A stretch of DNA of 64,000 nt from Alphaproteobacteria bacterium (lineage in GTDB: Bacteria > Pseudomonadota > Alphaproteobacteria > Bin95): contig OZ219787.1 of assembly GCA_964291285.2 (NCBI GenBank), positions 96,001 to 160,000 on the forward strand, read 5' to 3'. This document shows, piece by piece, positions 1 to 64,000 of this stretch; the first letter of the stretch is position 1, and every line of letters starts with the position of its first letter. A program made the position numbers and the translations under genes. Below the pieces are notes generated by a model. It worked only from the letters and a program-made list of their open reading frames with translations. It did no database searches and was not told where the DNA came from.

Positions 1-1199
1 ATACGGAGCACCAAGCTCGATTCATCAACCAATCTGTATTCCGGCGGTAAACCGGTGGCCTCCTGGGTTTCCGTGCGGATGATCGACACGCCATCCCCGC
101 GGCGTTCCATCAGGTACCTGCGACGACCCGACCCTGCCACATTACCGACGGGGATGCGCCCGAACACGGATGCGACCACCTCGTTGCGCGTGGCCTGACT
201 GGCCTCCATGCCTTCGATGGTCATGCCGTTCGGAAGCTGGCCGGGCGAATCGATCTCCAGACGGTCCTTGAACATGGATAGCCGGATCCTGCGGGAAGAC
301 ATGGAGTAGTCGCGGTGCGCAACCGCGTTGACCACCGCCTCGAATATGGCAGCTTTGCTGTACTGGAAAACGTCTTCCCGTTCCGGAGTCTTGCGGGCGG
401 AAACACGCATGTTGCGAACGACGAACCGGACCGCGTCCGCGATCTGTGCGGGGAGCGGTCCGGCGATCTCCTGCGCGTCCAACTGGCCCGAGGCACGATC
501 CAGTCCGCGATAATGCGTCGCCACGATGGTCGCTTGCGGCAACCAGTCCTGCGGAGAAGGAGTGCAAAGCAGTATGCCGGCCACGGTGGCCCGATCCACG
601 CCCGCTTCATCCTGCGCCAGCAGGCGAAGATTCAGCAATCCCCGCCGTGGGTCCGCCGCCGCCGCCACGCTGAGCAGCGGCTCCCACAGGCGTTCGCTGA
701 GTGTCTCGAAACCGGTTTCGGGAACGATCTGCTTGTCGAACCACAGGTAGCGGTTCTGCGCACGATTCTGCGCCAACCTCAGACCTTCGTCCCCGAGCAG
801 GCGCCGCTTGGTCGCACCGACCCGGACGAATGCCCGCCCGCTCCGTTCATGCAGGGCTTCGCCGCGTGGGACTGCGACCAGCAGGAATGCTCTGCCATCC
901 AGTTCTCTGTGGTGGACGCCGATGCGCAGCGGCGGCTCGAGGACGTCGGTGCTGACCTCCACAAGCAGGTGGTCCAGTGCCGCCATCCGCTCTCGCGACA
1001 TGCCCTGGATTGTTCCGTCGTCAGACACTCCACAGAGCATTATCCCGCCGTCCGCGTTGCCGAACGCGCCCAGTTCGTCCGCCCAATCGTCTCTGCGTGG
1101 GCTGATCGGTGTGGCGCCACGGAACTCGATCCGCTTGAATTCCCACTGGCTGTCCTCACCCAGGCGGAGTTGGCGGCGGATGTCTTCGTCCCGGATCAT
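1..1199 (-). CDS. Schlafen/AlbA_2-domain protein with C-terminal HATPase-like (RecG-C-like) domain; runs off left edge
   Basis: Manual translation from ATG at 1199 (TAATG overlap with hsdS stop): MIRDEDIRRQLRLGEDSQWEFKR...AFGNADGG...GVSDDG...EAVVNAVAHRDY...DRLEIDSPG. Absent from ORF track because there is no stop in the window. Confidence 0.85.
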   Translation of the reverse strand, partial: MIRDEDIRRQLRLGEDSQWEFKRIEFRGATPISPRRDDWADELGAFGNADGGIMLCGVSDDGTIQGMSRERMAALDHLLVEVSTDVLEPPLRIGVHHRELDGRAFLLVAVPRGEALHERSGRAFVRVGATKRRLLGDEGLRLAQNRAQNRYLWFDKQIVPETGFETLSERLWEPLLSVAAAADPRRGLLNLRLLAQDEAGVDRATVAGILLCTPSPQDWLPQATIVATHYRGLDRASGQLDAQEIAGPLPAQIADAVRFVVRNMRVSARKTPEREDVFQYSKAAIFEAVVNAVAHRDYSMSSRRIRLSMFKDRLEIDSPGQLPNGMTIEGMEASQATRNEVVASVFGRIPVGNVAGSGRRRYLMERRGDGVSIIRTETQEATGLPPEYRLVDESSLVLR

Positions 1200-3773
1200 T
1201 ACCCAACCGCCTTTACAGCACGCTCAGCATCCCGGAGGCGGATTTCGCCGGACATGAGCTTGGGGAGCAGGAGGTCGCGGATAGCGCCAGTGGTCTCGAT
1301 CTGGTGCAGATTGCTCAGGGCGCGTTTCATGATCGGCATCGCCCACAGCTCAAAGGCTTCTGCAACGCTCACCGGTGGCAAGGCTAAATCGACCAGAGCA
1401 AAAGTCTGGCGTGTGATCGTGTCAAAAATCGTGCCGTGCGTCCGGTTCCGCAACTCTTCCACCATCATTCTGACAAGCCAGTATGTGAAGAAGTCACAAT
1501 AGCCGCCGACGCCTCGTATCCCGTAGCAACTCTGATTCATGGCCATCGCCCTGCCGAGACAAGCCAACCTTCCGACAGTGCCCCTTGCGGTAATAACGGT
1601 TGTTCCGGCAGAAAGAACTTTTGCCGCACTGTTTTCAACCCCTGTTTGCGTAATGCTCCTCTCGGTCTCCAAGACGAACATGTCCGAGGAAGATGGCGCA
1701 TCTTTTGCCGTATACCAATAAATTTCGCCATCCCAATAATCTTCGATCGACGTTTTAGGCGTACCTCCACTGTGAATTTCTATTACATCATCCAAAACTG
1801 CTGCCTCCCACCCCTCCGGTATCTCACCGAGTTCGGAGTTGACGAAGCGGTCGGGAAACAGTTCCCACAGTTCGGGGGCGAGGTACGGAGCACGCCCTTC
1901 CATCTTCGCCTTTACCGGCCCGAAATCGACGAACCAGTCCTTGAAGATCGCCCGCGCCATCGCCTCCAGCGTCTCGTTCATGCGCCGGTTCAATGCTATC
2001 TTGTCGTCCAGCGCGCCGAGGATGCCCGCAATCGCCCGTTGCTCGGGGAGAGGGGGCACTGGAACCGGCAGATAACTCAGAGCCTGACCCAAAAAGAGTT
2101 GAGCGGTTTCAAGGGATTGTGATTCAGTTCGGTTATGCATCTGAACGGAGCCACGAATGCCCTGGACCGAAACCGCTCGCCGGGAGTATCGGCGGGACTG
2201 CCCACGATATGCAAGCGATCTGACCGACGCTGAGTGGTCTCTGATCGAGCCCTTCATGCCGTTGCCCTGCCGTATCGGTCGCCCGCGCCAGACCGATCTG
2301 CGCGAGGTCGTAAATGCGGTGCTGTATATGGCCACGACCGGTTGTCAGTGGCGCCAGCTGCCGAAGGACTTTCCGCCGGTCTCGACGGTGCAGCGCTATT
2401 TCTACGAGTGGCGCGACAACAGGCTGTGGCAGACGATCCGGTTCCACCTGGCCGTGCAGGCGCGCGAACGCGAGGGGCGCGAGGCCCAGCCGAGCGCGGG
2501 CGTGATCGACAGCCAGACGGTGAAAACCACGGAGGCAGGCGGGGTTAGCGGCTATGACGCCGGCAAGAAGGTCAAAGGGCGCAAGCGCCACGCTGTCGTC
2601 GACACCATCGGCATGCTCTTCGGCCTCGTCGTACATGCCGCCGACGTTCAGGACCGCGACGGCGCCCCGGCCGTGCTGAAATCCATCCGCCACGCCTGCC
2701 CCTGGCTGCGTCATCTGTTCGCCGATGGCGGATATGCCGGGCCGAAACTGCGCGGCGCCCTCGACAGGATCGGCAAGTGGACGCTCGAAATCGTCAAACG
2801 CTCCGACACCGCCAACGGCTTCGAAGTCCTCCCCGGACGATGGGTCGTCGAACGCACCTTCGCATGGCTCGGGCGCTGCCGCAGGCTGGCAAAAGACTGG
2901 GAAAAATCCATCGCCTCAAGCGAAGCATGGATCAACATCGCCCATATCCGGCTCACAACACGCCGACTCGCAAGGCCTTGAAAAACTTCAGCGAGTTTCG
3001 AGTCAGGCTCTCAGGGAATCGACAGGCACTCGCTGACGCCCGGAAGTGCCGGTCATTTGATCCACGGCGTAGCTTCTCACCCCCTCCCATTGAGTTAGGT
3101 AGTAGGCGTACTCGGAATCCGTGACGCCCGCGCGTCCGCGGATAACGATGAACTCGGTCGAGCCATGCGCGCACTCTGCCGCCCGGTCTGTGCAATAACG
3201 GGCAATCTTGCCATTCTCCAAGCACGGCGTAATGCGCGCCATGAGCGTGTCGCCATCTTGGAAGCGCGACCCGCCGCCGGAATAGGCGCGCCGGTCAATC
3301 GCATGTACGCACCGGGAACCGGCAGTGACCGCAGCCATATCAACGAACGGATACGCCATTCCGCGTTCAAGACGCACTGCCGGGTTGACAACGACTGCTT
3401 CGGTAAACGGCATACGCCGCCACTTTTCATCTACAGAGAGCCTCCTTCGCCTGGTGTCATCAATGTCTGCCAGCACCGCATGGTTCCGCTCAATCTCCCG
3501 ATGAAATCGCTCCGGCAGGCGCGCCCAGTCGCGGGCCTCGACCAAGAAGGGAATGTACGATTCCCGCACCGCCTCCTCGAAGCCCGCCATGTTGCCCACC
3601 GGAATTTCCTTCAATCCCGGCCCGCGCAGCACCAGATCGAGATCGCTGCCGTCATGGCTGCGCCCGTTGACGCGGCTGCCATAGGCCCACACCTCGACAT
3701 CGGGCAAATGCTCCCGCAACAGTGCGTCCAGCGCCTCGCGGTGCTTCGGCTGGAGATGCAGCCGGTCAGTCAT
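1199..3773 (-). pseudogene. hsdS: MNT nucleotidyltransferase fused to type I R-M specificity subunit HsdS, interrupted by IS5
   Basis: N-terminal YGSRVNGRSHDGSDLDL (GSx10DxD), then TRD1. Removing 2080-3010 plus one TCA restores the frame RQRVPVDSLSYLPVPVPPLPEQRAIAGILGALDDKI. TRD2 and RDLLLPKLMSGEI follow. Confidence 0.9.
2080..3010 (+). mobile_element. IS5 family (IS1031 group) element, transposase 2157-2981
   Basis: Transposase motifs YASDLTDAEW, IDSQTVK, RWVVERTFAW; terminal IRs GAGCCTGAC; TCA duplication at 2077-2079 and 3011-3013. Confidence 0.95.
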
Positions 3774-4191
3774 CGGGCGTCGCCTCGATCATGTCCGCCA
3801 GCGCCCGGGCATCGGCGATAAAGTCGGGCAACAGCTTGAGCGTGGCCTCGGCGAAGCCTGCGCCGTAGTCGTGCGCGGTATCGTTGCGGTTGTCGCGATA
3901 GCCGAACCAGCGTTCCGCTGCGTCGGCTTCGATCAGTCCGTGCCGGGCGGCGTGGCGGAACAGGTCCTTGAAGGCAAACCGGTCGGCCTGTCTGTTGCTC
4001 GCGAAGAAAGCGGCAAGCCGCTTGCGCAACAGTTTGCCGCTCTGCTCCAGCACCAGCTCGAACTCCTTCACGCAGGCAGCGCGATAGATGTCATACATGA
4101 AATCGTCCGCCGCGCGATGCTTGTCGATCTCACCGAAAGCTGTCTCCAGCGTTCCGATGCAGCGCCGCAGGAAGGTGGTATCGATGCTCAT
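3766..4191 (-). CDS. HEPN ribonuclease toxin (nucleotidyltransferase substrate-binding, HI0074/HepT-like)
   Basis: RAACVKEFELVLEQ and RNDTAHDY (Rx4HxY); ATGACTGA overlap with the MNT-hsdS start. Confidence 0.88.
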   Translation of the reverse strand: MSIDTTFLRRCIGTLETAFGEIDKHRAADDFMYDIYRAACVKEFELVLEQSGKLLRKRLAAFFASNRQADRFAFKDLFRHAARHGLIEADAAERWFGYRDNRNDTAHDYGAGFAEATLKLLPDFIADARALADMIEATPDD

Positions 4192-4235
4192 GTCCCGCTG
4201 CTCCGTCCCCGGTGCGCAGACCCGTTGCGGCTCAT

Positions 4236-4620
4236 TCATGAGCGGCAGGCCGATTTGTCGATCAATTTCGGCAAGATTATGAGCCTCAGCAACCGTTGTA
4301 TGACACAGGCGTGCGCCATGTTGCCCACCGGAATTTCCTTCAATCCCGGCCCGCGCAGCACCAGATCGAGATCGCTGCCGTCATGGCTGCGCCCGTTGAC
4401 GCGGCTGCCATAGGCCCACACCTCGACATCGGGCAGATGCTCCCGCAACAGTGCCTCAAGCGCCTTGCGGTGCTTCGGCTGGAGATGCAGCCGGTCAGTC
4501 ATCCGGCGCCGCCTCGATCATGTCCGCCAGCGCCCGGGCATCGGCGATAAAGTCGGGCAGCAGCCTCAACGTGGCCTCGGCGAAGCCTTTCCCGTTGTCA
4601 TGGGCGGTATCGTTATCGAC
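4236..4620 (-). pseudogene. Partial duplicate of HEPN 3' end and MNT 5' end
   Basis: About 4315-4615 is nearly identical to about 3585-3885 (NDTAHD..GFAEATL..PDD / MTDRLHLQPKHR..SDLDL); both halves are truncated. Confidence 0.85.
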
Positions 4621-4748
4621 AATCCCTCGCAGGTCATGGCAGGTGTAAGGCCCAGGCTGTCGGGGAACAGCCTTCACCGGAAGGCGCCGCGCGCCTTGGT
4701 GTACCGACATGTTTCCCAACGCATGCAGAGGATGGGAAGAGATCATCG

Positions 4749-6287
<1,539 letters not shown>

Positions 6288-6544
6288 ATAGTCTGAATCC
6301 TTGGCCGCCAACGCGGATACAGTTTGCCGACTCGGCTCTACGAATACCACTGCATACTTGGCCGACACGGTTCGGGCGGGGAAGGATCCCGTAGATCGCG
6401 GTGCCACCATTCCAGCGTCGCCGACGCTGCCCAACAGATCAATATGATAGCGCGTCACGGGGTACAGGATGCGCCGCCCGAGCGACAGGCACTGAGAGCA
6501 CGGTCAAAACCAGTCCAAGGCCGGGCGTCGGGTCGACGCGTCCG

Positions 6545-6708
6545 GGGCGCAGCCGGTTGACATCATCCGCCTGTTGCTGCCCACCGGCTGCCGCAAGGGT
6601 GAGATCGTCTGCCTTCACCGGGAAGAAGTGAAGGGCGACCGGCTCGAACTCGCCGATAGCAAGACCGGGCTGAAAACCGCCCTGCTGAATGCCGAGGGGC
6701 AGACGTAA
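6545..6708 (+). pseudogene. Tyrosine recombinase remnant
   Basis: DIIRLLLPTGCRKGEI...DSKTG then stop; resembles the integrases at 27563 and 28687. Confidence 0.75.
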
Positions 6709-6737
6709 AAGTCTCCGACTGAGCGGAAGACAGCGCT

Positions 6738-7166
6738 CTACTTACGCCAACTCCCTGACCATAGACCACGCCATATTCGTACGATCCGTGATCGAAGAGC
6801 CCGACGGCTCCGTGTTGAGTCCAGCAAACGGGCCCGCTCGCCGTCGACATACTCCGAATGACGACTTGGATCGATCCCCTCCAACCAAATCACCGCGTTA
6901 TCCCGTATCACGTAGTGGCTGCCGCAGCCGGAATTGGCCCACACGGATCCACCCGTAGGACCGTCGAGCGAGACCGACTTCCCATCGAAGTGAACGTGCC
7001 ATCGACTGGGGTGGAGGGACAGCACCGTCAGATCGCCGCATCCGCAAGGGCAGCGCAGGTTGACAGTCCGATGTTTGTGGCTGATCCAAAGCTCGCCGGT
7101 TTTGATTTGGTCGAACTTGGGCAGCACCTCTACGAAGACAGGGCAGAGTTTCACGGGCATTCTCAC
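6738..7166 (-). CDS. DUF6527-like protein (Bub-operon associated)
   Basis: GELWIS...CPCGCG...W...GSV...CGSHYVIR..VIW; overlaps the ThiF gene stop. Confidence 0.8.
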   Translation of the reverse strand: MRMPVKLCPVFVEVLPKFDQIKTGELWISHKHRTVNLRCPCGCGDLTVLSLHPSRWHVHFDGKSVSLDGPTGGSVWANSGCGSHYVIRDNAVIWLEGIDPSRHSEYVDGERARLLDSTRSRRALRSRIVRIWRGLWSGSWRK

Positions 7167-8365
7167 CGCGAGTCATTCGCTCTGACACTGACAATGCGCG
7201 GGGTTTCGAGTCGGAATTTATAGAGGAACGAAGCCGACTCCGACACATACTGCTCCGTGCGGCGCCGCCACTCCATCACGGCGAGCGACGCCGCCAACGC
7301 GTTCACTTCCGGTAACTGGACGTTGTGATAGCCGGGCACACTGCCCTCGATTCTAGCGTTCGGTATGGCCTCCTTCCATGCCTCAGACCCAGCGGCATAG
7401 GCGCTTGTCGTCACGGCGCCTCTAACAGCGCAGTCTTCCAGCGCTATGCTCACGCCCGAATCTATAAACGGAACCCTCGTCTCAGAGAGTGCGCAGTAGA
7501 CGGCATCCTGACGCGACGAATCGCCGTTGGTCAGCTGGTCGATACACACGAATGCATAGTCGATGGGGTGTGCCGACAGAAACTTGCCGAAAATTGACGG
7601 ACTGTCTATCCGGACAGCGTGCGCGTGGATGCCTTCCCGGAGAGGTGTATACTTGGAGAAGTAGTAGTCTACTTTGCGCAAATGTTCCTTTTTGCACAAC
7701 TCAACCTCCTCGGCTGTAGGTGCACCGGGCGCACGCATCAAATTGTGCCAGTTAACGCCGTCTGAATCCAGTAGATGAATTTCCTTCACGGGCGTTTTTG
7801 CGACAAGATCGAGGACGTAGGCGCCTGTTCCGCCCAGACCAATGATCGCAATCCGTTGACTACGGATGCGATCCTGAACCGGCCTCAACGCCGCTCGTGC
7901 CTCGAACGTGTTGGGTATCTTGAAAGGCTCCTGCTTCGCTAGAGAAGCGGTTTCGGAGTAACCGGCCTCCGACACGGCCCCGACGATCTGCTTCGCGTAG
8001 CGGTGAATCAAGTCATCCACCGACCCATCCTCCTCCGGACTGCCTTGCCCACCTTTCTTGATGGAAATGATCGACCAAGTCTTTCCATCGCCGGCGATGT
8101 AGTTCTCGATCGGGGTTCCATCCGCGTGGTACACGCGCCCGTCGAGTTCTTCGTCAGTGATGATCCGCACCGCATGGATCGCGTCGCCTATCTGATCATT
8201 CGGTTTCCCGTTCGCACGGTCGTACGACTTCTCTATAGTGCAAGTGCCAACGCCCCTGTCTGCAAGGAGACAAGGCACCCCCACGGCCCGGACGACATCG
8301 GAATCGACTCTGATGCTAAACCCGGCCTGCTCACCGAACGCTTTGAGGCGATTCCTACGAGACAT
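7163..8365 (-). CDS. ThiF/E1 adenylyltransferase with N-terminal E2-like (DUF6791-like) domain
   Basis: IAIIGLGGTG, LLDSD, HNLMR, YAFVCID, PFIDSG and C-terminal YHNVQLPEVNALAASLAV; ATG overlaps the Ubl end. E2-like call is from position and weak similarity. Confidence 0.85.
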   Translation of the reverse strand: MSRRNRLKAFGEQAGFSIRVDSDVVRAVGVPCLLADRGVGTCTIEKSYDRANGKPNDQIGDAIHAVRIITDEELDGRVYHADGTPIENYIAGDGKTWSIISIKKGGQGSPEEDGSVDDLIHRYAKQIVGAVSEAGYSETASLAKQEPFKIPNTFEARAALRPVQDRIRSQRIAIIGLGGTGAYVLDLVAKTPVKEIHLLDSDGVNWHNLMRAPGAPTAEEVELCKKEHLRKVDYYFSKYTPLREGIHAHAVRIDSPSIFGKFLSAHPIDYAFVCIDQLTNGDSSRQDAVYCALSETRVPFIDSGVSIALEDCAVRGAVTTSAYAAGSEAWKEAIPNARIEGSVPGYHNVQLPEVNALAASLAVMEWRRRTEQYVSESASFLYKFRLETPRIVSVRANDSR

Positions 8366-8603
8366 GCTCGGGGTCGACCGAAAAGCTTGTGCCGTCCTTG
8401 ACTTTAACATCCTTGCCCGGCAAGAGAACACCGTCCTCGTCCTTGAAATCGTCTTTGTAGTCGATGCCGGGTGTACCGATGATGTGCTTGTTCTCTGCCT
8501 TGTGCAGCTTGTTCCAGATCTTTACGACCTCGGCATAGTTAACAATATGGCCGGGGACTTTGTACACTCGACCGCTCACGTAGATCTCCGTGTCGCCATT
8601 CAT
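8355..8603 (-). CDS. Ubiquitin-like (multi-ubiquitin domain) protein, 82 aa, ending DPEHVS
   Basis: IYVSGR...YAEVV...GVLLPGKDVKVKDGTSFSV pattern; GGAG RBS; first gene of the E1 operon. Confidence 0.75.
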   Translation of the reverse strand: MNGDTEIYVSGRVYKVPGHIVNYAEVVKIWNKLHKAENKHIIGTPGIDYKDDFKDEDGVLLPGKDVKVKDGTSFSVDPEHVS

Positions 8604-9018
8604 CGTTTTACTTCTCCGATTGTTGGAGGTTGAAGGGAATTCGAACCACTCGGCCCAATTGTACATCATGGCAACCCGATGTTCGTCGAAGCACGGGTGG
8701 GTCTTGGCGCTCCGCGCTTCCCGGCGCCATAATCTCCGACCTCAATCCGGGCTCGCACGGCATGATCTCCGTGTAACAGCAATGCGCCTCTGCCGTACGA
8801 ACTCCGCCGCCCCTTCGGTCAGATCCAGGGTCCTCCGAAGGCCAACGAATCTCGTCACTGCATCGCCGCCCTCGATACCAGTGTATTGTTGGGCAGCCTG
8901 ATGGCGCGACGGTCCGACCCACCTTGTCACAGGTGCCGCGGTGATCTATCGTGTATGCCCATGCAGTCCACGGGCAGATAGCCTTACGCGGTGCTGACGA
9001 GATCCATTGATGCATGCG

Positions 9019-9050
9019 TCTCACTGAGATTGTTGTCCATGCAGACAACA
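9019..9050. promoter_or_regulatory. Palindromic operator candidates in divergent promoter region
   Basis: TCTCA-C-TGAGA (9019-9029) and TGTTGTC-N6-GACAACA (9031-9050). Confidence 0.5.
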
Positions 9051-9084
9051 TAAGCCACCGCGGCCGCATGTCAAGGGGAGAGCG

Positions 9085-9468
9085 ATGTCGTTCGGCTACA
9101 CGCTGAGGAGGTTCCGGGAAGCCCGTGGTCTGAGCTTACGCGAGTTCGGCAAGCTCTGCGGAATCGACCACGCGTACATCCACCGGCTCGAACGGGAGGA
9201 AAAGACGGCTCCCTCCGAGCAAGTGGTCGACACCTTCGTCCGCACCTTGAAGCTCAACTCTCGAAGGGCGCGCCTGCTGCGCCTGCTGGTCGGGAAGACG
9301 ATCAACCGTACCCTCATCGACGTGTTCATCGAAGACGAGCAGCGACCGCTGGACCTACTAGAGCCTGCTCACCAGATGAGCTTCCGGGGAACGCGCCCTG
9401 AAGCCAAGGACGACTGGCGCCGGCATGTCGATCGTTTGGCTCGCCTGTTCGATGAAGACGACGAATGA
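9085..9468 (+). CDS. XRE-family HTH repressor (CapH-like)
   Basis: LRRFREARGLSLREFGKLCGIDHAYIHRLE; abuts the metallopeptidase gene. Confidence 0.85.
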   Translation: MSFGYTLRRFREARGLSLREFGKLCGIDHAYIHRLEREEKTAPSEQVVDTFVRTLKLNSRRARLLRLLVGKTINRTLIDVFIEDEQRPLDLLEPAHQMSFRGTRPEAKDDWRRHVDRLARLFDEDDE

Positions 9469-10350
9469 ATGGACGAGTTCCCGACGATTCTCAGTGCTCG
9501 CCAGTTCCTTCGGAACGCTGGCAACGACTCTGTGCCCGTCGACGTCGGGCGCTTGGCTGCGGCAGCCAACGCGAAGATCAAGGTCGCTTACGATCTCGCC
9601 GACGATGAATCTGGCCAGACCACCCGGTTCAAAGGAACACACGTCATCATCGTCAACGGCAATCACACGGAGGAGCGGCAGCGCTTCACCGTGCTTCATG
9701 AAATCGCCCACATCGTTCTTGGACTGCCTTCCCAGCACCACGGCTCGACGCTCAAGACCGACGTGCTTCTCCGGTACGGACGGCGACCCGAGGAAGAAGT
9801 GCTTTGTGATGTTTTCGCTGCCGAGTGCCTGCTTCCTTACCACCCGTTTGCCGAACAAGTCTCCGACTCGGAAATCTCCCTGAATGCCGTGAAGTCGCTT
9901 GCCCGAGAATACAAGGCATCATTGACCACGACGGGATCGAGATTCGCTCTGAATGCGAGAGAGCCCTGTGCGTTCGTCCTCAGCGAGAACGGGCGGATCC
10001 GTTATGTGTCCCGGTCGAAATACCTGAATGAGCTGAAGGGATGGATCAATTTCAACGCCTCTGTGCCGCAAGGCAGCGTCGCGCAGCGCCTGATCGAGGG
10101 TGGTCCGAAGATCGAGGATTACGACGAACTTCCAACAGATGTCTGGTTCGACGGAGGCGTCAGGAACCGACCATTGATTGCTGAGGAAGCCATCCTCCTG
10201 CGGGACTGGAATCAATGTCTTTCACTCATCTGGTTTGACGAGCGCCTGACACCAGTCCGGGAGCGCCGGGACGAGGATGAAAAGGTTGAGCCTTTGCTCC
10301 AACAGCTTGACGGTACACTACCGTGGCCATCCAGAAGCCGCCGTGGATAG
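9469..10350 (+). CDS. ImmA/IrrE-family Zn metallopeptidase (CapP-like)
   Basis: RQRFTVLHEIAH (HExxH), EVLCDVFAAECLLP, then HTH and GAF-like C-terminus. Confidence 0.88.
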   Translation: MDEFPTILSARQFLRNAGNDSVPVDVGRLAAAANAKIKVAYDLADDESGQTTRFKGTHVIIVNGNHTEERQRFTVLHEIAHIVLGLPSQHHGSTLKTDVLLRYGRRPEEEVLCDVFAAECLLPYHPFAEQVSDSEISLNAVKSLAREYKASLTTTGSRFALNAREPCAFVLSENGRIRYVSRSKYLNELKGWINFNASVPQGSVAQRLIEGGPKIEDYDELPTDVWFDGGVRNRPLIAEEAILLRDWNQCLSLIWFDERLTPVRERRDEDEKVEPLLQQLDGTLPWPSRSRRG

Positions 10351-10519
10351 GTGCGGCTTCTGGCGACATTTGACGGCGATTCCTGCGTGATTTGACGATA
10401 CTTTTTGGCCATTGCGCTGTCTCTCCGGGGACTGTTGCAGGAGTTGTTCAGCTCTCCTCCGTGACGTTGTGGGCTAGCCAGAGGCCAGCCCAGTGCGAAC
10501 GTAAGCGAACCCTGTTTGT

Positions 10520-10915
10520 CATGCAAAGGCGGTTGGGCGCGGTGGCGAGCTCTTCATGTCGAGTGATCCTCCGCCGAGATGCGCCGGTCTTTCTTCCATC
10601 ACTCTCCGGTCGGCTTTTTCTTGCGTAGCGTAAATTTCATTCAGCCGCCGCTGCCGTTCCAGCAAGCTTCATTCCGCAACGATGACGAAAAGCAGCGAGG
10701 CGATTTCAAGCACGTCTCTCGGCCGGATGCCGTAGCGTTCGGCCACAAAGCGCAGGGCGGACGGAACGTGGCGCGACATCAACCGCTGCATTTAGGGTAA
10801 GGCCCAACGGCGGTCGACTTGCCTCCGGGTCGGGCGGCGTTGTCAGCGTGCCCCACTCGACGACGAGTGCCTTGCCCAAGTGATCTGCCCCCGTCGACTG
10901 GTCCAGGGTGAATAT
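10520..10915 (-). pseudogene. Degraded hypothetical gene
   Basis: Coding-like fragments (SALRFVAERYGIRPRDVLEIASLLFVIVAE*SLLERQRRL) with a stop and a frameshift. Confidence 0.35.
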
Positions 10916-10917
10916 TA

Positions 10918-11066
10918 GGTCCTGTGGAGGGATTTGATCAGGATGAAGGCGGCGGTGAATGCGACGAAGAAACTGAAGTTTGTGGCCGTTTTTTCGCAAC
11001 GCAAGGCGATGCGTTTGAAGCGTTTGATCTTGCCAACGGCCTGTTCGGCGCGGGCGCGGGGGCCGT
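10918..11066 (-). mobile_element. IS5 family (IS427 group) 3' remnant
   Basis: EQAVGKIKRFKRIALRCEKTATNF and terminal GGTCCTGTGG next to TA. Confidence 0.8.
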
Positions 11067-11071
11067 AGGTT

Positions 11072-13577
11072 CAGACTTCCTGACCTCTGCTAATTTTGTT
11101 TGGCACCGGTGCGCGCGGATTTTGGGGTTATGCCGACCTCGTAGACCATGCGCATACGGTTGCCGGGGAAGTGCGTTTCGGTGGCGTTGAGTTCGGCCAG
11201 AAGAGGCTTGATCTGGCGGTCGCAGGCGTCATTTGCGAGGCCGAGAATGCGGACCCGCAGGACGCCGTTGGCAGGGTCCGGCAGGATGTCGGCATCGGCG
11301 GTGAAGAGTGCCTGAAGCAGTTTCCGGGGGTGGGGCTTGTGGCCCTGCGCCTGCATGACGGGAAGCATCAAGCGGGTTTCAGCGCGGTAGGCGATCATGC
11401 GGATGATGTCGAGTAGGAGGCGCTCGCGTGAGGGCAAGGCATTGAGCTGTCCGGCTTCGTCGAGGTCGCCGGCCCGGCAGTGCGTGGGCACCTCCCTGCG
11501 GCTGGATCTGACAATCTCACGGCCGCCCTCGAGGTCCCTGAGTTCCCTCTTGAGTTCGCCCGTCGGCTGCTTCCTGTGGGCGGCGTCGGCGATGCGGTTG
11601 CGCAGGCGGCCAAGCTGGTGGTCGAGGCGGCGGATTGCCTTGTCGTAGGCCCGCCGCAGCGGGCTGACGACCATGGTATCGGCAGCGAGAGGCTCGATCT
11701 CGTGGGTCGGCAGGGCGTCGAGATTGAACTCGTCGCGCATGTATTTGAAGAAGTTTTCCTGCGACCAGCGCGAGAACAAGGCGCCTGCGGCCTCCGCCAC
11801 CGGCTTGTGCGGATCGGTGGTGACCAGCGGAACCTGACGGCCGTTGTCGAGCAGGCGGCGGATCTGGCGCACCCTGAAGCCGTTCTTCAACGTCACCGGC
11901 TTCTCGGCCAGCAGCATGGTGGCGCTGGCGTTCGCCGCGGGTCCGTGAATGGGAACGATCATCGCACTGAAGTCCTCGGCCGGCCAGTCCCCGCCCCTGA
12001 AGTTCTTGTGCCAGGTCAGGCAGGCAATGCCGCGCCTGGCCAGCCGGCGAAACAGCTCCGGGCTCCAGCCCTCGCGGTCGAAGACCAGTGTGAGCACGGG
12101 CTGGCCGGGCTGCCCGGCGGTCAGGTCCGCTGCCCCGGCGTCGACGATCCCGAGCGCCTGCAACGCCGGCACCACGTCGGATTCGATCGCGGCGACCATC
12201 TTCGGGTCCAGCGGCTTGTGCAGGCACAGCAGGGGCTTGCCGCCCAAGGCGTTGATCCAGTAGCTGGTGCTCGCCGGCAGGCACAGCTTCTCGCGCGAGA
12301 CGAAGTGTTTGGGCAGGCGCCCCTTGCGGCCGGCGTAGACCTTGACGTGCCCGTCAACGGCCAGCGTCGCCCAGAGCTCGGGCTCCTCCTCCTGCCAGCG
12401 TCTCGCAAGAGCGAGCTGCCACGCCTGCACGCTGGCTTCGTCGTTGGCCATGAGCCCGATCTTGCGCCGTAGCGTCTTGACCTCGGGGCAGCGGTCGAGA
12501 CCGAGAACCGCACCCCATTCGCCCGGTGCCTGGTAGCGCAGGCTCTCGGGGTTGCGCACCCGCGCCAGGGTCATGAAGGCCAGGAAGAGCAGGATCGTGG
12601 GCAGGCCGTAGTAGCCCTTCGACAGCAACGGCAGGAGGCCGGTCTCGCAGAGCAGGCCTTCCTTCAGCAGGGCCGGCAGGGCGGCGAGAACGCCGCCAAA
12701 GCGCACGCCGCGGGCGGCGGCGGTGAACTGCGGTTCGACCGGTCCCGCCTGCCCGCAGCTGGCCAACACCCGAGCCCGGACATCGCAAGTCGCGCGCCCC
12801 ATCGGCGCCTGCCGGTCCCGCCGGTCGCGCGCGCTGCGATCCGTCTGCGCCTCCAGCCCCGCTGCCGTCGCCGGCCCGGCGGCACCGGCACTCTCGTCAT
12901 CGACACTGCCCTCGGGCGCCCCACCCGCGTCAGGCGGCACCGCCACTGCCGCGCTGCCGCGCTCCCGACACGCCTCCGCGTTGCCGATCACCCCCTGCCG
13001 CCGCCACTTGTTGACCGACGGCGCTGACACGCCGAGAACTCGGGCCACCGCAGAGCCGCTCAGGCCCCCTTCCAGCAACGCCGTCGCTTTCTCCGCCAGC
13101 TCCGGCGTGAACACCGAAGGTCCCCGACCGCGCCGGGGCTTCAGAAACTCCGCTTCGCCCTCGGCCAGGTAGCGCCGTCGTGCGCGCTGGACCGTTGCAC
13201 GCGAGACACCGAAAGCGTCGGCCAGATCCTGCCGCGAGACCGCGCTGATCGCAGCCAGGCGGCCGATCCGCAACAGCATGGCCGCGCGGTCATCGGCGGC
13301 GTGGCTGTCAAAGGGAACGAGGTTGGAGAAGTAGGTGAAGCTGTCGTCCGAAATCAGAATGGCGAAACAACTGCTGCCGATCGGAACCGCCTCCGGAGGG
13401 CTCAGGGGAAGGGTAATCGACATGGTTGAAATCTCGTATCCAGTGTCAAATTAAAATACCCGAACCTGGACACGGCAGCCAGCGAAAATCAGCCGAAACA
13501 GACGAAAAATGAACCGAACTCAAAAAGTTCCCAGAACGCCGCCCGCAACAAACATCGTCACGAGGTCAGGAAGTCTG
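11072..13577 (-). mobile_element. 2506-bp IS with 777-aa DDE transposase (CDS 11090-13423), family unassigned; copy 1
   Basis: 16-bp IR CAGACTTCCTGACCTC; AGGTT duplication; motifs VDGH, VFDREG, RWSQENFFK; second copy at 34593. Confidence 0.92.
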
Positions 13578-13605
13578 AGGTTCAATCGACATACAGGATT
13601 CCCTA

Positions 13606-14381
13606 GGCCCTGTGGACGTATTGACTCAGGAGCGTGTTCAGGGATTCCCGTGCGAGGATTTGTCTGAATCATGAGGCGTCGGCGATTCGGGGGTTTCGTT
13701 GATGTCGACGAAGATGACGAATGGAGACTGGGAGGTTGCGCTGGAGGTTTTCCGGCTTTGCCTTCCGAGGCGGGGTGCGAAGGCGAAGGACGACCGTCTG
13801 TTTCTGGAGGCGCTGCACTTCTTTGCGGTTCACAACATCACCTGGCGGGCGCTGCCGGAGCGGTTCGGGCACTGGAATACGGTATGGCGGCGTTTTCACC
13901 GTCTGAGCCGTTCAGGGGTGTTCGAGGACTTTTTCGCCACGCTGGCGGATTTGAGCAGCACGGCGCACCTGGTTCAGATGTTCGATTCGACCGTGACCCG
14001 CGCGCATGTATCGGCGGCCGGCGCAAAAGGGGGCAGCAGGGTCAGGCGCTTGGACGCTCGCGGGGCGGTTTCAGCACCAAAATCCACCTGAAGACCGATT
14101 TCGACGGCCTGCCGATCGCCTTCGACCTGACCGGCGGCGAGGCAGCCGACAGTCCGCATTTCGAGACCCTGATGGACATCGGCCCCGATGTCCGGCCCCG
14201 CGCCATCGTCGCCGACAAGGGCTATGACAGCGCCGGAAACCGCCAACTCGCCCGGAAAAGAGGCGCCCTGACCGTCATTCCCTACCGGAAGAACATCAAA
14301 AACAGGCCAAAGCGCTTCGCAAGCGCGCTCTACAGAGGACGGGCGCGCATCGAACAGGCCGTCGGCAAGCTCAAACGTTTC
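13606..14381 (+). mobile_element. IS5 family (IS427 group), two ORFs with frameshift, 3' truncated
   Basis: TA then GGCCCTGTGGAC end; orfA WRALPERFGHWNTV; AAAAGGGGG slip site; orfB GRSRGGFSTKIH, ADKGYDS; breaks after KLKRF. Confidence 0.88.
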
Positions 14382-14555
14382 AGTATTCCACCGTACGCCT
14401 GTCTGTTCCTGGCAACTGATGTCAAAGGAAATCGTTGTGTATCAATGAAGTATTGGTTTTCCCGGTGGACAAGGCGCGCCAGGACTACGCCCCGGTTGAC
14501 TTTCATGTGTTGACCTGTATGGTGATATTCAGGGCTGTTTCGAAGGAATATCACT

Positions 14556-15824
14556 ATGTCAACACAGACCGGCAAGCGCACTGCAAACCTCAAGCTCACC
14601 CTCAACAAGCGAAACGTCGAAGCCCTCAAGCCCCGGCACAAACCCTTCATCGCATGGGACGACCGCCTCACCGGATTCGGCATCCGCGTCCAGCCCTCGG
14701 GCATGCGCTCCTACATCGTCAACTACCGCGCCGGCGACGGCGGGCGCAAGGCCGCCAACCGGCGCCTCGTCCTCGGCCGCCACGGCCGCATCACCCCCGA
14801 ACAGGCCAGGCGCCTCGCCCGGGAGACGCTGGGCCGCGTCGCCGCCGGCGAGGACCCCGCCGCCGGGCGCACCCGCGCCCGCGCCATGCCGACGGTGCGG
14901 GACGCCTTCGAGGACTATCTCGCCGCCGGGCCGGCGCGCAAGGACAGTACCGTTGCGGTATACCGCAGCACCGTCCACAAGGACCTCGGTGACTGGCTCG
15001 ACCGCCCTCTCGACACCATCGGGCGCCGCGATGTCGAGCAGCGCTTCCGGCGCCTGAGCGAGAATGCCGGGTGGGTGCAGGCCAACAATGCGATGAAGAT
15101 GCTGCGCGCCCTCTACCGCCGCCAGTGCCTCGACCATGAGGGGCTGCACAATCCGGTGGACCAGTGGCGCGTCGCGGGCGGGCGGCCCCATCGCCCGAAA
15201 CGGCGCATCATCCAGCCGCCGGCCGAGGTGCTGCCGCGCTGGCACCGCGGCATCGAGGCGGCGGTGCGTAACCCGGTCGCCCGCGACGCCTTGCACTTCG
15301 GCCTCTATACCGGCATGCGCCGGGCCGAAGTATTCGGCCTCGCATGGGCGCGGGTGGACAGGGCGGCGATGGTGTTCCGGGTCGAGGACACCAAGACCGG
15401 CGCGCCGTTGGCGCTTCCCGTCACCCGGCAGCTCGCGGCCATTCTCGAACGCCGCCTGGCCGAACGCGACCGTGTCCCCGAGGCGAACCGGGGCTGGGTG
15501 TTCCCGTCCGAAACCAGCAGGTCCGGGCGTCTCACCGGCATGCAGCACATGAATGCGCGCATCGGCGAGGCGGGCGGCGCGAAATTCTGGTTCCATGCCC
15601 TGCGCAACTGCTTCATCACCGTCGCCGACCGCGACCTGATGCTGCCGGCCAGCCTGACCAAGCGGCTGGTCAACCACGCCCGGCCCCGGGACGTGACCGA
15701 GGGCTATGCCGCCGACTGGACCATGGAGCAACTCCGCGACGCCGCCCAGCGCATCTCTGACAGGATCGACGCATTGATCCGCGAAGGCATTCCCGCGCCA
15801 CCGGCCTTGCCGCCGACAGCATGA
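14556..15824 (+). CDS. Tyrosine recombinase/integrase with arm-binding domain
   Basis: WDDRLTGFGIRV arm domain; TGMRRAE, DTKTG, HALR, VNH, TEGY catalytic set. Confidence 0.92.
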   Translation: MSTQTGKRTANLKLTLNKRNVEALKPRHKPFIAWDDRLTGFGIRVQPSGMRSYIVNYRAGDGGRKAANRRLVLGRHGRITPEQARRLARETLGRVAAGEDPAAGRTRARAMPTVRDAFEDYLAAGPARKDSTVAVYRSTVHKDLGDWLDRPLDTIGRRDVEQRFRRLSENAGWVQANNAMKMLRALYRRQCLDHEGLHNPVDQWRVAGGRPHRPKRRIIQPPAEVLPRWHRGIEAAVRNPVARDALHFGLYTGMRRAEVFGLAWARVDRAAMVFRVEDTKTGAPLALPVTRQLAAILERRLAERDRVPEANRGWVFPSETSRSGRLTGMQHMNARIGEAGGAKFWFHALRNCFITVADRDLMLPASLTKRLVNHARPRDVTEGYAADWTMEQLRDAAQRISDRIDALIREGIPAPPALPPTA

Positions 15825-15827
15825 CGC

Positions 15828-16160
15828 GTGGACCTTTTCCGGGCCCTCGACATGGGTGCGGGTGGTGATGCGCTTGCCGTGCTTCTCGATGGTGGCCTCT
15901 TGCAGGAGGTCGAGGTCGCGGATCAGGTCGTGCCATTCGATGCTGACGCCAGCGGCGGCGCATCGGTCGGCCAGTTCCTTCTGGAGGACCAGCGCGAGGA
16001 AGGAGCAGAAGACGTGGCCGCGGATCGCGGCGTTGCAGGAGTGGTAGATCGGTCGGGTGCGCAACTGGGCCTTCGCCCGGCGGAACAGGTCTTCCACCGT
16101 GAGCAGCTCCCGGTAGCGGAGCACGGCGTTGAGCGGCGTCATGCCGGCGTTGGTGCGCCG
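15828..16160 (-). mobile_element. IS1634-family transposase fragment
   Basis: YRELLTVEDLFRRAK..LRTRPIYH..IRGHVFCSFLAL. Confidence 0.8.
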
Positions 16161-16274
16161 GCCTATCTGGGGATATACCGGTGCGAGCCTCGCAAGGCGA
16201 CGATGTAGAGGTCCATCGGGTCGCGGGTGCGGGAGACCGGGCGGCGGATGGCGTCGTGGCCGTGAGCCTCCCGC

Positions 16275-16688
16275 TCACCGGCGGCCTTGTCCGGTGCCGG
16301 CCAGCACGCCGTCGACCCGGGCGCGCGAGAGGCGGAACCGGCCCGAAGCTGTCCCCGTAGACAGCGCGTCGCGTCGACCCGGGCGCGCGAGACGCGGAAC
16401 TCCCGCGCGATCGCCGCCGGCCTGAGGCCGGCCTCGAAGGCGGCGAGGATCGGCCTTTTCCTGCCCCTGCGTCACCGGCCTGGCGCGCGCCCTTCCTCCG
16501 GATGTCTTGCCGGCCTGCCGCCCGCGCCTGCGGGCCTCGGCTGTCGCCGCTTCGACCGGCCGGTCGAGGTCCGCGTCGTCGAGATGGCGGAGCAAACGGT
16601 CGAGGCTCCCGCCGCGCTTTCCCGTCCCGCCACCCGAGCGCGCCGTCCTTCCTGCGCGTTGCCCCGTTTTCGTGGTCCTTCCTGTCAC
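16275..16688 (-). pseudogene. Frameshifted small HTH protein
   Basis: After a shift near 16455 reads ILAAFEAGLRPAAIAREFRVSRARVD; the last motif is partly duplicated. Confidence 0.5.
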
Positions 16689-16939
16689 CTACAACCGGTG
16701 AGCGCATCGCGTGTGCGCTGGTCGATTGCAGCCCGAACGTGCCGGTGTGGCCATGGCCAGGGTGCTCTCCAGCTACCGGTCACCCGTGCCGCCGGCCCGC
16801 CGCCCGCCGTCGGGAACGCCGCCTCCCCCGCTCCGCGCCGGCAGGAGGGAAGGTCTGGCCGTGAGCGGGGCGGCGGTCGGCGCTTCGGAGAGCGGGGCGC
16901 TGCCGCCGGGTTCCACCACGGCACGATGGAGACGGCAGC

Positions 16940-17272
16940 ATGACGGCAGCAACGATGGCGATGCCCGGCAATACGGCAAGCACGTTCCTGGTCCACTATT
17001 TCGGCGGCGGCCTCGACGGCGACGACCGCTTCGTGGTCGAGCGGTTCCGCGCCCTGGCCTGCGGCGACATTCGTCCGGTCCGGGACGGTGAGGAGAACGC
17101 GAAGGGGCGGCGCAAGGTCAGGCGCACCGTGGTCTCGCGCAAGGAGGCCGAGGCGATGCGCCCGGAGCGCACCGAGATCATCGTGTGCACCGGCCTTCGC
17201 ACCCGCGGGGGGAAACAGGCCTGGGGTTCGGTTGCGGCGGGCCTCCTGTGCGACCGCAAGCAGCGCGGCTGA
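16940..17272 (+). CDS. Hypothetical protein, 110 aa
   Basis: GGAG RBS; frame conserved in copy at 39444. Confidence 0.65.
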   Translation: MTAATMAMPGNTASTFLVHYFGGGLDGDDRFVVERFRALACGDIRPVRDGEENAKGRRKVRRTVVSRKEAEAMRPERTEIIVCTGLRTRGGKQAWGSVAAGLLCDRKQRG

Positions 17273-17359
17273 GCGCTTTCCCGAGGGACGTCCGGCCGGC
17301 CCGGCCGGGTCGGCCGGGCGTCCCTCTTCCGTTTTCCCCACGGCAAGGAGAACGCACCC

Positions 17360-18382
17360 ATGTGCGAGCAGCAGGACATCGGGGCGCGGCGCGCGCGGAA
17401 CCTGGAGCGCTGGCGTCGTCGGGTTGCCGACCGGCGCGCGCGCGGCAAGTGCATCGGGTGCGGCAAGCGCGAACCCGAGACCGCGCGGACCCTGTGCGCG
17501 CCCTGCGCCGAGAAGCGGAACCGGGCGAGCCGGGCCAGGGACGCAAGGCTGCGCACCGCCGGCCTCCCCCGGAGAGACCCCGACAAGGCACGCGCCCAGG
17601 AGCGCGACCGGTCCCGCCGCGAGGCTGAAATGCGCCGCGACGCCGGGCTCTGCATCCGGTGCGGCAAGCAGCCGGCCGCCGATGGCCGTGCGTCCTGCCA
17701 GCCGTGCCTGGAGAAGCGCCGGGCAGCGGACCGCGCGAAATACGCCGCCGGGAAAGCCGCCGGCCTCAGGTATGGCGGGGCCGATGCCGAGGCCAAAAGG
17801 CGCGCCGCCCGGGCGAAGAGCAAGCGCCGCCAGAAAGCCCGGATCGAGGCGGGACTCTGTATCCGCTGCGGCAGGCAGCCCCCTGCCGGGGGCGGAACCA
17901 CCTGCCAGCCCTGCCGGGACAGGAGGCAGGCGGCGGAACGCCGGAAATACCGGGACCGGCGCCAGGCCGGGCTCTGCACCCGGTGCGGCGCCGCCGTCCA
18001 TGACGGTCTGTCGCGCTGCGCGCCGTGTGCCGCCATCGAGGAGGCCAGCCACAACCCGGAGCGCAAGAACGCACGCTCGCGGCAGTTGTACGCCCGGCGC
18101 CGGGCCGCCGGCCTGTGCACGGCCTGCGGGGCGCCGTCACAGGGGGCGGCGCGCTGTGCGCCCTGTGCCGAGAGGTCGTATCAAGGGTCGGGGCATTTCA
18201 GGGGCATCCCGGTCCACGAGCCGGTCTGGACCGTGATCGAACTGGAGACCGGCCGCGAGCACGGTCCGTTCGACGATCCGGCCGATGTCGCCCTCTGCCT
18301 CGCCTTCGGGAAGCTCGACCGCAACCGCGTCGAGATCGTCGCCGACGCCCCCGTCACCGCCTCCTTCACCGCCTGGACCTGA
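17360..18382 (+). CDS. Protein with five tandem CxxCG-x(8-11)-CxxC zinc fingers and an acidic C-terminal domain
   Basis: CIGC..CAPC, CIRC..CQPC twice, CTRC..CAPC, CTAC..CAPC; AAGGAG RBS; conserved in copy 2. Confidence 0.85.
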   Translation: MCEQQDIGARRARNLERWRRRVADRRARGKCIGCGKREPETARTLCAPCAEKRNRASRARDARLRTAGLPRRDPDKARAQERDRSRREAEMRRDAGLCIRCGKQPAADGRASCQPCLEKRRAADRAKYAAGKAAGLRYGGADAEAKRRAARAKSKRRQKARIEAGLCIRCGRQPPAGGGTTCQPCRDRRQAAERRKYRDRRQAGLCTRCGAAVHDGLSRCAPCAAIEEASHNPERKNARSRQLYARRRAAGLCTACGAPSQGAARCAPCAERSYQGSGHFRGIPVHEPVWTVIELETGREHGPFDDPADVALCLAFGKLDRNRVEIVADAPVTASFTAWT

Positions 18383-18572
18383 CATGCTGTCCCGGGCGGC
18401 GATGGCGGCGCTCGCCTGGCCGCGGTCCGCCGCGCCGTCCCTGTGTCGTGGAGAGGAGTAAAGCGCCTGCCGGGCGAGTGTCCGGCAGGGCGGAGGAGAG
18501 GACTCCCCGCCGATGCCGGATCGATGTCCGGCACAGGTCGCCGGGCAGGACAACGGCAGAGGAGTTCCCGCC

Positions 18573-18779
18573 ATGTTTCATCCCGATACATCCCTCGACC
18601 TCCCGACCGGCTGCGACCTGCTCGCCGAACTCGGCGTCGACCGTCGCACCGTCCGCGAGATCGCCGAGGACGAGCGCGCCATCCGCTGTCCCGACCGGGG
18701 CGCGGCCTGTCCGGTGCACGGCTTCGCGAGCCTCTTCCCGGAACCGGCGTCGCCGTTCTCTCCGGGCGGTCAGGGGTAG
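18573..18779 (+). CDS. Small hypothetical protein, 68 aa
   Basis: GAGGAG RBS; same length and frame at 41010-41216. Confidence 0.6.
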   Translation: MFHPDTSLDLPTGCDLLAELGVDRRTVREIAEDERAIRCPDRGAACPVHGFASLFPEPASPFSPGGQG

Positions 18780-18883
18780 AGGAGGGCCTGAAGAGATTGA
18801 ACGGGCAGGGGTTCGGGGGAGTGACCCCGGCCCCGGTCGTTCGCAACCCATCGTCATCAACACGAACCTGAAGGAGTATCGCA

Positions 18884-19312
18884 ATGAGCTTCGGATTGAA
18901 CAAGGTGCAGATCATCGGCCGCCTCGGCGCGGACGTCACCATCAACCACCTGCAGAACGGCGGCCGCGTGGCCAATCTGAGCGTTGCCACCGACGAGAGC
19001 TACATCGACCGGAACGGCAGCGGCGAGCGGATCGACAGGACCGAGTGGCACCGGGTCGTGACCTTCCAGGACGGGCTGATCGACATGCTCGCCAGGCACG
19101 CCACGAAGGGCCGGCTGGTCTACATCGACGGCAAGCTCCAGACCCGGCGCTGGAAGAAGCCGGGCGAGGACTCCGACCGCTTCTCGACCGAGATCCTGCT
19201 GGTCCCGGGTGGGCGCGTCCAGTTCCTCGACAAGGCGAACGGCAACGCCGCGCAGCCCGGCCCGGACGCGGCGGGCGGCGACCCGATGGATGGGGATCAG
19301 ATCCCGTTCTAG
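18884..19312 (+). CDS. ssb: Single-stranded DNA-binding protein
   Basis: LNKVQIIGRLGAD, TEWHRVV, GKLQTRRW, C-terminal DQIPF. Confidence 0.97.
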   Translation: MSFGLNKVQIIGRLGADVTINHLQNGGRVANLSVATDESYIDRNGSGERIDRTEWHRVVTFQDGLIDMLARHATKGRLVYIDGKLQTRRWKKPGEDSDRFSTEILLVPGGRVQFLDKANGNAAQPGPDAAGGDPMDGDQIPF

Positions 19313-19339
19313 AGCTTCCCGTTCTCCCCCCCCCCCACA

Positions 19340-19370
19340 GGGCCGGCGCCTCGCGCGTCGGCCCTTTTCT
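19340..19370 (+). terminator. Hairpin plus T-run after ssb
   Basis: GGGCCGGCGC-CTC-GCGCGTCGGCCC-TTTT. Confidence 0.55.
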
Positions 19371-19496
19371 CATGCGGGCAGGTTCAAGTCTCGCCGCGGC
19401 GCATACGGGAGTGGGAGCGAGGCTGGAAAGCGGGTGAACCGCGCGAGGAGGAGAGGGAGCCCGCTCGCGCACCCGTCACGCTACCCGGAGAACCCG

Positions 19497-19724
19497 ATGA
19501 GCACCATCTCCTTCCGCCGCATCGCCCCCGACGAATCCCGCATCTACCGGGACGGCGACCATGTCGGCGACGTCCACGCCTTCGACGACAGCACCCGGCC
19601 GGGGCACAGGGTGTTCGCCATACATCTCGACGAGGACCCGCGCGGGCCCGTCTATCTCCACGACCGCACCCGCATCCGCGAGACCGCCCGGCAGCGGGTC
19701 GACTCCCATCCCCTGTGGGGTTGA
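19497..19724 (+). CDS. Small hypothetical protein, 75 aa
   Basis: GGAG RBS; conserved at 43119-43346. Confidence 0.65.
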   Translation: MSTISFRRIAPDESRIYRDGDHVGDVHAFDDSTRPGHRVFAIHLDEDPRGPVYLHDRTRIRETARQRVDSHPLWG

Positions 19725-19813
19725 CGCAAGGGCGGGCAACGGCGCCTCCCGCTCCGGCGCCGTGCCGGGCCGAAACGACGATGGGGTCCGTGCAGGGCGA
19801 GAGAAATACGCCA

Positions 19814-20061
19814 CCCCGCTGTGATGTCCAATCGTGTCACACGGGCTCGCGACAGCAACCCCTGCGGGGTCCTCCGGTCGCTCCGCTCCCTGCGGCCCGG
19901 CCAAGAAGCTCCAGGGGCGGACCGTGAAAGTCGACGACCGTGAAGATCGCAGGGCGATCTTCCGCACCACTCGCCGACTTTCCGCACCACTCCGCCCAGG
20001 AGCTTCTACGCCCGGGTGCTTCTGCTGCGCGCGCGTGCCCCGACAGGACATCACAACGGGG
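19814..20061. promoter_or_regulatory. Long imperfect fold-back, Frpo-like ssDNA promoter candidate
   Basis: Nested complementary arms: CCCCGCTGTGATGTCC/GGACATCACAACGGGG, AGAAGCTCC/GGAGCTTCT, GAAAGTCG/CGACTTTC, apex GAAGATCGC-AGG-GCGATCTTC. Confidence 0.7.
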
Positions 20062-20097
20062 ATCGGCCCCGAACGTGAAAACCGAAAGGAAAACGAC

Positions 20098-21024
20098 ATG
20101 ACCTTCCATACCGATACCACCGAAACCGCAGCACAGTCCGCAACCGCGATCGTCTGCGACAACGCCGCTCTCTTCGGCGCAACCCCCGAGCGCGACGAGT
20201 TCGATACCCGCGAGATCTGGGACCAGGACGAGGCCATCACCGCCGTCACCGAAGCCTTCCGCATCCTCAGCCGGGGCGTCGCGCCCGACGGATACCAGAT
20301 GGCAGACGAACGCGAGAGCCTGCTCTGGGGCTTCGTCAACATGCTCCACGCCCAGACACAGCGCCTCGACCGCAGCGTCGACAAGCTCACCCCCGAACTC
20401 CAGGACCTCCAGCGCACACAGGACGGCTCCGAGATCAGGTCCCTGGAACTGGAACTCGTGACCGACCGCGCACAGTGCCTCACCGCACGCCGCGACGCCT
20501 TCGAGACATTGCGCAACGAGGCCGCCGAAGCCTACCGCGCAGACACCGGCGACACATGGCGGCCCCGGCGCGGCAGCCACGCCAGCCAGACCGGACATCT
20601 GACCTCCGCAGCCATCGACGCCCGCGACTTCGTCCGCGCCCGAAAGGACCGCAAGACACAGGCCCACCTGCCCCAGGGAACCCTCGTCGCCATCGCCGGC
20701 GGAAAGGACATCGCAAACCCGGCAGCCGTCATCGAGCGCCTCGACAAGGTCCGCGCCAGGTATGCCGACCTCGTCCTCGTGCATGGCGGCGGTCCCGGCG
20801 TCGAGAAGATCGCGGCGCGCTGGGCCGAGCGCAACGGTGTCCACCAGGTCGTCTGCAAGCCCGACTGGGACCGCCACGGTCGCGCCGCACCCTTCCGCCG
20901 CAACGACGAACTGCTCAACCTCCTGCCGAAGGGCGTCATCGCCTTCCCCGGCTCCGGCATCACCGACAACCTCGTCGACAAGGCGAAGCAGCTCGGCATC
21001 CCGGTGATGAAGGTAGCAGCCTGA
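20098..21024 (+). CDS. DUF2493 (YspA/SLOG-like) domain protein
   Basis: VAIAGG, VLVHGGGPGVEKIAARWA, APFRRND, AFPGSGIT. Confidence 0.85.
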   Translation: MTFHTDTTETAAQSATAIVCDNAALFGATPERDEFDTREIWDQDEAITAVTEAFRILSRGVAPDGYQMADERESLLWGFVNMLHAQTQRLDRSVDKLTPELQDLQRTQDGSEIRSLELELVTDRAQCLTARRDAFETLRNEAAEAYRADTGDTWRPRRGSHASQTGHLTSAAIDARDFVRARKDRKTQAHLPQGTLVAIAGGKDIANPAAVIERLDKVRARYADLVLVHGGGPGVEKIAARWAERNGVHQVVCKPDWDRHGRAAPFRRNDELLNLLPKGVIAFPGSGITDNLVDKAKQLGIPVMKVAA

Positions 21025-21038
21025 CCGCAACGCATCGC

Positions 21039-21083
21039 GGGCCGTGTCGTCGCTCCGGCGGCGGCACGGTCCGTTTCCTCTTT
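21039..21083 (+). terminator. Hairpin after DUF2493 gene
   Basis: GGGCCGTGTCGTCGC-TCCG-GCGGCGGCACGGTCC followed by a T-rich tract. Confidence 0.55.
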
Positions 21084-21614
21084 CGCACATCGATGACGCG
21101 GCAACGCCAACCTCGCGCGCTTCGCGCCGCACTCGTGCTCCGGCTTCGCCGATCGCGCTTGCGTTCCGCGTCCGCGTCACGCGCCGCTGCACCATGCTTC
21201 GCCCGGGTGCATCGCCGTCCGCGCCGATCCCGGCGCACTTCCGCCAGCGTGACTGTCGACGGCACTGCCGCCGCTGCCGCCCGTCCGCTCGGCACGGTGC
21301 TTCGCACCAGTGCCCGCGCTCGCGCCGGCGAGGCCGTCCGCTCACACGCCGCGGCGGCTCCCCTCCGCCGGGTTCCCCGGCGTCGATTTCCCCATCGTGT
21401 ATGCTATCCCTTCCGGCTCTGTCTCGACGGCGGAGCCGCTATTTCGTCACACCAGACGCGCCAGGGGCGCAGTCGGCGCATGCGTGGCCTGGAGAACCCT
21501 ACCGGTGCCACAAGGCGCCAGACGGGGCCTGCGGTATGATGGGAACCTGTAGTGCGCTTTGTGTTACGGACAAACCCTTGGAATCATTGTATGTGTTTCT
21601 ACCGTGTTCGCCGT

Positions 21615-21660
21615 GTATGCTCACAGAACACCGTCCGCATTGCGTGCCATTGCGGCCAGG
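21615..21660 (-). other. Candidate MOBF-type oriT nic site (nick between 21628 and 21627)
   Basis: Minus strand CCGCAATG-GCACG-CAATGCGG-ACGGTGT^TC: hairpin followed by TGCG-N4-GTGT, as in F/R388-type nic sites; lies between the leading region and an RHH gene. Confidence 0.6.
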
Positions 21661-21795
21661 GACGGAGGAAACACGGGATTGCCGCCCACGGGCAGGTAGG
21701 CCAATGGACCGGGAAACAGCCCCGTGACCGTCCGAAACCGCCCGACAACGGAGTGCGCGGCGACGCAGGTTCGGGCTCGAACATGGGAGGTGACG

Positions 21796-22137
21796 ATGGC
21801 AAACAGGAGCTTCCAGCGCTCGATCCGGTTCACGAAAAACGAGTGGGATGCCGTGGTCGAGGCCGCCGAGAAGGCCGGAATCACTCCCGGCTCGTTCGTG
21901 CGCAGGGCCGCCGCGCGCGCCGCGGCCGACGATCTCTATCTCTACGGTGGCGGCTTGACGCCGGAATTGGCCGAGGTCATCAGGCGAACTTTCCGGGGGA
22001 TGCACTTTCTGGCGTGGCTCAGGGACCGGGAACTCGCAGCCCAGGGCCGAGAGAGCGACCTCGAAGCCGCCGCCGAAGCCGCGCGAAGCGCGCTGGCCGA
22101 GATTCTCGACGGGATGGAGGCGGACACCGAAGGCTGA
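21796..22137 (+). CDS. Ribbon-helix-helix protein (TrwA/MobC-like relaxosome accessory)
   Basis: RSIRFTKNEWDAVVEAAEKAGITPGSFVRRAA; GGAGG RBS. Confidence 0.75.
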   Translation: MANRSFQRSIRFTKNEWDAVVEAAEKAGITPGSFVRRAAARAAADDLYLYGGGLTPELAEVIRRTFRGMHFLAWLRDRELAAQGRESDLEAAAEAARSALAEILDGMEADTEG

Positions 22138-22464
22138 GCTTGCCGTGAAAATTGTTGGGGATCGGGCGCACAAAACCCCTCCCCGCCAAAGCACTGCTCC
22201 CGAGGCGTCCGATACTCGCCATCTGCGGCGCCCGTCTTGCGGACCGTGACCGGTAGGCAACCCCGTAAAAGCCCGAAGTCCCGCCCGCGCGGCCGGCACC
22301 TGTTTTCATGATACGGGGTGGCCGACCCGCCCGGCAATGGACGTTTGGGTCGAAGACCCGGCGAACCGGGCATCGGCCCAGGTGCTTGATCAAGCCGGTG
22401 GCGGCGTTATCCTTGCCCCCAAGGTGAATTTTTCGGTGGGGATAGCGCGAGAAGCGGGAAGGCG

Positions 22465-22707
22465 ATGACGCGGCATGTGAAGATCGGGGAGGCCAAGACC
22501 CACCTTTCCGCGCTGCTGGCAGCGGTGGAGGCGGGTGAGGATCTGGTGATCTGCCGCGGCACGACGCCGGTCGCCCATGTGACGCGGATCGCCGTCGAGG
22601 AGGAACACGCCACGCTCAGCGCGACGCTGCGCCGGGAACGCGCGAAGCAGCAGACGGTGACGACCGCGGAGATTCTGGCCTGGCGTCACGAGGGACACGC
22701 GCTCTGA
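22465..22707 (+). CDS. Phd/YefM-family antitoxin
   Basis: VKIGEAKTHLSALLAAVEAGEDLVICRGTTPVA; TGATG overlap with toxin. Confidence 0.9.
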   Translation: MTRHVKIGEAKTHLSALLAAVEAGEDLVICRGTTPVAHVTRIAVEEEHATLSATLRRERAKQQTVTTAEILAWRHEGHAL

Positions 22708-23108
22708 TGGCATTCGTTCCCGACGCTTCGGTCGCCGCGGCCTGGGTTCTGCCGGACGAGAACGCGGCGGCGGCCGACATTGCGCTGGACCGGCTGGGCG
22801 CGGAGACGGCGAAGGTGCCGGGCGTGTTCTGGCACGAGTTGCGTAACCTGCTGCTGAGCGCGGAACGCCGGGGGCGGATCACCGGACGCCACGCCGACGC
22901 TTCCATGGCGCGGCTGCGCCGTCTTCCCATCGTCTGCCCGGGCGAAACCGACGATAGTGCAGTCATGGCGCTGGCGCGCGCTCATCGGTTGAGCGCCTAC
23001 GATGCGAGCTATCTGGCGCTTGCGGTTCGCGAGGGCTATGCGTTGGCGAGCCTCGACCGGCGCCTGAACGAGGCCGCGGCCGCCGAAGGTGTGACGACAT
23101 TCGCCTGA
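22707..23108 (+). CDS. vapC: PIN-domain toxin
   Basis: FVPDASV, ELRN, LSAYDASYLALA, LASLD. Confidence 0.9.
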   Translation: MAFVPDASVAAAWVLPDENAAAADIALDRLGAETAKVPGVFWHELRNLLLSAERRGRITGRHADASMARLRRLPIVCPGETDDSAVMALARAHRLSAYDASYLALAVREGYALASLDRRLNEAAAAEGVTTFA

Positions 23109-23340
23109 AATAGCCCCTGCATCCAGCGCGGTCGGCTACATGCCGGGGTCCATCTCTACGGATTTTGCTTGCGTGCGGGACCTTCTCCGGCCCGTCTGCA
23201 CGGCCATTCTGTACCGAGCGCATCGGCACCGCTGCTTCCGGCACCCGTTCGATTTCTCTTTCGTATGCACCATTGCCGCCGCTGAAATCTCGACCGAGCC
23301 GGTCTGGCCCCACGCACCGGTCGACAGAGAGTTACGCCCC

Positions 23341-24542
23341 CAGGGCAATCGCTTTTGGTCTGGTCATGCTGCGGCCCGGATCAAGTTGAGGAGCAAGTCG
23401 TCGTTCCAGGCTGCGCGTTTGAGTTTTCCGCGCATGGCGTCTTTTGTGGGTTCGCGGCGTGCGATGTTGAGGGCGAGGCGTCGGATCAGGGCGAGGTTTT
23501 CGGGTCCGTGGTCCTTGCGGTTTCGCTGTCGGTCCTCGTTCATGGTCACGTCGAGCACCCAGTGCAGGCAGTTTTCGATGGCCAATGGGCGCGCGCGGCG
23601 TGCTGGAAGCGCTCGGGCGCGAGCGGCGCGCTCATGATGTAGTAGCGGGTTTCGGTTTTGGTGCTCTTTGCGGTTTCGCGCCTCGCCTCAATCTTGCCGA
23701 TGGCGGCGAGCCCCGGCCAGTCATGGCGCTCGCGCAGCCATGCGATCTCGTGGCAGACCGAGGCGCGGCGCGTCTCGATGCGCCCGTGATCGCCATCGAC
23801 ATGCTGACATGATTGGAGTTTGTCCGCCTGGGCGGGATCGGCCGGATACAGGCGCACATCCTCATACAGGCTGCCCTGATTGCCCTTGAGCGCCAGCACA
23901 TGGTCCCCGCCCCTGGCGGTAACGGCCTCGGCCGTCGCCCGCCGGGTATGCATCGCGTCCGCCGTCACGATCCGGCCCTTGAGCGCCAGCATCTCCAGCA
24001 GCTTCGGCATCGCCGCAATCTCGTTGGACTTGTCATCGACCTTCACCTGGCCGAGCATCAGGCGGGTCCCGGCGGCGAAGGCCTGCACCAGATGCACCGG
24101 CGAGCGCGCCGCGGCATCGGCGAAGGAACGCCGCAGCGACTTGCCGTCAATCGCGATCACATCGCCGTCCAGAACCGCCGCCCAGTCCTCCAGAAGCCGC
24201 AGCAGCACTTTCTGCAGGCTGTCGGGATCGAGGGCGTTGAACAGGTCCGAAAACGCATCGTGGCTCGGGATGCCGTGCTTCAACTCCATGAAACGGCGCA
24301 GAAACCCTTCCTTCGCCCGACCGAAACGCTCCATGTCCGCGCATCCCTCCCCGCCGCACAAGGTCGAGAGCAGCGCGATCATAAGCATCTCGTGCAGAGA
24401 GTGGCGCGTCGCATTGCTGCGACGCGGATCCGTAACTCCTTCGAATACTGACGAAAACTCCTCCATCTCACACCCCAACTCAACAGAAACGGAAACGGGA
24501 GTGTAGCAAAATCAAAGAAGGATTTTGCAGCTGCTATACCTG
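23341..24542 (-). mobile_element. ISAs1-family element, transposase frameshifted near 23585
   Basis: DPRRSN, GIPSHD, IAIDGKSLR, KSNEI, LALKGNQ, HGRIETR, then HW/AIENCLHWVLDV in another frame; CAGG ends. Confidence 0.9.
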
Positions 24543-24901
24543 ACATGAAGTTCGATGGATTCCCGTTTCTATGATTTGGGTACAGTGGGTTATGATGCCT
24601 GTCAAGCATATGATTTTGAGATGAAAAGGCATATAACCATACTGGCAAGTGAGGAAAAATGGTGCATATGGGTGCAGCAGAAGATTGAACCCGGTATGCG
24701 GGAATGATCCGGACAGGGTGAGGAACCATGATGATTGCACAGCAAGGCATATGGAAAGAATTATATGGATAATTGATTGGAACGGGGTTACGGTCCAACG
24801 CGATTCTATGGGTATGCAGGTGAAACATGCCTTTCTGGTATTATATGAGAGTAGATTCTATGGATAGGAGCAGCGCGCGGGACCGTTCCGGAGGCCGGCA
24901 T

Positions 24902-25156
24902 ATGGCGGCGAGGTTCCGGAGACGGAAAAGGAATGCGTTGCGGCGAGATGCCGGGCGATGCAGGCCGGCCGTTCCTGCGGGAGACAACCGGAACCGGACG
25001 GCTGCGGGGCGCCGGTCTTGCGGTGCAAGCGATACGCGCCTGGCAGGCATGGACTTCTCCGATGGGCGGCGGGTCCGGAGCGGACGGGAGGCGGGCTCTC
25101 GGCTGAAGTCGATACCGGCAGCCGCAGCCGCTTTCTGCCGGAAGGAAACGGCATGA
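24902..25156 (+). pseudogene. Probable degraded first gene of RHH trio
   Basis: Position, ATGA overlap and AGMDFS resembling AGMEIS of 48278-48661. Confidence 0.35.
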
Positions 25157-25485
25157 AGCTGGCGAAACAGCGTTGCTTCTACTGTTCCCCGGAAGTGTGG
25201 GAACGGATCCGCAGGCTTGCAGGGAAGGTGAAGCTGAAGGTCTCGCGCTTCATATGGCTCTGCTGCCGGCAGGCTGGCGAGGGAGACGGCGGCGCCCGAC
25301 CGGACGCCGCCGGGCATCCCGTTGTGCTGACGCAGGAGGAACAGCGCCGCCTTCACGAGAACGCCCGCAGGCTGTGCGGCGCCGGTCGTCTTTCGGTTCG
25401 GGCTCCTGGAGGCGAAGAGGCGAGTGTCACGTTCGGCGAGGCGGTGCGTTTCCTGCGCCTTGCCGAACGGGAGGACGGGGCATGA
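25153..25485 (+). CDS. RHH-like protein, homolog of 47941-48270
   Basis: WERIRRLA..VSRF..C..VVLTQEEQRRL versus AIREKA..VSRF..C..LVLSEEEQRTL. Confidence 0.7.
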   Translation: MKLAKQRCFYCSPEVWERIRRLAGKVKLKVSRFIWLCCRQAGEGDGGARPDAAGHPVVLTQEEQRRLHENARRLCGAGRLSVRAPGGEEASVTFGEAVRFLRLAEREDGA

Positions 25486-26006
25486 GGAAGCCGCGCGCCG
25501 CCAGGCCGGATACGAACGCCATGAACCGCACGGTCTCGCTGACTGACGGGGAGTGGGGTTCGATCGGGCGGTGGTCGGCCGCCCGCGGCAAGTCGAGGGC
25601 GCAATGGATGCGCGAATGCGCGCTGACGGTGGACCTGCCGGCGAAGAGGGCCGTGGCCCGGCCTCTGGTGCTGGACGCCGGGGAACAGCGCTGCATTTCC
25701 CGCCCGGTCGGGGATTTGGCGGGCCGGCTGTCTTCTTCGGGAAACGAAGCGGGCGGGACCCCCGGAGACGACCTGCGGGCATTGCTGGCGGCGCGGCTGC
25801 GGACCATGGCCGGGGACGGCCGGCGCGAGGCCGCGGTCGAACTGCTTCGCCATGTGTTCGGCGAGGAACGGGCAGCCGTGATCGCGGCGGCATTCATCCC
25901 TGAGCCGCAGCCGATGGACCGAACGGATGACGGGTCATCGGAAACCCGCCCGGACGATCATTCCGGGCGGAAACCGGCACCCCAGAAAAACCTGTTCGAT
26001 GACTGA
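25482..26006 (+). CDS. RHH-like protein, homolog of 47495-47944
   Basis: TVSLTDGEW..LVLDAGEQR..LRTM..GR..FG versus TISCSDLDW..LVLSGAEQR..LRDM..GR..FG. Confidence 0.7.
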   Translation: MRKPRAARPDTNAMNRTVSLTDGEWGSIGRWSAARGKSRAQWMRECALTVDLPAKRAVARPLVLDAGEQRCISRPVGDLAGRLSSSGNEAGGTPGDDLRALLAARLRTMAGDGRREAAVELLRHVFGEERAAVIAAAFIPEPQPMDRTDDGSSETRPDDHSGRKPAPQKNLFDD

Positions 26007-26299
26007 ATGCCGGCGTGATCCCGCGCCGAACGGACGGACCGCCGCGACGACTTCCGCGCTCTCCCGAGGGATGACCGGCCGGCACCCCGGACCCTCGCCG
26101 TTGCGCGGACCGCGTTCCACTGCGCGAACAGCTCACGGCAGCGCCGGATGACTTTCGGACGGGCGACGGGCGGCGCATGTCCGCCGTCTACCCCCGATCA
26201 GCGAGCGACCAATCCGCCGATTGAATGCCAAGCGATGAACCGTCCCGAAAGCGGGCAAATACCCTTGCCGTCGTCATGACGAGCGGCTATCGTCTCATT

Positions 26300-26446
26300 G
26301 CGAGGCCGGCGGGGGCGGACAGGCTGGTGCTGATCCACCACGACCCGCGCCGCGACGACGAGGCGATGGACCGGCTTGTTGCGGAAGCGGCCGAATACAG
26401 GCCCGGCACGCAGGCCGCGCGGGAAGGCATGGTGCTGAGCTTGTAA
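26300..26446 (+). pseudogene. C-terminal fragment of MBL-fold metallohydrolase
   Basis: GADRLVLIHHDPRRDD...AAREGMVLSL. Confidence 0.5.
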
Positions 26447-26529
26447 GGCGATGGTGAGACGAGCCTTCAGCCATGCATTGATGGAGAGCGGTGGCCGGTC
26501 TGGACGAAGTAAAACAGAGCGTTGTGTAG

Positions 26530-26922
26530 ATGAAAGAAGAAAAACTCCCCTACGACATGGGCAACGCAGGCGACTTGCTCAAGCACGGCGTCCTGACCGA
26601 GTTTGTCCGCTGGCGGTTGGCCGCGGACCGAAGACGGCGGATTCGCTTCTTGGACCTGTTCGGAGGAGAACCGCAGAGCTCCGACACACCCGAAGAAATT
26701 ATCCACCGCCTCCGCGCCTTGTCCGGAAGCGCTTTGCAAGAGGCGCAAACAGGAATTAGAGACCGGCTTTATTATGGCAGTGGCCAACTGGTCAGAATAC
26801 TGGGGGAACTTGTCGATGATCGAGTTTCCGTCTTCGTTTCCGATCGTGACGAGATCCGTAGGCAACGGCTGCGGGCTGCCGGGCTATCGATGTTGGAAGA
26901 AGCGTTTCCTGGCTGCGGGTTA
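26530..26922 (+). pseudogene. RlmJ-like methyltransferase, 5' half (3' half at 49371-49886)
   Basis: GNAGDLLKH, FLDLFGG, YYGSG; joins in frame across the TA duplication to give GCGLECGYDAYE...LIMIDPF. Confidence 0.8.
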
Positions 26923-27446
26923 GGTCGTGTACCCATAAGGGGTTTCTTCTTCAGCGGAGCTGTGATTCAAGCTCCCAACATCAGGGAGCGAGGACATGGG
27001 CCGGTACGATCTGACGGACTTCGAATGGCGGGTGATCAAGCCGTTGCTGCCGAACAAGCCCCGTGGGGTGCCGCGGGTTGACGACCGGCGGGTGTTGAAC
27101 GGCATTCTGTGGGTGCTTCGCGCGGGGGCGCCGTGGCGAGACCTGCCGGAGCACTACGGGCCTTATACGACCTGCTACAACCGGTTCAACCGCTGGCGCA
27201 AGAAGGGCATCTGGGATCAGTTGATGGATGCGGTGGTGGAGGCTCACGACGGCAATGTGCAGATGATCGACAGTTCGAGCGTCCGGGTTCACCAGCATGC
27301 GGCGGGATCAAAAAAGGGGGTCCGGATCGTTGCATGGGCCGTTCCCGTGGCGGACTGACCACGAAGATCCACGCCGTGTCGGACGTGAGCGGCCTGCCGG
27401 TCCGCTATGACCTCAGCCCCGGCCAGGCGCACGACACCACGGCCGC
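26923..27446 (+). mobile_element. IS5 family (IS427 group), left half
   Basis: IR GGTCGTGTACCCATAA; orfA 26996-27358; AAAAAAGGGGG slip site; orfB GRSRGGLTTKIH..GQAHDTTAA then break. Confidence 0.92.
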
Positions 27447-27562
27447 ACCTGTGGGTGCTAACTATCTGACATAGCGTCGTTTTTTCTCCCGAAATGCAGC
27501 GGTCGGGGAAGCGGGTCGCAAGGGCCCGTTCCCCGGCTGCAACCGGAGCCGGGAGAAACGCA

Positions 27563-28687
27563 ATGGCGAAGACTACCCTCACCGAGGCGCGCGTGAAGGC
27601 GCTCAAGCCCCGCAGGTCCGTCCGCGAGGTCCGCGACGGCAGGCTGAGGGGGTTCGGCGTCCGTGTGTCGCCCTCGGGCCGCAAGCAGTTCTTCATCCAC
27701 TGCCAGCATCGCGGCGCGCGTATCTGGAAGATCGTCGGCGACGCCGGGTCGATGAGCGTCACGGACGCGCGGGCGGCGGCTGCGGAGATGCTTGCCGCCA
27801 TCAGGCGCGGCGGGGAGGCGCCGCCTGCGCCGGACGAGACGCTCTTCGAGGCCGTCGCCGAAACCGTGTTCGAGCGCCATGAGCGCCTCTGGAAAGCCGG
27901 AACGCTCGCTGTCAACCGCAGCTATCTGCGCAACCGGCTTCTGCCGCATTTCGCCGGGCGTCCGGTTGCCGCCATCGACCGGCAGGAGGTAAGGAACTGG
28001 TTCGCCCGCCTGCGCGCGGTGCCGGTGGCGGCGGACCGGTCGATGCCGGTGCTGTCCGTCATCATGAGGGAGGCGGAGGCCATGGGCCTGCGCCCGGAGG
28101 GGTCCAACCCCTGCCGGGGCATCAGGCGCTACCGCCGCAAGGGCCGCGAGCGGTTCCTCTGCGACGAGGAAATCCACCGCCTGTCCGCGCGGCTCAAGGC
28201 GCATGAGGCCCGCTGGCCGCAGCATGTCGCCGTCATTCGCCTGCTGCTGCTGACCGGCTGCCGCAAGGGCGAGATCCTCACCCTGCAATGGTCCGACTGC
28301 CGCGAAGGCCGCCTCTTTCTCCGCGACTCCAAGACGGGGCCCCGGACGGTCTGGCTCTCCGAACCGGCCCGGGCCGTTCTCGACGGCCTTGAGCGGAAAG
28401 GCCGCCATGTGTTCCCGGCCCCGGATAGCGGGCGAGCCCGGAGCGGAAGCTGGCTGGACCACTTCTGGCGCAGGGTCCGCGCCGAGGCGGACCTGGAGGA
28501 CGCCCGCCTTCACGATTTGCGCCATACGCATGCGAGCCTTGCCCTCCGGCAGGGCGAGACCGTGCTCGCCATCGGCCGGCTGCTCGGCCACCGCAGGCCG
28601 GAAACCACGCTGAAATATACCCATGTCGCCGACGCCATGGTGCAGGACGCAGCCGAGACCGTCGGCGCCGCGCTGGAGGCAGACTGA
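27563..28687 (+). CDS. Tyrosine recombinase A (arm-binding type)
   Basis: RDGRLRGFGVRV; TGCRKGE, DSKTG, HDLRH, LGH, TLKY. Confidence 0.93.
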   Translation: MAKTTLTEARVKALKPRRSVREVRDGRLRGFGVRVSPSGRKQFFIHCQHRGARIWKIVGDAGSMSVTDARAAAAEMLAAIRRGGEAPPAPDETLFEAVAETVFERHERLWKAGTLAVNRSYLRNRLLPHFAGRPVAAIDRQEVRNWFARLRAVPVAADRSMPVLSVIMREAEAMGLRPEGSNPCRGIRRYRRKGRERFLCDEEIHRLSARLKAHEARWPQHVAVIRLLLLTGCRKGEILTLQWSDCREGRLFLRDSKTGPRTVWLSEPARAVLDGLERKGRHVFPAPDSGRARSGSWLDHFWRRVRAEADLEDARLHDLRHTHASLALRQGETVLAIGRLLGHRRPETTLKYTHVADAMVQDAAETVGAALEAD

Positions 28688-29850
28688 TGGCGGGCCGGGA
28701 ACGCATGAAGCTGACCGACGCCGCCGTCGCCCGGCTTCGCCCCCGCGAGCGGGAATATACGGTCCGGGACACGCGCATCGCCGGTCTCGGGGTCCGGGTG
28801 CGGCCCACCGGCGGGCGCAGCTGGGTGCTGCTGCTCGACAGGGACGGGCGCACGAAACGCGTTTCGCTCGGCCCGGTTGGCGTGAAGAGCGCCGCGGATG
28901 TGCGCCGGGAGGCTCTCGAACGCCAGGCGGCCCCGCAGCCGGAGAAGACTGCCAGACCGCCCGGCGCGGTCCCGCTGTTCCGGGATTTCGTCGCCGGCCC
29001 GTGGAAGGAGGCCCATTTCAACCGCTGCAAGCCGTCGGGCCAGCAAACCGCGTCCGGGATACTCCGGCGACAATTGCTTCCGGCATTCGGCCCGAAGCCG
29101 CTCGACCGCATTGCGCCGGGCCATGTCCGGCAGTGGTTCGACCGCTACAGCCGGACCGCACCCGGCGGCGCCAACCGCGCCCTCGACATCCTGCGGCAGA
29201 TCATGACCTTCGCCGCCGCCTGCGGCCACATCGAAGTCAATCCGGCCAGGGGCACAAGAAGGAACCGCCGCCCGGCACTCAAACGGTTCCTGTCCCGCGA
29301 GGAACTCGCGCGCCTGCACGGTGTTCTGGATGCACAGGCCCGAAGCCGCGACAGGCAGCAGGCCGACATCATCCGGCTGCTGCTGTTCACCGGTTGCCGC
29401 AGAGGCGAGATCACGGGCCTGCGATGGTCCGAGGTCCGCGAGGACATGCTGGCCCTCGCGGAGAGCAAGACGGGGCCGAGGACGGTCCCGCTCGGCAGAC
29501 AGGCCAGGACCATTCTCTACCGGCAGCCGCGCACGGGCAGCGCGTTCGTGTTTCCCTCGCCGCGCGACCCCGCCCGCCCGCGCAGCCCCGACCTGCCGCT
29601 CTGGTATCGGGTTCGCAAGGAAGCCGGCATTGAAGACGTTCGCCTTCATGACCTGCGCCATACCATGGCCAGCCATGCGGTGATGAACGGCGTGCCCGTC
29701 CCGGTCGTCTCCCGCCTGCTCGGCCATTCCAATGTGCGCATGACGCTGCGCTACGCTCATCTCGCCGACCGCGACATCGAAGCCGCCGCGGAACGCGTCG
29801 GGCAGGCGATGGCGCGGGCCATGAGGGGCGGCCCGATAAAGCCCCGGTGA
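28687..29850 (+). CDS. Tyrosine recombinase B, coupled to A
   Basis: TGATG overlap; TGCRRGE, ESKTG, HDLRH, LGH, TLRY. Confidence 0.93.
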   Translation: MAGRERMKLTDAAVARLRPREREYTVRDTRIAGLGVRVRPTGGRSWVLLLDRDGRTKRVSLGPVGVKSAADVRREALERQAAPQPEKTARPPGAVPLFRDFVAGPWKEAHFNRCKPSGQQTASGILRRQLLPAFGPKPLDRIAPGHVRQWFDRYSRTAPGGANRALDILRQIMTFAAACGHIEVNPARGTRRNRRPALKRFLSREELARLHGVLDAQARSRDRQQADIIRLLLFTGCRRGEITGLRWSEVREDMLALAESKTGPRTVPLGRQARTILYRQPRTGSAFVFPSPRDPARPRSPDLPLWYRVRKEAGIEDVRLHDLRHTMASHAVMNGVPVPVVSRLLGHSNVRMTLRYAHLADRDIEAAAERVGQAMARAMRGGPIKPR

Positions 29851-29929
29851 CGGGCCGCCCGTCCCCGGCCTCCCGTGGCCCGCCCGGCCTTCGTCATGAC
29901 CCGTGGGCGCAGCCTTCCGGACGCCGCCG

Positions 29930-32591
29930 CCTGCCAGCGCGCCTGAGGGTGACCCCGGCCTCGTGCGCCGCCCTGCCTGCCCCGTTGCCGTTCGCGGCCT
30001 CGCCGCCGGCAGGAACTGTCACGGCGCCGGCCCCATGTTCGACCGTGCGGGGTCCGCTTCCAGGCGGGCGGCGAGCCTGTCGGCGCGCGGCTCCCCAGAT
30101 CGCGCAGGACGGCGATCACGACCGGCGCGACATCCGGATGACGCAAGGCGCAGCGTCCGAGCGCCACGATCGCCTCGTCATCGCCGATCGCGCCCAGCGC
30201 CTCGACGATCCCGTCCGAGGGCGCGGCGGCGAGTTCGGCAGTCAGCATATCCCGGCCCGAAGCATCGCCCCGACGCGCCAGCGCCATCGCCGCTCCCCGG
30301 CGGATCGACGGTTCCCGGTCGGACAGCCCCTCCCGCAGCCGGGACGCCGGCACGCCCGCCCCGGACGCGAGGTCGAAGGCCGCCGTGCGCACTCCCGGAT
30401 CGTCATGGTCGAGGAACCCGGCAACGAATGCGGCCGGCAGGACCAACCCCGCCCTGGCGGCGGATTGCAACGCAACCGGCAGCAATGAAGCCGGCAGGCC
30501 CGGCGAAAGGACGATCCGCTTCAACGCGGCGTGCGCCCCGCTATCCTCCAGCCGCGCCAGGGTTTCCAGCACGGCGCACTGTTCCCGCAGCGGCCGATTG
30601 ATGCCGAAGCCGCGGAGCCGGCACCACAGACCCTCCAGCGCCGGAACCGCCGCCTGCAACGACCGCGCGACGACCTCCGCGCAGAGCGCGTCAACCTAAA
30701 TCCGGCATTTGAGGATGGCGTGGCCTTGCCGAATCCCTTGTAGTCTGCGGGTATGAGCGGCTTTTCAGGGGCCGAAGAGGCTCACCCTGTGGGTGATTAT
30801 CCTGGCGCTGTGCGGGATGTCGCCCGAGCGTTCGTGAAGGTGGACACCTTCGGCGGCGCGGTTCATGTGGAATGGGACCCTGATGCGGCGGTGACGCCGC
30901 TGGGGCATCTGGCGTTTTTCGCGGAATAGCTGAAGGTGAGCGGTCGCTTTGACGCTTTGGTTGCGGACTGCCCGCTGCGGTACACGAGCCCGAACGCGCC
31001 GTCGAAGCGGGATGTCCTGGGGACGGTTCTTCTGTCGGTTCTGGCGGGGCAGTCCCGCTATGCGCACATCACGTCGCTGCGCGGCGACGGAGTGAACCCT
31101 GCGCTGCTGGGTATGGACAAGGTTGCGAGCGAGGATTCGGTGCGGCGCGGTCTGGAGCGGATCGGTGCGGATGTCGGCACATCGTGGCTTCAGGGCCATC
31201 TGGACGAGGTGGTCCGTCCGCTGCTGAGGGAGCCGTGGGTTCTGGACTGCGACACGACGATCAAGGCGCTTTACGGTCGTCAGGAGGGAGCGGTTGTGAG
31301 CTACAACCCGAAGAAGCCGGGCCGCCCCTCGCATGCCTGCCATGCGTTCCTGATGGCGGGCACGCGGCTTGTTCTGGATGTCGAGGTGGCGCCGGGCAAC
31401 CATCACCATTCGAGGCGCGCGGCGCCGTCCTTGTGGGCGTTTCTCGACCGTCTTGGGCGGGATCGCTGGCCGCGTCTGGTGCGGGGCGACAAGGACTGGG
31501 GCAGCGAGGCCAACATGTCGTCGTGCGAGGCTGCGGGTCCGGACTATCTGTTCAAGCTGCGCCTGACGAAGGGGGCGCGCCGGCTTGCCGAGCGGCTGAT
31601 GGCGCGGGACGGCCGGGAGGATGCGGGCCAGGGCTGGTCGGGGATCGGGGCCGATCTGCGTCTGCAGGGCTGGAGCCGGACGCGCCGGGTTGTGGTGCTG
31701 CGCCGGCGGCTTCCTGCGACGCTGGCGCTGACGCGTGGCGACAAGGCCCGGGGCGAGCTGTTCCGGACCGAGGCGCAGCCCGGCACCGGGGTGTGGGAGT
31801 TCGCGGTGCTGGCGACCTCGCTGGACCTGGAGATACGCTCGCTGGCCCGGCTCTACCGCGACCGGGCGGACGCGGAGAACGGCTTCGACGAGTTGAAGAA
31901 CCAGTGGGGTTGGGGCGGCTTCACCACGCGCGACCTGACGCGCTGCCGGCACATGGCCCGGCTGGTCGCGCTCATCTACAACTGGTGGAGCCTGTTCGTG
32001 CGCCTCGCCGACCCCGACCATCACCGCGAGGCGATCACCAGCCGGCCGCTGCTCCTGCACGGGGTTGCCCGCCAGACCCACCACGCCGGCCAGACCCGGC
32101 TGACGGTGACCTCCCATCACGGGCGTCGCAAGACGGTGATGGCGGCGCTGCGCCGGATCGCCGGCTTCTTCCGGTCGCTGATGCAAACTGCGGAGCAGTT
32201 GAGCGCCGGGGATCGCTGGCGCCGCATCCTCGCCGAGGCGCTCAGGAAATACCTCCATGGCCGCGAACCGGGGCGTCAACCCTGGCTGCCGCCACCCAGG
32301 GTCGCGACCGCGTGCTGAAATCCACGCCCAAATCCGACCGTTCACACTACCCCGAGACAGCGATCAAGCCCGTCAACTGCCGGATTTAGGGTCAATATCC
32401 GCTGGCCCCGCATCTGCAAGCCGTCCGGTCAGCTCGTTGTCGCAAAGCGACGACGGCGCAGGGGCCGCAGGCCGGATCAAGTGCCCCGACCGGCTGCGGA
32501 CATCAGCCCGCCTGCATCCGTCGAACAGGTCCGGTTGACGGTCCGCCCCGGGCCGTTCCGGAGGGAAAGGATCTGGTGTCCGGGCGGACAT
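29930..32591 (-). pseudogene. HEAT-repeat protein interrupted by IS1380
   Basis: LDHDDPGVRTAA, LSDREPSIRRGAAMAL, EALGAIGDDEAI; frame ADID|ALCAEVV restored on IS removal; additional frameshift near 30090; 3' end approximate. Confidence 0.75.
30695..32390 (+). mobile_element. IS1380-like element A, copy 1 (1696 bp); transposase 30753-32318 has premature TAG at 30927
   Basis: IR CCTAAATCCGGCA; GTCAA duplication; LDCDTT, RGD, RADAENGFDELK. Confidence 0.92.
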
Positions 32592-32642
32592 CGGCGCAGC
32601 ATATCCGACGATCGGCCACCACCGCCACGGCAAACCACCGGC

Positions 32643-32680
32643 CGAGAAATTTGCGCTGTGGGGTTTTTCCGGTCGGATGG
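32643..32680. repeat. 38-bp exact direct repeat, copy 1
   Basis: CGAGAAATTTGCGCTGTGGGGTTTTTCCGGTCGGATGG, also at 39074-39111. Confidence 0.9.
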
Positions 32681-32852
32681 GACGTTGGGTCCGGTTGGTG
32701 ATGTTGTTTGTTCCGGCGTTCGAGGCGGTCGCCGCGGTTGCTTTTCGAACTTGAGCGGCCCAGCCCGGCAGCATCGCCGGCCTTCGGTCGCGGGTGTCCG
32801 TATGCCGGGGTCCGGCGGGTTGGGTCAGCGTTGTCGGCAGCCGGCTGAGGGG

Positions 32853-34331
32853 TCAGCCGGTATCGAGGTATGGCGCCGGGCCGACCAGGGAGCGCCTGCG
32901 TGCGACGCGTCCGGCGCGGGCCTGTGCAAGCGCCATGGCCATCATGACCGCCAGGGCCAGCCCGATGCGGGTCTTCATCTTCGCGCGACCGCGGATGTAG
33001 TGGGTCTCGAAGTTGAAGCTGCGGTCGAGGCGGGCGTTGATCCGCTCCATGGCCGTGCGCCGGTTGTATCCGCGCCGCCATGACGGGCTGCCCCAGGGCG
33101 TGGGCGTGAAGAGGCGCCGGTCATGGCTGTCGAGATCGACGCGCAGGATGCGGCCGTATTCGCCGGACTTCACCCCACCCGCCCGATGGCAGGCCCGGCG
33201 TCCCTTGCACTCGAAGCCGAAGGCGGCTGCGGGGCAGCGGTATTCGAGCGTGCCGCAGACGCCGCGCCCGGCCTCGAACCCCTGGAAGGCCATGGCGCGG
33301 ACCTCGCCGGTCTGCGGGCACACGCAGGACACCCGGCCGCGTTCGTCATGAACGATGACGTCGGCGCGTCCGGGGAACAGCGGTCGCGTGATCGGCCGGG
33401 CCGGGTCATGGCCCGGCTCCTTCTTCTCGACCCGCCACATCAGGCGCGTGTCGATCAGCGGGCGGATATGCCACCTGTCCCACAGCCGCGCCTTCAGGCG
33501 GGCGTTGTCGAGACCGCGGTCGGCGCTGAAGGTGGCGCAGCGCCCGGCCATCTCCGGCGCCCCGGCGAACAACTCCTCCACCATCCCGGACAGCGCCCCG
33601 GGTTCCGATGCCGACGCCCGCGTCACCTCGAAGGCCACAGGAACCTCGTGGTCCGTGTCGGCGATCAGGTGAAGCCCGTAGCCGAACCACGACTTCACCT
33701 TCTTCCACACCGCGCCGGTCTTCGCGTTCACCCCGCCCGTCTCGTGCCTGCCCCAGTCCGCATCGGGGTCCGAGGTCTGCCCCCTGGCCCCGGCAACCCG
33801 GCCCGTCGAGTGGCTCGCCACCGCCTTGCCGTCATACCCGGGATGGCGACCGAAGTCCGGCAACTCCTCGAACAGCGAGGCGCGCAGACGCCCGATCATC
33901 CCCGACACAAGGCCGCGCTCGTCCTCAAGGCGCACCACGCGCCCCAGGAACCGCGAGAAGTTCCAGGCGCCCGGCACCGTCGAGCGCAACGGCGCCGGAC
34001 GCCTCACCACCCGCCCCGCGCAAAGCGCCACCACCGGCGCACCCTGCAAGGGCAGCGCCTCGAAACCGCAAATCTCCAGAAGCGCCGGGTTGCGGCCCAG
34101 CTCCCGCAGAAGAGACTGCATCGAGGCATGCTGGAACACGATCCCCGCGATCAGAGCCCGCCACATCGCCCGCACCGGGTAGTCGTTGCGACCCCGGCCT
34201 CGACCCGCCTCAAGCGCCGCCACAACCTCCTCGTCGGGAAGCGTGTCGAGCACCACACGCAACCGCGCAAGGTCCGCAAGGCCTTCCACAGACCACCACG
34301 AAAAGGCTGACTTCTCCGCTGTCGCCATCAT
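32853..34331 (-). mobile_element. DDE transposase, IS5/IS1182-like (ends about 32751 and 34588)
   Basis: GRNDYPVRAM N-terminus, YDGK, SDPDADWG, FGYGLH, SADRG, YNRRTAMERIN. Confidence 0.85.
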
Positions 34332-34592
34332 GTTCTTCCAATCGTCTGGACACGTTGTAGGGGAACAGGGCCCAAGCCCGATGGCGACACCTTCTACTCA
34401 GTCCCGCGCCTCAACGCGACGCGCCCGAAAACCAGCCCGCGCACGGCCATGGGGTGGAAATCCACAAAACCCTTCCCGCCAAGCCGCAAAAACCCCCGAA
34501 ATCAGCCATACTGACGGGGTAAGAAAAATTCAGACCCTCCGCAATGCCTTGCTCAGAAAGCACTTACAAACAGCGCACACGCCTCAAAGGAT

Positions 34593-37098
34593 CAGACTTC
34601 CTGACCTCGTGACGATGTTTGTTGCGGGCGGCGTTCTGGGAACTTTTTGAGTTCGGTTCATTTTTCGTCTGTTTCGGCTGATTTTCGCTGGCTGCCGTGT
34701 CCAGGTTCGGGTATTTTAATTTGACACTGGATACGAGATTTCAACCATGTCGATTACCCTTCCCCTGAGCCCTCCGGAGGCGGTTCCGATCGGCAGCAGT
34801 TGTTTCGCCATTCTGATTTCGGACGACAGCTTCACCTACTTCTCCAACCTCGTTCCCTTTGACAGCCACGCCGCCGATGACCGCGCGGCCATGCTGTTGC
34901 GGATCGGCCGCCTGGCTGCGATCAGCGCGGTCTCGCGGCAGGATCTGGCCGACGCTTTCGGTGTCTCGCGTGCAACGGTCCAGCGCGCACGACGGCGCTA
35001 CCTGGCCGAGGGCGAAGCGGAGTTTCTGAAGCCCCGGCGCGGTCGGGGACCTTCGGTGTTCACGCCGGAGCTGGCGGAGAAAGCGACGGCGTTGCTGGAA
35101 GGGGGCCTGAGCGGCTCTGCGGTGGCCCGAGTTCTCGGCGTGTCAGCGCCGTCGGTCAACAAGTGGCGGCGGCAGGGGGTGATCGGCAACGCGGAGGCGT
35201 GTCGGGAGCGCGGCAGCGCGGCAGTGGCGGTGCCGCCTGACGCGGGTGGGGCGCCCGAGGGCAGTGTCGATGACGAGAGTGCCGGTGCCGCCGGGCCGGC
35301 GACGGCAGCGGGGCTGGAGGCGCAGACGGATCGCAGCGCGCGCGACCGGCGGGACCGGCAGGCGCCGATGGGGCGCGCGACTTGCGATGTCCGGGCTCGG
35401 GTGTTGGCCAGCTGCGGGCAGGCGGGACCGGTCGAACCGCAGTTCACCGCCGCCGCCCGCGGCGTGCGCTTTGGCGGCGTTCTCGCCGCCCTGCCGGCCC
35501 TGCTGAAGGAAGGCCTGCTCTGCGAGACCGGCCTCCTGCCGTTGCTGTCGAAGGGCTACTACGGCCTGCCCACGATCCTGCTCTTCCTGGCCTTCATGAC
35601 CCTGGCGCGGGTGCGCAACCCCGAGAGCCTGCGCTACCAGGCACCGGGCGAATGGGGTGCGGTTCTCGGTCTCGACCGCTGCCCCGAGGTCAAGACGCTA
35701 CGGCGCAAGATCGGGCTCATGGCCAACGACGAAGCCAGCGTGCAGGCGTGGCAGCTCGCTCTTGCGAGACGCTGGCAGGAGGAGGAGCCCGAGCTCTGGG
35801 CGACGCTGGCCGTTGACGGGCACGTCAAGGTCTACGCCGGCCGCAAGGGGCGCCTGCCCAAACACTTCGTCTCGCGCGAGAAGCTGTGCCTGCCGGCGAG
35901 CACCAGCTACTGGATCAACGCCTTGGGCGGCAAGCCCCTGCTGTGCCTGCACAAGCCGCTGGACCCGAAGATGGTCGCCGCGATCGAATCCGACGTGGTG
36001 CCGGCGTTGCAGGCGCTCGGGATCGTCGACGCCGGGGCAGCGGACCTGACCGCCGGGCAGCCCGGCCAGCCCGTGCTCACACTGGTCTTCGACCGCGAGG
36101 GCTGGAGCCCGGAGCTGTTTCGCCGGCTGGCCAGGCGCGGCATTGCCTGCCTGACCTGGCACAAGAACTTCAGGGGCGGGGACTGGCCGGCCGAGGACTT
36201 CAGTGCGATGATCGTTCCCATTCACGGACCCGCGGCGAACGCCAGCGCCACCATGCTGCTGGCCGAGAAGCCGGTGACGTTGAAGAACGGCTTCAGGGTG
36301 CGCCAGATCCGCCGCCTGCTCGACAACGGCCGTCAGGTTCCGCTGGTCACCACCGATCCGCACAAGCCGGTGGCGGAGGCCGCAGGCGCCTTGTTCTCGC
36401 GCTGGTCGCAGGAAAACTTCTTCAAATACATGCGCGACGAGTTCAATCTCGACGCCCTGCCGACCCACGAGATCGAGCCTCTCGCTGCCGATACCATGGT
36501 CGTCAGCCCGCTGCGGCGGGCCTACGACAAGGCAATCCGCCGCCTCGACCACCAGCTTGGCCGCCTGCGCAACCGCATCGCCGACGCCGCCCACAGGAAG
36601 CAGCCGACGGGCGAACTCAAGAGGGAACTCAGGGACCTCGAGGGCGGCCGTGAGATTGTCAGATCCAGCCGCAGGGAGGTGCCCACGCACTGCCGGGCCG
36701 GCGACCTCGACGAAGCCGGACAGCTCAATGCCTTGCCCTCACGCGAGCGCCTCCTACTCGACATCATCCGCATGATCGCCTACCGCGCTGAAACCCGCTT
36801 GATGCTTCCCGTCATGCAGGCGCAGGGCCACAAGCCCCACCCACGGAAACTGCTTCAGGCACTCTTCACCGCCGATGCCGACATCCTGCCGGACCCTGCC
36901 AACGGCGTCCTGCGGGTCCGCATTCTCGGCCTCGCAAATGACGCCTGCGACCGCCAGATCAAGCCTCTTCTGGCCGAACTCAACGCCACCGAAACGCACT
37001 TCCCCGGCAACCGTATGCGCATGGTCTACGAGGTCGGCATAACCCCAAAATCCGCGCGCACCGGTGCCAAACAAAATTAGCAGAGGTCAGGAAGTCTG
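34593..37098 (+). mobile_element. 2506-bp IS with 777-aa transposase (CDS 34747-37080), copy 2
   Basis: Same IRs and protein as copy 1; AGGAT duplication. Confidence 0.92.
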
Positions 37099-37352
37099 AG
37101 GATACACGCCTCAAAGGATACACCATTGCGGTGCAGGGCAACACGCTTCGGGAGACTGGCGGCGACGCCGGGAGCCTGACCGGGATCTTCGCCGGGCGCT
37201 CGATTCTGCCGTGTCCATTCAGGCGCGATAAGGTCTCGCCGGGGTCGGCGTGTAGCGAGCTTGCGAGCGTTCGCCGCGGCCCGGCGACGGCCCCGCGCCG
37301 CTTATGTAAGCAGAGTCCCGGCCCGAACGCCGGTTGCGGCAAGTTTCAACTG

Positions 37353-38249
37353 TCAGGCGATGATATCGAAGTCGGACAGGTCAACGTCGGACAACTGCGT
37401 ATCAGCGAGCGTGATGCTCCACGTTGCGTTGTCCCTCGCTTCTTGGTCATTATTGTCTTTGTTAACCTCTGTGGTTTTGTAGATTATTACAGCATCTTCG
37501 TTGCCTATCTCGGTAGAAAAGCGATAGAGGTCGTCAGAATCTTCGACCCCGGAGACTCCCTTGATCTGGATTTCGTCCGAATCGGGATCGTAGTCATAGA
37601 TGCGGTCCTTTCCGCTGTTCCCGATGAAGATGAAGGTATCGTCGCCGGAGCCGCCCACCAAATCGTCGTCGCCGGAGCCGCCTTCCAGCACATCGTCGCC
37701 GGAGCCGCCCACCAAATCGTCGTCGCCAGCGTCGCCTTCCAGTATGTCGTTGCCGTCGTCGCCGTCCAGGGTGTCGTCGCCGTCGCCGCCGTAAAGAGAG
37801 TCCCGGCCCTCGTTGCCCCACATGTCGTCGTCGCCGGCGTCGCCGTAAAGAACGTCCCGGCCCTCGTTGCCCCACATGTCGTCGTCGCCGGCGTCGCCGT
37901 AAAGAACGTCCCGGCCTGTGCCGCCCCACATGCGGTCGTTGCCGTCGCCGCCGCGCAGCGTGTCGTTTCCGGAATCGCCTAACAGGTGGTCGTCGCCGAG
38001 ACCGCCCCACAACCTGTCGTTGCCAGCGTTGCCCAGGATCAGATCCACGCCGTCGCCGCCGTACAGCTTGTCGTGGCCACCCTTGCCGACGATCCGGTCG
38101 TGACCCTCCAAGCCTCGGATCGTGTCGTCGCGGTTGGTTCCCTCCAAGTCCTTTGAGCGGTAGCGCGGTCCGCCATCCTGCGGATAGTGCCAAGGGCCTG
38201 CATAATCATGACCGGGGGTTCCGGTAATGATTTTTCCGGGTCGTGCCAT
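37353..38249 (-). CDS. RTX-type calcium-binding repeat protein
   Basis: Many GGxGxDxLx nonapeptides; acidic C-terminus ending LSDFDIIA, like type I secretion substrates. Confidence 0.9.
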   Translation of the reverse strand: MARPGKIITGTPGHDYAGPWHYPQDGGPRYRSKDLEGTNRDDTIRGLEGHDRIVGKGGHDKLYGGDGVDLILGNAGNDRLWGGLGDDHLLGDSGNDTLRGGDGNDRMWGGTGRDVLYGDAGDDDMWGNEGRDVLYGDAGDDDMWGNEGRDSLYGGDGDDTLDGDDGNDILEGDAGDDDLVGGSGDDVLEGGSGDDDLVGGSGDDTFIFIGNSGKDRIYDYDPDSDEIQIKGVSGVEDSDDLYRFSTEIGNEDAVIIYKTTEVNKDNNDQEARDNATWSITLADTQLSDVDLSDFDIIA

Positions 38250-38296
38250 GAGTTGTTTCCTTCAAGATGGTTGGAAAAAGCGTTCTGGGTTCCGGG

Positions 38297-39004
38297 TTAG
38301 CCGAGGAACTCGAAATCGGACTCGGTCAATTCCTCCTCCTTTACATAATTGTGAAAATGAACTGCCCATTCACCGGAAGCGTCTTCGATTTTGGTTACGG
38401 CACGGCTCGAGTCCGGGTTGTTCTGCTCTGCATAAGTGAAGATCAGGTCCGAGAACTGGATTCCGCCTCCGAAGACGATCTTGTCCTTGCCGTCTTCATA
38501 GTCCCAGATCGTGTCGAAACCGCTGTTCCTGTCGAAAACGAAGCGGTCCGCACCGCCGCCGCCTTGCAGCACGTCGTCGCCGCGGCCGCCTTTCAGCATG
38601 TCGTCGCCATCGCCGGCGATCAAGTAGTCGTCGCCCCGGTCGCCATACAGAAAGTTGTCGCCGTTCATGTCCCGCAGGTAGTCGTCGCCCCGGCCGCCTC
38701 GCAGCGTGTCGTTGCCCTGGCCGCCGTACAGCCGGTCGTCGCCCCCGCCGCCCCTCAGAAGGTCGTCGCCCTCGCCGCCGTACAGCCGGTCGTCGCCCCC
38801 GCCGCCCCTCAGAAGGTCGTCGCCCTCGCCGCCGTGCAGCCGGTCGTCGCCCCGGCGGCCGCGTGTCGCGTCGTCGCCCCGGCCGCCGTACAGCGTGTCG
38901 TTGCCCTCGGTGCCGACAAAATTGTAGGCAATATCGGGGTTCCACCATTCCCAACGGTCGCCGTCCGCCTTGCGTGGTGATAGAGTGACTCCGGGTTTCG
39001 CCAT
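38297..39004 (-). CDS. RTX-type calcium-binding repeat protein
   Basis: GGxGDDxL repeats, GADRFVF, DTIWDYEDGKDKI, ends ESDFEFLG. Confidence 0.9.
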   Translation of the reverse strand: MAKPGVTLSPRKADGDRWEWWNPDIAYNFVGTEGNDTLYGGRGDDATRGRRGDDRLHGGEGDDLLRGGGGDDRLYGGEGDDLLRGGGGDDRLYGGQGNDTLRGGRGDDYLRDMNGDNFLYGDRGDDYLIAGDGDDMLKGGRGDDVLQGGGGADRFVFDRNSGFDTIWDYEDGKDKIVFGGGIQFSDLIFTYAEQNNPDSSRAVTKIEDASGEWAVHFHNYVKEEELTESDFEFLG

Positions 39005-39073
39005 GGCTGAATCTCCCTGTTCCGGTGGCGGAAGCTAACACAATTGACCGCGCGCCTCAAACCGGTTCGGCGG

Positions 39074-39111
39074 CGAGAAATTTGCGCTGTGGGGTTTTTC
39101 CGGTCGGATGG
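39074..39111. repeat. 38-bp exact direct repeat, copy 2
   Basis: Identical to 32643-32680. Confidence 0.9.
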
Positions 39112-39443
39112 AGGGGACAGGCTGTTGATTCCGCGCAGGAAATCCCCTTCCTGCGCGTTGCCCCACCTTCGCGGCCCTTCCTGTCACCGGTGTTAGTGAC
39201 GGTGAGCGCGTCGCGTGTGCGCTGGTCGATTGCAGCCCGAACGTGCCGGTGTGGCCATGGCCGGGGCGCTTTCCAGCTACCCGTCACCCGTGCCGCCGGC
39301 CTGCCGCCCGACGCCGGGAACACCGCCTTCCCCGCTCCGCGCCGGCAGGAGGGAAGGTCTGGCCGTGAGCGGGGCGGCGGTCGGCGCTTCGGAGGGCGGG
39401 GCGCTGCCGCCGGGTTCCACCACGGCACGATGGAGACGGCAGC

Positions 39444-39776
39444 ATGACGGCAGCAAGGATGGCGATGCCCGGCAATACGGCGAGCACGTTCCTGGTCCAC
39501 TATTTCGGCGGCGGCCTCGACGGCGACGACCGCTTCGTGGTCGAGCGGTTCCGCGCCCTGGCCTGCGGCGACATTCGTCCGGTCCGGGACGGCGAGGAGA
39601 ACGCGAAGGGGCGTCGCAAGGTCAGGCGCACCGTGGTCTCGCGCAAGGAAGCCGAGGCGATGCGCCCGGACCGCACCGAGATCATCGTGTGCACCGGCCT
39701 TCGCACCCGCGGCGGGAAACAGGCTTGGGGTTCGGTTGCGGCGGGCCTCCTGTGCGACCGCAAGCAGCGCGGCTGA
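39444..39776 (+). CDS. Hypothetical protein, copy 2
   Basis: Near-identical to 16940-17272. Confidence 0.65.
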   Translation: MTAARMAMPGNTASTFLVHYFGGGLDGDDRFVVERFRALACGDIRPVRDGEENAKGRRKVRRTVVSRKEAEAMRPDRTEIIVCTGLRTRGGKQAWGSVAAGLLCDRKQRG

Positions 39777-39863
39777 GCGCTTTCCCGAGGGATGTCCCGC
39801 CGGCCCACCCGGGTCGGCCGGGCGTCCCTCTTCCGTTTTCCCCACGGCAAGGAGAACGCTCCC

Positions 39864-40841
39864 ATGTGCGAGCAGCAGGACATCGGGGCCCGGCGTGCGC
39901 GCGGCAAGTGCATTCAGTGTGGGAAGCGCCGGCCCGAGCCCGCGCGGACCCTGTGCGCGCCCTGCGGCGAGAAGCGGAACCGGGCGAGCCGGGCCAGGGA
40001 CGCAAGGCTGCGCACCGCCGGCCTCCCCCGGAGAGACCCCGACAAGGCCCGCGCCCAAGGGCGCGACCGATCCCACCGCGAGGCTGAAATGCGCCGCGAC
40101 GCCGGGCTCTGCATCCGGTGCGGCAAGCAGCCGGCCGCCGATGGCCGCGCGTCCTGCGAGCCTTGCCTGGAGAAGCGCCGGGCAGCGGACCGCGCGAAAT
40201 ACGCCGCCGGGAAAGCCGCCGGCCTCAGGTATGGCGGGGCCGATGCCGAGGCCAAAAGGCGCGCCGCCCGGGCGAAGAGCAAGCGCCGCCAGAAAGCCCG
40301 GATCGAGGCGGGACTCTGCATCCGCTGCGGCAAGCGTCCCCCCGTAGAGGGCGGAACCACCTGCCAGCCCTGCCGCGACAGGAGGCAGGCGGCGGAACGG
40401 CGGCAATACCGGGACCGGCGCCAGGCCGGGCTCTGCACCCGGTGCGGCGCCGCCGTCCATGACGGTCTGTCGCGCTGCGCTGCGTGTGCCGCCATCGAGG
40501 AGGCCAGCCACGACCCGGAGCGCAAGAACGCGCGCTCGCGGCAGTTGTACGCCCGGCGCCGGGCCGCCGGCCTGTGCACGGCCTGCGGGGCGCCGTCACA
40601 GGGGGCGGCGCGCTGTGCGCCCTGTGCCGGGAGGTCGTATCACGGCTCGGCGCATTTCAGGGGCATCCCGGTCCACGAGCCGGTCTGGACCGTGATCGAA
40701 CTGGAGACCGGCCGCGAGCACGGCCCGTTCGACGATCGGGCCGATGTCGCCCTCTGCCTCGCCTTCGGGAAGCTCGACCGCAACCGCGTCGAGATCGTCG
40801 CCGACGCCCCCGTCACCGCCTCCTTCACCGCCTGGACCTGA
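39864..40841 (+). CDS. Five-zinc-finger protein, copy 2
   Basis: All 20 finger cysteines kept; 15-codon in-frame deletion near the N-terminus. Confidence 0.85.
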   Translation: MCEQQDIGARRARGKCIQCGKRRPEPARTLCAPCGEKRNRASRARDARLRTAGLPRRDPDKARAQGRDRSHREAEMRRDAGLCIRCGKQPAADGRASCEPCLEKRRAADRAKYAAGKAAGLRYGGADAEAKRRAARAKSKRRQKARIEAGLCIRCGKRPPVEGGTTCQPCRDRRQAAERRQYRDRRQAGLCTRCGAAVHDGLSRCAACAAIEEASHDPERKNARSRQLYARRRAAGLCTACGAPSQGAARCAPCAGRSYHGSAHFRGIPVHEPVWTVIELETGREHGPFDDRADVALCLAFGKLDRNRVEIVADAPVTASFTAWT

Positions 40842-41009
40842 CATGCTGTCCCGGGCGGCGATGGCGGCGCTCGCCTGGCCGCGATCCTCCGCGCCGTCCC
40901 TGTGTCGTGGAGAGGAGTGAAGCGCCTGCCGGGCGAGTGTCCGGCAGGGCGGAGGAGAGGAACTCCCCGCGCCGATGCCGGATCGGACACCGGCAGAGGA
41001 GTTCCCGCC

Positions 41010-41216
41010 ATGTTCCATCCCGATACACCCCTCGACCTTCCGCTCGGCTGCGACCTGCTCGCCGAACTCGGCGTCGACCGTCGCACCGTCCGCGAGATCG
41101 CCGAGGACGAGCGTGCCATCCGCTGTCCCGACCGGGGCGCGGCCTGTCCGGTGCACGGCTTCGCGAGCCTCTTCCCGGAACCGGCGTCGTCGTTCTCTCC
41201 GGGCGGTCAGGGGTAG
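41010..41216 (+). CDS. Small hypothetical protein, copy 2
   Basis: Matches 18573-18779. Confidence 0.6.
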   Translation: MFHPDTPLDLPLGCDLLAELGVDRRTVREIAEDERAIRCPDRGAACPVHGFASLFPEPASSFSPGGQG

Positions 41217-41320
41217 AGGAGGGCCTGAAGAGATTGAACGGGCGGGGGTTCGGGAGAGTGACCCCGGCCCCGGTCGTTCGCAACCCATCGTCATCAACGC
41301 GAACCTGAAGGAGTATCGCA

Positions 41321-42937
41321 ATGAGCTTCGGATTGAACAAGGCGCAGATCATCGGCCGCCTCGGCGCGGACGTCACCATCAACCACCTGCAGAACGGCGG
41401 CCGCGTGGCCAATCTGAGCGTTGCCACCGACGAGAGCTACATCGACCGGAACGGCAGCGGCGAGCGGATCGACAGGACCGAGTGGCACCGGGTCGTGATA
41501 CCAGCGGTTGAGGGTTGAGACTCATTGAGGGGATTCCCAAGGTTATCGAGTTCTGGCTCAATAGCGATTCTGCGATTGGAGGGTCGTTATGAGGGCAGCA
41601 ATCCCCTTGAGGGAGGATTTTGATGCGGCGCAGTTGCGCGGCTTGGCGCAGCGGAGCCGGTATGGTTCGCAGAACCGTCGCCTTCTTGCGCTTGCGGTGA
41701 TTTACGACGGTTACCGTCGTTCGGATGCGGCGCGTTTTGCGGGGGTGGGCTTGCAGATCATCCGGGACTGGGTTCTTCGCTTCAACGCGGAAGGCCCGGA
41801 GGGATTGAAGGATCGCAAGGCCTCAGGTCCGCCGCGCAAGTTGAACGGGGAGCAGCGCGCGGCGCTGGCGGCGGTTGTGGAGAGCGGTCCGGACCCGGCG
41901 ATCCACGGCGTGGTGCGGTGGCGGCGCTGCGACCTGGCGGCATGGCTCAGGGAGCAGTTCGGCATCTCGTTGGCGGAGACGACGGTCGGGCGGGAGTTGC
42001 GCCGGATGGGCTACGCCAGGCTGTCTGCGCGCCCGCGCCACCATGCCCGGGACGAAGCCGCGCTGGCAGGGTTCAAAAAAACTTCCCCGACCGCCTGAAG
42101 GAGATCCGCGCTGCACTCGGCGACGGCGTCGAGGTCGAAGTCTGGTGGCAGGACGAGGCGCGCGTCGGGCAGAAGAACAGGATCACCCGGCGATGGGCGA
42201 AACGCGGCACCCGACCGTCAGCGCCCAAGGACCAGAGAGCCATCCCGGCCTACATCTTCGGCGCCATATGCCCGCAGAAGGGCAAGGCCGCCGGCCTCGT
42301 CATGCCCCACGCCAACACGGAGGCACTCAACGCCCACCTCGCCGAGGTCGCCCTCACCGTTGAACCCGGAGCCCATGCCCTCGTCATGCTCGACCGGGCC
42401 GGATGGCACACATCCCCGGCCCTCAAAGTCCCCGACAACATAACCCTGATGCCGCTCCCGCCCCGGTCCCCCGAGCTCAATCCCGTCGAGAATGTCTGGC
42501 AGTTCATGCGCGAAAATTGGCTCTCGAACCGCGTCTTCCAGAACTACGACGACATACTCGATCACTGCTGCCAGGCCTGGAACAATCTCGTCTCACAACC
42601 AGAACGCATCGCCTCCATCGGAACCCGAAAATGGGCCAATGGGTTCTGAACTATGCCCGCTGGTATGACCTTCCAGGACGGGCTGATCGACATGCTCGCC
42701 AGGCACGCCACGAAGGGCCGGCTGGTCTACGTCGACGGCAAGCTCCAGACCCGGCGCTGGTCGAAGCCGGGCGAGGACGGCGACCGCTTCTCGACCGAGA
42801 TCCTGCTGGTCCCCGGCGGGCGCGTCCAGTTCCTCGACAAGGCGAACGGCAACGCCGCGCAGCCCGGCCCGGACGCGGCGGGCGGCGCCGCGCCGGCCGG
42901 CGGCGACCCGATGGACGGGGACCATATCCCGTTCCAG
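41321..42937 (+). pseudogene. ssb: ssb copy 2, interrupted by IS630, stop codon lost
   Basis: TEWHRVV|TFQDGL split; TAG changed to CAG after DHIPF. Confidence 0.92.
41499..42665 (+). mobile_element. IS630-family element with frameshifted transposase
   Basis: IR TACCAGCGG/CCGCTGGTA; A7 slip site near 42075; WQDEARVG, LDRAGWH, SPELNPVE; TGA on both flanks. Confidence 0.93.
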
Positions 42938-43118
42938 AGCTTCCCGTTCTTCCCTCCCCACAGGGTCGGCGCCTCGCGCGTCGGCCCTTTCTTCATGCAG
43001 GCAGGTTCGAGTCTCGCCGCGGCGCATACGGAGTGGGAGCGAGGCTGGAAAGCGAGTGAACCGCGCGAGGAGGAGAGCGAGCCCGCTCGCGCACCCGTCA
43101 CGCTACCCGGAGAACCCG

Positions 43119-43346
43119 ATGAGCACCATCTCCTTCCGCCGCATCGCCCCCGACGAATCCCGCATCTACCGGGACGGCGACCATGTCGGCGACGTCCACG
43201 CCTTCGACGACAGCATCCGGCCGGGGCACAGGGTGTTCGCCATACACCTCGACGAAGACCCGCGCGGCCCCGTCTATCTCCACGACCGCGCCCGCATCCG
43301 CGAGGTCGCCGGGCGCCTGGTGCTCTCCCATCCCCTGTGGGGTTGA
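43119..43346 (+). CDS. Small hypothetical protein, copy 2
   Basis: Matches 19497-19724. Confidence 0.65.
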   Translation: MSTISFRRIAPDESRIYRDGDHVGDVHAFDDSIRPGHRVFAIHLDEDPRGPVYLHDRARIREVAGRLVLSHPLWG

Positions 43347-43428
43347 CGCAAGGGCGGGCAACGGCGCCTCCGGCGCCGTGCCGGCCGAACCGCCGATGGG
43401 GTCCGTGCAGGGCGAGAGAAATACGCCA

Positions 43429-43676
43429 CCCCGCTGTGATGTCCAATCGTGTCACACGTGCTCGCGACAGCAACCCCTGCGGGGTCCTCCGGTCGCTCCG
43501 CTCCCTGCGGCCCGGGCAAGAAGCTCTACGGGCGGACCGTGAAAGTCGACGACCGTGAAGATCGCAAGACGATCTTCCGCACCACTCGCCGACTTTCCGC
43601 ACCACTCCGCCCAGGAGCTTCTACGCCCGGGTGCTTCTGCTGCGCGCGCGTGCCCCGACAGGACATCACAACGGGG
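43429..43676. promoter_or_regulatory. Frpo-like fold-back, copy 2
   Basis: Same nested arms as 19814-20061. Confidence 0.7.
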
Positions 43677-43711
43677 ATCGGCCCCGAACGTGAAACCGAA
43701 AGGAAAACGAC

Positions 43712-44629
43712 ATGACCTTCGATATAAAGACCGCTGGACAGTCCGCAACCGCAACCGTCTGCGAACACGCCGCCCTCTACGGCGCCACCCCCGAGCGCGA
43801 CGAGCTCGACCCCCGCGAGGTCTGGGACGAGGACGATGCGCTGACCGCAATCGGCGAGGCCTTCCGCATCCTCGCCGAAGGCGCCTGCCCCGACGGCACC
43901 CAGCTCGCCGACGAACGCGAGAGCCTGCTGTGGGGCTTCGTCAACATGCTCCACGCCCAGAGCCGCCGCCTCGACCGCAGCGTCGACCGGCTCAGCCCGG
44001 ACCTGCGCGACTTCCAGCGCGAGCAGGACGGCACCGAGATCAAGTCCCGCGACCTGGAGCTCGTCACCGACCGCGCGCAGAACCTCGGAGACCGGCGCGA
44101 CGCCTTCGAGAAGATGCGCAACACCGCCGCGCACGCCTACCGCGAAGAGACCGGCGACATGTGGCGGCCCCGGCACGGCAGCCACGCCAGCCAGACCGGC
44201 ACGCTCACCAGCGCCGCCATCGACGCCCGCGACTTCGCCCGTGCCCGCAAGGACCGCGCGACCATGGCGCACCTGCCGCAGGGCACCCTCGTCGCCATCG
44301 CCGGCGGAAAGGACATCGCCGACCCGGCCGCGGTGATCGCCAGGCTCGACCAGGCCCGCGCCAGGTATGCCGACCTCGTCCTCGTCCACGGCGGCGGTCC
44401 CGGCGTCGAGAAGATCGCGGCGCGCTGGGCCGAGCGCAACGGCGTCCACCAGGTCGTCTGCAAGCCCGACTGGGACCGCCACGGTCGCGCCGCACCCTTC
44501 CGCCGCAACGACGAACTGCTCAACCTCCTGCCCAGGGGCGTCATCGCCTTCCCCGGCTCCGGCATCACCGAAAACCTCGTCGACAAGGCGAAGCAGCTCG
44601 GCATCCCGGTGATGAAGGTCGCAGCCTGA
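43712..44629 (+). CDS. DUF2493 (YspA/SLOG-like) protein, copy 2
   Basis: Same motifs; N-terminal two-thirds diverged from copy 1. Confidence 0.85.
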   Translation: MTFDIKTAGQSATATVCEHAALYGATPERDELDPREVWDEDDALTAIGEAFRILAEGACPDGTQLADERESLLWGFVNMLHAQSRRLDRSVDRLSPDLRDFQREQDGTEIKSRDLELVTDRAQNLGDRRDAFEKMRNTAAHAYREETGDMWRPRHGSHASQTGTLTSAAIDARDFARARKDRATMAHLPQGTLVAIAGGKDIADPAAVIARLDQARARYADLVLVHGGGPGVEKIAARWAERNGVHQVVCKPDWDRHGRAAPFRRNDELLNLLPRGVIAFPGSGITENLVDKAKQLGIPVMKVAA

Positions 44630-45267
44630 CCGCAACGCATCGCGGGCCGTGTCGTCGCTCCGGCGGCGGCACGGTCCGTTTCCTCTTTCGCACATTGATG
44701 ACGCGGCAACGCCAACCTCGCGCGCTTCGCGCCGCACTCGTGCTCCGGCTTCACCGATCGCGCTTGCGTTCCGCGTCCGCGTCACGCGCCGCTGCACCAT
44801 GCTTCGCCCGGGTGCATCGCCGTCCGCGCCGATCCCGGCGCACCGCCCGCCGCACTTCCGCCGGCGTGACTGTCGACGGCACTGCCGGCGTTGCCGCCCG
44901 TCCGCTCGGCACGGTGCTTCGCACCAGTGCCCGCGCTCGCGCCGGCGAGGCCGTCCGCTCACACGCCGCGGCGGCTCCCCTCCGCCGGGTTCCCCGGCGT
45001 CGATTTCCCCATCGTGAATGCTGCACCGTTCGGCTCTGTCTCTACGGCGGAGCCGCAGATTCAATACACCCGACGCATCCTTGATGCAGGGAGCGAGGCC
45101 CGGCCGGCCTGCATCGGTCGGCAATTTTCCGTTGCGTGACAGACGGTTGGGCCTGGCCCGGCCTCTGACCGCGGTTTCGCGCGCGGGTCGCGTTGTCCGT
45201 TCAGGAGCGCCGTTCCGTTCCCCCGGGACGGACGGCGCCCGAGGGAACAGACAACGGAGACACGCCC

Positions 45268-46404
45268 ATGCGCATCCATGCCCCCGTCAACGAGCGGACG
45301 GTCCGCCGCACCTTCAGGGAGAAGAAACCCGGACGATACGGCCTGACCGTCATCGACAGGGACCTGCCCGCCTTCGGCTTCACCGTCGCCGGGAACGGAA
45401 CGAAGACCTTCTTCGTCCGGACCTCACGCCAGTTCGGCGCGCCCAGGGCGATCCTCGGCACGACCGACGACATGACCGCCGCCGAGGCGAGGGAGAAGGC
45501 CATTGCCGCCATCGCCGAAGCCAAAGCCGACCGCGAGACCGGGCCGCTGTTCGCCGACTTCGCGGCCGACTTCATGCGCCGCCAGGGGCGGCGCTGGAAA
45601 CCCTCCACGAGGAAGGCCAACGCCCATCTGATCGAGCGCCGCCTCGTGCCCTTCTTCAGCGCGATGCCCGTCGCGAAGATCGACCGCGCCGATGTGCGGC
45701 GCTGGTTCGATTCCCTCAGCGGAACCCCCGGCAGCGCCAACCGGACCCTGCCGGTGCTCTCGGTGATGATGCGCCAGGCGGAGCTATGGGACCTTCGCCC
45801 GCAGGGCTCCAACCCCTGTCGCAACATGCGGCGCTACAGGACGGCGCCGCGCGAGCGGTTCCTGTCCCTGGACGAGTTGAAGCGCCTCGGCTTCGTCCTC
45901 GACCATGCCGAGGACCGGCAGGCCGCCGCCGCCATCCGCCTGCTGCTGTTCACCGGCGCCCGGTCGTCCGAGATCGCCGGCCTGCAATGGGACTGGATAC
46001 GGGACACCCGCGCGGTGTTGCCGGACTCCAAGACCGGACCGAAGGCGCTCCAGCTTCCCCCGCCCGCGCGGGCCGTCCTGAATGGCCTGCCGCGCGAGGG
46101 ACGCTTCGTCTTCCCGAACGGGAAGGGCGACGGCCCGATGACCGACCTCGGCCTGCGCTGGCAGAAGCTGCGCGGTCTCGCCGGGCTGGACGATGTGCGC
46201 ATCCACGACTGCCGGCATACCTTCGCCTCCCATGCCGTGATGAGCGGCCTCGACCTCTACACCGTCGGCCGCCTGCTCGGCCATGCCGATACCGCCTCCA
46301 CCGAACGCTACGCCCATCTCGCCGACGAGCATGTCCGCGAGGCGGCCGGGCGCATCTCCGGCATCGTCCACGAGGCCATGACCGGGAAGGAAAGCGGGCG
46401 ATGA
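45268..46404 (+). CDS. Tyrosine recombinase C
   Basis: TGARSSE, DSKTG, HDCRH, LGH, TERY; GGAG RBS. Confidence 0.92.
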   Translation: MRIHAPVNERTVRRTFREKKPGRYGLTVIDRDLPAFGFTVAGNGTKTFFVRTSRQFGAPRAILGTTDDMTAAEAREKAIAAIAEAKADRETGPLFADFAADFMRRQGRRWKPSTRKANAHLIERRLVPFFSAMPVAKIDRADVRRWFDSLSGTPGSANRTLPVLSVMMRQAELWDLRPQGSNPCRNMRRYRTAPRERFLSLDELKRLGFVLDHAEDRQAAAAIRLLLFTGARSSEIAGLQWDWIRDTRAVLPDSKTGPKALQLPPPARAVLNGLPREGRFVFPNGKGDGPMTDLGLRWQKLRGLAGLDDVRIHDCRHTFASHAVMSGLDLYTVGRLLGHADTASTERYAHLADEHVREAAGRISGIVHEAMTGKESGR

Positions 46405-47494
46405 GCGGCCGCAGGCATCGTGTCCGGCTCACCGTGAAGGCCGTCGCCGCCGCGAAGCCGGCGGAACGGGAATACACCCTGTGGGACAATCTGCTGGCGC
46501 ATTTCGGGGTCAGGGTGCAGCCCTCCGGCGTCCGGTCCTGGATCGTCCAGACCCGCGTCCGGGGACGCATGCGCAAGATCACCCTCGGGCGCTTCCCCGA
46601 ACTGCCTCTCGACGCGGCGCGCCGGGAAGGCGCGGCCGTGCTCGCCCGCCTGTGGGGCGGCGAGGACGTGACGCCGCCGCGCAAGGGGAAGGCGCCGCTG
46701 TTCCGGGACTTCGCCGCCCGTTACCGCTCGCGGCGGAAACACCGCTGGAAGCCGTCCTCGCTCGAGACCTTCGACATCTACCTGAAGAACCGCCTGATGC
46801 CGCATTTCGGCAGGCTCCGGCTCGACGCCATCGACCATGCGCGGGTCTCGGCATGGTTCGACGCCGCCAGCGCGGACAGGCCCGGCGCCGCCAACCGCGC
46901 CTTCGAGATACTCCGCGCCATGCTCGGGACGGCCCGGCAGTGGGGCGACATCGGCGAGCATGTCCCCGACGCCTGCGCCAACATCGTGAAGAACCCCCGC
47001 AAGCCTGTCGCGCGCTATCTCAGCCGCGAAGAGCTGGAGCGTCTCGGCGCGGTGCTCGACCGCCACCGGGAACAGCATCCCTGGCCGGTGGCGGCCATCC
47101 GGCTGTTGACGCTCACCGGGGCGCGGCTCTCCGAAGTCATCAACCTCAGGTGGGACGAAATCGGAGAGCTGGGCGGAGACGGCGCGAGCGCGCGCATCGA
47201 AGACTCCAAGACCGGGCCGCAGACCGGGCCGCGCACCATCTGGCTGGGGCCGGAAGCGGCAAGGCTGATCGCGGAACTGCCGCGACCGGATGGCCGGGAG
47301 CGAGTGTTTCCCGACAACCTCACGACGGCAAGGCTCTATACTTTCTGGGTCGGCATACGCGACGAGGCGGGGCTTCCGGGTCTTCGCATCCACGACTGCC
47401 GCCACACCTGGGCCTCGCAGGGCGTCATGAACGGCGTCGGGCTCACCACCGTCGGGCGGCTGCTCGGACACCGCAAGCGGGAGAATACTGCCGC
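46401..47494 (+). pseudogene. Tyrosine recombinase D, 3' truncated before the catalytic Tyr
   Basis: ATGA overlap; TGARLSE, DSKTG, HDCRH, LGHRKRENTA then runs into the antisense of the RHH gene. Confidence 0.85.
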
Positions 47495-47944
47495 TCAGCC
47501 CAACAGCGGCGTCCCGTTCTCCATCCATTTGCGGAACTGCCGTTCGATCTCCGGGGCGTGGTCGGCGCCGAACGTCTCCGCCAGCAGCGGCCCGAGTTCG
47601 TCCTCCCGGCCCTGCCGGACCATGTCGCGCAGCACCGTCATGAGCAGCAGCTCCACCGATTGCCGGAGCCGTTCGATGGAACTCCCGCCCGGGCCCGCCG
47701 CCGCCAGGGTGCTGTCCGCCATGCGCGCGACCCGGTCGAACAGAAGCCGCTGCTCCGCCCCGGACAGGACGAGCGAAGGACCGGACAACGCCTCCGGGTC
47801 GAGCTCGACGCTCAGCCCGGCGGAAATCATGTGCCCGTTGATCGAAATGCCCCGCCGGTCCGCGATCTCCCGGCTTCGCTCCCAGTCCAGGTCGGAGCAC
47901 GAGATGGTCAGCCGCACCCGCGCGCCGGAACCGCGCGCCGTCAT
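47495..47944 (-). CDS. RHH-like protein 3 of trio
   Basis: VRLTISCSDLDWERSREIADRRGISI; homolog at 25482. Confidence 0.7.
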   Translation of the reverse strand: MTARGSGARVRLTISCSDLDWERSREIADRRGISINGHMISAGLSVELDPEALSGPSLVLSGAEQRLLFDRVARMADSTLAAAGPGGSSIERLRQSVELLLMTVLRDMVRQGREDELGPLLAETFGADHAPEIERQFRKWMENGTPLLG

Positions 47945-48270
47945 CGATCCGCCCATCCCGAAGGGCGCTCCCGAAGCGCGCGCTGGATGAACGCGATCGC
48001 GCCGAACAGCGACAGGTCCGTGCCGGGAAGCGCCTCGTGCAAGGCACGATGGACGGCGTCCATCCGCGCCACCCGCTCATGCAATGTCCGCTGTTCCTCC
48101 TCCGAGAGCACGAGCCGGGGCTCCTCGCGGGGCGCCCCGCCCGCATCCTCGTGCAGCGCGCAGGCTACCAGGAAGCGCGAGACCGGCATGCCCGCCGCCT
48201 CGGCCTTCTCCCTGATCGCCGCCTTTTCGACCACCGTGCAGCGCAGGGTGCGGCGAACCAGCCTTGCCAT
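47941..48270 (-). CDS. RHH-like protein 2 of trio (MobC-like N-terminus)
   Basis: TLRCTVVEKAAIREKAEAAGMPVSRFL. Confidence 0.75.
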   Translation of the reverse strand: MARLVRRTLRCTVVEKAAIREKAEAAGMPVSRFLVACALHEDAGGAPREEPRLVLSEEEQRTLHERVARMDAVHRALHEALPGTDLSLFGAIAFIQRALRERPSGWADR

Positions 48271-48277
48271 GACCGCC

Positions 48278-48661
48278 TCAGGGCTGCGGCGCGGGGCCGC
48301 CCTCCGGATCGGCGCTGACCGAGACCGCCTGCCAGCGCGCCGCCGCGCCGGGATCGGTCAGGCGGTCCAGGTCGCCCTCACGGGAGAGCCAGGCATCCAC
48401 GGCATCGCCGAGAGCGGCCCAGCGGTCCCCCAGGTCGAGATCCACCATGCGCTCCTGCTCCACCTTCGCCAGCACCAGCAGTTCGCGCACAGCGCGCCGC
48501 ATGACGACGGCCGGCACGGCCTCCGCCATGATGGCCCGGTGAACGATGTAGCGCGAGATTTCCATGCCCGCCTCGTCGGCAAGCTCCCTGATGCGCGCCC
48601 ACTCGTTCGCCGTCGCCATCACCGCATGCTGCGTGCGGCGCCCCCCCGGAGCCCGGCTCAT
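48278..48661 (-). CDS. RHH-like protein 1 of trio
   Basis: AVMATANEWARIRELADEAGMEISRYIVHRA. Confidence 0.75.
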   Translation of the reverse strand: MSRAPGGRRTQHAVMATANEWARIRELADEAGMEISRYIVHRAIMAEAVPAVVMRRAVRELLVLAKVEQERMVDLDLGDRWAALGDAVDAWLSREGDLDRLTDPGAAARWQAVSVSADPEGGPAPQP

Positions 48662-49042
48662 GACGACGCCCCCGGACCTGCCGCAACCATCAGAATTCCG
48701 TGCTTTACCGGCAAGCTTGCCTTCGTTTCTCCTATATCAATTATCATATTTATCCTCTCACAGGTTGATTAGGTGCATCACCACGATGGTCGTGGCTTTT
48801 TTCGTGCCAGAACTGCATTCATGCATAAGGCTACCCTCAATGCCCCCCGGAAACAATGCGTTGTCACTGTTTTACTTCCCCCAGTGCCACTACCGCGTTC
48901 AGGATCTTCCCGTAGGTCAGTCGGATTTCGTGCCAATGCCTCTTGCCATGCCCGGAAATATCCTGTATTGAAGCCCCCTTCATGGGAGGAAGGCGACCCC
49001 TGTCAGATAGTGCCCTAACTCGAAAAATCACGTTCGAGATTT

Positions 49043-49368
49043 ACACCACGGCCGCCGGTGCCATGCTGGCGACCCTGCCGCCCGACAGTTTCCTCATCGC
49101 CGACAAGGCCTGTGACGCCAAATGGATCCGTGACCTGATCGAGCAACACGATGCCGTCCCGATCATCCCCGACCGCGAAGGCGCGAAGACCAGGCACGCT
49201 TTCTCCAAACCCTTGTATAAATTGCGAAACCGGATCGAACGCGCCTTCAACAAACTCAAGCAGTTCCGCCGCATCGCCACCCGATACGAAAAGCTCGCCG
49301 CCAACTTCCTCGCCATGATCAAGATCGCTACTGTCAGGCTCTGGCTACGCGCTTATGAGTCCACGGCC
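49043..49368 (+). mobile_element. IS5 family (IS427 group), right half of the element starting at 26923
   Basis: TTAAGAML..ADKACD..RNRIERAFNKLKQFRRIATRYEK; IR TTATGAGTCCACGGCC then TA. Confidence 0.92.
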
Positions 49369-49370
49369 TA

Positions 49371-49886
49371 GAATGCGGATACGATGCCTATGAAGCATTC
49401 GGGAGAATTTTGGGCCAGACCGAACCTGAGGACCTTATAATGATTGATCCGTTCGCGGATTTCCTTAAACCCGACAAATCAGGAAACAACAAGGCGAAGA
49501 AGATTATTCCGAGAGTAGCAGAAATGACGAAAACTTCTACTGTTTTGCTATTTGTACTCAATTTGAACCCTTTCAATCATGTCGGACGAGAATTCGACCA
49601 AATTCTGGAAGAGCATCTTCCCGATGCGTGGATTATGACATGTCCGCCAATTCACGGTAGTAGAATAGCAGGTGAAAGCAAGTATTATGCTGATGTCGTG
49701 TTGGCGTCGCCATTCTTGAAGAAATCTTGCCACAAGGCATTGGAGCTGAAGGCCTGCCTCGAAGGCTTTTCAGGGAAATTAGCCGGCGCGCTATCATTTT
49801 CTGAACGTGGTGCGCGGATGCTAAAGCCGGAGGTCGTAAATGCTAAAGCCGGAGGTCGTAAAGGGAACAATCCAGGAGCGGACTGA
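49371..49886 (+). pseudogene. RlmJ-like methyltransferase, 3' half
   Basis: YDAYE and LIMIDPF align with RlmJ DG..LILIDPPY; 22-bp tandem duplication at 49818-49861. Confidence 0.75.
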
Positions 49887-49890
49887 AACC

Positions 49891-50193
49891 ATGCTGGTCG
49901 GAAAGGATAGATCAAGGGAAGAAACCTTAGAGCGAATCCTCGATTATCTTAACAAGAAGAAGATCCGGGCGACATACGGATCCGTAGCGCCTTTGTTGAA
50001 TACACATCCTCTTTCGGTAGGGAAATATCTTGGGAAGAGGAGACCACGTGCGTCTTGGGTTGTGAATAAGAATACCGGCAAGCCAACGGGTTATTCGGAG
50101 GCGGAAATGCATGAAAGCCTATTCGATAACCGGAAGGTCATATCCAGTACCGATGAATTGTGTGAGGCGATGAGGAAACATGAAGGAAGATAA
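49891..50193 (+). CDS. Small basic protein resembling the MGMT/ATL DNA-binding domain
   Basis: RATYGSVA..L...P.SVG..L...ASWVVNK.G; no PCHR cysteine. Confidence 0.55.
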   Translation: MLVGKDRSREETLERILDYLNKKKIRATYGSVAPLLNTHPLSVGKYLGKRRPRASWVVNKNTGKPTGYSEAEMHESLFDNRKVISSTDELCEAMRKHEGR

Positions 50194-50428
50194 AGGATTT
50201 TGGAAGGAGTATTTTGTTGTAGCAGCAGGGGGTATTGGATTCGCTGGCGCCTTGTTTATCCATCTGTTGTCGCTGGGCGCTTCACCGGATGAGATTGTTG
50301 CAGTTATTGTCGTTGCCGGTGTTGTGGCGTTACTGCTTGCGGTCTTCGGCGGCCGGGGGATGCTGGTCGCAGTCGTCGGCGCGTTGGTGTTTTTCCGCTG
50401 GCTGAACCGGCGGAGTCGGGGCGACTGA
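50180..50428 (+). CDS. Small membrane protein
   Basis: Two to three hydrophobic segments. Confidence 0.55.
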   Translation: MKEDKGFWKEYFVVAAGGIGFAGALFIHLLSLGASPDEIVAVIVVAGVVALLLAVFGGRGMLVAVVGALVFFRWLNRRSRGD

Positions 50429-50461
50429 CGGCGGGCGCGCCGCTCAGCCTTTTTCCGGCTC

Positions 50462-50950
50462 TCAGCTCGACTTTGTGCATTACGCTGCGAAGCAGAGGGC
50501 GTACTGCATACGCATTATCTTGTTGGGCGGAATTATGTTTGGTTCCCGGTTTGGCGGGGAGCGCGATAAATTGTTTCCAAGCCAGAGTTGGCATCGTATG
50601 GCCGCGATTGCATCGGAGAATGTGACGCTGGTTTTCTGGTACCAGGCGGCGGCGTAGGACAGGTGGTTTGTCGAGAGCACGTCTGTGGCCCAGAGGCAGA
50701 CGAGGCTGTAGAGCCCGCAGAGGACGGGGGTGGTTCGTGCGATCGCCGCGTGTGACCACTGGCGTTGTGTTTCGAGCCCGAGATGGGCGCGCAGTTCCTG
50801 GAAGGTGACCTCGACCTGCCAGCGCCGCACGAAGGTGGCGATGATCCCGGCCGGCTCCATGTTGGTGTCGGTGCAGAAGAACGCCTGCGGGTCCCGCTCG
50901 CCTTCCGGGTCTCGCACCAGCACCCATCGGATGGCCTTGGCCCAACTTCA
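50462..50950 (-). mobile_element. IS701-like transposase 3' fragment
   Basis: WVLVRDPEG..AFFCTD..RRWQVEVTFQE..HLGLETQRQWS. Confidence 0.8.
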
Positions 50951-50971
50951 ACAGTGACGATTAAAAGTATT

Positions 50972-51998
50972 CCTGCTTATTCCCAAGGATCATCCTGCGA
51001 TGAGTAGTTGATATGGGATGGGTTGTGTTCTGACGGCGCTGTGAAGGAAGCGTGGGATCATGGAGTTGAGTTGGTATCGTCGGTTGTATCGCCATGCGAA
51101 GCTGGCGAGGTAGCGTTCGGCATGATCGGGACCGAGCTTTCGGTAGGTTCCGGCGATGGCGCTCTTGATGTTGCCGAGGGTCGTGTTGACCCATTTGAAG
51201 GGGGCCATGCGGGCGGCCCGGCTGCCTGAGCCAGTGCGGATGGCGCTGTGGCTTGCGGCGATGCCGTCGAGGGCGTTCCAGCAGTGCAGGGCATCGGTGA
51301 CGACCTCCGTCCCCGGGGCCAGCCAGCGTTTGGCGCCGCGCGCGATCTCGCGCTTGCGGAAGCCCCTGACCGGGGCGAGCTTGACCTTGCGCGGAGCCCC
51401 TTCGGCGCTGGTCGAGACCGCCGCCACGAAGGGCGTCTTGCCCGGTGCGCCCCGGCCGCGCTTGCCGCCGGAGCGCGACCCGCCGAGCCAGGCGTCGTCC
51501 ATCTCGACCCGTCCGTCGAGCCGCGTGTCGGCTTCGCGCCGGGCCATCACCGCCATGATCTTCTGCTTCATCGTCCAGGCGGTCGGCTGCCTGACCCCGA
51601 GGCGGCGACCGGGTTCCACCGACGAAATGCCGTTCTTCGCCGTCACCACAAGGTGGATCGCCGCAAACCACACCGTCAGGGGCAGCTTGGTCGAGTGAAA
51701 AATCGTCCCCGACGTCACCGAAACCTGTTTCTTGCAGCGGTTGCACTGGTAAAGCCCCCGCCGGGCAAGAATGCTGTACCCCCGATGCCCGCAGGAGACG
51801 CACTCGAAGCCCTCCGGCCAGCGCAATCTCGCCAGCGCCGCACGGCACTGGTCCTCCGTGCCAAACGACGCTCGGAACGCATCGTCGCTCAAGCCACGAA
51901 CACGCGATGCAACCTTGAATGCCATATCCATGACCTCCCGATAACAGAAACCCTTCCAAACTTACAATCTCATAAGATGACTCTCAAGAATAAGCAGG
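50972..51998 (-). mobile_element. IS1595-family element (CDS 50990-51931)
   Basis: IR CCTGCTTATTC; zinc ribbon, TIFHSTKLPL, VEMDD, VVTD. Confidence 0.92.
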
Positions 51999-52953
51999 AA
52001 ACTGGGTGTTGCGCTACAATGCGGAGGAGTTCGAGGGGCTTGCGGATCGTCCTCGCGGGGGCAGCGATGGTCGGTTGACGGAGGCTCGGATTGCCGAGAT
52101 CGGGTTGTGGGTCGAGGCGGGTCCCGATCTTGAGCGGGACGGTGTCACGCGCTGGCGGGTTCAGGACATCATACGGAAAATCGAGGAGGCCTTCGGGGTC
52201 ATTTATACGGAGAGCGGCGCCCGTATGATGCTCCGAAGGGCCGGGTTTCGTTTTGTCTCGGGACGGCCGGTCCACCCCAGGGCCGACGCGGAGCGGCAGG
52301 GGGCGTTCGTGGCGGACTTCGAGGCAAGGGTGACGTCGATGCTCAGTTCCGAGGCGCTGGCGGGCCCGATCGAAATCTGGTTCCAGGACGAGGCGCGCAT
52401 CGGCCAGAAAGGGATGACGACGCGCGTCTGGGCGCGCGGGAGGCAACGTCCGCGCATCGTGCGCGACCATCGCTATGGCTATGTCTATCTGTTCGGCGCC
52501 ACCTGCGCACAGCGCGGCGTCGGCATCGCCCATGTGGCGGACAGGGCGAACACGGCGGCGATGAACGAGCATCTGGCGGCGATCGGCGCGGCCGTGGCGC
52601 CGGGTGCGCACGGCGTGGTCATACTGGACGGGGCAGGCTGGCATCGCTCGGGCGACCTTCTCGTCCCCCCAATCTGACGCTCCTGCATCTGCCGCCATAC
52701 AGTCCGGAACTCAATCCCATGGAGCAGATCATACCGGTCCTGAAATCGAACCGCTTCGCCAACCGTGTGTTCAAGGATGTCGCCGCCCTGAGAGAAGCCT
52801 GCCGGACGGCATGGCAATGGCTCATCGAGCAACCCGACATCATCACCAAAACAACCCGGCGAAGCTGGGCCGTCGCACCATCGTGACGATCCCCACGACC
52901 CAATGCATCGGTCTATATGACTTGCGGTTGGTATATATGACTTGCGGTTGGTA
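51999..52953 (+). mobile_element. IS630-family element, 5' truncated and frameshifted, right end duplicated
   Basis: WFQDEARIG, LDGAGWH, shift near 52670, LPPYSPELNPME; 20-bp tandem repeat at 52914-52953. Confidence 0.85.
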
Positions 52954-53954
52954 TGAGATTGTAGGTTTGGAAGGGTTTCTGTTATCGGGAGGTCATGGAT
53001 ATGGCATTCAAGGTTGCATCGCGTGTTCGTGGCTTGAGCGACGATGCGTTCCGAGCGTCGTTCGGCACGGAGGATCAGTGCCGGGCGGTGCTAGCCCGAT
53101 TGCGCTGGCCGAACGGTTTCGAGTGCGGCTCCTGCGGGCATCGGGGGCACTGCATTCTTGCCGGGCGCAGGCTTTACCAGTGCAACCGCTGCAAGAAGCA
53201 GGTTTCGGTGACGTCGGGGACGATCTTCCACTCGACCAAGCTGCCCCTAACGTTGTGGTTTGCGGCGATCCACCTTGTGGTGACGGCGAAGAACGGCATT
53301 TCGTCGGTGGAACTCGGTCGCCGCCTCGGGGTCAGGCAGCCGACCGCCTGGAGCATGAAGCAGAAGATCATGGCGGTGATGGCCCGGCGCGAAGCCGACA
53401 CTCGGCTCGAAGGACGGGTCGAGATGGACGACGCCTGGCTCGGCGGGTCGCGCTCCGGCGGCAAGCGCGGCCGGGGCGCGCCGGGCAAGACGCCCTTCGT
53501 GGCGGCGGTCTCGACCAGCGCCGAAGGGGCTCCGCGCAAGGTCAAGCTCGCCCCGGTCAAGGGCTTCCGCAAGCGCGAGATCGCGCGCGGCGCCAAACGC
53601 TGGCTGGCCTCGGGGACGGAGGTCGTCACCGATGCCCTGCACTGCTGGAACGCCCTCGACGGCATCGCCGCAAGCCACCGGGCCATCCGCACCGGCTCAG
53701 GCCGCCGAGCCGCCCGCATGGCCCCCTTCAAATGGGTCAACACGACCCTCGGCAACATCAAGAGCGCCATCGCCGGAACCTACCGAAAGCTCGGTCCCGA
53801 CCATGCCGAACGCTACCTCGCCAGCTTCGCATGGCGATACAACCGACGATACCAACTCAACTCCATGATCCCACGCTTCATTCACAGCGCCGTCAGAACA
53901 CAACCCATCCCATATCAACTACTCATCGCAGGATGATCCTTGGGAATAAGCAGG
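52954..53954 (+). mobile_element. IS1595-family element, copy 2, left IR lost (CDS 52995-53936)
   Basis: Inverted near-identical copy of 50972-51998; ends GAATAAGCAGG. Confidence 0.92.
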
Positions 53955-54050
53955 TAAGGCTATTGCCGCGAGAAGCGCGAGAACGGATGTTGGGGAAGCT
54001 GCGTTTTCTGGATGATCAGTCACGGTAGCTGTTTCCTGCCGTGGGTGATG

Positions 54051-54084
54051 AAAGCCCCGGCCGCTGGCGGGCGGCCGGGGCTTC
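54051..54084 (-). terminator. Intrinsic terminator after lipoprotein gene
   Basis: AAAGCCCCGGCCGC-TGGCGG-GCGGCCGGGGCTT. Confidence 0.7.
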
Positions 54085-54105
54085 TTGGTAGCGGATGCGT
54101 GACGG

Positions 54106-55173
54106 CTATTTCGTGCCGTAGAACGCTCCGATGAAGACGACCTCGGTGCCTCCTGCCGTTGCGGCCTCGCCGCCGAGCGTGCCTGCCGCGAGGCGGGGAT
54201 CGCCGTCCGACGCCGCACGGTTCGAGAGCATCCCGCCCCAATGGCCGCTCGAACTGGCGGTCGGGATCTGCAAGTGCTCAAGGCGCACGCCGCTGCCCCG
54301 GAAGGTTCCGTTCGCGGCAAGCGGCACGGCCCCCAGGTGGATGCGGAACGCTTCCGAGTATCCATCGACTGTCATGCTGCCGTCGCAGCCGACACAGCCG
54401 CCTATGGTCCGCGCGCCGAAGTCGGCCGTCAGCCGGAGGTTCGCGGCCCACACGCCGATGGTGTCCGCGAATTGCGGGAAGTCGCGCCCGTATTCGACTC
54501 CATAGAGCCCCCCGGCGGCACCTCGATAGGTCGCTGCACCCTGTAATGCCGCGATGTTCGGACGGCTGGTCATAGACAGCTCGGGACCGTCCACGAAGGC
54601 GCCCGCATCGTCCGCACGGAAGTTGTTGCCGAGAACATCGCCGGTCCAGTGCAGCCAGTAGCCGCCGGCGAGATAGTCGTTCGGGTCCGAGTTGCGCCAG
54701 TGGACCTGTCCATACATGGCCGTGGTCTCGGCGGCGCTGTAGTCAACGACAAAGCCTTCCGCGGCGGTGTCGAAGCCGGAGATCGGCGCTCCCCCAAGCT
54801 GGTATGTGTCGGTATAATCGTCGGCGGTGCTCACATGAATGTCGTTCCCGCGCGCCCGCGAGACCCGGAGGGTGAAGACATTGCCATTGAAGGATGTCCG
54901 AGCGCGATCCGTCGAAACGCCAGTGACGCCGCTGCGGCTGGCCGATTGGCTGACGCTGCCGAACTGCGGGAGAGAACCGGCAACCTGCTCGGCCACATTG
55001 GCAGAGCTCCCGATAGTGGCATCCTGCGTCGCGGAAGCGGAGGGCGTGGGTGTGGGCGCAGTTGGGGCAGGGGACATAGAGCTGGGCCCGGACGGCGAAC
55101 CACCGCTGCCTCCGCCGCCACAGGAAATGAGAGCGAGCGCCGCGCTGAAGGCGACCAAAACGCGCATAGGCAT
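54106..55173 (-). CDS. Surface lipoprotein with TbpB/fHbp-like C-terminal beta-barrel
   Basis: Lipobox LISC, Gly/Ser/Pro linker, YLAGGYW, ATYRGAAGG, LTADFG, GHWGG, ends FIGAFYGTK. Confidence 0.7.
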   Translation of the reverse strand: MPMRVLVAFSAALALISCGGGGSGGSPSGPSSMSPAPTAPTPTPSASATQDATIGSSANVAEQVAGSLPQFGSVSQSASRSGVTGVSTDRARTSFNGNVFTLRVSRARGNDIHVSTADDYTDTYQLGGAPISGFDTAAEGFVVDYSAAETTAMYGQVHWRNSDPNDYLAGGYWLHWTGDVLGNNFRADDAGAFVDGPELSMTSRPNIAALQGAATYRGAAGGLYGVEYGRDFPQFADTIGVWAANLRLTADFGARTIGGCVGCDGSMTVDGYSEAFRIHLGAVPLAANGTFRGSGVRLEHLQIPTASSSGHWGGMLSNRAASDGDPRLAAGTLGGEAATAGGTEVVFIGAFYGTK

Positions 55174-55393
55174 AGGGAATCTCCCGGTTGTGTCGGCACC
55201 GGCTGGCGCCGGGCCGGTTGCCACACAACCATGGGTAGGTCCCCGCTTATTCGCCGGGCGCGGGGAGCAACCCCCTTGCCGGGTTATCGGCTCTTGTATT
55301 CAGCGGGCAGCCCGACATGGGCGGCCCATGGTTGAGATGGCAACAGGGGCAAAATACGTGAACCCTGCGCTGTTGGGAATGGACAAGGTTGCG

Positions 55394-57215
55394 CCCTGAT
55401 CGGCGAGCTTCGTTGAGAGTAGAGAGTGTTCTGATCGCTTGTGTAGACTGATTTGAGCGCAACCGTGTTGTGCCTCTGGTTTTCACCGAGCGGGTGAAGG
55501 AATGGTGAGGGGTTATCGTTCTGCGGTGAGGGTTACAGTTGAGCGTGGCGGCGCGGCCTCGACGGCGCGTGGCGGTCTGGTTCTTGTGTTCGAATTGCTT
55601 GCGGCGAGACGGTTTCTTGCGGGTCTTCCGCGTCTGTCCGGGGGTCCGTCACAGGGCTGGAGCGACGGTCAGATGATCCTTGCGGTTCCGGTTCTGAACA
55701 TGGCGGGGCTTGATCGTGTGTCGGACATTGAGGTTCTGGAGGCGGACCGGGGGCTTTGCGCTCTGGTTCGCCGGTTCGAGCCGAAGCTGTTCGGGGTCTC
55801 TCGCGGCTCGCTCGCTCGTCGGTTCCGGGGCGGTCGCGAGCGTTGCTTTCCGTCGGCGCGCTCGATCCGTGACTGGCTGGACCGTTTTCATGTTGCGGGG
55901 GTTCATGACGCCGCGCGCAAGAAGGGGACGGCGTTGATCCCGGCGCCGGGCGAGAGGGACGGCCTGCTTCGCGAGGTTACCCGTCGCCTTGTTGCGGCAG
56001 GGGTGCGGGAGGCGGGCGCGGGCTCGGTGACGATCGACCTCGACGCGACGATCATCGCGTCCGGCAAGCGTGAGTGCCTGTACACCTACCGGGCTGCGGA
56101 GAGGGTGGTTCGGGGCGAGCGGGGCTACCAGCCGCTGATCGCGTTCTGCCCGGAGCTCGGCATGGTCCCGTGGCTTGAGATGCGCGATGGCAATGTGCCG
56201 GCGAGGCTCGACAACCGGCGCGGGCTTGAAGAGGCGCTGTTGCAGCTTCCCGACGACATAGAGCGTGTAGTGCTGTGCAGCGACGCGGCCGCTTGTCAGG
56301 AGGAGGTGATCCGCGCCTGCAACGACCCGGCGTTCCGCAGGGAGGAGACGCGTCGGTTCGGCACGGTGGGGTTGGTCTGCGGCGCGGTGCGCTCGGAGCC
56401 GCTGATGGTGGAGGTGGCGCGGCTCGGGGAAGACGCCTGGCGCCCGATGCCGGTGAGCGGACGCAACAGGCGCGCGGCGCCGGACAGGGCGCCGCTGGAA
56501 TGCGCCGAACTGCCTTATGTCCCGGCAAGCACCCTGGCGATGAAGCCGCATCACGTGGTCCGCCATGTCGTGACCCGGCGCGCCCTTCCGGGCGAGCTGG
56601 GCCTGGACGAAGGAGACCTGCCGGCGGCCCGGGGCAAGCCCGCATACAGGATCGGGGCCTATGTCACCAACTTCCCCGCCCCCGACGCCATCCGGGCGGA
56701 GAAGGCGAACGGGCTGGAGACCATGGACAGCTTCGAGGTGGTCGCCGCGGCCCATGCCCGCTGCGGTCACGGCGAGGAGGTGCATGCGGTGCTCAAGTCC
56801 GACCTCGCAGCCGGGATGATGCCGTCGGGGCGGTTCGGCGCGAATGCCGCCTGGCTGTGGCTCGCGGCCCTGGCGATGAACGTGCTGGCGCTGCTGCGCC
56901 GCACCGCCTGCGGGCAGGAATGGCAATGGACGCGGATGAAGCGTCTGCGCGCGATGTGGATCCACCTCGTCGCCCGGGTCGTCCACCATGGCCGCCGGAT
57001 CACACTCGTGTTCGCCAACCCCGGCCCCCATCCGATGGCAGCGTGCCGGAGGATGAACCTCGCCATGCCGCCGCCGACGCCCTCGACCGCCTGAGCCCCG
57101 CGCCACACAGCGCCACTGAAAACCCACCGGCACGACGCTGGAGGAAAACGCGCGCACGGTCGGTCCCGATGAGCACCAAATCGGCGCGAAAATTGCCCTC
57201 GGCCCGATCATCAAA
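55394..57215 (+). mobile_element. IS1380-family element B (transposase 55502-57094)
   Basis: TIDLDAT, GYQPL, RDGN, SDA, RCGHGEEVHAVLK, PSGRFGANAAW; preceded by a 36-bp scrap of element A (55358-55393); right IR not evident. Confidence 0.85.
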
Positions 57216-57642
57216 CCTAAATCCGGCATTTGACGGGCTTGATCGGTGTCTCGGGGTAGTGTGAACGGTCGGATTTGGGCGTGGATTTCAGCACGCGGTC
57301 GCGGCCCTGGGTGGCGGCAGCCAGGGTTGACGCCCCGGTTCGCGGCCATGGAGGTATTTCCTGAGCGCCTCGGCGAGGATGCGGCGCCAGCGATCCCCGG
57401 CGCTCAACTGCTCCGCAGTTTGCGTCAGCGACCGGAAGAAGCCGGCGATCCGGCGCAGCGCCGCCATCACCGTCTTGCGACGCCCGTGATGGGAGGTCAC
57501 CGTCAGCCGGGTCTGGCTGGCGTGGTGGGTCTGGCGGGCAACCCCGTGCAGGAGCAGCGGCCGGCTGGTGACCGCCTCGCGGTGATGGTCGGGGTCGGCG
57601 AGGCGCACGAACAGGCTCCACCAGTTGTAGATGAGCGCGACC
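57216..57642 (-). mobile_element. IS1380-like element A, 3' fragment
   Basis: IR CCTAAATCCGGCA and the last about 430 bp of element A. Confidence 0.9.
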
Positions 57643-60600
57643 GGCTGATGCGGGTCTCCACGGTTCGTCTGATGCTGGGGGCGGACATGGCGGCGCGCAC
57701 GCCGCCCGAACGCCGGCGCTTGAACGAGACCGGGTCGGCCTTCGAACACCGACGCCTGCGGACCGGGCTTAACCGCATGGAGGAGGCCCTGCTGTGGGAG
57801 CGGGACCGTCGGCCATTCACGCGGGCCAGCGGAGCGGCGCTGCGCAAGCTGATCGCGGCACTGCAGGCCGGGAATATGGAGGTCCGGCGCTACGAACAGG
57901 CGTTCCTGCACGCCAAGGCCTATATCTTCACTTCAGCGAAAGAAGCCGTTGCCGGGCCCGAAGGGATCATTGCCGGCTCGTCGAACCTAACCAGCGCCGG
58001 GCTCACCGGCAATCTGGAGTTGAATCTCGGTCATTGCGCCCGTCCGGTTGCCGGGCAGGCGAGACAGTGGTTCGACCATCTCTGGGAGGAGGCCGAACCC
58101 TACGACCTCGCCGCCATATTCGAGGAAGCGCTGCGGCCATGCACGCCCTGGGAGATTTTCATTCGGGTACTGTGGCAACTCTACGGCCAGGAGGTCGAGG
58201 AGGACGCTGGAAGCGACGGCGACCTGCCCCTTACCAGCTTTCAGAAACACGGCGTGGCGCGGGCCTTGCGCCTGATCCGGGAAACCGGCGGCGCGATCGT
58301 CGCCGACGAGGTAGGGCTCGGGAAGACCTTCATTGCCGGCGAAATACTGCAGATCTACCGCGAGCGCCGACAACGGGCCTTGCTCATTTGTCCGGCCTCC
58401 TTGCGCGACAGCACCTGGAGACAATTCCTGACCCGGTTCCAGCTGTTTGTCGAATGTCTTTCCTTCGAGGAACTGGCGAGCGACGAACAGCTACAAGATG
58501 CCCAGCGACCAAACGCCAACCAGCAGAAACTACGGCGGCCCTTGGACGAATACCAGCTTGTAATCGTCGACGAGGCGCACAACTATCGCAACCCCGATGC
58601 GCCGACCCGCGCGGCAGCGTTGAGACGGCTGATGTTCGGCCAGCGGCGCGACCTGCTTCTGCTGACGGCGACGCCGGTGAACAACTCGCTCTGGGACCTC
58701 TTCCACCTTGTCCGTTTCTTCGTTCGCCAGGATGCCCACTTCGCTGACAGGGGCATCACCTCGATCCGGCAGCGGTTCGTGGCCGCCATGCGTGAGGATC
58801 CGGCGAACCTCAACCCGGACCTGCTCTATCCGATCATCGACGCCACCACGGTCAAACGAACCCGCGAGTTCGTCAGGAGACACTACGCGGGCGACAACAT
58901 TACCGGCCCGGACGGCGCTCCGACGCCGATCGTGTTCCCGGCGCCTCAGGCCGTCAGCGTCCGCTACAACCTCGACGAAATGCTGCCGGGCTTCTTCGAC
59001 CGGCTGGAGGCGGCCCTCGATCCGGAGAGCCCCGATGCGATCGCCTTCTCCCGCTACATGCCTGACCTCTATCTGCGCGAAGGCGCCGAGCCCGAGGAGG
59101 AGGCCCGGGCGCAGGCGCTCGCGGGGCTTTTGCGTTCCGGTCTCCTGAAACGCTTTGAGCCTAAATCCGGCAGTTGACGAGCTTGATCGCTGTCTCGGGG
59201 TAGTGTGAACGGTCGGATTTGGGCGTGGATTTCAGCCTGTCGGCGCGGTCCTGGGTGGCGGCAGCCAGGGTTGACGCCCCGGTTCGCGGCCATGGAGGTA
59301 TTTCCTGAGCGCCTCGGCGAGGATCCGGCGCCAGCGGTCCCCGGCGCTCAACTGCTCCGCAGTTTGCGTCAGCGACCGGAAGAAGCCGGCGATCCGGCGC
59401 AGCGCCGCCATCGCCGTCTTGCGACGCCCGTGATGGGAGGTCACCGTCAGCCGGGTCTGGCCGGCGTGGTGGGTCTGGCGGGCAACCCCGTGCAGGAGCA
59501 GCGGCCGGCTGGTGATCGCCTCGCGGTGATGGTCGGGGTCGGCGAGGCGCACGAACAGGCTCCACCAGTTGTAGATGAGCGCGATCAGCCGGGCCATGTG
59601 CCGGCAGCGCGTCAGGTCGCGCGTGGTGAAGCCGCCCCAACCCCACTGGTTCTTCAACTCGTCGAAGCCGTTCTCCGCGTCCGCCCGGTCGCGGTAGAGC
59701 TGGGCCAGCGAGCGTATCTCCAGGTCCAGCGAGGTCGCCAGCACCGCGAACTCCCATACCCCGGTGCCGGGCTGCGCCCCGGTCCGGAACAGCTCGCCCC
59801 GGGCCTTGTCGCCACGCGTCAGCGCCAGCGTCGCAGGAAGCCGCCGGCGCAGCACCACAACCCGGCGCGTCCGGCTCCAGCCCTGCAGACGCAGATCGGC
59901 CCCGATCCCCGACCAGCCCTGGCCTGCATCCTCCCAGCCGTCCCGCGCCATCAGACGCTCGGCAAGCCGGCGCGCCCCCTTCGTCAGGCGCAGCTTGAAC
60001 AGATAGTCCGGACCCGCAGCCTCGCACGACGCCATGTTGCCCTCGTTGCCCCAGTCCTTGTCGCCCCGCACCAGACGCGGCCAGCGATCCCGACCGAGAC
60101 GGTCGAGCAGGGCCCACAAGGACGGCGCCGCACGCCTCGAATGGTGATGGTTGCCCGGCGCCACCTCGACATCCAGAACAAGCCGCGTCCCCGCCATCAG
60201 GAACGCATGGCAGGCATGCGAGGGGCGGCCCGGCTTCTTCGGGTTGTAGCTCACAACCGCTCCCTCCTGACGACCGTAAAGCGCCTTGATCGTCGTGTCG
60301 CAGTCCAGAACCCACGGCTCCCTCAGCAGCGGACGGACCACCTCGTCCAGATGGCCCTGAAGCCACGATGTGCCGGCCTCCGCACCGATCCGCTCCAGAC
60401 CGCGCCGCACCGAATCCTCGCTCGCAACCTTGTCCATTCCCAACAGCGCAGGGTTCACTCCGTCGCCGCGCAGCGACGTGATGTGCGCATACCGCGATTG
60501 CCCCGCCAGAACCGACAGAAGAACCGTACCCAGGACATCCCGCTTCGACGGCGCGTTCGGGCTCGTGTACCGCAGCGGGCAGTCCGCAACCAAAGCGTCG

Positions 60601-62501
60601 AAGCGACCGCTCACCTTCAGGTATTCCGCGAAAAACGCCAGATGGCCCAGCGGCGTCACCGCCGCATCAGGGTCCCATTCCACATGAACCGCGCCGCCGA
60701 AGGTGTCCACCTTCACCGACGCTCGGGCGACATCCCGCACAGCGCCAGGATAATCACCCAAAGGGTGAGCCTCTTCGGCCCCTGAAAAGCCGCTCATATC
60801 CGCAGAATACAAGGGATTCGGCAAGGCCACGCCATACTCAAATGCCGGATTTAGGTTGAGTCCTCGGCCTTCGCCTTCCGCAGGACCGCGGCGAAGATGG
60901 CGGAAGAGCACGGGGCGTTCCTCGACGCTCTGGATGCCGGCTACGTGGTCACCACCGCGTTCATGAGGGAACTTTCTGCCGATGACGAGGCGGTATTCGA
61001 GGATGTCCTTTTGGGAACCGAACACCGAACCGAAGCTGCACTCTACGATGTCGAGCGCCTGCGCCGCGATGTGGAGCGCGACCGGGACCTGCTGCGGGCA
61101 CTTGCAGGCCGGGCGGCCGAAATCGCGCCAGACCGGGATCCGAAACTCAGGGCGCTGGCGGACGCCCTGGTTGCGATCGCACTTCAAGCGGAAAGCGAGG
61201 CAACCGACGGCATCGACGAAGCGCAGAAACGCAAGGTGCTGGTTTTCTCGTTCTTCGAGGATACCGTCGAATGGATACGGAACTTCCTTGAAGAGGAATT
61301 CGACCGCAAACCTGAAATTGTCTCCTATCGCGGGCGTATGGTCGCCGTCAGCGGATCGGGCGATCTGGCCGAAGTCTCCCGGCAACAGGCTGTGCAGGGC
61401 TTTGCGCCGGTCTCGATGGAAGCGCCTGCCGGCCCGGACGCCGACATGTACGACCTTCTGATCTCCACCGATGTTCTGGCCGAAGGCGTCAACCTCCAGC
61501 AATGCCGGCACATCGTCAATTTCGATATTCCCTGGAACCCGATGCGTCTGGTGCAACGGCACGGGCGCATCGACCGCATAGGCAGCCCGCACGACCGCGT
61601 GTTCCTGCGCACGATCTTCCCGGCCGACCGCCTGGATCGGCTTCTCAAACTGGAACAGCGGATCCTCGACAAGCTGGCCATGGCGGCGGCCAGCGTCGGT
61701 GTCGAGGCTCCCATCGAGGGTGCAGCGCACGGGCGGCAGGTCTTCGCGGAGACAAGGGACGAGATCGAGAAGCTCTTGAAGGAGGATGCCTCCCTCTATG
61801 AGCGGGGCGCCACACCGGGCGCGGCGCAAAGCGGCGAAGAATACCGCCAGACGCTTCGCAAGGCGCTGCAAGAGGATCGCCAGAGCATTATCGGTCTCCC
61901 GTGGAAGATCGGATCGGGCATGGTGAAGGGCGAACGCCGGGGCGTCTTTTTCTGTGCCGTTGTCGGCGAGCGCACCTTCCTGCGTTTTGTGCCGGCGGAC
62001 AAGGACTGGGACGTCTCGGACCAGGCAGGATCGGTGATCCGTGAGATCGGCACCTGTCTGCGGTTGATCGAGTGCGAAGCGGATACGCCGGTCTGGTTTC
62101 CGGATAGCCTGCAGGAGCGCGTTTATGATTTCTGGGCCGTCGCACAGGCGGATATCCATTCCGAGTGGACGTGGAACACCGATCCGATCAACCTGCAGCC
62201 GAAGGTGAGGCCGCTCAATCACCGTGTTGCCGCGTTTATCCGCGAAAACCCGCCTCCCGACATGACTGCCTCCCGGATCGACGGGGCCGTCGATATTCTC
62301 GAAGCGCCGTGGCCCAGGCGAGAGGAGATCCTGTTACGCGAGTGGTTTGAAAACACGGACCATGCTGGCGCCGCTCATTCACGGTTTCTGATCGAGCAGA
62401 TACATGCGACCGGGCTGGACCCGGTAAGGCCGCCGGAACCGCTCCCTCCGATCCAGCGAGACGACATAGACTTGCTATGCTGGATGGGAATTGAAACGTA
62501 A
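57643..62501 (+). pseudogene. PLD-nuclease plus SNF2-type helicase, 5' truncated and split by IS1380
   Basis: LHAKAY, GSSNLT, ADEVGLGKT, VDEAH, LTATP; KRFE|SSAFAF rejoined; TDVLAEGVNLQ, PWNPMRLVQRHGRIDRIG. Confidence 0.9.
59160..60855 (-). mobile_element. IS1380-like element A, intact copy (CDS 59232-60797)
   Basis: 1696 bp, same IRs, TTGAG duplication. Confidence 0.93.
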
Positions 62502-62729
62502 GCGGGAGAGTTATACCAGCGGCCACAGATAAGAACCGATAAGCCTCTCTCGGCGGAGATTACCTCTTGCAGTAGGCCTCGGCTCAGGGGGCGGACTACG
62601 GAGGGAGGCTCTGCTATCGGTTCCAATCAACGACCGGTGGTATTACCCGGATTTCAACTTGGTGGCGGCTTGAAGTTCCAGTGGACGGCTCATCGATACG
62701 GCTGCTCGGATGGCCGGGAGCCGTGCCGA

Positions 62730-64000
62730 CTACATGCCGAGTTCCATCTCCACGGATTTCTGCCTTGGCGCGGGCGCATTCTCCGGCCCGTCGTCGCGTT
62801 CTTTCTGTCCCGGACGCATCGGCGGCGTTACTTGCGGCGTCCGTTCGCGTTCAGCCGATTTCTCCTCTGCGCGCGTCAGTGCTGCCGCCACGCCGATCCC
62901 TTCGAGCGCGGAGACCCGCTCGCCGGTGGCGGCTTCAAGGGTCTCGCGGAGCGTTTTCGCATCGTCCGTGACCAGCGTCGCATTGTGGCGTGCGCGGCTG
63001 ATCTCGACATAGAAGCTCTTCTGCGTCGACAGTTTCGGGTGTTTTGCCTCCATCACCGCGATCACGTTGTCGACGGTGCGCCCCTGAAACGCATGCACGG
63101 TCGAGGCCCAGGCATGGTCGAGATGGCGCAGTTGCGGGTCGCTCTTGCCGAGTTCCAGCGTCCGGCCGTCGCCGAGCCGGAACGCGACGCGGTCGCCCCC
63201 GACCGCCGCTACTTCCGCCGTGTCGCTGTTGACCAGCCCGAGGCCGGTGTCGTTACGGGTCCAGCGGATGCGATCGCCGGCGCGGAGCTCCAGGGCCTCG
63301 GTGCGGTAGACCTCGACCCCGCCGCGCTTCGCACCGACCCGGCGCGGCCGCCAGGGGACGGATTGTCCATCCGGCCCCTCCAGCATCACCGTGCCCCTGG
63401 CCCCGTCGACACCTGCGACGCGGCGCTCGTCGTCCCTGGCGACGCCGAGGCTGCGATAGTCCCGGTGGAAGGCGACGACATCGCCGGGGACATAGTTCGC
63501 GGCAATCATCTTCTCGGCACTTGTATAACCGTGGGAGACCAGCCGCTCGGCTTGATAAGCGGGGCCGCGGATGACGCCGTCGCGGGCGAGGCGCTCGCGG
63601 ATGTGGCCGTTGATCCCCCGGCGGAGCGCATGGCTCGGCGCCATCAGCCCGGTGTTCTCGCGTTCGCGGGCGGAGAGCTTGAGCCAGCGCGCGGCGGCCG
63701 CGCCGGCGAGATTGTCCGGTTTCACCTCGGCAATGCGGTCGCCGAGCTTCCCGAAGGCCCTGCCGATCTCGCCGGCGAGGCTGGCGCGCACCGCCTCCTT
63801 CAGGTCGGCGTCCTTCTGGCGCATGATCTCGTCCATGACCGCTGTCTTCATGCCCGCCGCCTGCAACTGCGCGAAGGGCTTGCCCGCATCCACCGCGTCG
63901 AGCTGTTTCCGGTCGCCCACCAGCACCAGGCGGGGGATGCGGATGGCTGCGGCGATCCGCAGCAGGTCGCGGGCCTGGACGGTCGAGGCGAGCGAGCCCT
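62730..64000 (-). CDS. Conjugative relaxase-helicase (TrwC/TraI, MOBF-like), C-terminal part; starts beyond window
   Basis: LVLVGDRKQL..V.AGKPF, IMRQ, GDRIRWTRND, HAWASTVHAFQGRTVD, FYVEISRAR. The relaxase domain itself is outside the window. Confidence 0.88.
   Translation of the reverse strand, partial: GSLASTVQARDLLRIAAAIRIPRLVLVGDRKQLDAVDAGKPFAQLQAAGMKTAVMDEIMRQKDADLKEAVRASLAGEIGRAFGKLGDRIAEVKPDNLAGAAAARWLKLSARERENTGLMAPSHALRRGINGHIRERLARDGVIRGPAYQAERLVSHGYTSAEKMIAANYVPGDVVAFHRDYRSLGVARDDERRVAGVDGARGTVMLEGPDGQSVPWRPRRVGAKRGGVEVYRTEALELRAGDRIRWTRNDTGLGLVNSDTAEVAAVGGDRVAFRLGDGRTLELGKSDPQLRHLDHAWASTVHAFQGRTVDNVIAVMEAKHPKLSTQKSFYVEISRARHNATLVTDDAKTLRETLEAATGERVSALEGIGVAAALTRAEEKSAERERTPQVTPPMRPGQKERDDGPENAPAPRQKSVEMELGM

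Follow-up and report, generated by a model that had tools for sequence, protein, structure and literature searches.

Within the 64,000-nt stretch of DNA analysed herein (the window), five genes with full-length reading frames occupied positions 6738 to 10350. Three of them were located on the reverse strand, namely bubA (8603..8355), encoding an 82-aa ubiquitin-like protein (Ubl), with GGAG 7 nt upstream and a TAG stop, bubBD (8365..7163), encoding a 400-aa protein composed of an E2-like N-terminal part and a ThiF-type E1, and bubE (7166..6738), encoding a 142-aa DUF6527 protein. The ATG of bubBD was situated inside the final codons of bubA, giving an overlap of 11 nt, and the GTG start of bubE overlapped the stop of bubBD (GTGA). 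On the forward strand, capH (9085..9468; 127 aa, HTH repressor) was followed by capP (9469..10350; 293 aa, M78 zinc metallopeptidase with the motif HEIAH), and these two genes diverged from the bub genes with a promoter region in common, which is the layout of a CapH/CapP pair. The first-pass annotation of this DNA had reported overlapping genes for a Ubl, an E2-like/E1 protein and a DUF6527-like protein, divergent from an HTH protein and an HExxH peptidase, and its placement of all five was borne out by the open reading frames and by family searches with Pfam and PADLOC.

The gene order bubA-bubBD-bubE, together with the absence of a JAB/JAMM peptidase from the operon, matched Type II Bub as this kind of system is defined in the preprint of Ye et al. 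(bioRxiv 2024, 10.1101/2024.11.21.623953), according to which CapH and CapP adjoin 168 of 544 Bub operons. Profile comparison by hhalign revealed that all three bub proteins are homologous to those of a canonical Type II operon, designated L039, in a genome of the same class. The three-gene core recurred in 36 related loci, 24 of which had the identical bubA/bubBD overlap register, and the arrangement is thus not a matter of chance. As the first-pass annotation had proposed, the locus is an intact operon of the Bub kind for tagging proteins with a Ubl; family searches, profiles against canonical Type II loci, predicted folds and the source paper all agreed on this match. The kind is already described and the branch is a diverged one. 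Judging from these sequence comparisons, the locus is probably a complete Type II Bub-like (6E.2/DUF6527) conjugation operon that belongs to a diverged clade and is governed by a CapH/CapP switch.

The AF2 model of BubA consisted of a single beta-grasp domain (pLDDT 86), and its best fold match in the PDB was the multi-ubiquitin protein of E. coli ZDHYS365 (9cd2; TMq 0.71, E 5.4e-5). The BubA family profile matched the third domain of 9cd2 (E 1.3e-3), the comparison with L039 BubA gave a probability of 90% (E 1.6e-6, hhalign), and the tails of BubA, 9cd2 and L039 BubA aligned end to end. The Pfam model Multi_ubiq reached only 19.4-20.5 bits on BubA, under its cut-off of 24.5. BubA ended in DPEHVS with Ser82 as the C-terminal residue, and in the clade a His residue was invariant two residues ahead of the end (H-x-S/A/G). 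The first-pass annotation had read this end correctly and singled it out as an oddity for its missing terminal Gly; the latter view did not hold, a terminal Ser being standard for Type II, as found in 119 of the 120 close BubA homologues listed, in each of the 10 canonical loci of Type II Bub that were fetched, and in the tested BubA of E. coli ZDHYS365 (Table S2 of Ye et al., 2024).

The ThiF-type adenylation domain of BubBD (residues about 160-400 on the reverse-strand gene; Pfam ThiF 8.7e-13) carried GLGGTG at residues 176-181. BubBD matched the canonical L039 BubBD with a probability of 99.9 (E 2e-31, hhalign), and the E1 part showed 32% identity to canonical BubBD in BLASTP (7e-38). The clade profile of BubBD also matched Citrobacter BubCD (1e-5), and the E1 part of the BubBD model, which was poor past residue 300, gave the same protein as the top Foldseek hit (9eav, 4e-9). 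By alignment, R211 (7733-7735, reverse strand) is the putative adenylation Arg; it was located opposite R227 of BubCD and was also aligned to the canonical FRAPGAP motif, in good agreement with the catalytic Arg reported for the Bub E1 (R219 in E. coli and R227 in Citrobacter; Ye et al., 2024). In the same preprint the catalytic residue of the E1 is a Tyr on the crossover loop, for which Y346 (7328-7330, reverse strand) within YHNVQ is the counterpart. This Tyr had been noticed in the first-pass annotation as a peculiarity of the locus; it was indeed present, while both R211 and Y346 proved invariant in all 22 clade members and the Tyr is a standard feature of Type II. Its position matched that of the canonical Tyr only to within one residue, in either direction (hhalign, BLASTP), because N-V-Q-L stands two residues after Y346 and three residues after the Tyr in the canonical proteins. 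No Cys occurred in the crossover-loop stretch 325-350.

The E2-like domain (BubBD residues about 1-140; 7946-8365, reverse strand) was the one real divergence found at the locus: that the system is diverged had been stated before, without this domain being named as the site. DUF6791 gave no match to it with E up to 10, nor was any match found in the window's own genome, and in the Atlas feature search the DUF6791 clusters ranked first, yet at only 0.78. When the domain was compared alone, only its residues 3-96 aligned with the canonical one, and weakly so (P 0.049 and 0.0014 in hhalign). The model of the domain was confident, with a helix, a beta meander and a helix, and the Cap2 chain 7to3_A aligned across residues 1-356 of the BubBD model. 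In 10 canonical E2-like domains, S105, K107 and P108 of the F-S-x-K-P motif were invariant, and the catalytic E2 Ser of E. coli BubBD, S106, is reported to be required (Ye et al., 2024). The canonical S-x-K-P was placed by hhalign and MAFFT opposite Q107-G-S-P110, in a segment where the alignment is unreliable, and on this placement the canonical serine position has no serine in the clade. The clade instead had its own invariant residues near the FSxKP position, W97, I100 and S101, of which S101 (8063-8065, reverse strand) lies six residues upstream of Q107, and His64, Asp75 and Y79 were invariant as well.

These features invite a more radical, if doubtful, reading in which the clade stands apart as a third form of Bub. 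The FSxKP nucleophile would have been lost and moved to Ser101, acting with His64 and Asp75, or the E2 chemistry dispensed with; the invariant His of the 82-aa Ubl may serve catalysis or recognition by BubE, and the cassette would have spread horizontally over at least six phyla in recent times, with its HTH/peptidase switch swapped en route. An unlikely alternative is that the N-terminal domain has no nucleophile at all and acts only as a scaffold or in target binding, so that BubA would pass straight from the Tyr346 oxyester, or from the adenylate, to the target. The presence of Q107 and a variable residue in place of the canonical serine and lysine of FSxKP, the absent DUF6791 match, and the end of the hhalign alignment at residue 96, just short of the active-site segment, are what such a pseudo-E2 would lead one to expect. 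However, the polar residues S101, H64, D75 and Y79 were invariant in the clade, pointing to an active site that is still live; the segment concerned was aligned with low confidence, and the E2 serine is reported to be required in E. coli BubBD (Ye et al., 2024).

BubE was recognized as a member of its family (Pfam DUF6527, 3.2e-15; probability 98% and E 2.1e-13 against L039 BubE in hhalign). Its putative zinc ligands C39/C41/C43/C81 and the predicted dyad of S74 and H84 were invariant in all 23 sequences, a pattern that agrees with C57/C59/C61/C99, S92 and H102 of Citrobacter BubE (Ye et al., 2024), and its C-terminal tail was basic and hydrophobic. A terminator-like stem-loop on the reverse strand (6713..6728), 10 nt past the bubE stop, is a weak candidate, as the consensus scan yielded no more such sites than shuffled sequences did.

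The match to CapH and CapP proposed in the first-pass annotation was upheld by Pfam, PADLOC and alignments to characterized homologs. CapH was matched by HTH_31 (3.6e-12) and by the PADLOC capH model (6.7e-12), and aligned over its full length to DdrO (6jq1), with SF-RG opposite EL-RG; since E. coli CapH is cleaved between F82 and R83 (Lau et al., bioRxiv 2022), F100/R101 is a candidate cleavage point. CapP was matched by Peptidase_M78 (5.5e-14) and by the PADLOC capP model (7.9e-51, model positions 9-242 of 242), and its best sequence match in the PDB was Thauera CapP (7t5t, 5.5e-9; residues 68-266 of 293 against 89-288). That alignment took in both the peptidase and the C-terminal sensor (GAF) part and placed H77, E78, H81 and E110 opposite the active-site residues. 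In the same alignment T94 stood opposite the switch Cys, the cysteine switch being absent; as only 134 of 408 CBASS CapP proteins have a cysteine-switch loop (Lau et al., bioRxiv 2022), this loop does not define CapP.

A promoter scan returned 5 sites in comparison with 1.2 expected in shuffles, including a sigma-70-like candidate directed towards bubA (9047..9074, reverse strand; TTGACA, 16 nt, TATGTT; 10/12 matches), the -35 hexamer of which was kept in the related loci L001 and L003. The 5' leader of a transcript starting there would measure some 440 nt. The palindrome GTTGTC-N6-GACAAC (9032..9049), which covers the -10 element along with the likely start site, is a candidate CapH operator; it matched once in the 64 kb against 0.09 expected, and in L001 and L003 its arms were kept with a variable spacer. 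A second, related 16-mer (8956..8971), just downstream of a promoter-like site on the forward strand (8924-8952), is a candidate operator for capH autoregulation, but as the 16-mer pattern was built from the two sites themselves, its count is circular. These promoter and operator assignments are candidates that agree with a consensus only.

Genomes of at least six phyla contained members of the clade, with identities of 60-99%, and the divergent HTH and M78 peptidase pair lay upstream of bubA in 21 of 32 related loci (L001-L032). The surroundings of the operon were full of IS elements, and the earlier statement that the other defence modules are IS-hit was broadly right: a DDE transposase gene (2157-2981) interrupts a Type I hsdS, leaving the parts 3003-3773 and 1199-2335, and an HKD+Snf2 protein (57246-59177) that adjoins a transposase gene matched a 948-position model over positions 100-385 only. 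Such IS-rich surroundings, the GC content of the operon (0.579 against 0.659 over the window), and the broken or fragmentary bubBD in 9 of the 36 related loci, the system being often lost, might suggest an inactive passenger on a decaying mobile island, with no function in the host. This is quite improbable in view of the five full-length frames with all conserved residues intact and of intact, 99% identical copies in two other genomes (L001, L002).

A reversion to thioester chemistry on C32 or C42 of the E2-like domain is still less probable. Both Cys residues were invariant in all 22 clade members, at positions where the canonical proteins carry Tyr and Leu or other amino acids; the beta strands predicted to hold them (24-33 and 39-48) are, however, early ones. 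In the UBC fold, the position of the E2 nucleophile is far from the early beta strands, and the E1 keeps its Tyr in a loop without Cys. A ThiF/MoeB-type sulfur-carrier or MccB/PaaA-type peptide-modifying pathway, with the small protein as carrier or precursor, is scarcely credible: although the E1 part has ThiF, MoeB, MccB and PaaA among its sequence and fold matches, BubCD and canonical BubBD match best, biosynthetic genes were not found nearby, the small protein is a predicted beta-grasp nearest to BubA, and the DUF6527 partner and CapH/CapP are Bub hallmarks (Ye et al., 2024).

On the preferred Type II Bub-like reading, a working scheme can be proposed; what the locus provides is homology and residue conservation only, and we infer the chemical steps from published Bub work. 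At rest, CapH dimers would occupy 9032-9049, at the bub -10 element, and the related site by the capH promoter, keeping both transcripts low. Single-stranded DNA arising from damage or infection would activate CapP, CapH would be cut, probably at F100/R101, and transcription would rise. Ser82 at the BubA C-terminus would then be adenylated by the E1 domain of BubBD, held as an oxyester by the crossover-loop Tyr346, and passed via a hydroxyl nucleophile of the N-terminal E2-like domain, in this clade most likely Ser101 rather than the canonical FSxKP serine, to a lysine of a target. BubE, presumably a zinc-stabilised Ser74/His84 protease, would take BubA off again and limit the reaction. Ye et al. 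(2024) state that none of the Bub operons tested protected E. coli from phage. We infer a defence role and induction by damage; the most likely role would be immunity against phages or mobile elements, or a response to DNA-damage stress.

To our knowledge, no ubiquitin-like cascades other than the Bub pathways have been reported to operate on oxygen esters. With its compactness, smallest Ubl, apparently remodelled active site in the E2-like domain and broad horizontal distribution, the clade could serve as a simple natural variant for probing the residues of an oxyester relay, and it may reveal which cue switches Bub on via CapH/CapP. For annotation, the terminal Ser of the Ubl should be taken as the Type II norm and not as a defect, and the clade is missed by the current Pfam models DUF6791 and Multi_ubiq.

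Compared with Type II Bub as described for E. coli ZDHYS365 (Ye, Gong, Chambers and Corbett, bioRxiv 2024), the operon has the same order of Ubl, E2-E1 fusion and DUF6527 protein without JAB, and is alike in the terminal Ser of the Ubl, the adenylation Arg, the crossover-loop Tyr without Cys, the BubE Cys4 and Ser/His residues, the hydrophobic C-terminal BubE tail and the frequent CapH and CapP. It differs in its minimal 82-aa BubA, with one beta-grasp and H-x-S/A/G against three domains and a TDKS end in E. coli BubA, in an E1 part only 32% identical, in an N-terminal domain that DUF6791 misses and where W97/I100/S101 appear and FSxKP seems to be replaced, and in a bubA/bubBD overlap of 11 nt instead of 26. 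With Type I Bub (Citrobacter BubAB, BubCD and BubE; PDB 9EA4-9EAV) it shares the E1 family, the catalytic Arg/Tyr logic and an identical Ser-to-Cys spacing in BubE (S-V-W...C..H), whereas the Ubl-E2 fusion, the JAB peptidase-E1 fusion and the Gly-ended Ubl after processing are features of Type I that do not occur here.

The switch resembles CapH/CapP of CBASS (E. coli MS115-1 and Thauera sp. K11; Lau et al., bioRxiv 2022) in its divergent HTH and M78 pair with a shared promoter region, and its CapH resembles DdrO of the Deinococcus DdrO/IrrE pair in the full-length alignment and has an aromatic-Arg pair where cleavage is expected. It lacks the cysteine-switch loop, as do two thirds of CapP proteins, its candidate operator covers the -10 element, unlike the E. 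coli CapH site, which is upstream of -35, and its cargo is Bub, not CBASS. Finally, Type II CBASS Cap2/Cap3 and Bil are likewise systems of defence islands in which E1/E2-type conjugation is paired with a peptidase devoted to deconjugation, and Cap2 is also an E2-E1 fusion; unlike the present operon, they employ cysteine thioesters and JAB peptidases, and Cap2 conjugates a CD-NTase rather than a free Ubl.

The bub/cap region was flanked by hsdM (4749-6458), the methyltransferase gene of a Type I system, and by an IS (11090-13423), and contained a translationally coupled trio on the minus strand: bubA for the ubiquitin-like protein (Ubl; 8603..8355, 82 aa, GGAG 7 nt upstream), bubBD for an E2-like and E1 fusion (8365..7163, 400 aa), whose ATG lies within the final codons of bubA, and bubE for a DUF6527 protein (7166..6738, 142 aa), whose GTG overlaps the bubBD stop. 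A hairpin of terminator-like type was found downstream of bubE, and divergently on the plus strand capH (9085-9468) lies directly upstream of capP (9469-10350). Pfam matched ThiF, DUF6527, HTH_31/HTH_3 and Peptidase_M78 in this region, and PADLOC identified capP (7.9e-51) and capH (6.7e-12). The Multi_ubiq score for BubA was below the Pfam cut-off, NCBIfam gave solely sub-threshold PRK06153 and ThiF models on a 422-aa query ORF (residues 140-413), and a search of Rfam over 6400-10700 at E up to 0.1 gave no match. The GC fraction was 0.579 for the operon versus 0.659 for the window. Two other frames were rejected, namely a 104-aa extension of bubA, since 103 of 120 listed homologues are 82 aa long, the ribosome-binding site stands before the second ATG, and the extension varies in the related locus L003 mostly via amino-acid replacements; and a 153-aa frame at 8608-9069, which has no family match and shows indels in L003 that are not multiples of three.

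Operons formerly called '6E/DUF6527' have been renamed 'Bub', and, as described in the preprint text, the Type II kind combines BubA, BubBD and BubE, with the JAB peptidase usually absent; the same text reports that a crossover-loop tyrosine of the E1 (Y342 in E. coli) carries the Ubl as a Ubl~Tyr oxyester, that S106 of the E2 does so as a Ubl~Ser oxyester, that adenylation requires R219, and that BubE, a Ser/His protease whose zinc site is of the Cys4 type, removes conjugates (Ye, Gong, Chambers and Corbett, 10.1101/2024.11.21.623953). For comparison, DUF6791 was searched for in 201 genomes of the window's class, which gave three canonical Type II loci (3/201 matched, the window's own genome giving no match), and BubBD in 401 phylum genomes, which gave seven (8/401 matched, including the window's own genome); the order bubA, bubBD, bubE was found in all ten. 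The profile of the clade, i.e., of the window proteins and their close relatives, aligned with BubBD of L039, a canonical locus from a genome of the window's class, at an hhalign probability of 99.9 (E 2e-31), and the E1 part was 32% identical by BLASTP (7e-38); the corresponding hhalign values were 98% and 2.1e-13 for BubE, and 90% and 1.6e-6 for BubA, the final three residues of both BubA proteins facing each other. As phmmer of the PDB with BubBD or BubA alone did not reach the Bub entries, profiles were needed, and the clade BubBD profile reached the Citrobacter BubCD structure at 1e-5. In this alignment R211 lies opposite the Arg that the preprint names R227 (10.1101/2024.11.21.623953), the structure chain having two extra residues. 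The AlphaFold2 model of BubBD had a mean pLDDT of 66.5, with 80-93 in the N-terminal domain, moderate values in the Rossmann core and less than 50 in residues 304-400; its top Foldseek match was Citrobacter BubCD (9eav, 4e-9), and VIA-align retrieved E1 enzymes at Z 11-13, and Cap2 over model residues 1-356. The gene calls and the Pfam/PADLOC matches thus confirmed the operon noted in the first-pass annotation, and its interpretation as a Bub-type system with a CapH/CapP switch was supported by the profile, fold and family matches.

The same annotation had proposed structure prediction as a check on the Ubl and had singled out its HVS terminus and the E1 tyrosine of YHNVQ as unusual. The AlphaFold2 model of BubA (pLDDT 86) shows the secondary-structure order of a beta-grasp, with PDB entry 9cd2 as the best fold match (TMq 0.71, E 5.4e-5) and other beta-grasp proteins next. 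Both supposed oddities turned out to be standard: among the 120 BubA homologues listed from 281 matches, the C-terminal residue was Ser in 119 and the end DPEHVS in 118, Ser also terminated BubA in all ten fetched canonical Type II loci, and the biochemically tested BubA of E. coli ZDHYS365 ends in Ser according to Table S2 of the preprint (10.1101/2024.11.21.623953). Among 1.84 billion representatives, 42 BubA relatives were found, of which 20 were fetched and 16 aligned, P0244 (tandem form), P0246 (long N-terminus), P0248 (aberrant tail) and P0273 (different end) being omitted. In the 16 aligned relatives the C-terminal residue was Ser (7), Ala (6) or Gly (3), and Pro45 and the His two residues from the C-terminus were invariant. 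The tandem duplication P0244 (166 aa) has units ending SPDQIG... and SPEHIA, and other relatives in its set (P0244, P0012-P0018) carry N-terminal extensions of 40-60 aa; these forms recall the multi-domain Ubls of described Bub systems. The E1 tyrosine, Y346, was invariant in 22/22 clade BubBDs, and the clade E1 crossover loop contained no Cys. Y346 stands two residues ahead of a conserved N-V-Q-L and the canonical Tyr three ahead of N-I-Q, so that aligners shift Y346 by one residue, in opposite directions. In BubE, C39, C41, C43, C81, S74 and H84 were retained in all 23 sequences, and the spacing from Ser to Cys to His equals that of Citrobacter BubE.

The divergence of the clade lies in the N-terminal domain of BubBD. 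With E values up to 10 allowed, Pfam matched no family, E2 and DUF6791 included, to this domain in the window protein or in the 21 clade members scanned, and its profile retrieved nothing from PDB sequences; the VIA and Foldseek lists were taken up by E1 and Rossmann folds, so that this domain was barely probed by them. Taken alone, it aligned with canonical DUF6791 weakly by hhalign over residues 3-96 (P 0.049 with three sequences, 0.0014 with ten), and Atlas look-ups placed DUF6791 clusters at only 0.78, which is a lead, not evidence. The clade and canonical domains have common anchors (G-F/Y, V-P, K/R-P, His64 and A-D-G-T-P). The invariant S105, K107 and P108 of the canonical domains face Q107, S109 and P110 in both full-length hhalign and L-INS-i MAFFT alignments, residue 109 being Ser in 14 of 22 clade members. 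Our best guess for the E2 nucleophile is Ser101, which is invariant in the clade along with W97, I100, H64, D75 and Y79. The rival reading of a dead E2-like domain would accommodate the Gln facing canonical S105 and the variable residue 109, and would have to be reconciled with these invariant residues; a cysteine nucleophile, the other rival, would draw on C32 and C42, two invariant clade cysteines in the domain.

According to the preprint, CapH and CapP accompany 168 of 544 Bub operons (10.1101/2024.11.21.623953). CapH is a repressor acting from the shared promoter region, E. coli CapH is cleaved between F82 and R83 by ssDNA-activated CapP, and one third of CapP proteins have a cysteine switch, as reported in the text by Lau et al. 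(10.1101/2022.04.27.489752). The best solved relative of the window's CapP was Thauera CapP (7t5t, 5.5e-9), aligned from HExxH (H77, E78, H81) via E110 to residue 266; Thr94 faces the switch cysteine, indicating a CapP without this switch. CapH aligned with E. coli CapH (7t5u, 1.4e-3) in the HTH and with Deinococcus DdrO along its entire length, S-F100/R101-G facing E-L/R-G of DdrO. DdrO is cleaved by IrrE between Leu and Arg of this motif, and the alignment, together with the F82/R83 cut in E. coli, marks F100/R101 as a candidate cleavage point. The 480-nt intergenic region contains promoter-like sites toward bubA on the minus strand (9047-9074; TTGACA at 9074, 16 nt, TATGTT ending at 9047; 10/12 matches) and on the plus strand (8924-8952), from a scan that found five sites versus 1.2 expected. 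GTTGTC-N6-GACAAC (9032-9049), a perfect palindrome of 6-6-6 layout, overlaps the -10 element of the former and occurs once in the window versus 0.09 expected; in L001 and L003 its arms are kept and the spacer differs. A related 16-mer (8956-8971) lies just past the plus-strand -10; a window count of the pattern combining both is circular, both sites having served to define that pattern. This layout would fit CapH repressing both divergent promoters through these candidate sites. The predicted transcript from the 9047-9074 promoter has a leader of ~440 nt that folded slightly better than shuffles (z -1.9, weak). The segment between this candidate promoter and bubA (8604-9046) is unusually long, and compared with L003 its ends are conserved and its middle is variable, with a 53-nt indel; the HTH gene lies much nearer bubA in most related loci.

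A genome-collection scan identified 36 related bub loci (L001-L036) at 60-99% protein identity, with a full-length bubBD frame in 27 and a broken or fragmentary one in nine (L004, L008, L022, L024 and L032-L036). By record title and origin table, the hosts, which were metagenome-assembled genomes, span at least six phyla, namely Pseudomonadota (Alpha and Gamma), Acidobacteriota, Chloroflexota, Gemmatimonadota, Binatota and Latescibacterota, and one further locus was labelled Saccharibacteria. Species names in one host genus, Palauibacter, suggest marine invertebrate hosts. When 22 full-length rows and the window were placed in a quick maximum-likelihood tree, with the broken loci and five loci matching from residue 4-7 left out, the clade was shallow (median end branch 0.17), and a canonical BubBD from the window's own class joined on a branch of ~10 changes per column. 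Phylum labels clustered with six changes (minimum possible five), a pattern that fits a few cross-phylum transfers and then spread inside phyla, though such a tree is not proof. The window's own CapH/CapP type was common to L001-L003 only, and an HTH and M78 peptidase pair stood upstream of bubA in 21 of 32 loci (L001-L032), as counted from the 56 of 99 listed upstream ORFs that lie closest to bubA; in most pairs the peptidase is shorter, at ~195 aa, and two fused pairs and one co-oriented pair occur. The bub cargo retains the switch type while the regulator genes themselves are exchanged.

The 64-kb window as a whole has the look of a mobile-element mosaic, with at least nine transposase genes, two tyrosine-integrase and two NikA-like mobilisation genes (27494-28687, 45018-47990, 47941-48661). 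In the Type I restriction-modification locus (1199-6458), hsdM is apparently intact, the specificity gene has been split by an IS4/IS5-type DDE transposase gene (2157-2981) into 3003-3773 and 1199-2335, 4236-4502 holds an 88-aa ORF with a nucleotidyltransferase domain, and no adjoining hsdR was seen. Two inverted IS copies (11090-13423 and 34747-37080), each with the gene for a 777-aa Transposase_29 protein, agree at 2333 of 2334 bases, with identity extending 19 and 155 nt past the ORF, and could form a composite element bracketing ~21 kb. A candidate defence protein of the HKD(PLD)+Snf2 helicase family (within 57246-62222) matches a 948-position PADLOC model over positions 100-385 only; given this partial match and the adjoining gene for a 996-aa DDE transposase, it was probably truncated by the IS. 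A PIN-domain protein (22707-23108) beside a small divergent ORF (region 22390-23108) is possibly part of a toxin-antitoxin pair, and an RTX calcium-binding repeat protein is encoded at 37353-38249.

For the whole Bub family a function in defence is putative; the authors of the preprint state that so far no Bub operon has protected E. coli from phage (10.1101/2024.11.21.623953). In the literature searched, this operon type is treated only in two Corbett-lab preprints, one of them a companion paper on Ubl architecture. In Table S1 (10.1101/2024.11.21.623953), which gives accession numbers only and has many rows labelled 'unclassified', the stems Chloroflex, Dehalococc, Gemmatimon, Acidobacter, Pseudohongiella and Poribacteria are absent; the clade is thus probably not in the published Bub catalogue, though an accession-only table cannot prove absence. 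All told, the operon belongs to the Bub world and is nearest to Type II, intact and with the documented CapH/CapP association, and its novelty is that of a diverged clade in which the E2-like active-site region is remodelled and the minimal Ubl has an H-x-S tail.

Follow-up and report, generated by a model that had tools for sequence, protein, structure and literature searches.

The stretch of DNA analysed here (the window; 64,000 nucleotides), from a sponge-associated bacterium, very likely contains, integrated at 27447-49042, a member of a transposon-like family of integrative elements, whose hallmarks are a coupled integrase pair, IntA-IntB, and a recombination core of ACACC plus five or six further bases. 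The 21.6-kb element divides a host insertion sequence, with the following features at its two boundaries:

26920..27446, plus strand: host IS5-family element, left part, with orfA (DUF4096) at 26996-27358 and the N-terminal part of the DDE orfB at 27109-27446
27434..27446, plus strand: left copy of a 13-mer, in which the recombination core ACACCACGGC occupies 27434-27443 and CGC occupies 27444-27446
27444..27562, plus strand: left arm (attL, element side), with conserved blocks and with 27 copies found in the same genome by nhmmer
48933..49042, plus strand: right arm (attR, element side), with 14 genomic copies, the conserved block CCTTCATGGGAGGAA and the terminus ...GAGATTT
49043..49055, plus strand: right copy of the 13-mer, consisting of the core ACACCACGGC and then CGC belonging to the IS5 target
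49043..49373, plus strand: host IS5-family element, right part, with the C-terminal part of the DDE orfB (Pfam DDE_Tnp_1 and DDE_Tnp_1_2)

The original prediction was of a mobile element with precise ends, inserted in an IS5 orfB that is split at a 13-bp direct repeat and healed by excision, and both parts of that description are borne out. Across the window the 13-mer, ACACCACGGCCGC, has exactly two matches (27434-27446 and 49043-49055); with one mismatch allowed, shuffled sequences averaged 0.32 matches, and 3 in 100 of them reached two. Pfam places DUF4096 at 26996-27355, the N-terminal DDE part at 27109-27471 and the C-terminal part at 48943-49368, and the two IS5 parts are contiguous in intact genomic copies. 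At least seven unbroken paralogous IS5 copies in the genome read ...GCGCACG-ACACCACGGCCGC-CGGTGCC..., and because they hold the 13-mer only once, removal of 27447-49055 restores the IS5. The left IS5 part has 11 genomic copies, in three of which the same site is occupied, by two different element variants.

Whether the repeat was an att core or a target duplication had been posed as a choice of two; the junctions point to a third answer, a core in which only ACACC is fixed. Judging from the aligned sequences, the repeat is a common core of 10-11 bp, with ACACC invariant and 5-6 variable bases, while the CGC that makes up three of its 13 bases matches the element's own left end by chance, the CGC at 27444-27446 doubling as the opening bases of the element's invariant CGCACC. 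At all 14 type-1 and all four type-2 right junctions, the element ends in T and is followed by ACACC or a one-base variant of it, and paralogous empty sites for five different targets contain the core once each. A staggered-cut target-site duplication of the DDE type, with ACACC as a mere preference, would fit both the 10-11-bp length of the repeat and the way its sequence differs among copies. We nevertheless regard such a duplication as highly improbable: the only transposases are those of passenger IS copies, the conserved genes being tyrosine recombinases; ACACC flanks both sides in nearly all copies, and is present at 44 of 48 left junctions in other genomes; the same variant occurs at two unrelated loci with all 10 core bases in common; and in three elements a one-base difference between left and right fits heteroduplex or later mutation, not a copied gap.

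The arms themselves contain several repeated and folded motifs. The left arm has the palindrome GCACC-TGTG-GGTGC at 27445-27458, the motif GGTGCTAAC, the 11-mer ACTATCTGACA (27461-27471), a T-run, and a 76-nt leader hairpin at 27483-27558 that holds the intA Shine-Dalgarno sequence in its 3′ arm (fold -51 kcal/mol, z -4.3). CGCACC is invariant among 38 of 38 aligned left ends, and the conserved left end of the family is CGCACC-N3-4-GGTGCTAACTATCTGA, with IntA about 116 bp further in. An inverted 11-mer had been reported inside both ends, and it is indeed found at 27461-27471 on the plus strand and at 49001-49011 on the minus strand (as TGTCAGATAGT in the right arm), 14 and 31 bp from the repeats; two matches were observed versus none in 100 shuffles. 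The CTCGAA/TTCGAG hairpin described for the right end is likewise present (49019-49024 and 49033-49038), though weak as a fold (z -2.1). A small ORF within the right arm was checked for conservation and is not conserved. Across the family the right end is variable, often with three small RHH proteins.

Just inside the left end lies the gene pair that supplies the recombinases:

27563..28687, plus strand: intA, an arm-type tyrosine integrase of 374 aa (Pfam Arm-DNA-bind_3, Phage_int_M, Phage_integrase)
28687..29850, plus strand: intB, a second arm-type tyrosine integrase of 387 aa (Pfam Arm-DNA-bind_3 and Phage_integrase)

The coupled arm-type pair that the prediction placed here is confirmed by its Pfam domains, by the intA ATG 116 bp inward of the left end, and by the 1-nt overlap of the intA stop and intB start. 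IntB is 42% identical to IntA, and the nearest solved structures to IntA are the integrases 5c6k and 5dor, plus HP1 Int. IntA and IntB share the layout Arm-DNA-bind_3, SAM-like core-binding domain, Phage_integrase with a second pair further to the right, IntC and the remnant of IntD; the arm and catalytic domains of all four score above the Pfam gathering thresholds, and an alignment shows that the catalytic R, HxxR, H and Y are all kept in IntA, IntB and IntC. In a quick tree, the IntA-type genes group apart from the IntB-type genes, each clade with SH-aLRT 99, and three subclades are mirrored between them. The view that two coupled arm-type tyrosine integrases move the element is supported.

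In this genome the family has reached dozens of copies by multiplication. There are 27 left ends detected by nhmmer and 18 right ends (14 type-1 and four type-2), and among 90 integrase-like genes there are 38 tandem pairs and no trios. The family signature, (C)GCACC-N3-4-GGTNCTAAC....TGA about 110 bp upstream of intA, with intB directly downstream and ACACC 4-7 nt outside, has 23 pattern matches in the genome, and positions 27434-29850 of the window conform to it. Ten elements are complete, ranging from 8.2 to 36.3 kb, and their flanking cores are identical in six, one base apart in three, and different at 4 of 11 positions in one. Since that last element has a core match of 7/11, recombination between copies may have produced some of the left/right pairs. 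Two 13.6-kb copies, both with the core ACACCACGGC, align over 13,584 bp with no mismatches and one gap, and lie in unrelated flanks; such near-identity in different surroundings therefore indicates recent movement. The assembly is of metagenome type, with 4.77% contamination and very many repeats, and individual joins could for that reason be assembly errors.

There is no second full-length copy of the 21.6-kb element in the genome, and its large size is explained by four IS copies together with a piece captured from another island. The interior is organized as follows:

29757..30659, minus strand: HEAT-repeat cargo ORF of 300 aa (Pfam HEAT_2), adjoining an IS insertion
30690..32395, plus strand: IS4-like insertion sequence, transposase 30936-32318 (Pfam DDE_Tnp_1_4, DDE_Tnp_1)
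32644..34586, minus strand: IS5-like insertion sequence with about 25 copies, transposase 32853-34331 (Pfam DUF772, DDE_Tnp_1)
34588..37100, plus strand: IS with a 777-aa Transposase_29 protein, gene 34747-37080 (Pfam PF21804, E 3.5e-98)
37353..39004, minus strand: two RTX calcium-binding repeat protein genes, 37353-38249 and 38297-39004 (Pfam HemolysinCabind, E 1e-40 to 1e-41)
39146..45066, plus strand: X module, a fragment captured from a different, single-integrase island, with an SSB-like gene, YspA/SLOG at 43712-44629 and ORFs of no assigned function
45066..47484, plus strand: remnant of the IntC-IntD unit, with left boundary ACACCCGACGC, intact intC at 45193-46404 and intD at 46401-47484
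47495..48661, minus strand: right-end module of three paralogous RHH genes, RHH2 48278-48661, RHH1 47941-48270 and orf153 47495-47956

The statement that no DDE transposase is present at the ends is true of the termini; inside the element, however, there are four IS copies, the fourth being an IS630 copy that interrupts the X module at 41498-42669. The IS4-like IS has more than 35 genomic copies at 97-99% and the Transposase_29 IS about 10 at 99.8-100%, and both are missing from the sister copy C1:811109. The HEAT ORF has a codon-position GC pattern that fits coding and is also found in copies C1:811109 and C5:343424, and the RTX genes have 82-89% matches in copies on contigs C1 and C2. The X module has about 20 genomic copies, the full ones with a solitary integrase of 410 aa about 2 kb upstream. 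It is conceivable that the 21.6-kb interval is a chimera, in which the ends of different elements were joined through recombination or through an assembly that crossed repeats, in view of the many solo or inverted ends (27 left vs 18 right), the patchwork interior and one illegitimate junction at 47484. A chimera is very unlikely, because the ends flank one IS5 exactly, the cores are identical and the IS5 is restored, and because later IS insertions and one deletion explain the interior, C1:811109 lacking two of the IS copies.

The tandem integrase pairs, in the plural, had been put forward as the element's machinery, a proposal that fails for the pair near the right end. IntC has 11 other genomic copies at 98-99.5% identity, none within this element's ends, and IntC-IntD is a separately repeated unit, carried here as a broken passenger from another element. 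The intD gene is cut off at 47484, ahead of ...RETTAIYAHL, which includes the catalytic Tyr, and beyond that point its 529-aa ORF reads through orf153 in antisense. An intact IntD copy on C1 has the Tyr, whereas that of the window does not, and the microhomology GGGA.A is all that the sequences share at the junction with the right module; IntD has lost its catalytic-tyrosine segment by a microhomology deletion. One might still suppose a single element with two tandem pairs of its own, that is, four recombinases with one pair near each end: one set of precise ends encloses both pairs, the four proteins are paralogous (36-43% identity), and the adjacency of the X module and IntC-IntD is seen at several loci. 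We give such an arrangement almost no credence, as IntC-IntD occurs in the 11 other places without the element's ends, the full pair is present in none of the nine other complete elements, and IntD stops before the catalytic tyrosine.

The RHH trio near the right end, as predicted, is real: RHH1 and RHH2 are NikA-like by Pfam, and orf153, without a family match, belongs by paralogy to the RHH genes. All three genes point inward from the right end and show a coding GC pattern. A divergent trio is present in the 13.6-kb element, and a full trio is detectable in only three of the seven type-1 complete elements. We can only infer a role for the trio in the element. One scenario is an integrative mobilizable element, in which the RHH proteins (NikA/MobA-like) mark an oriT at the right end, conjugation is provided by a helper, and copy number is secondary; in its favour are the matches of RHH1 and RHH2 to the NikA-like mobilization family, the below-cutoff matches of RHH1 to NCBIfam MobA/MbpA, and the hairpin adjoining the right terminus. 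Mobilization is nonetheless an unlikely, if tenable, explanation, given that no relaxase is seen in this copy by Pfam, that four of the seven type-1 complete elements lack all or part of the trio, and that multiplication within a genome requires no transfer. It is compatible with the transposon-like element that we favour, and does not exclude it.

Several known systems bear comparison with the IntA-IntB family, for which we found no published description in the literature. XerC/XerD is the model of two paralogous tyrosine recombinases acting at one recombination site. IntA and IntB differ in being element-borne and in having arm-binding domains, and their NCBIfam scores of 39-76 bits (best 75.5 for XerC and 68 for XerD, against cutoffs of 335 and 330) do not place them in those families. 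Integration of CTnDOT and NBU uses a short conserved motif beside a variable overlap region in which heterology is tolerated; these Bacteroidota elements are conjugative or mobilizable and have a single integrase. ACACC+N5-6 and the one-base left/right differences suggest a likeness to them, in mechanism only. Single-integrase islands and IMEs of the P4/P2 type (DUF4102, Arm-DNA-bind_3) are alike in the domain layout of IntA and IntB, whose nearest solved relatives are integrases of the phage type, in a direct repeat derived from an att core and in an integrase gene by one end. They differ in that here there are two coupled integrases, dozens of copies and a half-fixed core, and in that their target is a tRNA 3′ end, versus ACACC+N5-6 in IS copies and ordinary genes here.

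Tn554 has two adjacent tyrosine recombinases, both said to be required, and a small accessory protein, and resembles the present family in its adjacent recombinase pair, site preference and short footprint (PMC10214605, PMC3414803). It differs in pairing one ordinary with one large recombinase without an arm-binding domain, and in its host phylum; IntA and IntB, similar in size and both arm-type, do not fit the TnpA, large TnpB, TnpC organization, and no TnpC-like gene was noticed in the element. Strand-biased circularizing integrative elements (SE) and GInt (PMC10214605), and apparently the GMT islands, share a left-end multi-recombinase operon, a small accessory gene, short imperfect inverted repeats, variable cargo and a small choice of targets. 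In SE and GInt, a third protein with the recombinase fold (Tfp/GinC) lies between the integrases or next to them; these elements are reported from Gamma- and Betaproteobacteria at 1-2 copies per replicon, GInt ‘not at all in Alphaproteobacteria’ (PMC10214605). Membership in these groups (intA-tfp-intB or ginABC, with srap/ginD) was rejected, there being no third gene where intA and intB overlap, and the NCBIfam GmtZ score was 24.6 against a cutoff of 600. RIT (recombinase in trio) elements likewise consist of tyrosine recombinase genes arranged in tandem and moving as a group, and they occur in Alphaproteobacteria (PMC3414803). They are trios of simple recombinases without arm-binding domains, whereas here the genes form strict pairs, and a RIT assignment was rejected on that count; the predicted distinctness from RIT trios and from single-Int ICEs is upheld.

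We suggest that the element would excise as a circle, its joined ends holding the core ACACC+N5-6, and would integrate by conservative site-specific recombination at ACACC with 5-6 matching or nearly matching bases. Recombination at a shared core would leave the 10-11-bp core on both sides with no staggered-cut duplication. Because only ACACC is fixed, integration at a near match can change the variable part, and the altered part would then set the next preferred sites. The element probably requires both integrases, each serving one side or one strand exchange, by analogy with XerC/XerD or TnpA/TnpB of Tn554. The present copy landed in ACACCACGGC of the IS5 transposase gene and later gained three or four IS copies, its large size owing also to the fragment of the other island and the dead IntC-IntD′ pair. 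The internal IS5-like IS holds at 33707-33716 the 10-mer ACACCGCGCC, a family target in other copies that is found elsewhere at four left and three right element junctions.

Integration outside tRNA genes, also predicted, holds as judged by the identity of the targets, which are IS copies and other repeats. In other genomes, the flanks are 41 distinct non-tRNA-like sequences, in place of the tRNA/tmRNA 3′ end typical of a single integrase. A search of the 52 related loci for the right end gave no nhmmer hits. The left-end motif recurs at 48 of the 52 IntA-homologue loci, with exact ACACC 4-7 nt ahead of GCACC in 44 of the 48, and in 49 of 52 the IntA homologue has an IntB orthologue after it, so that ends and integrase pairs recur together both here, with the 27 left ends, and elsewhere. 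One genome of another family has the left-end motif 14 times, again with an IntA/IntB pair.

The window has exactly two copies of the 13-mer direct repeat ACACCACGGCCGC, at 27434-27446 and 49043-49055, and the IS5-family element is split by the insertion as predicted, with the DUF4096 orfA and the N-terminal part of the DDE orfB on the left and the C-terminal part on the right. The split part of IS5 has 11 copies in the same genome, and at least seven unbroken copies read ...GCGCACG-ACACCACGGCCGC-CGGTGCC..., with the 13-mer once in each; deletion of 27447-49055 therefore restores the IS. The inverted 11-mer ACTATCTGACA is likewise found just inside the ends, at 27461-27471 and 49001-49011 (two matches, versus none in shuffled sequences). 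As to the hairpin claimed for the right end, the CTCGAA/TTCGAG inverted repeat is present (49019-49038), but its fold is weak (z -2.1). A block about 60 bp from the right terminus, CCTTCATGGGAGGAA (window 48975-48990), is kept in 14 of 14 right ends of the window element's kind (type 1); its function may be to bind a protein or to act as a promoter, and the ORF that starts there is not conserved. The small ORF at the extreme right end ('orf39') lacks conservation and was rejected as a gene, having only 4 codons in 9 of 14 copies.

All left junctions in the element's own genome have the form flank-ACACC-N5-6-CGCACC-N3-4-GGTGCTAACTATCTGA, and all right junctions the form ...T|ACACC-N... or a variant of it by one base. 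CGCACC is constant in all 38 left ends aligned from other genomes and is therefore part of the element. In the IS5 target, CGC happens to come directly 3′ of ACACCACGGC, so that the repeat looks 13 bp long though just 10 bp need to be shared. Paralogous empty sites are available for five targets, and the core is present once in each:

Empty target 1: ACACCACGGC, in IS5
Empty target 2: ACACCACGGC, in a second repeat
Empty target 3: ACACCGCGCC, in an IS5-like element of 1.94 kb, with four left-end and three right-end junctions
Empty target 4: ACACCCCTGAA, in a repeat of 26 copies
Empty target 5: ACACCCG(A/G)GAG, in the 'X module', a captured island fragment

Left and right cores of the 10 complete elements are the same in six, with a difference of one base in three and of 4/11 bases in one.

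The 13-mer had been thought to be either an att core or a long target duplication, and neither idea is borne out. It is not a constant att core, because the fixed part is ACACC alone. Duplication of the target by a staggered cut is contradicted by three observations: the conserved genes of the element are those of recombinases; ACACC stands on both sides; and one variant occupies two unrelated loci, all ten bases being the same at both. The repeat is best read as the core that the joined ends and the target have in common and at which they recombine conservatively. Such a core would consist of the fixed ACACC and a variable stretch needing a match or near-match to the target, a pattern that may resemble CTnDOT/NBU integration.

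The genome carrying the element is 6.1 Mb in 5 contigs, in a repeat-rich assembly of metagenomic type. Profile searches of it for the end sequences, which were expected to recur, returned 27 left and 14 right ends of the window type; a second right-end type (n = 4) reads ...CGTGTT|ACACC. The genome has 90 integrase-like genes, 76 of them in 38 tandem pairs and 14 solitary. Ten elements are complete, with both ends correctly ordered (8.2, 8.2, 10.1, 10.1, 11.0, 13.6, 13.6, 21.6, 33.2 and 36.3 kb, the 21.6-kb element being that of the window); their cargo varies, with, for example, a Slam-like protein and a porin in one of the 8.2-kb copies. Over an alignment of 13,584 bp, the 13.6-kb copies at C1:188395-201955 and C2:434364-447919 show no mismatch and a single gap. 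They lie in unrelated flanks, one in another IS5 copy at the site used in the window and the other in a different repeat, with ACACCACGGC at both target sites. Such near-identical copies in different flanks are direct evidence that the family has moved recently. Family members also insert into one another. The site ACACCGGTGACAGG is empty in the window (39181-39193, minus strand), and the same site in the 99.6%-identical sister copy of the window element, where it lies at C1:802219, is taken by the right end of another member (GAGATTT|ACACCGGAGACAGG).

The coupled pair of arm-type integrases predicted at the left end is present, the two genes overlapping by one base:

27563-28687: intA
28687-29850: intB

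Both proteins have the domain set of phage-type integrases (arm-binding, core-binding and catalytic), and in both the catalytic residues are intact. In other genomes, IntB comes after IntA at 49 of 52 loci, and the remaining three are truncated. In a quick tree the genes split into an IntA-type and an IntB-type clade, each with SH-aLRT 99, and three subclades of the one are mirrored in the other. Given this pairing, the start/stop overlap and the mirrored clades, both integrases appear to be held by selection. We infer that IntA and IntB may work together as a complex of two enzymes, much like XerC/XerD or Tn554. The two proteins are themselves ordinary arm-type integrases; the family stands out by their obligate pairing, by a core that is only half fixed and by a copy number like that of an IS.

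Just 5′ of intA, at window 27483-27558, lies a 76-nt three-tier hairpin (-51 kcal/mol, z -4.3), in whose outer stem TTTCTCCC pairs with the Shine-Dalgarno sequence GGGAGAAA. Two divergent relatives have the same leader architecture with differing inner-stem sequences (z -4.8 and -2.9). RNAalifold found no covariation among 38 left ends, the stems that it recovered, including the outer stem, all being invariant.

Within the genus, 15 of 16 other genomes have IntA homologues at E<=1e-60, each genome giving 2-30 matches. Such homologues are absent from all 8 genomes taken from the remaining genera of the family and present in 2 of 16 sampled from other families; the named records that contain them are metagenome-assembled 'Alphaproteobacteria bacterium' and 'Defluviicoccus sp.' genomes. 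A related 8.2-kb element is present as contigs in three sequencing runs, and a related copy has small shares in some runs labelled sponge metagenome, such labels being no evidence of habitat. The left end recurs with integrase pairs in the relatives, as the original prediction required: the left-end motif lies 60-160 bp 5′ of the IntA homologue in 48 of 52 loci, and three of the other four are cut by contig ends. Among the 48, ACACC is exact in 44, has one mismatch in two and is missing in two, and there are 41 distinct outer flanks. At the other side, an nhmmer profile built from 13 right ends gave no match in the 52 loci, and RHH homologues were detected in only one of them. The left core, sought downstream, recurs with at most one mismatch in 19 of 47 cases, mostly at chance level, and is convincing only in locus L089. 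Across an even class sample of 401 genomes the left-end pattern occurs in two, the element's own, with 23 matches, and G323, which belongs to another family and has 14; no match came from the reversed control. The 14 motifs of G323 (e.g., at loci L103, L105 and L107) represent a second burst, outside the genus, with a pair related to IntA (74%) and IntB (67%) and with ACACC junctions.

The element had been set apart from RIT trios and from single-integrase ICEs. On comparison it is not an RIT element and not a classical single-integrase island at a tRNA gene; it also falls outside XerC/XerD, GMT/GInt/SE and Tn554, as far as the known systems are described in the available parts of PMC10214605, PMC3414803 and PMC8138268. 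BIM elements were considered as recombinase pairs and rejected, the accessible portion of PMC3414803 giving them one recombinase and an SMC-like protein. PMC4502571 and a pipolin preprint, taken as possible descriptions, are unrelated in the parts available. A search of the openly accessible literature found neither tandem arm-type integrase elements nor an ACACC target described.

The usual picture of an arm-type integrase is of an enzyme that works singly and inserts an island one time only, at a tRNA gene. In this family the coupled pair acts like a transposase, with dozens of copies per genome and 5-30 kb of cargo, and the target rule is simple and readable, namely ACACC plus a short matching stretch. 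We raise, tentatively and as the less probable case, the possibility of a new class of IS-like transposon with two heterobivalent integrases, in which target choice is partly self-encoded and rewritten at near-matches. The 5-6 variable bases beside ACACC in the circle junction would choose matching genomic sites, and each landing in a near-match would rewrite them, so that a lineage would change its own targets and could multiply in a burst to dozens of copies, with repeated insertions into IS genes and into one another. If the variable part of the core does guide site choice, the family would offer a natural, partly programmable integrase for large DNA, and would help to account for the reshuffling of cargo (surface-protein, RTX and defence) in sponge-associated Alphaproteobacteria.

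The second integrase pair, IntC and IntD, near the right end, had been counted with the element's own machinery, but proves to be a passenger in which IntD is broken. The pair occurs at 11 other places in the genome, with IntC 98-99.5% identical and without the window element's ends. It forms a high-copy unit (window 45066-47484, C1:52121, C3:1423806, C5:419511 and eight more) that stands alone and also beside the X module, and has ACACCCGACGC as its constant left boundary. In the window, the match to IntD ends at 47484, whereas 10 of 10 other aligned copies go on ...RETTAIYAHLDD, which contains the catalytic tyrosine; beyond this point the window sequence is the right-end module, and the junction has microhomology of only GGGA.A. 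The last 165 codons of the '529-aa' ORF are antisense to orf153, a well-supported minus-strand gene. A practical lesson is that a second integrase pair within an island can be the leftover of a nested element. A fourth tandem-pair family (C2:209006-211313, C3:1343315-1345622, C3:1478851-1481158 and C5:428100-430401) is 37-38% identical to IntC; in the tree, neither of its two genes has a closer relative than the other, a sign that this pair may have arisen by a separate tandem duplication.

Upstream of IntC, the X module (39146-45066) is a fragment of another island, with about 20 copies in the genome; 39146 was rejected as an element boundary, being merely where the query changes. In full copies of that island, an integrase of 410 aa stands by itself some 2 kb upstream. 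Seven copies of this integrase are present in the genome, each close to an X module. At window 14592-21459 another copy of the X module, with SSB-like and YspA/SLOG genes, comes after the integrase, which is 28% identical to IntB.

Three paralogous RHH genes (RHH2, RHH1 and orf153) read inward from the right end, and two of the three match NikA-like mobilization proteins. The recently moved 13.6-kb element has a divergent trio (33-46% identity), and the full trio is detectable in only three of seven type-1 complete elements; it may supply an excision factor, a regulator or an oriT accessory.

Four IS copies inside the element contribute to its length of 21.6 kb, and the IS load is extreme across window 30690-37100 and 41498-42669:

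30690-32395: IS4-like, more than 35 copies in the genome
32644-34586: IS5-like, about 25 copies in the genome
34588-37100: Transposase_29 IS, about 10 copies at 99.8-100% identity
41498-42669: IS630, about 15 copies in the genome

An origin of the sister copy (C1:811109) by inversion of a window-like element is unsupported, the predicted IS5 right half not lying beside C1:787417. This copy, 99.6% identical to the window element, lacks the IS4-like element and the Transposase_29 IS, and both therefore arrived after the element had formed.
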